Part shown: one piece after another, positions 1 to 24,620 of the stretch
Layout of the letters: each line of letters starts with the position of its first letter
How positions within the stretch are numbered: position 1 is the stretch's first letter
Source of the DNA: Candidatus Hodarchaeum mangrovi
GTDB lineage: Archaea > Asgardarchaeota > Heimdallarchaeia > Hodarchaeales > Hodarchaeaceae
Reading direction: 5' to 3'
Length of the DNA stretch: 24,620 bases
Assembly (NCBI GenBank): GCA_016839515.1
Contig: JAEOUE010000083.1
Span: 1 to 24,620 of the forward strand
The notes under the pieces: model-generated
What the model was told of the DNA's origin: nothing
The model's input: the letters and a program-made list of their open reading frames with translations, nothing else
Databases searched by the model: none
Position numbers and translations under genes: made by a program

Positions 1-255
1 GTCTCCAAATCCAAGATCTCTAGATTGAACTTCAACTCGGCTGTCAATCCATCCTGTAGAATCAACCCATACCCAAGCTGACTCCCATAAATCAGTATAT
101 AATTCTAATGACACTTCATGCGTTATTGGAATTTCCTGAATTGATTTTGAAGTGGAAATTGGTGTCATCTGTAATGTAGTTGATATAATTACGTATGAAA
201 GAAGCAGAAGACAAAAAGAAGGGATTTTCAGCATTTTTATTCCTATCTTTTTCAT
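1..255 (-). CDS. Partial (runs off left edge) putative secreted or surface protein
   Basis: Hand translation from ATG at 255 gives MKKIGIKMLKIPSFCLLLLSYVIISTTLQMTPISTSKSIQEIPITHEVSLELYTDLWESAWVWVDSTGWIDSRVEVQSRDLGFGD, open to position 1. Basic N-terminus plus hydrophobic stretch resembles a signal peptide. GGAG lies upstream (267-270). Not in the supplied ORF track. Confidence 0.7.
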   Translation of the reverse strand, partial: MKKIGIKMLKIPSFCLLLLSYVIISTTLQMTPISTSKSIQEIPITHEVSLELYTDLWESAWVWVDSTGWIDSRVEVQSRDLGFGD

Positions 256-441
256 ACTAAATCTTTCTCCATTTTATTTCGATAACTTTACAAGTCTTAA
301 CTTATTTTGGGAGTAAAACGTATTGATAAAAGTTGCTATTTTACTATTAAAAATATAAAATAGTGCATATAGTTATCTATAGGAGGTATTGAGAAAAAAT
401 CCTGTTAATATAATATCATTTGGCCACAATAAATTAAGGAA

Positions 442-846
442 GTGTTCCCTACTACTATGATACATACTACAATTGACAATTTGATTCAACACGAAGCGAT
501 CTCGTTCTCTATCGATTCATCCGAAACCCTTAATGCTTCTATTGACAAGGTTATCAACTCCCTTGACAAAACAGTAGAGTTGCTTGCCTTATCAGGTTCT
601 GCTGTATTCATTCTAACCCACAAAGGCCAAGGGTTTTCAGTCTCTGAAATTAATGCTCTCTCGACTCGTTCAGGTAGCAAAAAGAACCTGAGTTGTAAGG
701 ATTTAACCTCTCAAAGTTTTATCGACCTCAATTGGTTTGCTGTACTGGATTCAATGACATATTCGCGCTGTTGGCCGCCAATGCAACAACAGGATACTGG
801 AACTCAGTATAAATCATCTCATAAAATTCAAAGTTTTCTATGTTGA
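442..846 (+). pseudogene. Erythromycin-esterase-family (EreA/EreB-like) remnant with a large in-frame internal deletion
   Basis: The N-terminal part (HTTIDNLIQHEAISFSIDS...SLDKTVELL) and the C-terminal part (FILTHKGQG...STRSGSKKN...QSFIDLNWFAVLDSMTYSR) match my recollection of the two ends of ~430-aa erythromycin-esterase-family proteins. The GExxHG motif that should follow VELL and the whole core are absent. Alternative ATG at 457. Confidence 0.6.
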
Positions 847-853
847 ACCTAAC

Positions 854-865
854 AATCCTTATATA
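854..865 (+). promoter_or_regulatory. Putative archaeal BRE/TATA box (AATCCTTATATA)
   Basis: TTATATA preceded by an A-rich stretch about 48 nt upstream of the TTG at 913. GGTGA RBS at 903-907. Confidence 0.5.
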
Positions 866-912
866 GGTTTGAGAAGTCTATAAATAAACTAAATTAGTAT
901 ATGGTGAATTGA

Positions 913-1608
913 TTGCCAGTGGATAGCAATTATGATACTTTAATTTTCGATCTTGATGGAACATTGCATGATTCTAAAACATTAGTTCTTAAGGTTCATG
1001 AGACTTGTGTGACAGAATTGTCCTTTAAAATTAGCAAGGAAATATTTCTAGGGCTTTTTGGTAAACCTATTCATGAGGTTCGAAAAGAATTATCAGTAAT
1101 ATTAACTAATGAACAAATTTCTACATTCCTCGACTGTTATTTTACGAAATTATTAAAGATAGTCAATCAAGGACAAACCTGCCTTTTCCCTGGATCTGTT
1201 GAAGTGTTAGATAATTTAAAAGTAGCAGGTTGGAAATTAGCTATTTGCACAAATGTGCATACTCCTTTTATTAAGATTTATCGTGAAATTTTCGACCTTG
1301 ATAAGTGGTTTTCAGGAGAGGGTACTTCAATCTATTGGTCAGGAAAATCAGAACAAGAAAATGAAACCAAAGAATGGATGATTCAGCAAATATTAGAAGA
1401 ATTGGACTCGAAGGCAGCCATAATGGTTGGAGACCGTAAAGTGGATATTGATGCTGCACGGAAAAATAACATCGCAAGTATAGGATGCCTATATGGATTT
1501 GGTACAAAAGATGAATTGAAAGAGGCAGATTATTTCATAAATAACATTATAGAATTACCTACATTATTAAATGAAATAAATCTTAGAAAAAAGGTCACAT
1601 TAGATTGA
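913..1608 (+). CDS. HAD-family phosphatase (Gph/PGPase-like, subfamily IA)
   Basis: Motif I FDLDGT, motif II CTN, motif III K (ETKEW), motif IV GDRKVD, and GCLYGFG. TTG start. 3' end overlaps the convergent gene by 9 nt. Confidence 0.9.
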   Translation: MPVDSNYDTLIFDLDGTLHDSKTLVLKVHETCVTELSFKISKEIFLGLFGKPIHEVRKELSVILTNEQISTFLDCYFTKLLKIVNQGQTCLFPGSVEVLDNLKVAGWKLAICTNVHTPFIKIYREIFDLDKWFSGEGTSIYWSGKSEQENETKEWMIQQILEELDSKAAIMVGDRKVDIDAARKNNIASIGCLYGFGTKDELKEADYFINNIIELPTLLNEINLRKKVTLD

Positions 1609-2640
1609 AATCCCTTTTTTAAGTTTCTCGATTGTGTAAATAATATCAGTGTCTTCAATATCAGATGAAATATAGAATCGAAGTCCGTTTTTTCCTAAAG
1701 GAGCAATAAGAATATTTTCTTTCTCCAGAAACTTTAGGAGTGATAATCGATTTACCTCCTTTCCTAAATATGCGAGAACCATATTCGTTTGTACAGCTAA
1801 AAGATCTACATTAATACCAGAAATCTCATTAATTTCTTTAGCTAATCGTTTTGCCTTTTGATGATCGATTAAAAGTCGTGAATATAAATTTGGATCTTTT
1901 AATGCAACCAATCCACAAGCAGATAACCAACCAATTTTACGCATACCACCACCCAACATTTTTCGAAACCTGATTGCTTTTAGTATAAAATCTCTTGAAC
2001 CACATAACATTGATCCTACAGGGGCTCCCAAACCTTTCGAAAGAGAGAACATAACTGAATCAACATACTGGCTAAATGCTTTAACAGTCACGTCTGAATA
2101 AACTGCTGCATTGAATAACCGTGCTCCATCTAGGTGGATAGGAAGATGATATTTTTCAGATATTTCTCGGATTTCTTTAAATCGTTCAATAGGAACAACA
2201 ATACCTCCATATCGATAATGTGTATTCTCGAGGCATATTAAAGACGTTTTTGGATAATGTTGATCATATGGACGTATTGCTGATTCAATTTCTTGAGCTT
2301 TTGGAGCTCCATCCTGACTTCTGATTGTTTTCAACATAAGCCCAGCTACTGCTGCTGCACCACCTGTTTCAGAGGTACAGATATGGCTATTTTCCTCTAA
2401 AATTACTTCTTCTCCACGTTGAGTATGAGATAACAATGCAACAAGATTTCCCATAACACCACTAGGAAGGAATATTGCGCTCTCCTTCCCCAAAATTTTC
2501 GCAGCATATTCTTCCAGTTCTAAAGTTTTCGGATCTAAGTTATAAACAGCATCTCCTAAAGGAGATTTGAATGCTACCTCCATCATTTCAATACTTGGAG
2601 AAATATTAGTATCTGTTCGAAAATCAATTAGTTTTTGCAT
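1600..2640 (-). CDS. ltaE: Low-specificity L-threonine aldolase family PLP enzyme (deviant motifs)
   Basis: IDFRTDT, FLPSGVMGN, SHI..SE.GG, LENTH, HLDGARLFNA, PLP lysine in SLSKGLGAP, RKMLGGGMR, VQTNMV. Confidence 0.85.
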   Translation of the reverse strand: MQKLIDFRTDTNISPSIEMMEVAFKSPLGDAVYNLDPKTLELEEYAAKILGKESAIFLPSGVMGNLVALLSHTQRGEEVILEENSHICTSETGGAAAVAGLMLKTIRSQDGAPKAQEIESAIRPYDQHYPKTSLICLENTHYRYGGIVVPIERFKEIREISEKYHLPIHLDGARLFNAAVYSDVTVKAFSQYVDSVMFSLSKGLGAPVGSMLCGSRDFILKAIRFRKMLGGGMRKIGWLSACGLVALKDPNLYSRLLIDHQKAKRLAKEINEISGINVDLLAVQTNMVLAYLGKEVNRLSLLKFLEKENILIAPLGKNGLRFYISSDIEDTDIIYTIEKLKKGISI

Positions 2641-2860
2641 CTTCTAAGTCCCTACTAAGAACCAAAAAGAAATAATATAATTCTCGAATTATTTAATCAG
2701 GTCTTTTTCAGAAAAAACTTCCTTTGATAGTTTAGGAAATTTACTTGATAAATTTTGCAAAAAAAATGTTTTATGAGGATAGGAATCATTTCATCTGGTT
2801 AAAAATTGAATTTGATAGACACTATTTTAGCATTTTTAAAACAATTTAGGTGAAAATACA

Positions 2861-4189
2861 GTGAGAGAATTTAAAAGTGGAGTAGGTTTAGCAGATATAA
2901 CTCCACCAGTTGGATTACCAATGATGGGTTATTCTGAAAAAGAAAGAGATGTTGGAAATACTGGTATTCACGACCCATTGTATGCTAAAGCCCTTGTGCT
3001 TTCAGATGGAGATTGTAAAATAGCTATTGTCAATTGTGATCTTGCAGGTTTCGATCTTGAGTTATCGCAAAAAATTCAGAATTTAGTTGAATCAAATTCA
3101 GATATTCTTGGAAGAAATGTCTTACTTGGCTGCACACATACTCACTGCGGTCCAATAGGAACTATTCAAGATCAACGTTTGGAACCCTTACTCGAACGAT
3201 TTAAACCTTATTTCTCTTTTGTACAGCATTTACGAGAGGTTTATGCTTGGCAAATTGCTGGAACGGTTATCGAAGCAAATAATAGACTTACAAAGTCAAA
3301 AATAGGGACAGAGCCAGGAAATTTAAAATCAGGAGCAATTTGTACGAATCGAAATAATCCTGAGGGCCCGATGGATCCAGAGGTTCTAGTTATGAGAACT
3401 GATTCTCATCTGATGGCACCACAAGCAATATTAGCGAATTATTCCTGTCACCCTACTGTCATTAGTTACAAATCTATGGAAATTAGTGCTGATTATCCCG
3501 GATATGCAATGAAGTTTGTCGAACAGGCATTTCCTGGAACACAAGCTATGTACTCAAATGGGGCTGAAGGAGATATTAGTACTAGGTGGAGTCGACGCGA
3601 ACAGACATTTAAGGAAGCAGAAAGGATAGGAAGAATTTTTGCGTCAGAGATAGTAAAAACTGCTGCTCAGATAGAGACTAAAGAAGAAGTTACAATAAAA
3701 GCAATTTCAAAAGAAATTGAACTACCACTGAAAAAATTACCAAATTTAGAAGAGGCTAAAAAAATCGTTGAAGAGAAAACTAAAGAGCTTAATAAGCTAA
3801 AACAGGAAGGTGCATCTCATGGTGCATATCGTCGGGCATACACCACCTACCTTGGATCTACATTTCAATTGGAATATGTTAAAGCAGGCGCTCTGAAGTC
3901 AATGGGAGGTAAAATTAAAACATTTATTCAAGCATTTTCAGTTAATGATACTGGAATTGTGTCCATACCTGGAGAAATGTTTACTAATCTTCAATTAAAG
4001 ATTAAAAAGAGTTCCCCCTTTGACAAGACCTTTGTTATTGGACTAGCGAATGATTATATCGGGTACATTCTTGATAGTGAAATTTATGATAAAAATATTT
4101 ATGAATCATGGACCACAATTTTAGCTAGAAATGCAGGAGATCAATTAACTGACGAATCATTAAAACTATTAGCTTCATTGAATGAATGA
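2861..4189 (+). CDS. Neutral/alkaline non-lysosomal ceramidase-family metal amidohydrolase (copy 1)
   Basis: DITPP..PMMGY, GIHDPLYAKAL, THTHCGP, NYSCHPT, ISADYPG, NGAEGDIS, PGEMF, GLANDYIGY, YE. GTG start with AGGTGA RBS. No signal peptide. Confidence 0.85.
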   Translation: MREFKSGVGLADITPPVGLPMMGYSEKERDVGNTGIHDPLYAKALVLSDGDCKIAIVNCDLAGFDLELSQKIQNLVESNSDILGRNVLLGCTHTHCGPIGTIQDQRLEPLLERFKPYFSFVQHLREVYAWQIAGTVIEANNRLTKSKIGTEPGNLKSGAICTNRNNPEGPMDPEVLVMRTDSHLMAPQAILANYSCHPTVISYKSMEISADYPGYAMKFVEQAFPGTQAMYSNGAEGDISTRWSRREQTFKEAERIGRIFASEIVKTAAQIETKEEVTIKAISKEIELPLKKLPNLEEAKKIVEEKTKELNKLKQEGASHGAYRRAYTTYLGSTFQLEYVKAGALKSMGGKIKTFIQAFSVNDTGIVSIPGEMFTNLQLKIKKSSPFDKTFVIGLANDYIGYILDSEIYDKNIYESWTTILARNAGDQLTDESLKLLASLNE

Positions 4190-4193
4190 AAAA

Positions 4194-4874
4194 TTAATTT
4201 CTTTTTTTTAATTTCTTTAGTATATCTGGTAGTTGAAGAATGTCCGTAATGGTATAATCAGCTAATTTGGCTTCGTCTGGTGCAAATCCGTATAAACATC
4301 CAATACTAACAAGGTTATTTTCTTTTGCAGCTATAATATCATGTCTATGATCCCCAATGACAACAGCTTGCCTTGTTTTAAAGGATTTTAAGATTTGTTG
4401 AATCATCCATCCTTTCGACTTATCAGGGTATAACCCAATCCAATAGAATTCATCAAAATAATCATTGAGGTTATACATTGTTCTGATTTTTTCAAGATAA
4501 TGTGTTGGAGCATTTGTGCAGATAGCCATATTCCATTTTTCTCCCCTAAGTTGCCTGAGAACCTGTACTGTATTTGGAAATAAAGCACCTTCTTCCATTC
4601 CAACTTGCTTAATAAATTCCTGTTCTACACAATCAAGGAGAATATCAGCATTTTTCCTTCCAAATTCTAATGCTAAATTCTCAGAAAACTCTGAATTGCT
4701 TGTCCCAATTTGTTTCACGACAAAAAGTATGTCGTCCTCAGTAAAATTTGTATTCCATGTATCATTTAGTCTTTTGAAACATTTTCTATATACTGGAAAG
4801 ATAAATCGGCTAGTATCAATCAGAGTTCCGTCTAAATCAAAAATTAAGGTATTTAGCTGACTTTCTTCTGACAT
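4194..4874 (-). CDS. HAD-family phosphatase (paralogue of 913..1608)
   Basis: TLIFDLDGTL, LFP, AICTN, KGWMIQQIL, GDHRHD, SIGCLYGF. AGAGG RBS upstream. Confidence 0.9.
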   Translation of the reverse strand: MSEESQLNTLIFDLDGTLIDTSRFIFPVYRKCFKRLNDTWNTNFTEDDILFVVKQIGTSNSEFSENLALEFGRKNADILLDCVEQEFIKQVGMEEGALFPNTVQVLRQLRGEKWNMAICTNAPTHYLEKIRTMYNLNDYFDEFYWIGLYPDKSKGWMIQQILKSFKTRQAVVIGDHRHDIIAAKENNLVSIGCLYGFAPDEAKLADYTITDILQLPDILKKLKKRN

Positions 4875-4985
4875 AAATGAACCTCTAAAGTGTAAAAATT
4901 TTAATTAACATAAATGATTCATGGATATCAACTAAAGATATAGTTTTGAGATTAGATGTGAATACTTGGAGAAATAATTTGAATT

Positions 4986-5774
4986 TCAAAGCTTATCAAT
5001 GATTTCGTTTACACTAGCCCCTTCATGAACAATTTTACAGGCAGCTTCTATCATTTTTCTTGGGTTCTTCCTTTGCCAAAGATTTCGACCAATACATATT
5101 CCAGCGCCTCCTCCTTTCATCGCTCCTTCTATTGTTAACATTACATCCTTATCAGTACCCATTGTTTCCCCACCTGCGATTACAACAGGAACAAGTGCCG
5201 TTGAAGTCACTTCTCGAAACGTTTCAGGAGAACCTGTATAATTTGTTTTAATCAAATCAGCCCCTAATTCAGATGCTATTCTAGCAACAAATTTAACATT
5301 TTCTGAGCTGTATGGATCAACCATTTTTGCTCCTGCTGGTAGAAATTCTCCAAGTAAGGGGATTCCATATTCTTGACATTCTTCATTAACTTTTCCAAAT
5401 TCACTAATACCCTCTAAATCATACAGTCCTCCAATGTTTACCGTAAATGCGATGGCATCAATACCTAATTTAATTACATTTGAAACTGAGGAAATTACAG
5501 GTTCATATGGGAATATTTCACTTTTTACATTAGTATTTGTTATTCTAAGGATGATTGATAATTCTCCAAGGAGGTTAGTAGGAATAAACCGCATAATACC
5601 TGGATTAATAAGAATAGCATCAGCCCCTCCTTCATGAGCAGCTATAATCGTCTGTTCAATGTTTTCAATGCCATTAATTGGCCCCATGTATGCTCCATGA
5701 TCCATAGGAACTATTACGATTTTTTTTGAGGATTTATCAAACAAACGATTTAACCTAATTTTCTTTCCAATCAT
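4986..5774 (-). CDS. DhnA-type (archaeal class IA) aldolase family protein
   Basis: MIGKKIRLNR, VPMDHG, GADA, Schiff-base lysine in GADLIKTNY, PVVIAGG, GICIGRNLWQ. Confidence 0.9.
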   Translation of the reverse strand: MIGKKIRLNRLFDKSSKKIVIVPMDHGAYMGPINGIENIEQTIIAAHEGGADAILINPGIMRFIPTNLLGELSIILRITNTNVKSEIFPYEPVISSVSNVIKLGIDAIAFTVNIGGLYDLEGISEFGKVNEECQEYGIPLLGEFLPAGAKMVDPYSSENVKFVARIASELGADLIKTNYTGSPETFREVTSTALVPVVIAGGETMGTDKDVMLTIEGAMKGGGAGICIGRNLWQRKNPRKMIEAACKIVHEGASVNEIIDKL

Positions 5775-6131
5775 TTTTCATTTACCTTCTTATTGGAATG
5801 CTTTTATTAAAATTAAATTTAGTGATATGAAGATAATCTTTTTGTTACTAATTCTTAGAACAAAATAATTTTTTTATGAGAATTAATATCTTTTCTGATG
5901 GAAGTTAGCACAAGAGAGAGAAGGAGAAATACCTAAATTTTTTATTTCAAGATTTACTTAAACTGAAAAAGGATTAGGGATATTACAATTCTCCTTTATT
6001 AATGTGCAACATCATCTGTATTGATGTTATATAATATTAAGAAAAAATTGGAATATTATGCTTTTAACAAAAATTTAAAAATTCGGATATGGTAAAATTT
6101 TTCTCATCTTGAAAAGGGAGTCATTTTACAG

Positions 6132-6449
6132 ATGAAAATCCAAAATAGAGATTCCCATAATCAAAGCAATACTATATTCGATATAGTACTTCACTTTGGG
6201 ATTGTGTTTACATTTAGCATAATATCGAGTGGTGTAATCTATATCTGGACTGAATCATTAATAGGGTTTCTTTTTGTAGGTATAACATCATTATTTTGGG
6301 GAATTAGTTCAATAATTATGTCTCGTTTTAACCCCGAAACTGCAAAATACTTTATATATAACAAAAAGTGGATTCATCAGGGGTATTTTTACATTCTTGA
6401 TGGAATTATCCTAATTTTATTAAGTGTTATACTTCTTGTCCTACAATAG
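6132..6449 (+). CDS. Small hypothetical membrane protein (about 3 TM helices)
   Basis: ATG start with GGGAG upstream. Three hydrophobic stretches. No recognisable family. Confidence 0.6.
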   Translation: MKIQNRDSHNQSNTIFDIVLHFGIVFTFSIISSGVIYIWTESLIGFLFVGITSLFWGISSIIMSRFNPETAKYFIYNKKWIHQGYFYILDGIILILLSVILLVLQ

Positions 6450-6569
6450 TCGATTTGAATAAAATATCCCTTTTTTCATATTAATTACAAAAATTAGAGA
6501 ATTTCTTATTAGTGAATTTTCATTTGTAAATATTTAATTCTAGATAAGAAATTTCAACTTTTATCAACA

Positions 6570-6584
6570 GAAAACATTTAATAA
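6570..6584 (+). promoter_or_regulatory. Putative BRE/TATA of the IIC-IID operon (GAAAACA TTTAATAA)
   Basis: Purine-rich heptamer followed by TTTAATAA, about 20 nt upstream of a perfect inverted repeat. Confidence 0.4.
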
Positions 6585-6603
6585 CAAAATATAGCGTGAA
6601 TTG

Positions 6604-6629
6604 TGTTCTTTTGCTAAAACAAAAGAACA
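6604..6629. promoter_or_regulatory. Perfect 10-bp inverted repeat TGTTCTTTTG-N6-CAAAAGAACA (candidate operator or leader hairpin)
   Basis: Read directly: arms 6604-6613 and 6620-6629, upstream of PTS IIC. Function is inferred. Confidence 0.55.
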
Positions 6630-6641
6630 AAGACAGTCTCG

Positions 6642-6691
6642 TTTTCTTCATTAAATTTTCGTAGTTCTAACCTCAAAAATGATGAAGAAAA
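6642..6691. repeat. Second inverted repeat TTTTCTTCAT-N30-ATGAAGAAAA upstream of IIC
   Basis: Arms 6642-6651 and 6682-6691 are perfectly complementary and extend by one G-U and one A-U pair. Confidence 0.45.
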
Positions 6692-6741
6692 ATAAAAGTT
6701 GAAATAATACCAAAAATAAGAATATTAGAGGAGTTAACGAT

Positions 6742-7515
6742 ATGGATCTTATTCCAACAATTTTGATTTTAATAATAGCTTTTATAGTAGGCATCGAAGG
6801 TTGGTTCGGCAGTCCATTTGTATTATGGAGCCCTCTTATTAACTCTACTCTTGTAGGAATTGCCTTAGGTGATCCTGCAGCTGGAGTATATATCGGATCA
6901 ATTCTTACCGTTGTCTACTTTGGAGTTGTTCAAATTGGTGCCTCTGCCCCCCCTGATCAAAGCGTAGCTGGAATGGTTGGCGCTGCTGTTTTTATCGAAG
7001 CAGGTGGAGTAGTTGGTGGAGATTTGACGGTTGGTTTAGCTGTCGCAACAGCTGCTGCAATATTGGGGACATACTTCAACATTGCTACCCAAACAATTAA
7101 CACTGTTTGGGTTCATCTTGCGGATGGTGCAGCTGAGAAAGGTGCTACTGGAAGAATCCAACTATACAATGCATTAGGATTGCCTGTTTTCGGAACATTT
7201 AAAGCAGCTTCTGTAGCTGTTTGGCTAATTCTTGCTGACGATATAATAAACTTCGTGAATGGACTTCCAGCTTGGATATTCAACGGATTGTCCGCAGCTG
7301 GTGGTTTGTTGACATGTCTTGGTATTGGTATATTAATTAGCATGATGTGGCGCCGAGATTTAGTTCCATGGTTTATAATTGGATTTACATTTGCATCATA
7401 TGTCTTTTGGGGAACTGCATTCAATCTTGTTGCAAGTACATTGGCTATCGCTGGTCTGATCGCAGCTTTCTATTGGGCACGAACACAACCAAGTGCTCCA
7501 GCTAAAGGAGGTTAA
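6742..7515 (+). CDS. PTS mannose/fructose/sorbose-family IIC component
   Basis: PLINSTLVGIALGD, IGASAPPD, VHLAD..AEKG, PAWIFNGLSAAGGLL..LGIGIL, PWFIIGF. Highly hydrophobic. GAGGAG RBS. Confidence 0.93.
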   Translation: MDLIPTILILIIAFIVGIEGWFGSPFVLWSPLINSTLVGIALGDPAAGVYIGSILTVVYFGVVQIGASAPPDQSVAGMVGAAVFIEAGGVVGGDLTVGLAVATAAAILGTYFNIATQTINTVWVHLADGAAEKGATGRIQLYNALGLPVFGTFKAASVAVWLILADDIINFVNGLPAWIFNGLSAAGGLLTCLGIGILISMMWRRDLVPWFIIGFTFASYVFWGTAFNLVASTLAIAGLIAAFYWARTQPSAPAKGG

Positions 7516-7518
7516 AAA

Positions 7519-8370
7519 ATGGCAGACAAACCTGTTTATCCACTATTTAAATTATTCTGGAGAACCTGGCCTCTACAATGGACACTTAACTATGAACGAA
7601 TGGAAGCATTAGGCTACTGTTTTGCCATGATTCCTGTTCTACAGAAATTATATAAAGGCGAAGAATTAAATGAATGGTTGAAACTGCACCTTGAGTTTTA
7701 TAATACAACACCATATACTCATCCTCTCATTCTTGGGATAGATGTTGCACTTGAAGAACAAGGAGCTACAAAAGATACAGTTCGTGCAGTAAAAACTGGA
7801 TTGATTGGTCCTTTAGCAGGCATTGGAGATGCAGCTTATTGGTTCACCCTAGTACCAATCTGCTTTGGAATTGGTGCAAGCATTGGTAAAGATGGAAACA
7901 TCCTTGGTCCTATTATTGCTTGGGCACTCTGGATTCCACTTGCTTGGGGTTCAAAATATTGGCTTTTAATACAAGGATACAATTATGGATCAGAAATCGC
8001 TACTGCATTGCAAAGCGGCCAGATTGAACAATTCAAAACGATATTGAACGCATTTGGTTTAGGTATGGCTGGAGCTTTGACCGCAATATTTGTAAGTGTT
8101 CAAACTCCTTTGAAGCTCTATGGAGAATTCGAAGGAGAGACTGTAGTATTATTCAGCCTGCAGAGTACACTTGATTCATTTATAGGTCCAGCACTATTAT
8201 CATTGGTGTTTGTCCTGTTTACATTCTGGTTATTGCGGCGTGGATGGTCTGTTCTAAAAGTCTTTGCCATTATCTGGGTTGTCGGTTTAGTTCTCGGTGT
8301 TGTGGGAATAATTGGTGGCGGTGGACTACTCGGAGAATTTGATATACCATTCATTGGAAAGCTGAACTAG
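7519..8370 (+). CDS. PTS mannose/fructose/sorbose-family IID component
   Basis: NYERMEALG, HLEFYNT.P, ILG...ALEE, KTGLIGPLAGIGDA, GNILGP, LQSTLDS. Starts 3 nt after the IIC stop, with a GGAGG RBS. Confidence 0.95.
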   Translation: MADKPVYPLFKLFWRTWPLQWTLNYERMEALGYCFAMIPVLQKLYKGEELNEWLKLHLEFYNTTPYTHPLILGIDVALEEQGATKDTVRAVKTGLIGPLAGIGDAAYWFTLVPICFGIGASIGKDGNILGPIIAWALWIPLAWGSKYWLLIQGYNYGSEIATALQSGQIEQFKTILNAFGLGMAGALTAIFVSVQTPLKLYGEFEGETVVLFSLQSTLDSFIGPALLSLVFVLFTFWLLRRGWSVLKVFAIIWVVGLVLGVVGIIGGGGLLGEFDIPFIGKLN

Positions 8371-8376
8371 TACCCC

Positions 8377-8427
8377 CCCTATAATCTTTTTTTGATTGTA
8401 GGGATCTCTCTCCCTTTTTTTTCTTTT
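8377..8427 (+). terminator. Putative terminator after IID: hairpin(s) plus oligo-T
   Basis: Stem CCCTATAATC-T7-GATTGTAGGG (8377-8403, one G-U pair). Alternative short stem GGGA-N6-TCCC (8401-8414) followed by T8 and CT4. Confidence 0.6.
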
Positions 8428-8478
8428 ATATAAATTAATAAAATTTCTTTATTATCAATTCAGATAGCAGTTTGTGAA

Positions 8479-9576
8479 TTGAGTATGGCGATTGAGCATG
8501 ATATAACAAATATTGTCTCAAAAACTCACATGTACAAAGAAATTTTTCAACAACCAAATATTATTAACCAAACTCTTCAGAATGCATCTAAATTATTCCC
8601 TGATTTCTTAAATCTTTTTGAAAAAAACGATTATAATCTCAGTATCTTTGGTAGTGGGACAAGCTATCATGCTGGAATTGCAGGATCGATAGCTTTTACC
8701 AATATAATTGGTAAATATGTCCCAATTGATCATGCTTCTGAATGGATATATCGATATCCACGAAAAGGCCATAATCTGGGTGTTGCAATAGCGATTAGCC
8801 AAAGTGGAGAAAGTGGTGATGTAATAAGAGCAGCCCAAAACGCAAAAAGTCAGGGTTTAAAATTAGTATCAGTTACAAATGTTTTAGGATCTACTCTTGA
8901 TGAATTAGGGGATTTAACTTTTATAACTCCTGCTGGAGAAGAAAAAGCAATTGCTGCCACGAAATCATATACATCTGCATTAGCTCTATTGCTTGAATGG
9001 GCAATTAAATTAGGACATGAACACCACATCCAACAAGAGAGTCTTTCTGAAGAATTAAGAAATGTTTCCTATAAAATGGAAAAGATCCTAATCAATTCGG
9101 AAAAAAGTATGAAGGAACTTACAGATTACATATCTAATTATAATATTGTATACTTTTTAGGCACAGGATCAAATTTTTCAACAGCACTAGAAGGAGCAAT
9201 GAAATTAAAGGAAACAGGTAACGTCTATGCTGAAGGATTTGGATTTAGAGAGTTTATGCATGGTCATCTACAACTAGTTTCAGAGGAAACTCCAATTATA
9301 ATAGTTTTATCAGGAGAAGAAGACCTATCGGTTATAAAATCTGGAATAGAACGATTAGGGAACTTAAAAGGATCCCTTTTTACTATTACTCAAAGTAAAG
9401 AACAAAATATAGAAACAACTATAACCCAGAATCAAATGTCACTGGGAGAGTATGTTGACCCATTAATTTCTCCATTAACCCTAGTTCTTCCATTACAGCT
9501 CCTAGCATGTTACAATTCCAAGAAGAGAAATTTAAATCCAGATAAACCTACAAAGTTATCAAAAGTCACTTTATAA
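8479..9576 (+). CDS. Double-SIS-domain protein, GlmS isomerase domain only: probable amino-sugar-6-phosphate isomerising deaminase (GlmD/NagB-II-like)
   Basis: HMYKEIFQQP, GSGTSYHA, SQSGE, VTN..GSTL, AGEEKAIAATKSY, EGAMKLKE, EFMHG, NPDKPTKLSKVT. No N-terminal Cys glutaminase domain. Start is TTG 8479 or ATG 8485. Confidence 0.88.
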   Translation: MSMAIEHDITNIVSKTHMYKEIFQQPNIINQTLQNASKLFPDFLNLFEKNDYNLSIFGSGTSYHAGIAGSIAFTNIIGKYVPIDHASEWIYRYPRKGHNLGVAIAISQSGESGDVIRAAQNAKSQGLKLVSVTNVLGSTLDELGDLTFITPAGEEKAIAATKSYTSALALLLEWAIKLGHEHHIQQESLSEELRNVSYKMEKILINSEKSMKELTDYISNYNIVYFLGTGSNFSTALEGAMKLKETGNVYAEGFGFREFMHGHLQLVSEETPIIIVLSGEEDLSVIKSGIERLGNLKGSLFTITQSKEQNIETTITQNQMSLGEYVDPLISPLTLVLPLQLLACYNSKKRNLNPDKPTKLSKVTL

Positions 9577-9594
9577 TGAAAAAATAATCTCAAT

Positions 9595-10242
9595 CTATTT
9601 AATTATTGATAATATATCTAATAGGTTTTTTACCTTCACTCCCGTATATTTTGCCATTTCAGGGATTTCTCTATTCTGATAATAAATAAAATGGATCCCA
9701 GCTTTATCACTTGCCAATAAATCAGTATATGAATCTCCAATATAGACACATTCATTTGCTAATACATCAAATCGTTTTAAAGCTTTAAGAAAAAGGTCAG
9801 GTTCTGGTTTTGGTTTTTCTCCATTAGTACCAAATATATATTCAAAATAATTGAGTAATCCAAGCTGTTTAATCATTTTTTTCGAAGTTATTTCTGAACC
9901 ATTTGTTACCACGCCTAATTTATAATTTCTTGTAAATAATTCCTTTACAAGCTTTTCAGCATTAGCAATTGGTTTTAATTTTGGAATCATTTCTTTTTCA
10001 AAACATGTGTCTACCATGCTAGTCAATTTGTGAACAAGTTCTGGTGATGGCGTACTCAAACCAGCAATTCCTTCAACCATTTCTCTTGTACTTTTATGAA
10101 GTAACTTATTGAATTTCTCTCTAGGAGGATTTATATTAAAATAATCAACAAAAACAGTTGTGACTGCGCCAAACCAAAGGTCTATACTATCAGTTAATAC
10201 GCCATCCATATCAAATAAAACCAAGGAAATATTGGGGAACAT
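9595..10242 (-). CDS. HAD-family phosphatase (third copy, more distant from the other two)
   Basis: LFDMDGVL, VVTN, KPKPEPD, IGDSYTD. I prefer the ATG at 10242 (MFPNISL..., GGTG upstream) over the track start at 10290, because motif I then sits near the N-terminus. Confidence 0.88.
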   Translation of the reverse strand: MFPNISLVLFDMDGVLTDSIDLWFGAVTTVFVDYFNINPPREKFNKLLHKSTREMVEGIAGLSTPSPELVHKLTSMVDTCFEKEMIPKLKPIANAEKLVKELFTRNYKLGVVTNGSEITSKKMIKQLGLLNYFEYIFGTNGEKPKPEPDLFLKALKRFDVLANECVYIGDSYTDLLASDKAGIHFIYYQNREIPEMAKYTGVKVKNLLDILSIIK

Positions 10243-10404
10243 TCTGGGGCACCAACGAGCATCTACAGTTTGTATAGAAATTCTCAACATAACTCAAAAT
10301 AATTTTGTTTTAAGAATGTTAATGATTGAATCTGAAAGAAATCCTTACTAATCTGGATAAACCATTCTCAAAATTCCCCTATTAAATCTAAAATTTTCGC
10401 GAAG

Positions 10405-10416
10405 AAATCCTTTTTA
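10405..10416 (+). promoter_or_regulatory. Putative BRE/TATA (AAATCCTTTTTA) of the aminotransferase operon
   Basis: Same AATCCTTWW pattern and similar distance to the start codon (about 48 nt) as at 854-865. Confidence 0.4.
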
Positions 10417-10463
10417 GAAGGTAATTATTGATATATCACGATTTCGATTAAGAGGAAAATACA

Positions 10464-11588
10464 TTGAGTGATAAGAAATGGAAAGTTCCATTTATTCAAC
10501 CTTTTGTTTCTGATGAAACAAAAAATAGAGTATTAGAAATACTAGAACGTGGGAAAGAAACTGGTTCCTTCACAGTCGGTGTAGAAACTCAAATATTTGA
10601 AGAAAATCTAGCAAAATTTTGTAAGGTTAAACATGCAGTTACATTACATTCAGGTACAGAAGCATTATTTGCTGCTCTTATTGCAGCTAAGATCAAACCT
10701 GGAGATGAAGTTATAACAACTTCCTTAACATTTATTGCGACAATAGAAGCTATCTGGCAGGTTAATGCAAAACCAGTTTTAGCAGATATTCACCCAGAAT
10801 ACTATACAATTGAACCTGATTTGGTGAAGAAAGCAATTACAAAAAAAACTAAAGCAATTATTCCAGTTCATATATATGGACAAGCAGTAGATATGGATCC
10901 AATAATGGAGCTTGCAGCTGATCATAATCTTTTTGTTTTAGAAGACGCATGTCAAGCTTTAGGAGGACGGTATAAAAAAGAAACCATTGGTAGTATTGGG
11001 GATGCTGCAGCTCTCAGTTTTCACCCTCAGAAAAATTTAACAGTCTGTGGAGATGGTGGTGCTCTTCTTACAAACCGTACAGATATTGCTGAAATAGTCG
11101 AAATGATAAGGGATCATGGACGCTTACGAAATCAAGGTTATGATCATCGAATATTAGGTTATAATTTTCGGCTAGGAGAGATTAGAGCAGGAATTGCTAA
11201 TGTTGCCTTACCTCATGTTGAAGGGTGGAATATCAGAAGAAGAGAAATCGCAAAACAATATATGGATGGAATTTCTTCTACTCACACTATTTGTCCTAAA
11301 GAAGCACCATACTCCTACCATGTATATGACTATTACGAAATTCAAACCCAGGATAGGGACGGACTTAGAGAAGAATTAACTAAAAAAGGAATTAAAACTG
11401 ATATTCAGTATCCCAAAGCATGTCATCAACAAGTAGTCTGGGACTATCTAGAAAAATCTAAAATCAATCTTCCAGTTACTGAAAAACTCATCCCAAATAT
11501 TCTTACACTTCCCTCATTCCCAGATCTTACAGACGAACAAGTATCTTATGTAATTGAAACAATAAATAACTACTATAAGGTTAAATAA
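10464..11588 (+). CDS. DegT/DnrJ/EryC1/StrS-family PLP sugar aminotransferase
   Basis: SGTEAL, GDEVITT..TF.AT, AIIPVHIYGQ, EDACQALG, PLP lysine in SFHPQKNL..CGDGG, GYNFRL, LTLP. TTG start with GAGGA RBS. Confidence 0.93.
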   Translation: MSDKKWKVPFIQPFVSDETKNRVLEILERGKETGSFTVGVETQIFEENLAKFCKVKHAVTLHSGTEALFAALIAAKIKPGDEVITTSLTFIATIEAIWQVNAKPVLADIHPEYYTIEPDLVKKAITKKTKAIIPVHIYGQAVDMDPIMELAADHNLFVLEDACQALGGRYKKETIGSIGDAAALSFHPQKNLTVCGDGGALLTNRTDIAEIVEMIRDHGRLRNQGYDHRILGYNFRLGEIRAGIANVALPHVEGWNIRRREIAKQYMDGISSTHTICPKEAPYSYHVYDYYEIQTQDRDGLREELTKKGIKTDIQYPKACHQQVVWDYLEKSKINLPVTEKLIPNILTLPSFPDLTDEQVSYVIETINNYYKVK

Positions 11589-11657
11589 CTCACAATGATT
11601 ATAAATCGTTTCGTATTAGCAAAATCAAAAGAATATATAGTAAAGGAGTTATAACAT

Positions 11658-12749
11658 ATGTCTAAATTAAATATTGGTATGTTAGGATATGGATGGATGG
11701 CGCGAGTCCACACATTTGGATTAAAAAATATAAATGTAAATATAGATCCTAGTCAATCAATAAATCTTTTAGCTGTAAGTGGACGTACAGAATCCAAATT
11801 AAAAGCAATGGCTCAACAATATGGGTACAAGAAATATTTTTTTGATTGGAAGCAAGTTGTTCAAGATCCTGAAACGAACCTTATTGACAATGTTATGCCT
11901 CCCAATGTTCATAAAGAGCCTGCAATAATGACCGCAGAGGAAGGCAAAGCTCAGATATGTGAAAAACCGATTGCCCATACAACTCCTGATGCTGTTGAAA
12001 TGGTAAAGGCTGTGGAAAAAGCGAAGAGCCCAAATATGGTGATGTTTAATTATCGTTATTTACCTGCGATTATGAGGGCAAAAAAATGGGTGGAAGAAGG
12101 TAACTTGGGTGAAATTTTTCAATGTAGATTTCTTTATACAAAACAGAGTCATTTAAATCCATTAAGACCTTTTAGCTGGAAAGATGATCCAGTGATCTCT
12201 GGTGGGGGAGCTCTTATTGATTTGGGGGTTCATGTTGCTGATTTAGTGAGATATTTAGTCGGTGATGTCATAAGAGTTGTCTCTTCCAATGATCGATGGA
12301 TTCATTCGAGGCCTGAATCAAAGGGATCAATAATCCAAAAGGAAATAAGAACTGAAGATGCTGCTATTTCAATTTTAAAATTTAAGAAAGGTTATTTAGG
12401 AATCTTGGAAGCTAGTAAAACAAGTACAGGACATCCAAATACCGTGAGAATTGAAATTCATGGTTCATTAGGTGCACTAATGTGGAATAGTGAACGAACA
12501 CATGAATTGTATCTGCATCACCAAGAAGATGGAGAAAACAATTGGCGAGCAGAATACTTACCTTACCCATACGATGATAGCTATGGGAGAATTGGTTTTG
12601 GACATGTAAATGCATTGGCTAGCTTTATAACTCAATTAGAGACAAAAAATCCCTCATACCCGAGTTTTAAAGATGGATTAGAAGCTTTGAAAATAATTGA
12701 AGCTTCTTATCGTTCTGCCAAAGAAGAAAGGTGGATAAATATTGACTAA
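11658..12749 (+). CDS. Gfo/Idh/MocA-family NAD(P) oxidoreductase
   Basis: Rossmann GMLGYGWMARVH, CEKP, FNYRY.PA, GGGALIDLGVH, EIHGSLG. Confidence 0.93.
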   Translation: MSKLNIGMLGYGWMARVHTFGLKNINVNIDPSQSINLLAVSGRTESKLKAMAQQYGYKKYFFDWKQVVQDPETNLIDNVMPPNVHKEPAIMTAEEGKAQICEKPIAHTTPDAVEMVKAVEKAKSPNMVMFNYRYLPAIMRAKKWVEEGNLGEIFQCRFLYTKQSHLNPLRPFSWKDDPVISGGGALIDLGVHVADLVRYLVGDVIRVVSSNDRWIHSRPESKGSIIQKEIRTEDAAISILKFKKGYLGILEASKTSTGHPNTVRIEIHGSLGALMWNSERTHELYLHHQEDGENNWRAEYLPYPYDDSYGRIGFGHVNALASFITQLETKNPSYPSFKDGLEALKIIEASYRSAKEERWINID

Positions 12750-13341
12750 AAGACAAAAAATAGACCCATTTGTAATTCAATATGATGAAAAATCAAAAAT
12801 GCTGAGTTCTTATTCAGTTAAGAATGATAAAAAGTTAAGTGATATTTCAGATTTTTTTTACAATCAACAAGAGGTAAAAATGATATTAGATAGTGGAAAA
12901 GATCCCTTAGTGTATACATATCATGACAAAGTCCAACCTGAAATTCCTGGAGAATTTAGTTTTGGTATAACAATTATTTACCCTGGAACGATCGGGGAAG
13001 AGTTTTATATGACACGAGGACATTTTCACGGGAAAAATGATGGTGAATTCTATATGGGCCTTGAGGGAGAAGGGATATTAATTTTGGAAGACCAAGACAC
13101 AAGAAAAGCACAAGCACTATATTTTACAAGAAATTCCCTCCCTTACATCCCTGCTGGTTATGGCCATAGGGTTGTAAATGTTGGAAAAATACCTTTAATC
13201 TTTTTAACTGTTGAAGCTGCGGCAGGATCACATGATTATGAAATCATACGGAAAGAAGGATTTGGTGTTTTAGTACTAAAGGATCCCAATTCACAAAAAG
13301 GGTATAAAATTACTCCTAATCCTTCCAGAAAGAAAATTTAA
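12742..13341 (+). CDS. pgiA: Cupin-type (archaeal) glucose-6-phosphate isomerase family protein
   Basis: TIIYPGTIGEEFYMTRGHFH, EFY.GLEGEG, YIPAGYGHRVVN.G, HDYE: the His/His/Glu/His cupin metal set of Thermococcales PGI. TTG start overlaps the upstream gene by 8 nt. Confidence 0.88.
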   Translation: MTKRQKIDPFVIQYDEKSKMLSSYSVKNDKKLSDISDFFYNQQEVKMILDSGKDPLVYTYHDKVQPEIPGEFSFGITIIYPGTIGEEFYMTRGHFHGKNDGEFYMGLEGEGILILEDQDTRKAQALYFTRNSLPYIPAGYGHRVVNVGKIPLIFLTVEAAAGSHDYEIIRKEGFGVLVLKDPNSQKGYKITPNPSRKKI

Positions 13342-13342
13342 G

Positions 13343-14686
13343 ATGGTAATTAAAATGATTGAGATCGGAACGCATGAATTTGAAATAAATCCCAAAATAG
13401 GTCAACCTATGGGAGGGTATTGGCGTTATAATAAATTCATTAAAGGAATGCATGATCCAGTTTTTGGAAATATTCTCATCATATCAAGCAATGAATTAAC
13501 CTACTCTCTAGTTGTTTTAGACGAACTAATTTTAGATAGTAAATTAGTTGAAGAAATGAAGCAGGAAATAGAGAAACGAACAAAAATTCCATTTAAGAAT
13601 ATCACAATACATGTTAATCATACACACAGTACATCAGTGACTGTTCCAGAGCCATCTGATGATGATTACCCTTTCTTACTTCCTGAGGATTGGGATGTCC
13701 AAGAAATGCGAAGATTGACAAAAGAAAGAAGGAAGGGATTAGTTAAAATAGTTTCAGCCGCATCTGAGATTGCTTCTCAACAAATGAATCCTGTAAAGAT
13801 TGGTTATATGGAAGGTCATGCAGAGGATATAGGAAGAAATCGCAATCGACCATTAGATGGACCAGTAGATAATAGTGTACCCGTACTCCGCTTTGAATCG
13901 ACTATTGGAAATCCTCCAGTTATTTTAGCTAATTTTGGTACTCATCCCACAATTGCACCACCTGAAAATTGTTTAATAAGTGGAGATTTAGTAGGTTCGA
14001 CAAGAAAAACTGTAAAAGATCTTTTGGGTTACCATACGAAATTTATTTATACAACAGGTGCTGCAGGAGACGTATCAACCCGTTTCACAAGAAAAAGTAG
14101 CAGTTTTGCCGAAGTAGACCGTATGGGTCATATCTTAGGTGCTGAAATTGTAAAAACCGCCGAGAGAATTACAACCTTTGAAGAAGAAATTAACTTCCAC
14201 GTAAAAGCTGAAGAAATCGAATTACCTGTAAGGAAATTACCCTTATTAAATGAAGCAACACAAATATTCCAGCAGGTAAAAAAAGAATTAGAAGATGCTC
14301 AGGAAGCAAAAAAAGATCTTGGAGTAATAAAAAAGTTAACAGAAAACTTAGAAGGTGCAAGTGTTCAGAAAAGATTTGCTTCCTTAAGTAAACATGAGAA
14401 ATTAGCATTTTCAAAGGAAAAATTCTTGGTTCCACTACAGGCTGTTCGTATTGGAGATGTTAAGTTGATTTTCCATCCTTTTGAGCTTTTCTCTGAAATT
14501 GCTCTAAACATTAAAGCAAAAAACCCTAAAACTATAGTAATTGGCTATTCAAATAATTGGTTAAGCTACATCCCTACCCAATATGCATTTGATGAAAATT
14601 CTTATGAAACTTATATTACTTTAACTACCCCTGGTTCTTATAAAACATTTGAAGATGCAGTTATAAAATTATTAAGAAGCTTATAG
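13343..14686 (+). CDS. Neutral/alkaline non-lysosomal ceramidase-family metal amidohydrolase (copy 2)
   Basis: INP..GQPMGGY, GMHDP, NHTHS, NFGTHPT, ISGD, GAAGDVSTR, PFELFS, GYSN...SYIP, YE. Alternative ATG at 13355. Confidence 0.82.
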   Translation: MVIKMIEIGTHEFEINPKIGQPMGGYWRYNKFIKGMHDPVFGNILIISSNELTYSLVVLDELILDSKLVEEMKQEIEKRTKIPFKNITIHVNHTHSTSVTVPEPSDDDYPFLLPEDWDVQEMRRLTKERRKGLVKIVSAASEIASQQMNPVKIGYMEGHAEDIGRNRNRPLDGPVDNSVPVLRFESTIGNPPVILANFGTHPTIAPPENCLISGDLVGSTRKTVKDLLGYHTKFIYTTGAAGDVSTRFTRKSSSFAEVDRMGHILGAEIVKTAERITTFEEEINFHVKAEEIELPVRKLPLLNEATQIFQQVKKELEDAQEAKKDLGVIKKLTENLEGASVQKRFASLSKHEKLAFSKEKFLVPLQAVRIGDVKLIFHPFELFSEIALNIKAKNPKTIVIGYSNNWLSYIPTQYAFDENSYETYITLTTPGSYKTFEDAVIKLLRSL

Positions 14687-14708
14687 AAATATTCACCTAA
14701 AAATAACT

Positions 14709-15197
14709 TTACTTCTTCATTTTGCTGATTTCATTCATTAATTCATATGATTTATCATCTGGTAACATTTTTGCAGTTAATTTAATTCCCAATTCGTTTA
14801 ATTTTTCATATGTAGAAATTTGGTTAGGTAAAACCCAAATTCCTCTTCCAATCTTGTAAGCGTCTTTCTGTCCTGACATATTCCCTAAATTAACCTGGGG
14901 TAATTTAATATCGTGTTCTACAAGGCCTAAAGCATCTTCAGGGTATTTACAAATTATCATTATATTGTTATCATTCCATTCAGGTTTTTTTAGCTCATTT
15001 ACAGCATTTTCAATTGTGAGTGTCTTAACTATTATTCCAGATGGGGCTCCCATTGGTACCATTGCAGCTATCATAGGGTTATTTGCAACTTCATCATTTA
15101 CTACAAAGACGGTATCGGCCTTTACTCGTTTAATCCATGCCATTCCTACTTGACCATGGATTAACCTATCATCAATTCTTACATGAACGATCGCCAT
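14709..15197 (-). CDS. PTS mannose/sorbose-family IIB component
   Basis: VRIDDRLIHGQV (phospho-His), VVND, VNLGNM, LPDD. Confidence 0.95.
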   Translation of the reverse strand: MAIVHVRIDDRLIHGQVGMAWIKRVKADTVFVVNDEVANNPMIAAMVPMGAPSGIIVKTLTIENAVNELKKPEWNDNNIMIICKYPEDALGLVEHDIKLPQVNLGNMSGQKDAYKIGRGIWVLPNQISTYEKLNELGIKLTAKMLPDDKSYELMNEISKMKK

Positions 15198-15610
15198 TAC
15201 TCAGATAAACGCTCCTTTATCCATTTTTTAACATCTAGAATGCCTTTATGGCCAGAATTTAATGCTATTGTTTTTAATTCTGCTAGTTTTTTAGCTTTTC
15301 TTTGTAATGTTACTTCAAGTAGCATTGGAAGATTAATTCCTGTCACTAATTCTAGATCATCATTATTATATGCCATTTTCCCCGCAACATTAGAAGGAGT
15401 CCCTCCAAAGAGATCAAGAAGAATCAACACTCCATCTTCTTTATCACATTTTTTTATTACTTTAATAAATTCGTCTTGAAGAGTTTCAGGACTTACTCCC
15501 TCTTCTAAAACCAAGGAAAATACTAATTCTTGTTTTCCAATAATTAATTCCATTGCATTAATTAATCCTTCTGATAATGTTCCGTGAGATGCAATAATTA
15601 GACCAATCAT
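15197..15610 (-). CDS. PTS mannose-family IIA component
   Basis: IIASHG (phospho-His), LLDLFGGTPSN, VTGINLPMLLE. TAATG stop/start overlap with IIB. Confidence 0.95.
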   Translation of the reverse strand: MIGLIIASHGTLSEGLINAMELIIGKQELVFSLVLEEGVSPETLQDEFIKVIKKCDKEDGVLILLDLFGGTPSNVAGKMAYNNDDLELVTGINLPMLLEVTLQRKAKKLAELKTIALNSGHKGILDVKKWIKERLSE

Positions 15611-15643
15611 TTCTAAACCTTCGTATTAAAATAATATTCTTCA

Positions 15644-16459
15644 TCAATTTTTCAACTTATGGTATCCTAAATTCAATCTACCACTTTTTAAAGGTACAGA
15701 TTTTGGACTAGCTTGAATAGGATGGTAAAACAATTTTGTAGAAGCGATACAATAACTTTCCATTGCAAGAATTTCAACAAAATCTGTTTGTGAACCATTT
15801 TCAACACTTGTGAGTATAGTTTCACAGAGTTCTTGCGATGATCTTCTATAACTCCCTTTACCAAGAATGCTTCCTCGGATACGGAAGGGATTGATCAAAT
15901 TTTTTTTGTTATCAATTGTCCTAATTCCTTCCTGTTTCCAACCAAGGGTAATTTGATCTCCGAATCCCCATTTACTTTTTAAAAAATGCATTTTTAAAGA
16001 AATAAATGCATTTAGTAACTGATAATCTTGAATTTCGTAATTTACTTCAACAAAATTAAGAAATCGAATCATATCAATATTGTACCAGAAACTTAGAGCA
16101 TATTGAGAATCAATAACAATTAATCGCCTTTTAGTAATCAATAAATGTTGGTTGCCATAGCTGACATTCTTTGGGGAGACAAGAATTATTCTACCAATAT
16201 ATTTGAGATTTTCATCTGCAAACAAGAGTGGAACTGCTTTTTTTGCTATAAAACCAGTTTTATATCTAAGAAAATATGATGATCCATAATTCAATAAATC
16301 ATCCTTAATTGTCAGTAGTCTTCCTGTAATATCAACATCCTGTTTAACCGATAAATCAAGTGTGTAAACATCTAGTTTGGGAAATCCGTTTTCAATGATC
16401 GGAATAATTTCTTTCGCCTGACCAAGTTTAATTGTGATGGAAACCTCGTTATTATTCAT
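15644..16459 (-). CDS. Hypothetical protein, probably co-transcribed with IIA-IIB
   Basis: 271-aa ORF with AGGAG RBS, 33 nt upstream of IIA. LLITKRRLIVID resembles PH-like beta strands (weak). Confidence 0.7.
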   Translation of the reverse strand: MNNNEVSITIKLGQAKEIIPIIENGFPKLDVYTLDLSVKQDVDITGRLLTIKDDLLNYGSSYFLRYKTGFIAKKAVPLLFADENLKYIGRIILVSPKNVSYGNQHLLITKRRLIVIDSQYALSFWYNIDMIRFLNFVEVNYEIQDYQLLNAFISLKMHFLKSKWGFGDQITLGWKQEGIRTIDNKKNLINPFRIRGSILGKGSYRRSSQELCETILTSVENGSQTDFVEILAMESYCIASTKLFYHPIQASPKSVPLKSGRLNLGYHKLKN

Positions 16460-16699
16460 TACCTATCTCCTAATAAAGAATAGAATGATTATTAAACAAA
16501 TTTTTGCTGTTTCTTCTGTAAATTTCATCTTAAAAAGATATTCAACTCATTTTGCTTATTCTTTCAAGAGATTACTTGTTCTCACAATGGAATTTAGTGA
16601 AATATAAAACTATTGCTTGGATATTTTAATACATTCACAATGTAAACTAGATTGGATGAATCAGGAATAAATTAAATATTCTAAATATTATATCTCCCA

Positions 16700-17374
16700 G
16701 TGGTTAGTATGGCGACTATGAAACTGAAATCCAAGGGTGTTAGAATAGATATTAGTGTAAAAAAGGGAAATATTAACATTAAGAATTTAGGAAACTCATT
16801 GCAGACAGAAGGGTTTCGAATCTCCCCCTCTATACCTAATATGCCCACAATGGCAATTTCTTCATCATTAAAATGTCTTCTGGGGACTGATAAGCTCGAA
16901 ATTCAGGTAGAGGATTTTTTTAAGCTAAAATCAGACCTATCACAATTACGTAAAGTTGTCCACCCGTATTTAGAACAAAACAATCCCTACCAAATCAATT
17001 TTGAATCTTCATATGTGCTTTCAAGTAAACTCGACATTACTGAAATTATGGATGCGATATACAATCCAAGAGCAAAATCACGATTAAAAATGTTTATTGA
17101 ACCAATTGGCTTTCGTATTGTAATCGAGCATGAAAAAAAACCTTTTATTCTCAGTTTCGAAGGTTCGAGAGAAACTAATGAAGCTTTTTGCTCTGTTGTG
17201 TTTTCTACCAATGATAAAAATGATTTTTATCAAGCTCTTGCAAATACAGATAAAGTAATTGACGAATTTTTAAAGAAATTACGATTTTTTGCTAAAAATG
17301 AGAAAAATTATCGAACTAGTAGAGCAAAATTAGTAAAAAAAATATCTGAAGAAAAAAGTGGTGAATCTAATTGA
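16700..17374 (+). CDS. Hypothetical protein
   Basis: 224-aa ORF (GTG 16700, or a nearby in-frame ATG). Coupled to the next ORF by a TTGA overlap. No family recognised. Confidence 0.7.
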   Translation: MVSMATMKLKSKGVRIDISVKKGNINIKNLGNSLQTEGFRISPSIPNMPTMAISSSLKCLLGTDKLEIQVEDFFKLKSDLSQLRKVVHPYLEQNNPYQINFESSYVLSSKLDITEIMDAIYNPRAKSRLKMFIEPIGFRIVIEHEKKPFILSFEGSRETNEAFCSVVFSTNDKNDFYQALANTDKVIDEFLKKLRFFAKNEKNYRTSRAKLVKKISEEKSGESN

Positions 17375-17646
17375 AGTTAGAAGCCTATATACAGCATATT
17401 TTAGAAAATCCCTCTGAAGAAGTCCTTTTTGAAGCAGGGAAAAAAATCAAAGGATTGACGAAAAAGACAGATGGTGTAATAGCATATGAAGTTAAAATTT
17501 TTGCTAAAGAAGTGGGTTCTCTAGCCTCCTTTGCTTCTCCCAAGGCAACTATCATGCAATGGTCTCCTGATAAAATACGAGATTTTATAAATAAGAAAAA
17601 GATGAACCTAAGTAAAAAAAGTCTACAATTAGAGATTGATGACTGA
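17371..17646 (+). CDS. Small hypothetical protein
   Basis: TTG start overlapping the upstream TGA, GGTGA RBS, charged soluble composition. Confidence 0.65.
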   Translation: MKLEAYIQHILENPSEEVLFEAGKKIKGLTKKTDGVIAYEVKIFAKEVGSLASFASPKATIMQWSPDKIRDFINKKKMNLSKKSLQLEIDD

Positions 17647-17681
17647 AGCTTCAGCTGTATTAAATATTTTAAATCTAACAA

Positions 17682-18521
17682 TTAAGCTATATTGTACAAT
17701 GTGATTATTTCAGGAGTACTTTTTGCTGAACTAGATTGAACCTTATAATCTTTAGAGATTCCTATTATTGAGATAATTGCCGATACTTCCGCTTTACATT
17801 CTTCAACCATATCTAATAAGGTTTGAACCGTTTTTCCAGTACGAATAATATCATCAATAATAAGTACACGATCTTTAGGATTAATTTTCGCTCTTTGAAG
17901 ATATATCGTTTGTTGTCTATTCTGTTCATAAAGCTGAATAGATTTAGAAAGATACTCTTCGATTCCCAAGGGCGGATCATGCTTTATATAGACCAATGGT
18001 ATCTCAAATTCTTGAGCGAGAATCAAAGCGAAGGGTGTCCCATCAGTACTTCCTGCCACGATTTTATCAAACTTCTTGTCAAATAATTCTGTTCGAGCAA
18101 CAATGAAAGCAATTTTTTTCAATAAGTCCAAATCAGAAAGTAGAGCACTTGTGTCTACAAAATATACATCTTGGATTCGCATCCCCAGTATTCCTTTTAC
18201 AATTAAATTTGCAGGTACTATTTTATCCAGTATAAAAGACAATAGAAAGTTTTTTCTTTCATCAGTAGGAAGAGCTTTTCTATTTATATATCGTGAAAGG
18301 TCTGCAACCGAAAAAATCCCCTTTAACACTTGTCTCTTATCAAGTGTATCTTGAAACTTACCTATAATATAATTATTTAGAATAGAAGCCATAGTTTCTA
18401 GATTATTATACTCTTCAAAAAGACTAGTCAAGAATTTGACGACCATGATCTTCTCATGGGCATTTTTAAGTTTATCTCTCTTAGAATCTGAAAAAGAATG
18501 TTTTTTTTTCAGTGATAACAA
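17682..18521 (-). CDS. Archaeal-type HTH plus phosphoribosyltransferase-fold protein (PurR/APRT-like regulator)
   Basis: N-terminal LSRYIN...LP recognition-helix pattern. C-terminal FDKIVAGSTDGTPFA and PRPP loop VLIIDDIIRTGKT. Confidence 0.8.
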   Translation of the reverse strand: MLSLKKKHSFSDSKRDKLKNAHEKIMVVKFLTSLFEEYNNLETMASILNNYIIGKFQDTLDKRQVLKGIFSVADLSRYINRKALPTDERKNFLLSFILDKIVPANLIVKGILGMRIQDVYFVDTSALLSDLDLLKKIAFIVARTELFDKKFDKIVAGSTDGTPFALILAQEFEIPLVYIKHDPPLGIEEYLSKSIQLYEQNRQQTIYLQRAKINPKDRVLIIDDIIRTGKTVQTLLDMVEECKAEVSAIISIIGISKDYKVQSSSAKSTPEIITLYNIA

Positions 18522-18739
18522 CTTCCAGTTAATATTTTCAGTTATAATGAAAATTGAAGTATTACAATAAGTTTACAAATCTATGTAAAATCTTTCCTAT
18601 TTCTGAGTAAAGAGCTGATTAAAAATGAGTTGAACATTGGGACACATTAGCGAAATATTATTATGAAAAAAGGAAAAAAAATCACATTGATAATCATCAA
18701 AAGAATAAAATGATCTATTTAGATGATCGTACTTGAGGA

Positions 18740-20473
18740 TTAGAAGAAGCATCGTTTTGATGGTTCAATATATTCATCTAATTTCTTTCGTGCCTGCTCT
18801 TGAATATCAAATGGATTTTCTAATGTTAGGAGATTTTCAACCCATCCCTGTAATTCTTGATAGCTCAATTGTTTAACAACGAATTTAACCTTTGGGATAT
18901 CCTCAGGATTTAAACTCAATTCGTCAATGCCTAAACCGATAAGAATAGGAATTGAAGTAAAATTACTTGCCATTTCTCCGCAGATACCAACCCATTTCTT
19001 TTCTTTATGAGCATTGATGACCACTTCTCGGATTAAACGTAAGACTGAAGGTTGAAAATGACTATGAAATATGCTAACATTCGGATTAATTCTATCTGCA
19101 GCCATTACATACTGGGTTAGATCATTAGTACCAATACTAAAAAAATCAACATAACGGATGAATTTATCAGAAAGGACTGCAGCACTAGGAGTCTCTATCA
19201 TAATGCCTATTGATAATTCATCTTTGTAATTCAACTCTTCTTTTATTTTCATAACGATAAGATTTATTGCCTGAATCTCTTCAATTAGAGAGATCATTGG
19301 AACCATTATTTTTAGATTTTTCTCTTCATTCGCTAAAATGAATGCTCGGATCATTGTTTCCATCAATTCAGGATGATCATTAGTTAAACGGATTCCTCTC
19401 ACTCCAAGTGCTGGATTTGGTTCTTTTTCCAAAGGTAGACTAGGAATAGATTTATCAGAACCTAAATCTAAAGTTCTAATAATTACATCATAAGGCTGAC
19501 ATTTTTGAGAAACTTTTTGGAAAATTCTAATAAGTGCCTCTTGCGTCGGTAAAGAAGGTAGTTCTGTATATAAAAGTTCGGTACGGAATAAACCAATTCC
19601 TTCTCCACCATTTTTAATAGTGTTTTCAACTTCATCTAAGTTTGCAGCATTTCCTGCTACAATTATTCTTCTCCCATCTTTAGTAATAGCCTCATCCCCC
19701 GAAATTTGTTTTAAATATTCTTCCATCTCAAGATTTCTGGTAATTATCTCTTTAATATGATCAATGATCTCTTGAGTCGGATCTATTATCAATTTCCCTT
19801 CCTCTCCATCAATTATTGATAGAGTATCTGTTTGAATCTGTGAGAGAATTGCATTACATTCAATTAACAACGGAATTCCCATTGATTTAACAACAATCGA
19901 AAGATGTGATGTAAACGTACCATTTTCAAGTACAATCCCTAGAATATTTTTCCTTCCAATTCGAGCTAGATCAGTGACAAATAGATCATTTGCAATTACA
20001 ATTGAAGGTCTTTTGGGTATTCTCTGAGAAGAAAATTCTCCACTGAGCAGTTCGAGCAAAAAAATTTTAATGTCTCGAATATCGGAGGCCCTTTGTTGAA
20101 GATAAGGATCTGAAATACCTTCAATCATACGAGCATATTCTTCTAAGACAGTTTCGACAGCGTACTCAGTGGTATGATGGTTATCCTGGATTTCAGAGGT
20201 TGCTTTTGAAATAAATTTTGGATCTTTAAGTACCATTTTTAATGCATTAAAGATTTCACAAATTTCAGAGGTTTCTTCCTCAACAAAATCTTTCGTGAAT
20301 CTTCTATAATGAGTTTCTGCATTGTCTAAGGTAGACTGAAGCTTCAATAATTCCTGTTCTACCTCCTCTGAAGGTATTTTTTCATCGTTAATTCTTATTT
20401 CTTTTTTTGTATAGATAAAGCATGGTCCAATTACACTTTTTTTACTTAGACTTTTGCCTATAAATTGCTCCAA
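18740..20473 (-). CDS. ptsI: PEP-protein phosphotransferase, PTS enzyme I
   Basis: YLQQRASDIRD, phospho-His in TSHLSIV, GIGLFRTE, IRTLDLGSDK, EPNPALGVRGIR, MIETPSA, FFSIGTNDLTQY, GICGEMA. 577 aa, TTG start. Confidence 0.97.
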   Translation of the reverse strand: MEQFIGKSLSKKSVIGPCFIYTKKEIRINDEKIPSEEVEQELLKLQSTLDNAETHYRRFTKDFVEEETSEICEIFNALKMVLKDPKFISKATSEIQDNHHTTEYAVETVLEEYARMIEGISDPYLQQRASDIRDIKIFLLELLSGEFSSQRIPKRPSIVIANDLFVTDLARIGRKNILGIVLENGTFTSHLSIVVKSMGIPLLIECNAILSQIQTDTLSIIDGEEGKLIIDPTQEIIDHIKEIITRNLEMEEYLKQISGDEAITKDGRRIIVAGNAANLDEVENTIKNGGEGIGLFRTELLYTELPSLPTQEALIRIFQKVSQKCQPYDVIIRTLDLGSDKSIPSLPLEKEPNPALGVRGIRLTNDHPELMETMIRAFILANEEKNLKIMVPMISLIEEIQAINLIVMKIKEELNYKDELSIGIMIETPSAAVLSDKFIRYVDFFSIGTNDLTQYVMAADRINPNVSIFHSHFQPSVLRLIREVVINAHKEKKWVGICGEMASNFTSIPILIGLGIDELSLNPEDIPKVKFVVKQLSYQELQGWVENLLTLENPFDIQEQARKKLDEYIEPSKRCFF

Positions 20474-20477
20474 AATT

Positions 20478-20747
20478 TTACCCTTCTTCTCCTAAACCAG
20501 CCTCAATAATTGCCACCAGTTTTTTAATTGACTCATCCTCATCTATTCCATTAGTAATTATTTTAATGGTTGTACCTTTCACTGCACCTAATGTTAAAAT
20601 ATCAAGAAGACTTTTACCATCAGCTGATTTGTTATTACATTCAATTATTATGTCTGAAGTGTATTCTTGTGCTGTTTTTACGAAAAATGCTGCGGGACGA
20701 GCATGTAATCCAACAGAATTGATCAAGGTAACTTCGACACTTTGCAG
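20478..20747 (-). CDS. ptsH: Phosphocarrier protein HPr (proposed CTG start at 20747)
   Basis: GLHARPAA and DGKSLLDIL. Starting at the in-frame CTG gives MQSVEVTLINSVGLH, with His at 15 and Ser at 46. GAGGG lies 7 nt upstream. The track's TTG at 20726 would truncate strand beta-1. Confidence 0.93.
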   Translation of the reverse strand: MQSVEVTLINSVGLHARPAAFFVKTAQEYTSDIIIECNNKSADGKSLLDILTLGAVKGTTIKIITNGIDEDESIKKLVAIIEAGLGEEG

Positions 20748-21318
20748 GATTATTCCCTCGTATTAAATCTATTTTTAAGACTATTTTAAGAAATTCTATA
20801 TCATACAAGATTAAAGCTTTTTATGCATCTTTTATTAATCGTCCAACAAAAAATCCTTATGGATTGGCAATTTTTGGTAGTATATATATTCTAGGTCTAA
20901 TATATTTGACAGCTAAAGGTGAGAATGAAAAAGAAGATCCGTATTCAAATGTAAATTAGATTGAATAAAACAACAATGCTCTTCAAGATACAGGTTGGTA
21001 AATAGGGAAATGATTGATACTTTACAGCTTGCTATCATAATTGCTCAATTATTCATTTCATTTTTATAATTCAGATTTTATGATCAAGAGTTATATTGTA
21101 TTAAATTAGTAATCTTTAGAAAATCAAATTGATACTTCTGAATTAGTAGGACTGATAATCTAGTAAGAATCCTTAAAAATTGGAGCAGAGATCATTCTAG
21201 ACATTAATTTTCCCTATTAATTCCTATTTTAACACCATTGAAATTCAATTCCAAGATATCAAATAATAAAACAGATTGATTCTCAACGAGATTCAAAAAT
21301 ATAATAGAAGGTTTAATT

Positions 21319-22509
21319 ATGGAGAAAACTGAACATGTTTCGTTTGTAATTTTTCCTTACAGGTGGATTGTGTTGTTACTTTTTATGTTTGTTGCGATTT
21401 TAACCCAAATTATCTGGATTACCTTCGCACCAATAATGAATGAAGTAACAGGTTATTATAATGTAAGTAGCGATACCATATTGTTGCTAGCAGCTAGTTT
21501 TATGATCATCTATATTCCAGTGAATTTTCCTGCTTGTTGGTTAATTGAAAAATATGGTTTGAAATGGGGAACTGGAATAGGCGTTATACTCACAGGTATT
21601 TTTGGCTTCTTGAGAGCATTTACAGGTCCTAATTTTCTCTTTCTTTTATTTTGTCAGATAATGGTAGCTATTGGTCAACCATTTATTTTAAATTCATTTA
21701 CAAAAGTTGCTGTCAATTGGTTCCCAGAGGAAGAGAAGGCTACCGCAACTGGTTTAGGTACTATGGCATTATTTATTGGAATAATCATTGTAATGATAGC
21801 TACATATCCCCTTTATGAAGTTAATGGTATAGAATTTGTTTTACTTGTCTATGGATTATTATCTTTGATTTCAATGATCCTCTATCTGTTATTTGTAAAA
21901 GACAAACCCTCACAACCACCCAATCCGTATTTTCGAGAAAAAATATTGCAGACTAAAGGAATTAGAACTTTATTTAAAAACAGAGATTTTAACTTCCTCG
22001 TCTTTCTACTTTTTGCTGGATTAGGGATATTTAACGCGTTGCTAAGTGCCATAGATGATATTTTCAGTCGTTTTTCCCCAGATACTGGGATAATTGGAGG
22101 ATTGATTATATTTGGCGGTATTTTTGGTGCAGTTATCCTTTCTTCACTCTCTGATAAAATAGGTAAACGAAAAATCTTTTTGAATGTCGGTTTAATTGTA
22201 AGTACACCCTTAGCTTTCCTATTGGGGGTTACTGGAGCCAGTGATTTCATCTTAACAATATTATTAGCTTTTCTGTTTGGGTTTATTTTGGTGCCTGCAT
22301 TACCCGTTGGGTTAACTTATGCAGCTGAAATAACGCATCCTATACCAGAAGAGAGTTCTAATGGAGTTTTAATGATGTTTGGCCAGATAGGGGGAATAAT
22401 ATTTCTAATAGTGCCAGATATGATTCTCTTTGCTGGTGTTTTTGGAATAGCAGCCATTGTGAGCCTCTTAATGAAAGATTCAGATGCTTATAAAGGTAAG
22501 AATCAATAA
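21319..22509 (+). CDS. MFS transporter, FLVCR/SLC49-like
   Basis: YRWIVL...WITFAPI, GQPF, NWFPEEEKATAT, LSDKIGKRK, AAEITHP.PE.SSNG. About 12 hydrophobic segments. Confidence 0.88.
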   Translation: MEKTEHVSFVIFPYRWIVLLLFMFVAILTQIIWITFAPIMNEVTGYYNVSSDTILLLAASFMIIYIPVNFPACWLIEKYGLKWGTGIGVILTGIFGFLRAFTGPNFLFLLFCQIMVAIGQPFILNSFTKVAVNWFPEEEKATATGLGTMALFIGIIIVMIATYPLYEVNGIEFVLLVYGLLSLISMILYLLFVKDKPSQPPNPYFREKILQTKGIRTLFKNRDFNFLVFLLFAGLGIFNALLSAIDDIFSRFSPDTGIIGGLIIFGGIFGAVILSSLSDKIGKRKIFLNVGLIVSTPLAFLLGVTGASDFILTILLAFLFGFILVPALPVGLTYAAEITHPIPEESSNGVLMMFGQIGGIIFLIVPDMILFAGVFGIAAIVSLLMKDSDAYKGKNQ

Positions 22510-22559
22510 TAAGGCATTTCATTTTCTGGGGATTTTATTAACATCAAAGCTATTAGTTT

Positions 22560-23510
22560 TCATATAGTCCAATCTTTTGTAACATTTTTGTAATTAGGGT
22601 CATTCCAATTATTTGTTGCAGGAAAATTAACATGAGGAGGAAAGGAAGGCCACTCTGATTTAGGATTGCAATCCGTTCTTATTATTTTACCTTTATTCCA
22701 GAATGCTTGAAATTCTTCTGGATTATAGCCTGTTACAAATAGTGATTCTCTTTCTAGAGAAGGATAAAACCCCTCCTTTTTACGATCATCAGGATTAAAT
22801 GCTACAAAACAGATTGGGTCAATACTTTTTCCTTCAATCTCTCCAGTTTGATAGGTTTGACGTGTATGCATCAGAGAAATCCCATAATCTTCCACAATTG
22901 GCACAAGATCTTCAATTATGTTCGGAAAAACATGAAAACTCATCAGCACAAGGATTATTCTTCCTCTTAATTCTCTAATTGTAGGCCATTGAGTCCCTGA
23001 TGCCCCAAAATGTTCTAGATATTCTTTTTTGGTATAAAGCTTCTTTCTGTGACCAATCTTATACTTCATATTAAATGCAGTGGAAAGTTGTTCATTAAAG
23101 CGAATAAGACCAAAATTTTGGTGTGGACGATTATTTCTATCCTGTAGATCTTTTTTAATGTCTAAAAAAACAGTTATGGGAGCATGAGTTGGCTTTTGTA
23201 TTGACCAATCACTTATTATCTTAAGCCAGTCCTCAAGGTTATTACTTTGTGGATTTCTTGGAGCATTATGATTTACTTCATGTCCTGGGGCCCAATGGCC
23301 AACCTTAAAGTTTCCTTTCCCTGGAATAATCTTCAGAAGTGTAAAAAATCTTTTTATTCTTTCAAAAATCGTCCATGTATCATGAATATCTAGTTCAAAG
23401 CCTCGAATCCCGTACTCTAGTTGTTCTATTAATGACCATCGATATGAATTATGAGTTGTCATAAAAATACTCTTATTATAAGGTTGATTATCGAATCTTC
23501 CTTCGCTCAA
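22560..23510 (-). CDS. PI-PLC-like phosphodiesterase (TIM barrel), no signal peptide
   Basis: THNSY, SL.EQL.YGIRGFELDIH, VGH, W..I..WS...P.HAPI.VFLDIK, WPT..ELRGR. TTG start with AGGTGA RBS. Confidence 0.82.
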   Translation of the reverse strand: MSEGRFDNQPYNKSIFMTTHNSYRWSLIEQLEYGIRGFELDIHDTWTIFERIKRFFTLLKIIPGKGNFKVGHWAPGHEVNHNAPRNPQSNNLEDWLKIISDWSIQKPTHAPITVFLDIKKDLQDRNNRPHQNFGLIRFNEQLSTAFNMKYKIGHRKKLYTKKEYLEHFGASGTQWPTIRELRGRIILVLMSFHVFPNIIEDLVPIVEDYGISLMHTRQTYQTGEIEGKSIDPICFVAFNPDDRKKEGFYPSLERESLFVTGYNPEEFQAFWNKGKIIRTDCNPKSEWPSFPPHVNFPATNNWNDPNYKNVTKDWTI

Positions 23511-23713
23511 TACCTTTCACCTGTAAAAATTTGATAATATTAGAATTATAGATTTCCTCTTCTCACCACACCTTATAATCTCTTCCTCGATATCTGATCA
23601 TGAATAATTATTCTAAATGTTTTTTGAATCATTTTCATCTCCTAATAAAGAAATTTGGATTTATTTAGAGATTTCATTGTAAAATAATAATCTCATTACT
23701 TAATAAAATTAGA

Positions 23714-24295
23714 TTAGATGGATTCCTTTTTAAGCGTATTATCTAAAAACTTGATACGTTTCTCGATTTTTTCAATAACTTCATCCATGGAGCTAAGATA
23801 GAAATCATAGTAATTATAAAAAGTCTCACCAACTTCTAGTATCCGTTTAGCCTCGGGTGAATTCTGAATCTCTTTAGGTAACTCCATCCATGCTTTTTCC
23901 CCCTCTTCTAGTTGTTTAATTTTTCTACGTAATATTTCAGAGGCTAGTCTCATCCTCTCAGAAAATGTTTTCATAAATGATTCTGAACCATGAGAGTATA
24001 GTTTCTCTCTAGAGCCTCTTTGACGGTTTTTCGCTATAAGAAGAGCGTTTTCAAGGTCTTTTAATGTTTTTGAGACTTGCCCACGGGAATAACCAGATAA
24101 TTCAACCAACTCTCGTTGCGTTAGAGGTTGTGTAGATAATAAAATTATTGCATAAAGACGTCCCGCAATAGGATTATTTCCTCTAAGAGCCCAAATATCC
24201 TCAAATAGTTGGATAATATTCATTTTGAAGTCTTGTAGCTTTTTCTCAGCTGATTTTAATTGATCTTCTGTCACTGGAATCAAGGAATAAAGCAT
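23714..24295 (-). CDS. GbsR/MarR-family winged-helix transcriptional regulator
   Basis: G.NPIAGRLYAIILL...PLTQRELVELSGYSRGQVSKTLKDL, wing RGSREKLY, helical C-terminus. Confidence 0.85.
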   Translation of the reverse strand: MLYSLIPVTEDQLKSAEKKLQDFKMNIIQLFEDIWALRGNNPIAGRLYAIILLSTQPLTQRELVELSGYSRGQVSKTLKDLENALLIAKNRQRGSREKLYSHGSESFMKTFSERMRLASEILRRKIKQLEEGEKAWMELPKEIQNSPEAKRILEVGETFYNYYDFYLSSMDEVIEKIEKRIKFLDNTLKKESI

Positions 24296-24323
24296 ATTAA
24301 AGAGTTTAATATAATTTTCGATA

Positions 24324-24338
24324 TTTTATAATTTTTCC
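24324..24338 (-). promoter_or_regulatory. BRE/TATA (GGAAAAA TTATAAAA) for a near-leaderless regulator transcript
   Basis: TATA ends 28 nt upstream of ATG 24295. No obvious RBS. Confidence 0.5.
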
Positions 24339-24395
24339 AAATTAGGAAAATTTATAAACTTTAATATTCAATTCTCGAACAGATTGTAAAATTAG

Positions 24396-24429
24396 TTGCA
24401 TGAATTGTGCAAATTGCAGAACTGTGAAA
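24396..24429. promoter_or_regulatory. Candidate tandem operator for the GbsR-type regulator
   Basis: TTGCA-N7-TGCAA (24396-24412) immediately followed by the related TTGCAGAACTGTGAAA, just upstream of the ABC ATPase start. Confidence 0.4.
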
Positions 24430-24433
24430 AAAA

Positions 24434-24620
24434 ATGACTAGTAAAATAAAAATCCAAAATCTGACCAAATATTATGGCAAACAACGTGGAATAGAAAATT
24501 TAAGCCTTGAGATTTACAGTGGAGAAATCTTTGGCTTTCTTGGCCCCAATGGAGCAGGTAAAACTACAACTATTCGATGTATGATGAATATCCTTTTACC
24601 GAATATGGGAGAAATCTGGA
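24434..24620 (+). CDS. ABC transporter ATP-binding protein (ABC-2/exporter type), partial
   Basis: Hand translation gives MTSKIKIQNLTKYYGKQRGIENLSLEIYSGEIFGFLGPNGAGKTTTIRCMMNILLPNMGEIW, with Walker A GPNGAGKT. Runs off the right edge. Confidence 0.92.
   Translation, partial: MTSKIKIQNLTKYYGKQRGIENLSLEIYSGEIFGFLGPNGAGKTTTIRCMMNILLPNMGEIW

Follow-up and report, generated by a model that had tools for sequence, protein, structure and literature searches.

For kanosamine, the functions of NtdC, NtdA and NtdB and the isomerisation of kanosamine-6-phosphate are set out in PMC8788734. Here, we describe a PTS/amino-sugar gene island of ~20 kb in an Asgard archaeon, Candidatus Hodarchaeum mangrovi, spanning positions ~900 (913) to 20726 of the window, that is, the whole stretch of 24,620 nucleotides analysed. 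The island has no single operon and is laid out as at least seven short gene units on alternating strands. It is about as likely as not that the island forms a PTS-dependent module, complete in itself, for the catabolism of an N-acylated amino hexose.

Pfam and NCBIfam searches recovered every gene family listed in an earlier note on this DNA, each at its place, and bore out its statement that the window lacks NagA, nucleotidyltransferase, glycosyltransferase and kinase genes, as no ORF of at least 80 aa matched these families. Six ORFs matched no family. Catalytic residues are preserved in all soluble island enzymes.

Close relatives of the island proteins number a handful among 5.8 billion proteins. 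A second lineage, represented by metagenome contigs L118 and L119, shows the same gene order at 83.5% nucleotide identity, running IID-SIS-HAD-DegT-Gfo-cupin-CER2-IIB-IIA-u271, with purifying selection in 10 of the 10 genes compared (dN/dS 0.05-0.27). Since this order is kept and every gene is under purifying selection, the cluster is more than a product of chance. Synteny in relatives, on which the earlier note had let its reading depend, proved half present: the island was found in 0 of the 21 same-genus genomes searched, but one sister lineage shares the synteny. With this absence and so few close relatives, the support from comparison is thin.

Sugar uptake and the DegT operon

The Man-family PTS is complete, comprising IIA, IIB, IIC, IID, Enzyme I (EI) and HPr, each of the six with its phospho-histidine motif. 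IIC (6742..7515, + strand; PF03609, 1.2e-49) and IID (7519..8370, +; PF03613, 7e-79) lie on one strand; IIB (14709..15197, -; PF03830, 5e-43; RLIHGQV histidine) and IIA (15197..15610, -; PF03610, 1e-24; N-terminal ASHG histidine) lie on the other, IIA scoring 120 bits against AgaF (NF040761), under the cut-off of 130. EI (18740..20473, -; PF02896, PF05524 and PF00391; TSH histidine motif) and HPr (20478..20726, -; PF00381, 4e-24; GLHARPA) sit just beyond 1600..15610, the range given in the earlier note, and the true HPr start is probably a codon other than ATG, GTG or TTG, a few codons upstream. Man-type PTS genes occur in 7 of 400 sampled genomes of the phylum. IID is single-copy in the genome, and its relatives show 93, 89 and 81% identity, the next reaching at most 41%. 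In the proposed pathway, EI, HPr, IIA and IIB would relay phosphate to the IIC/IID permease, and the sugar would enter as its 6-phosphate.

A stand-alone GlmS-isomerase-type protein with two SIS domains (8479..9576, +) matches GlmS residues 251-596 (NF001484, 7e-71). It preserves the catalytic and phosphate-loop residues of the GlmS isomerase domain, aligned with T302/S303, S347/Q348/S349, K485, E488, H504 and K603 in GlmS numbering, and a glutaminase domain is absent, a combination of the deaminase type, as had been suggested. The protein is a predicted hexosamine-6-phosphate deaminase/isomerase; presumably co-transcribed with IIC-IID, it would deaminate and isomerise a 2-amino sugar-6-phosphate to fructose-6-phosphate.

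The genes DegT, Gfo, cupin and CER2 form a tightly packed unit on one strand. The DegT-family PLP aminotransferase (10464..11588, +; PF01041, 1.6e-107; PLP lysine motif SFHPQK) is a predicted C3 sugar aminotransferase; its best PDB matches are 7b0d, QdtB (3frk) and 2oga, and WbpE is also among the best solved relatives. QdtB, the 2oga chain and WbpE are, like most of the best-scoring named solved relatives, C3 aminotransferases, and most of the closest named relatives (QdtB, WbpE and perosamine synthetases) act on NDP-sugars. The Gfo/Idh/MocA NAD(P) oxidoreductase (11658..12749, +; Pfam; EKP motif), a predicted 3-keto-sugar reductase/dehydrogenase, finds its best NCBIfam and PDB match in levoglucosan dehydrogenase (levoglucosan 3-dehydrogenase, 6e-56). 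The C3 amine removal previously ascribed to this pair agrees with relatives that are mostly of C3 type; we infer the activity of the enzymes on 6-phosphates, as we do the substrate identity and the role of the phosphatases.

The cupin-type phosphoglucose isomerase (cPGI; 12742..13341, +; PF06560, 5.5e-24) overlaps Gfo by 8 nt, and CER2 starts 2 nt past its stop. Its alignment to the Pyrococcus cupin PGI spans the full length (9e-34), and the metal ligands TxGHFH, E and H are preserved, in keeping with its earlier identification. The genome holds neither NagA above cut-off nor a classical PGI, and cPGI was found in 0 of the 21 congeners; therefore, the island supplies its own route to fructose-6-phosphate. 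As predicted from sequence, the operon would encode exactly four steps, namely deacylation, transamination, ketoreduction and isomerisation. A 3-amino-3-deoxy-hexose-6-phosphate would be transaminated to a 3-keto sugar-6-phosphate, which would be reduced to glucose-6-phosphate (or glucosamine-6-phosphate), and the cPGI step would give fructose-6-phosphate. The substrate is a guess, as is its carrying two N-acyl groups. If the SIS protein gives fructose-6-phosphate directly, PGI is needed only for a C2-hydroxy branch, so that a single 2,3-diamino substrate leaves some genes unexplained.

Two aldolase-type genes lie further left. The DhnA/ADH-synthase-type class I aldolase (DeoC/DhnA; 4986..5774, -; PF01791, 1.3e-38) scores 272 bits against NF005556, over the cut-off of 241, has a 35% paralog on contig C291, and may connect the product to triose phosphates. 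The PLP threonine-aldolase-like enzyme of the GntG family (Beta_elim_lyase; 1600..2640, -; PF01212, 3e-92) scores 360 bits against NF041359 (cut-off 230), and its role in the pathway is uncertain.

These genes could instead belong to two unrelated modules, which we consider unlikely: an ordinary uptake locus for hexosamines or glycated amines (Amadori/Heyns) made of PTS and SIS, and a DegT-Gfo-cupin-CER2 unit acting on a non-PTS substrate, for instance a free amino sugar or an aminocyclitol with an N-acyl group (inosamine). Consistent with this division, fructoselysine/glucoselysine or GalNAc PTS is the annotation carried by the named proteins nearest to IID (36-38% identity), the top solved DegT relative, 7b0d, is named glutamine-scyllo-inositol transaminase, IolG and scyllo-inositol dehydrogenases are further matches of Gfo, and no PTS lies near the DegT-Gfo-CER trios of two other Asgard genomes (G126 and G122). 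However, the PTS genes enclose the DegT operon, because IIB-IIA flank it opposite IIC-IID, and L119 keeps this arrangement. The operon itself contains cPGI, which acts on sugar-6-phosphates and has its ligands intact, and the strong GlmS match of the SIS protein compares with only 6e-5 for the FrlB deglycase (22 bits, under the cut-off of 430).

Ceramidase-fold amidases and their neighbourhoods

The single PTS-dependent module would begin catabolism with deacylation. CER1 (2861..4189, +; 442 aa; PF04734, 6e-24) has the neutral-ceramidase fold of a Zn-amidohydrolase without the ceramidase C-terminal domain, and its residues HxH, R, H, E, Y and Y are invariant. CER2 (13343..14686, +; PF04734, 2.5e-12; dN/dS 0.10) is a second such enzyme, from a near-orphan subfamily. 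The cupin-CER pair was duplicated jointly, giving a paralog pair on contig C29, and invariant HxH, NRN, HPT, E and Y, aligned to the active site of P. aeruginosa ceramidase, are common to CER1, CER2 and the C29 paralog. Both island proteins preserve the Zn and catalytic residues of neutral ceramidase, and a search for signal peptides in them found none. They are predicted cytoplasmic Zn-amidases, which would hydrolyse the N-acyl group or groups of the imported sugar. The amidase makes sense only if the DegT/Gfo chemistry runs in the catabolic sense.

CER genes recur beside DegT and Gfo, or beside NagA and a Man-PTS, in other Asgard genomes, and this recurrence links the amidase with the metabolism of amino sugars. 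The G047 locus brings together IIA, IIB, SIS_2, a fused IIC-IID, NagA (405 bits, cut-off 226) and CER, and its CER is among the nearest rows to CER1 in the tree. DegT, Gfo and CER form a tight trio in G126 and lie inside 5 kb in G122, and G290 has a NagA-CER pair. Among 80 distant bacterial CER loci, DegT adjoins CER in 3.

An improbable alternative is that the ceramidase-like enzymes cleave non-sugar amides (N-acyl amino acids, peptides or lipids) and that the cluster is a mosaic of scavenging genes with no shared pathway. The mosaic strand organisation fits this, as do a ceramidase fold known solely from lipid amidases, with no report of such an enzyme acting on a sugar in the literature searched, and the heterogeneous neighbours over 21 Asgard CER loci (MFS 4, DegT 2, Gfo 2 and Amidohydro_1 2, among 123 ORFs), 17 of which have neighbours unrelated to amino sugars. 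Against it stand the gene order kept under purifying selection, the joint duplication of cupin and CER, and the co-occurrence of CER with NagA/PTS and, in two or more distinct CER clades, with DegT/Gfo. By our own estimate, a random ~8 kb stretch of this genome, which has 4 DegT copies in 4 Mb, holds DegT in ~1% of cases.

Phosphatases, orphan genes and genomic setting

The island also carries three HAD phosphatases absent from the earlier note, all of the HAD-IA type. HAD0 (913..1608, +; Pfam HAD_2, 3.7e-23; DxDGT motif) is a paralog of HAD1 (4194..4874, -; HAD_2, 4e-19) at 36% identity, and HAD2 (9595..10290, -; HAD_2, 7e-37) is transcribed divergently from DegT, with an L119 ortholog of 75% aa identity.

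Such phosphatases fit a PTS catabolic route poorly, and HAD2, DegT and Gfo stand side by side as families of the NtdABC type. Quite improbably, the island would then be biosynthetic, with Gfo, DegT and HAD2 as NtdC, NtdA and NtdB converting hexose-6-phosphate into kanosamine or a 2,3-diamino sugar; PTS and cPGI would furnish the hexose-6-phosphate and SIS the glucosamine-6-phosphate, the product being an antibiotic or an envelope component. An acyltransferase-like gene adjoins the cupin-CER paralog pair on C29, in line with synthesis; inside the island, however, Pfam finds no acyltransferase, glycosyltransferase, nucleotidyltransferase or exporter. Biosynthesis needs no amidase, yet tight translational packing joins the hydrolytic CER2 to Gfo and cPGI, and the SIS protein is without the glutaminase domain that synthesis requires. 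HAD2 has the opposite orientation and is faster-evolving (dN/dS 0.27 vs 0.07), and CER homologs lie beside NagA, a catabolic enzyme, in G047 and G290.

The proposed pathway assigns no step to the HAD phosphatases, the threonine-aldolase-like enzyme, the protein u271 or a protein with a phosphoribosyltransferase domain. The hydrophobic 105-aa ORF upstream of IIC (6132..6449, +; no Pfam/NCBIfam match) may not be a gene. The orphan u271 (15644..16459, -; no Pfam match), which lies upstream of IIA-IIB in the same orientation, has 3 relatives among 1.84 billion representatives; its structure model (pLDDT 63) matches the Vps36 PH domain at E 8e-3, weakly suggesting a PH/GLUE-like fold. The ORF u224 (16700..17374, +) matches no family. 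The protein with the phosphoribosyltransferase domain (17682..18521, -; PF00156, 1.6e-12), extended by ~110 aa at its N terminus, is possibly a PurR-like regulator, scoring 119 bits against PRK08558 and 58 against purR_Bsub, both under cut-offs.

The locus is a genomic island of the Asgard archaeon. At its right edge it is joined to a native flank kept across the genus, consisting of an MFS transporter (+) and a PI-PLC-like gene (-) (21319..23510), with same-genus orthologs of 85-89% and 74% aa identity, respectively, which are adjacent in G012 and separated by ~3 kb in G007. The HPr-intergenic-MFS junction is bridged by contigs from the runs X2 (window 17264-21552) and X3 (19823-21584), which belong to two other studies. 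A mis-binned bacterial fragment or assembly chimera is very improbable. In its favour, the MAG has a contamination estimate of 6%, PTS is rare in archaea, and similar composition says little about origin, since binning selects for it. Against it stand these bridging contigs, the right 3.9 kb with its same-genus orthologs, the matching composition (GC 33.1% vs 32.9% for the genome; tetranucleotide correlation 0.995, rank 79 of 112 contigs) and Man-PTS loci in other genomes of the phylum, that of G047 being flanked by WD40, RING/Vps23-core-like and GvpD/KaiC-type genes.

Comparison with kanosamine biosynthesis

The route put forward in the earlier note, from deacylation through C3 transamination and ketoreduction to isomerisation/deamination giving fructose-6-phosphate, is the best reading, albeit unproven. 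Gene families, residues, packing and recurrence speak for it, and the HAD phosphatases, the many CER loci without amino-sugar neighbours, the short units on alternating strands, the NDP-sugar enzymes among the DegT relatives and the lack of any sugar-active ceramidase-fold enzyme in the literature searched speak against it. The enzymes probably deacylate and deaminate an unusual amino sugar, and such a route has yet to be described. The DegT-Gfo-cPGI-CER2 operon would perform kanosamine (NtdA/NtdC) chemistry in reverse. DegT scores 171 bits (2e-49) against NtdA, lower than 295 bits, and the alignment begins at residue 66 of the NtdA chain; therefore, DegT differs from NtdA in lacking its N-terminal domain. 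Taken with Gfo and DegT, the three HAD phosphatases equally resemble the biosynthetic NtdABC set.

Gene content and the phosphotransferase system

An ORF listing, combined with Pfam and NCBIfam family scans, recovered in place every gene family that the earlier note had read from this DNA. Among them is a phosphotransferase system (PTS) of the Man family, in which IIC (6742-7515; PF03609, 1.2e-49) and IID (7519-8370; PF03613, 7e-79) are separate membrane subunits, accompanied by IIB with its sorbose domain (14709-15197; PF03830) and IIA with its Man domain (15197-15610; PF03610). The genes for Enzyme I (EI; 18740-20473; PF05524/PF00391/PF02896) and HPr (20478-20726; PF00381), which that reading did not include, adjoin this range, so that a complete phosphorelay is encoded on the spot. 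IIA, IIB, EI and HPr all carry phospho-histidine motifs, which we take to be ASHG, RLIHGQV, TSH and GLHARPA, respectively. Against the AgaF model, IIA reaches 120 bits (cut-off 130), and the bacterial IID proteins found are no more than 41% identical to that of the window. The HPr frame (20478-20774, minus strand) contains no ATG, GTG or TTG early enough for the usual N-terminal strand; its in-frame upstream residues IILQSVEVT resemble genuine HPr sequence, and translation may start at an Ile codon.

A 2021 survey of Asgard transporters states that the genomes it examined yielded no PTS protein (PMC7997004), and a 2024 preprint describes the PTS as absent from Archaea except some halophiles (10.1101/2024.02.29.582781). 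Of the 400 phylum genomes sampled, 17 (6 of 85 genera) have the EI N-terminal domain, in contrast to the statement of the survey (PMC7997004); three of these matches contain in-frame TGA stops. Man-type IID was detected in 7 of the 400 genomes. Among the control genomes, the EI N-domain family matched Haloferax volcanii, whose PTS is presumably of the Fru type.

Elsewhere, the same genome contains a further PTS locus that belongs to another family (contig C290, locus L163, 4330-16895). It encodes EIIC-GAT (7689-9290), EIIA_2 (14875-15327) and a second EI (12838-14565) that is 38% identical to the EI of the window, along with a DegT-family aminotransferase of 418 aa, a DeoC-like aldolase, a class II aldolase, a Zn-ADH and BtpA. 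In four or five congeners, EI resembles this second copy and not that of the window.

Besides the enzymes treated below, the window encodes a DhnA-type class I aldolase (4986-5774), a threonine-aldolase-like PLP enzyme (1600-2640), a PRT-domain protein that is possibly a regulator, and three HAD phosphatases (913-1608, 4194-4874 and 9595-10290) that the first reading had passed over. No family match to NagA, a kinase, a nucleotidyltransferase or a glycosyltransferase was obtained among ORFs of at least 80 aa, as had been claimed. The orphan ORF u271 (15644-16459, minus strand), ahead of IIA-IIB in transcription, has three relatives among 1.84 billion representatives (73, 28 and 24% identity). 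Its model from a single sequence reached a pLDDT of 30 and that from four sequences 63; structural matches were weak and PH/GLUE-like, all at E >0.001, the best being the Vps36 PH domain (8e-3), and all Atlas matches stayed below 0.9. A 9-mer screen of 11 intergenic regions for a common operator motif returned AT-rich words only. Scans of the window for tRNA and Rfam families gave no match, and thus no clue to an integration site.

Enzymes of the proposed route

Two ceramidase-fold amidohydrolases, CER1 (2861-4189) and CER2 (13343-14686), match the catalytic domain of neutral ceramidase. Residues invariant in both, and in a third paralog, coincide in the alignment with the Zn-binding and catalytic positions of the Pseudomonas enzyme. 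The alignment to 2zws stops at chain residue 480 of 646, the end of the catalytic domain, so the C-terminal domain of ceramidase is absent from both proteins, which are 442-447 aa long, compared with 646-688 aa for ceramidase chains of known structure. Their N-termini lack a hydrophobic signal, with no signal peptide seen, and they score 35.5 bits against the ceramidase equivalog (cut-off 1200). CER1 and CER2 thus have the N-terminal, Zn-binding catalytic domain in common with neutral ceramidase (P. aeruginosa 2ZWS, human 4WGK), whereas the full-length score, the C-terminal domain and the secretion signal are lacking; in contrast to that enzyme they are shorter, cytoplasmic and set in a sugar-phosphate gene context. 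On these sequence features, the most fitting name for them is cytoplasmic ceramidase-fold amidohydrolases rather than ceramidases. We know of no sugar substrate for this fold. Our literature searches returned no non-lipid function for short ceramidase homologs, nothing relevant under PF04734, and no mention of non-lipid substrates for neutral-ceramidase homologs in archaea.

The DegT aminotransferase (10464-11588) carries the PLP lysine motif, and its best solved relatives include QdtB, the 2oga chain and WbpE (the last at 4e-55), which we take to be C3 aminotransferases; for structure 7B0D, its top match, the literature gave nothing relevant. For the Gfo/Idh/MocA oxidoreductase (Gfo; 11658-12749) the best solved relative is levoglucosan 3-dehydrogenase, and an archaeal UDP-GlcNAc 3-dehydrogenase model matches it at 1e-26. 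With the HAD phosphatase at 9595-10290 the two genes form, within 9595-12749, the same adjacent set of families as B. subtilis NtdC/NtdA/NtdB (B. cereus KabC/A/B), a likeness in which Gfo and the HAD protein are compared with NtdC and NtdB by family only. NtdA matches DegT at 2e-49 over chain residues 66-431 only, and DegT, at 374 aa, is without the extra N-terminal domain of the 441-aa NtdA architecture. The kanosamine pathway of NtdC, NtdA and NtdB is described in PMC8788734 as hexose 6-phosphate chemistry at C3.

This likeness can be read in two directions. As a biosynthetic set, the three HAD phosphatases, Gfo and DegT recall NtdABC equally well, but that direction has no place for an amidase. 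The known pathway is biosynthetic and bacterial, whereas in the window the set is combined with a PTS, two amidases, a deaminase and a PGI, and this company suggests that the kanosamine direction is reversed. It is this catabolic reading that we follow here.

The two-SIS-domain protein (8479-9576; 365 aa) aligns over its whole length with the isomerase domain of E. coli GlmS, covering GlmS positions 251-596 only, and therefore consists of two SIS domains without the glutaminase domain. Compared with 1moq, the phosphate loop and catalytic residues are kept (SGTSY, SQSGES, KLKE, HG and the C-terminal LSK). Its predicted architecture is that of deaminases of the GlmD/NagB-II kind, at scores below the equivalog cut-offs (119 bits against 430 for NagB-II, 78 against 580 for GlmD). 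A deglycase of the Frl/Gfr type is a poor fit, with 22 bits to the FrlB model (cut-off 430).

The cupin phosphoglucose isomerase (cPGI; 12742-13341) belongs to the cupin-type PGI family: it aligns end to end with the Pyrococcus furiosus enzyme (9e-34, residues 8-197), keeps the His/His/Glu/His metal ligands (TRGHFH, E, GHR) and scores 85 bits against PF06560 (cut-off 20.7). It could isomerise kanosamine-6-phosphate instead, a reaction described for the aminoshikimate pathway in PMC8788734. The canonical NagA/NagB pathway for GlcNAc does not account for the locus, as a NagA deacetylase is missing: the best match in the genome (91% complete) reaches 24.6 bits against a cut-off of 225.65, and none lies in the window. 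Since the same genome also yielded no classical PGI (PF00342), the island supplies its own entry to fructose-6-phosphate.

Conservation, host and related loci

Tight packing joins DegT, Gfo, cPGI and CER2 into a single unit, in which neighbouring genes overlap by 8 nt at one place and are 2 nt apart at another. Scanning metagenomes with Gfo brought up contigs L118 and L119, with a nucleotide identity of 83.5%, which have in common the order IID, SIS, HAD phosphatase (9595-10290 in the window; opposite strand), DegT, Gfo, cupin and CER2; L119 extends on through IIB, IIA and u271. Across the 10 genes compared, dN/dS ranges from 0.05 to 0.27, and selection maintains the locus as a unit. Twenty public runs from seven studies contain 50% or more of the words sampled from 6700-15700; no RNA run was among those listed as containing the locus. 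The earlier note had made its proposal depend on synteny in relatives, and this stood in part: gene order is kept in L118 and L119, but the IID, ceramidase and cupin PGI families are each found in 0 of 21 other genomes of the genus. Cupin-type PGI occurs in 14 of 14 genomes of the sister families f3 and f4 (G024-G040), against none of these 21.

The genome encodes ribosomal protein S28e and actin (437 bits), which identify the host as an Asgard-type archaeon, and the GC content and tetranucleotide make-up of the contig are typical of it. The right 3.9 kb hold MFS and PI-PLC-like genes with same-genus orthologs at 85-89% and 74% amino acid identity, which lie side by side in G012 and are separated by ~3 kb in G007. 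Two runs, each from a different outside study, yielded contigs that span the stretch from EI/HPr through the intergenic region to MFS (X2, 17264-21552; X3, 19823-21584). Taken together, the independent bridging of the junction, the same-genus flank and the typical composition make a binning or assembly artefact unlikely. Left of 20726, DNA searches of 21 congeners returned weak partial matches only. Outside the small clade, the closest proteins are distant (IID ≤41%, Gfo ≤37%, CER2 ≤28% and DegT 47% identity), so that a transfer was either not recent or came from an unsampled donor. Closer than these are Gfo relatives at 73% and 61% identity and an IID relative at 81%. At the far right end (24307-24620) an ABC-ATPase gene begins, with a Walker A motif; the many weak genus matches to this end are other ABC ATPases. 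The same end overlaps the end of contig C119 over 314 bp at 97% identity, and the two contigs probably join there.

Parts of the gene set recur elsewhere. The DegT-based synteny search of 400 phylum genomes gave a best non-self match of 47% identity, and in the seven best DegT loci elsewhere in the phylum Gfo-DegT pairs were present (5 of 7), with no PTS, CER, SIS or cupin. Ceramidase-family genes occur in 58 of the 400 genomes. In G047 (locus L144, contig C18, 7903-13746), IIA, IIB, a SIS_2 protein (PRK02947), a fused IIC-IID, NagA (405 bits, cut-off 226) and a CER1-like gene (32% identity) form one cluster, flanked by RING/Vps23-core-like, WD40 and GvpD/KaiC-type ATPase genes. Beyond G047, 20 further CER neighbourhoods were fetched from the phylum: G126 has a tight DegT-Gfo-CER trio on one strand, G122 has the same three genes within 5 kb, G290 has a CER directly after NagA, and the other 17 showed no amino-sugar neighbours. 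In G122, a gene for the methyl-coenzyme M reductase beta subunit (L170, contig C214, 26-1420) adjoins the group.

In a quick tree of low support, the CERs tied to DegT/Gfo in G126 and G122 fell in a different clade from CER2, and CER1, CER2 and the NagA-linked CERs grouped loosely; for this tree two over-long ORF calls were cut to their last 470 residues and locus L181 was left out. A scan of genome contigs with the ceramidase genes found relatives at ≤27% identity in contexts that were unrelated except for DegT adjacencies, which occurred in 3 of 80 distant bacterial loci.

Within the genome itself, the cupin-ceramidase pair has been duplicated together (49% and 46% identity). The copy, on contig C29 (locus L084, 2475-6040), comprises a cupin-PGI (5366-6040) and a ceramidase-like gene (4016-5350), adjoins a Condensation/AATase-like acyltransferase (2475-3923) and a TrmB-like regulator, and has no PTS, DegT or Gfo at its locus. 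The duplicated pair might be a non-homologous functional analog of NagA/NagB.

Genus g61 (G285-G290; L141-L143, L145-L147) has small genomes of 1.2-2.3 Mb with one to four IID matches each. Four of its loci (L141, L142, L143 and L147) place IID and IIB beside a levoglucosan-dehydrogenase-like Gfo; in L143, the one scanned with Pfam, IIC and IID are fused and a DUF7916 protein follows Gfo. These loci may represent a separate PTS-linked 3-keto-sugar pathway.

Proposed pathway and its known counterparts

In the pathway proposed here, the DegT-Gfo-cPGI-CER2 unit would turn a 3-acylamino-3-deoxy-hexose-6-phosphate into fructose-6-phosphate by amide hydrolysis, transamination to a 3-keto sugar, ketoreduction and aldose-ketose isomerisation, in that order. 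Transamination and ketoreduction would be the NtdA and NtdC reactions of kanosamine biosynthesis run backwards (enzyme roles as in PMC8788734), and IIC, IID and the SIS protein would provide uptake and strip off a C2 amine. None of these steps falls to the three HAD phosphatases, the threonine-aldolase-like enzyme or the DhnA-type aldolase. The enzymes of this pathway are small and soluble. The route that the earlier note had proposed, from PTS import through N-deacylation, C3 amine removal by DegT and Gfo and C2 deamination by the SIS protein to PGI, could, taken whole, equally well hold or fail. The general claim of PTS-dependent catabolism of an N-acylated amino hexose is the more probable one, and a specific 3-amino or 2,3-diamino substrate is less probable than the whole route.

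Sugars with 3-amino and 2,3-diamino groups occur in lipid A variants, O-antigens, S-layer glycans and archaeal N-glycans. Our literature search found no catabolic pathway described for kanosamine or diacetamido sugars. The island is real, selected and rare, in an unexpected host, and it plausibly encodes a new pathway. Only tentatively, and with considerable doubt, do we suggest that some Asgard archaea acquired a bacterial Man-PTS and built around it a novel pathway of ceramidase-fold sugar N-deacylases and reversed NtdC/NtdA for 3-acylamino or 2,3-diacylamino hexoses from the envelopes of sediment bacteria and archaea. If true, no catabolic route for 3-amino or 2,3-diamino sugars would precede this one, the short ceramidase-family proteins that are widespread in prokaryotes would gain their first non-lipid function, and PEP-dependent group translocation would be shown to be at work in Asgard archaea.

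The pairing of a Gfo/Idh/MocA 3-dehydrogenase with a DegT C3 aminotransferase is also that of UDP-GlcNAc3N and UDP-2,3-diacetamido sugar biosynthesis by GnnA/GnnB and WbpB/WbpE, presumably UDP-sugar C3 dehydrogenase/aminotransferase pairs. Those UDP-sugar enzymes, however, sit in clusters with nucleotidyl-, acetyl- and glycosyltransferases, none of which is present in the window. Like the fructose PTS of Haloferax volcanii, the locus encodes an EI/HPr/EII system of bacterial type in an archaeal host, although the system in the window is Man-type, with an IID subunit, and is found in an Asgard genome. Bacterial Man-PTS amino-sugar loci, such as E. coli aga for GalNAc/GalN with AgaS, and those with deaminases of the NagB-II/GlmD type, share with it a four-part Man-type PTS beside a SIS deaminase/isomerase. 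Unlike aga-type loci, the window lacks a NagA/AgaA deacetylase, a tagatose-type kinase and the matching aldolase, and has ceramidase-fold amidases and the DegT/Gfo pair instead, in an archaeal host. Judged from its gene families, the locus would work like a bacterial Man-PTS amino-sugar catabolic locus in which ceramidase-fold amidases stand in for NagA/AgaA and to which a reverse-kanosamine module has been added.

What the first reader, a model, noticed from the sequence alone, without database searches (positions are those of the whole stretch)
6742..20747. Complete mannose-family PTS (EI, HPr, IIA, IIB, IIC, IID) in an apparently archaeal, non-halophile locus
Seen: all six components are intact with phospho-acceptor histidines (EI TSH, HPr GLHARP, IIA SHG, IIB LIHGQ). 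They sit among archaeal-type genes (cupin PGI, DhnA aldolase, HTH-PRTase, GbsR) with GGTGA RBSs and TATA-like boxes. Known: PTS is essentially bacterial. The archaeal cases I know are the haloarchaeal fructose PTS and a genome-predicted system in Thermofilum. Inference: very low GC and non-acidic proteins exclude haloarchaea, and the style suggests an Asgard (Heimdall/Hodarchaeales-like) host. That would make this group translocation in a lineage where it is not, to my knowledge, characterised.
Basis: partly seen in the sequence, partly recalled or inferred. Interest (0 to 1): 0.88.

Follow-up and report, generated by a model that had tools for sequence, protein, structure and literature searches.

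The report
Complete mannose-type PTS in Hodarchaeales archaeon
An Asgard archaeon of the Hodarchaeales kind carries a complete, intact bacterial-style sugar uptake machine (a mannose-family phosphotransferase system), a transport mode that a published survey did not find in Asgard archaea.

Summary
The window is the whole contig C329. It encodes IIC, IID, IIB, IIA, EI and HPr, all full length and with the expected phospho-acceptor residues.

The host guess also holds. The 4.0-Mb bin is archaeal, with S8e and two adjacent Snf7 genes. Its S8e is closest to proteins labelled Hodarchaeales or Hodarchaeota.

The contig is neither mis-binned nor chimeric.
- Its tetranucleotide profile is typical of the bin.
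- Genes at both ends have same-genus orthologues at 62-77% identity.
- Two metagenome contigs of a sister species keep the same gene order at 82% DNA identity.
- PTS genes there show dN/dS 0.05-0.18, like the native neighbours.

The IID falls in a strongly supported clade. Its only members of known origin are Asgard genomes, and no named bacterium lies inside.

The same bin holds a second complete PTS, of galactitol/ascorbate type, on contig C290. That system is orthologous in 6 of 21 congeners.

I found no paper describing a PTS in Asgard archaea. One 2021 survey reports none.

The substrate is unproven. My best guess is a hexosamine-like sugar. I rate this a new member of a known kind, of moderate to high interest.

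The parts
6742..7515 (+). PTS EIIC, mannose/sorbose family (257 aa)
   Evidence: Pfam PF03609 at 169 bits, full length. NCBIfam Man/Fru/Sor IIC subfamily at 130 bits, below its cut-off. AGGAG lies 8 nt upstream.
7519..8370 (+). PTS EIID, mannose family (283 aa), a separate gene 3 nt after IIC
   Evidence: Pfam PF03613 at 265 bits. PDB ManZ chains 7vlx and 6k1h at E 1e-40 to 1e-43. Relatives at 93, 89 and 81% identity on small metagenome contigs. Sits in a clade with Asgard IIDs.
8479..9576 (+). Two-SIS sugar-phosphate isomerase/deaminase, like the isomerase domain of GlmS (365 aa)
   Evidence: Pfam SIS. NCBIfam GlmS C-terminal half at 239 bits, NagB-II at 119 bits, AgaS at 31 bits. PDB 1moq at 147 bits and GlcN6P deaminase 8eol at 92 bits.
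9595..10290 (-). HAD-family phosphatase/mutase (231 aa)
   Evidence: Pfam HAD_2 at 128 bits.
10464..11588 (+). DegT-family PLP sugar aminotransferase (374 aa)
   Evidence: Pfam PF01041 at 360 bits. PDB 7b0d (glutamine-scyllo-inositol transaminase) at 295 bits and NtdA at 171 bits.
11658..12749 (+). GFO/IDH/MocA NAD-dependent sugar dehydrogenase (363 aa)
   Evidence: Pfam. NCBIfam levoglucosan-dehydrogenase model at 248 bits, below its cut-off of 650. PDB 6a3f at 193 bits. Homologues at 30-33% identity lie beside the Man-PTS in three other Asgard genomes (G285, G287, G290).
12742..13341 (+). Cupin-type glucose-6-phosphate isomerase-like protein (199 aa)
   Evidence: Pfam PF06560 at 85 bits. A 50% identical paralogue lies on C29.
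13343..14686 (+). Neutral-ceramidase-N-domain-like protein (447 aa), a possible amidohydrolase
   Evidence: Pfam PF04734 partial match. Atlas clusters at 0.95. Paralogues at 2861-4189 (31%) and on C29 (45%). A 32% homologue lies beside the PTS of G007.
14709..15197 (-). PTS EIIB, sorbose/mannose type (162 aa)
   Evidence: Pfam PF03830 at 147 bits. RIDDRLIHGQV motif. 90% identical in the sister contig, dN/dS 0.05.
15197..15610 (-). PTS EIIA, mannose type (137 aa)
   Evidence: Pfam PF03610 at 87 bits. NCBIfam AgaF at 119.6 bits, cut-off 130. IIASHG motif. dN/dS 0.14.
15644..16459 (-). Unknown 271-aa protein, first gene of the unk271-IIA-IIB string
   Evidence: No Pfam match. Conserved at 73% in the sister contig, dN/dS 0.20. 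The Atlas search and AlphaFold gave nothing usable.
17682..18446 (-). PRT-domain protein with a ~85-aa N-terminal helical domain (254 aa), a putative PurR/GfcR-like regulator
   Evidence: Pfam Pribosyltran. PDB PurR at 38 bits. Invariant S.A.LSRY.N.KALP motif. AF2 model at pLDDT 84.6. APRT fold, with PurR aligned over 223-238 columns.
18740..20473 (-). PTS Enzyme I (577 aa)
   Evidence: Three EI Pfam domains. Aligns end to end with E. coli EI chain 2hwg at 343 bits, with His and Cys conserved. 79% identical in the sister contig, dN/dS 0.17.
20478..20747 (-). HPr (89 aa if started at CTG 20747)
   Evidence: Pfam PF00381 at 85 bits. GLHARPA, with His at position 15 counted from 20747. The sister contig has TTG at the same place.
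22560..24295 (-). Native flank: PI-PLC-like protein (22560-23510) and MarR/TrmB-type regulator (23714-24295)
   Evidence: Same-genus orthologues at 69-75% identity in 5 of 21 genomes and at 62-77% in 10 of 21. Same order in the sister contig.
1..255 (-). Native flank: N-terminus of a genus-conserved secreted protein
   Evidence: 49% identity over 57 aa, E 3e-18, to a protein of more than 584 aa in G066. DNA matches at 71-77% in G066, G067, G075 and G076.

Best explanation
Contig C329 is a genuine chromosomal piece of a Hodarchaeales-like Asgard archaeon. Between native genes it carries a ~22-kb sugar-utilisation island. At its core is a complete mannose-family PTS that is maintained by selection.

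Proposed mechanism:
- PEP phosphorylates EI on the His of TSH.
- EI passes the phosphate to HPr His15.
- HPr passes it to the His of IIA (IIASHG).
- IIA passes it to the His of IIB (LIHGQ).
- IIB phosphorylates the sugar as the IIC/IID membrane pair carries it in, giving a sugar phosphate. The 6-position is inferred by analogy with the family.

The neighbouring enzymes then feed the product into hexose-phosphate metabolism. These are the GlmS-isomerase-like SIS protein, the ceramidase-like putative amidase, the DegT aminotransferase, the GFO dehydrogenase, the cupin isomerase and the HAD phosphatases. My best guess for the substrate is a hexosamine or N-acyl-hexosamine-like sugar.

The PRT-domain protein next to EI and HPr probably acts as a sugar-phosphate-sensing transcription factor of the PurR/GfcR type.

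The system is ultimately of bacterial origin. It has been resident long enough to match host composition, to co-diverge with a sister species, and to form a clade with the Man-PTS of another Asgard family.

Shown here: gene content, intact catalytic motifs, host identity, linkage, conservation and purifying selection.
Inferred: actual phosphotransfer, transport, substrate and regulation.
For: Components and motifs.

Host:
- S8e and a tandem Snf7 pair in the bin.
- The best named S8e relatives are Hodarchaeales or Hodarchaeota at 79-75%.

Linkage to the host:
- The tetranucleotide distance of C329 to the bin mean is 0.0069. That is the 21st percentile of 112 contigs of 10 kb or more. Only 6.7% of the 45 contigs of 15-35 kb lie closer.
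- The MarR-type gene has orthologues at 62-77% in 10 of 21 congeners.
- The PI-PLC-like gene has orthologues at 69-75% in 5 of 21.
- The left-end ORF is homologous to a genus-conserved protein.
- The cupin + ceramidase-like pair is paralogous to a pair on C29, at 50% and 45%.

Independent recovery:
- L152 and L153 keep the order MarR, PI-PLC, MFS, HPr, EI, PRT, unk91, unk224, unk271, IIA, IIB, Cer2. DNA identity is 82% over 10,058 aligned columns.
- 20 runs from 7 studies hold at least 62% of the sampled words of 14700-22600.
- Logan contigs of 4 runs from 4 studies tile 1-20000. One piece covers 6478-9995, spanning IIC to the HAD gene. Another covers 10148-15661, spanning DegT to IIA.

Selection:
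- dN/dS against L152 is 0.05 for IIB, 0.14 for IIA, 0.17 for EI and 0.18 for HPr.
- The native MFS, PI-PLC and MarR genes give 0.09-0.14.
- dS ranges overlap.

Phylogeny:
- In the careful IID tree of 109 rows, the window group falls in a 16-row clade with support 100/95.
- That clade also holds the IIDs of G285, G286, G287 and G290 and 8 unnamed metagenome proteins.
- None of the 71 named bacterial rows lies inside.
- Identity to those Asgard IIDs is 45-48%. The best named bacterial loci reach at most 40% and the word-based protein search at most 41% (Asgard figures).

Regulator. The precedent is GfcR, which binds the promoter of the Haloferax fructose-PTS gene ptfC (PMC10838023, abstract and passages).
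Against: - No expression or biochemical data exist.
- None of the 21 other species genomes of the genus has an EIID gene, so within the genus this is an accessory trait.
- The IIC-IID-SIS segment is a compositional outlier. Its distance is 0.0356, against a 95th percentile of 0.029 for random 3-kb pieces of the bin. Membrane-protein bias or residual foreign signal could explain this.
- The window's HPr needs a CTG start to be full length.
- EI is only 31-37% identical to other Asgard EIs, so EI may have a different history from IID.
- The closest IID relatives after the near-identical ones (49-54%) are unnamed and could be bacterial. The 'Asgard clade' rests on 5 genomes of known origin.
- Substrate assignment is weak. 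No NCBIfam equivalog cut-off was reached by any EII subunit, and no sugar kinase or deacetylase of a known family lies on the contig.
- The bin is a MAG with 6.1% estimated contamination and no rRNA genes.
Confidence: 0.75

Rival explanations
1. The contig is a mis-binned or chimeric bacterial fragment, so the PTS belongs to a low-GC bacterium in the same sample.
For: The PTS is typically bacterial. The bin has 6.1% estimated contamination. 0 of 21 congeners have EIID. The IIC-IID-SIS segment is a tetranucleotide outlier.
Against: - Both contig ends carry genes with same-genus orthologues at 62-77% identity, or 49% for the short left-end ORF.
- The sister-species contigs L152 and L153 join the same native genes to HPr, EI, IIA and IIB.
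- No named bacterial IID exceeds 41% identity.
- The whole-contig composition is typical of the bin.
Confidence: 0.03
2. The genes are archaeal and intact, but the system does not work as a sugar group translocator. The relay might serve mainly as a regulatory phosphorelay, or the EII membrane complex might not function in an ether-lipid membrane.
For: EI and HPr have regulatory roles in bacteria (general knowledge). The window's HPr has a non-canonical CTG start. No RNA or protein evidence is available.
Against: - The full set of transport-specific parts is kept under purifying selection. IIB and IIA were tested against L152. IID is conserved at 81-93% in relatives.
- The parts are embedded among sugar-phosphate enzymes.
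- A bacterial-type PTS does work in haloarchaeal membranes. This is the Haloferax fructose PTS of Pickl et al. 2012, which I saw only as cited in PMC12525153 and PMC7997004.
Confidence: 0.12
3. The substrate is not an amino sugar. It is a neutral hexose, glycoside or cyclitol-like compound whose catabolism starts with the GFO-family dehydrogenase, as in 3-keto-sugar routes. The SIS and DegT enzymes would serve side reactions.
For: - The GFO dehydrogenase is the only enzyme partner found beside the Man-PTS in three further Asgard genomes (G285, G287, G290), at 30-33% identity.
- Its best matches are levoglucosan, scyllo-inositol or L-glucose dehydrogenases.
- The best PDB match of DegT is a scyllo-inositol transaminase.
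Against: - The SIS gene follows IID directly, in the same orientation, and is most like the amino-sugar-handling GlmS isomerase domain and NagB-II.
- IIA is closest to AgaF, the GalN/GalNAc IIA subunit, at 119.6 bits against a cut-off of 130.
- Two ceramidase-like putative amidases are in the island.
Confidence: 0.3

Closest known systems
Bacterial mannose-family PTS (E. coli ManXYZ, TC 4.A.6; solved ManY/ManZ complexes 6k1h and 7vlx)
   Same: The same six protein families, the same phospho-acceptor motifs, and a separate IIC and IID. IID aligns over residues 12-266 with E. coli ManZ.
   Different: - The host is an Asgard archaeon.
- IIA and IIB are separate proteins.
- The genes lie in three blocks spread over 14 kb, with EI and HPr inside the same island.
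- IID is at most 41% identical to any named bacterial protein.
- No bacterial-type regulator such as ManR, LevR or sigma-54 was seen. I did not search for those specifically.
Haloarchaeal fructose PTS (Haloferax volcanii PtfABC with PtsI and Hpr; Haloarcula marismortui pNG700 cluster)
   Same: A bacterial-type PTS with its own EI and HPr in an archaeon, acquired by gene transfer (PMC2405797 passages; PMC12525153 passage). It is regulated by a PRT-domain/HTH factor, GfcR, which binds the ptfC promoter (PMC10838023).
   Different: - The haloarchaeal system is of the fructose family, with a single EIIC. Here the system is of the mannose family, with IIC plus IID.
- In the control genomes Haloferax gave matches for EI and EIIC-GAT but not for EIID.
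- The host here is a low-GC, non-halophilic Asgard archaeon.
Amino-sugar and ketosamine Man-type systems (E. coli Aga GalNAc/GalN PTS; Salmonella Gfr fructoselysine/glucoselysine PTS)
   Same: A Man-type EII next to a two-SIS deaminase or deglycase-like enzyme. IIA is nearest to the AgaF model. Some IID relatives at 36-38% identity are named fructoselysine/glucoselysine EIID by their source.
   Different: - No equivalog cut-off is reached.
- The SIS protein scores 31 bits on the AgaS family model, against 239 bits on the GlmS model.
- No AgaA/NagA deacetylase, tagatose-6-phosphate kinase or class II aldolase lies on the contig.
- What the Gfr and Aga operons contain is recalled, not checked here.
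Man-type PTS loci of other Asgard genomes (G285, G286, G287, G289, G290 of family f24; G007 of family f11)
   Same: - IID falls in the same clade for G285, G286, G287 and G290, at 45-48% identity.
- IIA is 41-43% identical and IIB 36-37%.
- A GFO dehydrogenase sits next to the PTS in G285, G287 and G290. In G007 a ceramidase-like gene does so.
- EI is present in most of these genomes.
   Different: - There IIC and IID are fused into one protein of 547-634 aa. In the window they are two genes.
- The neighbours differ: PadR, HAAS and DUF7916 in G290.
- EI lies on other contigs.

Membership tests
Mannose-fructose-sorbose PTS family (TC 4.A.6) | Two membrane subunits, IIC and IID. IID is found only in this family. 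| tested here: met
   PF03609 at 169 bits and PF03613 at 265 bits, both near full length. PDB ManZ matches.
Mannose-fructose-sorbose PTS family (TC 4.A.6) | IIA of the Man fold with an N-terminal phospho-His | tested here: met
   PF03610 at 87 bits. His in IIASHG at residue 9. Phosphorylation itself is not testable here.
Mannose-fructose-sorbose PTS family (TC 4.A.6) | IIB of the sorbose type, phosphorylated on His rather than Cys | tested here: met
   PF03830 at 147 bits. RIDDRLIHGQV motif.
Mannose-fructose-sorbose PTS family (TC 4.A.6) | General proteins EI and HPr with their catalytic residues | tested here: met
   EI has three domains, TSH and ICGEMA, aligned to the E. coli EI His189 and Cys502 regions. 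HPr has GLHARPA.
Mannose-fructose-sorbose PTS family (TC 4.A.6) | PEP-dependent, transport-coupled sugar phosphorylation | not testable with these tools
   This needs biochemistry or complementation.
GalNAc/GalN (Aga) PTS equivalogs of NCBIfam | Score at or above the curated equivalog cut-off for each subunit | tested here: not met
   IIA (AgaF) scores 119.6 against 130. IID (GalN) scores 167.6 against 400. IIB scores 98.5 against 180. IIC scores 93.3 against 300.
Fructoselysine/glucoselysine (Gfr) PTS | Orthology to GfrABCD and FrlB/GfrE-type deglycases | not tested
   The only pointer is source-given names on two relatives at 36-38% identity. No model of this family appeared in the NCBIfam output.
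Asgard (Hodarchaeales-like) chromosomal locus | The bin carries archaeal and Asgard markers, and its markers are nearest to Hodarchaeales | tested here: met
   S8e on C138 and two Snf7 genes on C153. Named S8e relatives. No rRNA was found. The names are the submitters'.
Asgard (Hodarchaeales-like) chromosomal locus | The contig is physically and evolutionarily tied to that genome | tested here: met
PurR/GfcR-type PRT-domain transcription factors | PRT fold together with an N-terminal DNA-binding (winged-helix or HTH) domain | tested here: inconclusive
   - The PRT domain is clear.
- The N-terminal ~85 residues are predicted as six helices with an invariant LSRY.N.KALP motif.
- Pfam finds no HTH.
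- PurR superposes only with rmsd 6.5-12.5.
- DNA binding is not testable here.

The most novel reading that the evidence does not exclude
PTS-based group translocation is an established trait within Asgard archaea and not a one-off contaminant-like acquisition.

- A Man-type lineage, with IIC and IID either split or fused, has been resident and exchanged among at least two Asgard classes.
- A galactitol/ascorbate-type PTS with its own EI and HPr is inherited across a Hodarchaeales genus.
- The relay has been wired into archaeal transcription through a PurR/GfcR-like PRT-domain regulator. This would give these relatives of eukaryotes a bacterial-style, PEP-linked system for sensing and taking up sugars.
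Probability: 0.3. Interest if true: 0.72.

Novelty: new member of a known kind. Interest (0 to 1): 0.6.

Why it matters
The PTS is regarded as essentially bacterial. The archaeal cases in the papers I could read are haloarchaeal systems of the fructose class. A dedicated transporter census of Asgard genomes reported not a single PTS protein.

Complete PTSs of two families in a Hodarchaeales-like genome therefore matter in three ways.
- Scattered systems elsewhere in the phylum (EI in 17 of 400 sampled genomes) change the picture of how these organisms can take up sugars.
- They add a concrete, testable case of bacterial-to-Asgard transfer of a multi-protein membrane machine.
- They offer a mannose-family permease that must work in an archaeal membrane.

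This also matters for metabolic reconstructions of the closest archaeal relatives of eukaryotes. Such reconstructions usually assume ABC and secondary sugar transporters.

Tried and rejected
- rRNA search in the bin found no archaeal or bacterial SSU. Taxonomy therefore rests on proteins.
- DNA-level synteny with the 21 congeners showed only short matches at 65-77% and no shared block. I went to protein level instead.
- The DeoC aldolase as a marker of nativeness reaches only 35-37% identity to congeners. It belongs to the accessory island.
- The HTH-PRT protein as a taxonomic marker gave only 7 relatives, none with an organism name.
- The search for related loci in genome contigs returned 80 bacterial loci.
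- The sigma-70 promoter and terminator scan gave 44 promoter-like sites against 34.6 +/- 6.3 expected, and 3 terminator-like sites against 2.6. This is uninformative.
- No tRNA and no Rfam family lie on the contig. No integrase or transposase appeared among the Pfam results.
- unk271: the Atlas gave only scores of 0.87 or less. Single-sequence AlphaFold gave pLDDT 30, which is unusable.
- Comparing the PRT protein with the PhoU/MazE-domain protein of C290 showed no similarity.
- Expression: no RNA holder is listed among the 24 runs. The one metatranscriptome listed holds next to none of the words.
- In read laying, run X8 has one bin of 30 without cover and three odd joints from low-depth contigs. 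I draw nothing from these.
It remains a recalled claim.
- Supplementary files of papers were closed. Supplementary annotation tables of the large Asgard genome papers may list PTS genes that I could not see.

Full report
WHAT IS THERE

The window is the entire 24,620-bp contig C329 of a bin of 348 contigs and 4.0 Mb. The bin is 91.3% complete with 6.1% contamination, and both the bin and the contig have G+C 0.33.

Pfam finds all six PTS parts, each near full length:
- IIC at 6742-7515 (+).
- IID at 7519-8370 (+).
- IIB at 14709-15197 (-).
- IIA at 15197-15610 (-).
- EI at 18740-20473 (-).
- HPr at 20478-20747 (-).

- EI has TFTSHLSIV, FFSIGTNDLTQY and ICGEMA. These align with the His189 and Cys502 regions of E. 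coli EI.
- HPr has GLHARPA.
- IIA has IIASHG.
- IIB has RIDDRLIHGQV.

An HPr of normal length must start at 20747. That codon is CTG here and TTG in the sister contig.

Between and around the PTS genes lie the following:
- a GlmS-isomerase-like two-SIS protein;
- three HAD hydrolases;
- a DegT aminotransferase;
- a GFO-family dehydrogenase;
- a cupin GPI-like protein;
- two ceramidase-N-domain-like proteins;
- a DeoC/LacD aldolase;
- a threonine-aldolase-like PLP enzyme;
- a PRT-domain protein;
- an MFS transporter.

WHOSE GENOME

The bin has no SSU rRNA. It does encode ribosomal protein S8e, which in the controls is found only in archaea, and two adjacent Snf7 (ESCRT-III) genes.

12 relatives of its S8e at 64% identity or more bear an organism name:
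- 6 are Hodarchaeales or Hodarchaeota, with the best at 79%.
- 2 are Heimdallarchaeota and 2 are Promethearchaeota.
- 1 is Hermodarchaeota and 1 is Thorarchaeota.
- Proteins labelled Heimdallarchaeum aukensis or Lokiarchaeota are 48-53% identical.

I therefore read the host as a Hodarchaeales-like member of Heimdallarchaeia. The caveat is that these are submitters' labels.

DOES THE CONTIG BELONG TO THAT GENOME

Composition. The tetranucleotide profile of C329 lies at the 21st percentile of distance to the bin mean among 112 contigs of 10 kb or more. Only the 2.8-kb IIC-IID-SIS segment exceeds the 95th percentile for pieces of its size.

Native genes at both ends.
- The MarR/TrmB-type regulator has orthologues at 62-77% identity in 10 of 21 other species of the genus.
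- The PI-PLC-like protein has orthologues at 69-75% in 5 of 21.
- The truncated left-end ORF matches a genus-conserved secreted protein. Identity is 49% over 57 aa (E 3e-18), and DNA matches of 71-77% occur in four genomes.

A sister species. Two metagenome contigs, L152 and L153, hold the same order: MarR, PI-PLC, MFS, HPr, EI, PRT, unk91, unk224, unk271, IIA, IIB and the start of Cer2. DNA identity is 82% over about 10 kb.

Independent assemblies. Near-identical sequence is held by 20 runs of 7 studies. Independent contigs from four studies tile 1-20000, with single pieces covering IIC to HAD3 and DegT to IIA.

A bacterial mis-bin or a chimera would need two false joins, reproduced in other assemblies. 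I put that at about 3%.

IS IT MAINTAINED

Against L152, dN/dS is 0.05 for IIB, 0.14 for IIA, 0.17 for EI and 0.18 for HPr. The range for the native MFS, PI-PLC and MarR genes is the same, 0.09-0.14. The dS ranges overlap, 0.49-1.03 against 0.33-1.17.

This fits presence of the PTS in the common ancestor of the two species, followed by purifying selection. IID relatives at 93, 89 and 81% identity occur on small metagenome contigs.

WHERE DID IT COME FROM

The word-based search of 5.8 billion proteins found nothing between 81% and 41% identity. The best 80 of at least 596 matching bacterial species loci are at most 40% identical. They are mostly Bacillota.

IIDs of the Asgard genomes G285, G286, G287 and G290 are 45-48% identical. 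Those genomes belong to family f24, in a different class.

The exhaustive HMMER scan of 1.84 billion representatives gave four better hits at 49-54%. Three of the four are fused IIC-IID proteins. All are unnamed, and among my loci they are nearest to the f24 genes.

In the careful tree (109 rows, 242 columns) the window group, the four f24 IIDs and eight unnamed proteins form a clade with support 100/95. None of the 71 named bacterial rows is inside it, nor inside the next clade of 19 rows with support 96/96. The quick tree agreed but carried a long-branch warning.

The system is thus of bacterial type. Its nearest relatives of known origin, however, are other Asgard archaea. The unnamed members could still be bacterial.

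EI tells less. It is only 31-37% identical to any other Asgard EI, and I had no searches left to sample bacterial EIs.

DISTRIBUTION

- EIID occurs in 7 of 400 sampled genomes of the phylum, G000 included. By group this is 0 of 21 congeners, 1 of 4 in f11 and 5 of 7 in f24.
- The EI N-domain is over the Pfam cut-off in 17 of 400 genomes, and 23 of 400 at E up to 0.001. Three of these have an in-frame TGA.
- In the other Asgard loci IIC and IID are fused. IIA and IIB lie nearby, with a GFO dehydrogenase beside the PTS in G285, G287 and G290, and a ceramidase-like gene in G007.

A SECOND PTS

The bin's contig C290 carries EIIC-GAT, a lactose-type IIB, EIIA_2, HPr and EI, with a class II aldolase and a Zn-dependent dehydrogenase.

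EIIC-GAT is found in 7 of 22 genomes of the genus, G000 included. Identities to the G000 proteins are as follows:
- EIIC: 74-83% in five congeners.
- IIB: 59-84% in the same five congeners.
- HPr: 60-76% in four congeners.
- IIA: 57-63% in those four.
- EI: 49-58% in those four.

The genus therefore already has a PTS relay that looks inherited within the genus. The window's Man-type system is a second and rarer one.

HOW IT MOST LIKELY WORKS

Shown: the parts list and the catalytic residues for the relay PEP, EI, HPr, IIA, IIB and then sugar at IIC/IID.

Inferred: that the relay runs and that the sugar is phosphorylated on entry.

For the substrate I favour a hexosamine or N-acyl-hexosamine-like sugar, at roughly 35-40%. 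The reasons are these:
- A GlmS-isomerase/NagB-II-like SIS enzyme follows IID directly.
- IIA is nearest to the AgaF model, at 119.6 against a cut-off of 130.
- Two ceramidase-like proteins could be the deacylases.

The rival is a neutral sugar or cyclitol route that starts with the GFO dehydrogenase. That enzyme is the only enzyme partner found beside the PTS in three further Asgard genomes.

The HAD, DegT and GFO trio also recalls the kanosamine enzymes NtdB, NtdA and NtdC. The gene functions are recalled. Only the NtdA match was seen here, at 171 bits.

REGULATION

The 254-aa protein next to EI has an APRT-like PRT fold plus a conserved N-terminal helical domain. This is the architecture of PurR and of GfcR.

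GfcR is the Haloferax activator that binds the promoter of the fructose-PTS gene ptfC and responds to sugar phosphates (PMC10838023, abstract and passages).

A conserved block of about 50 nt lies roughly 50-100 nt upstream of the HPr start, in an otherwise diverged spacer. The regulatory role is inference only.

LITERATURE

Eight searches were run.
- PMC7997004 (passages) states that no PTS protein was identified in four Asgard MAGs and MK-D1.
- PMC2405797 (passages) found the PTS absent from 19 archaea except Haloarcula marismortui.
- PMC12525153 (passage) mentions only the Haloferax fructose PTS.
- No paper in the held library describes a PTS in Asgard, Heimdall or Hodarchaeales genomes.
- Supplements and subscription journals were not searchable.

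VERDICT

This is a new host lineage for a known kind of system. Three further findings add to it: it forms a clade with other Asgard copies, it co-exists with a second PTS that is conserved in the genus, and it is under purifying selection. Function and substrate remain to be shown.

Noticed in passing
G000 contig C290 (L028: 7689-15327): A second complete PTS in the same bin. It comprises EIIC-GAT, a lactose-type IIB, EIIA_2, HPr and EI, next to a class II aldolase and a Zn-dependent dehydrogenase. EIIC-GAT is found in 6 of the 21 other species genomes of the genus; in five of them EIIC is 74-83% identical to the G000 protein.
   Followed up: partly
Phylum-wide, loci L030-L054: The EI N-terminal domain is over the Pfam cut-off in 17 of 400 sampled Asgard genomes, in families f1, f6, f9, f11, f20 and f24. 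The EI matches in G003, G006 and G008 carry an in-frame TGA, so these may be broken or split genes.
   Followed up: no
window 20726-20765: Full-length HPr needs a CTG start at 20747, with an in-frame TAA at 20765-20763. The sister contig L152 has TTG at the same place. A GAGGG / GGGAAAAG purine-rich motif lies a few bases (about 3-8 nt) upstream of the start in both.
   Followed up: partly
window 12742-14686 and G000 C29 (L029: 4016-6040): The cupin GPI-like and ceramidase-like gene pair is duplicated on contig C29, at 50% and 45% identity, beside a TrmB-type regulator. A third ceramidase-like gene lies at 2861-4189. A homologue sits beside the Man-PTS of G007. The function of this ~440-aa family in sugar clusters is unknown.
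   Followed up: partly
window 9595-12749: A HAD phosphatase, a DegT aminotransferase and a GFO dehydrogenase lie side by side. This is the same enzyme trio as the kanosamine pathway NtdB/NtdA/NtdC (recalled). NtdA matches DegT at 171 bits, but a scyllo-inositol transaminase matches better at 295 bits.
   Followed up: partly
window 20790-20850 (minus strand, upstream of HPr); L152 7590-7650: A block of about 50 nt, ..GGATTTTTTGTT..ATTAATAAAAGATNCATAAAAAGCTTTAANCTTG.., is nearly identical between the window and the sister contig, in a spacer that is otherwise diverged. It may be a promoter or operator.
   Followed up: no
L055-L059 (G285, G287, G290, G007, G286): In the other Asgard genomes IIC and IID are fused into one ORF of 547-634 aa. 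Three of the four closest unnamed representatives are fused as well, at 510-518 aa. The window has two genes separated by 3 nt.
   Followed up: partly
window 6742-9576: The IIC-IID-SIS segment is a tetranucleotide outlier against the bin, at 0.0356 versus a 95th percentile of 0.029 for 3-kb pieces. The EI-HPr and IIB-IIA segments are not outliers.
   Followed up: no
window 15644-17646: Three ORFs without any family match (271, 224 and 91 aa) sit between IIA and the PRT-domain gene. They are conserved in the sister contig at 73-91% identity, with dN/dS 0.04-0.20, so they are real genes of unknown role.
   Followed up: partly
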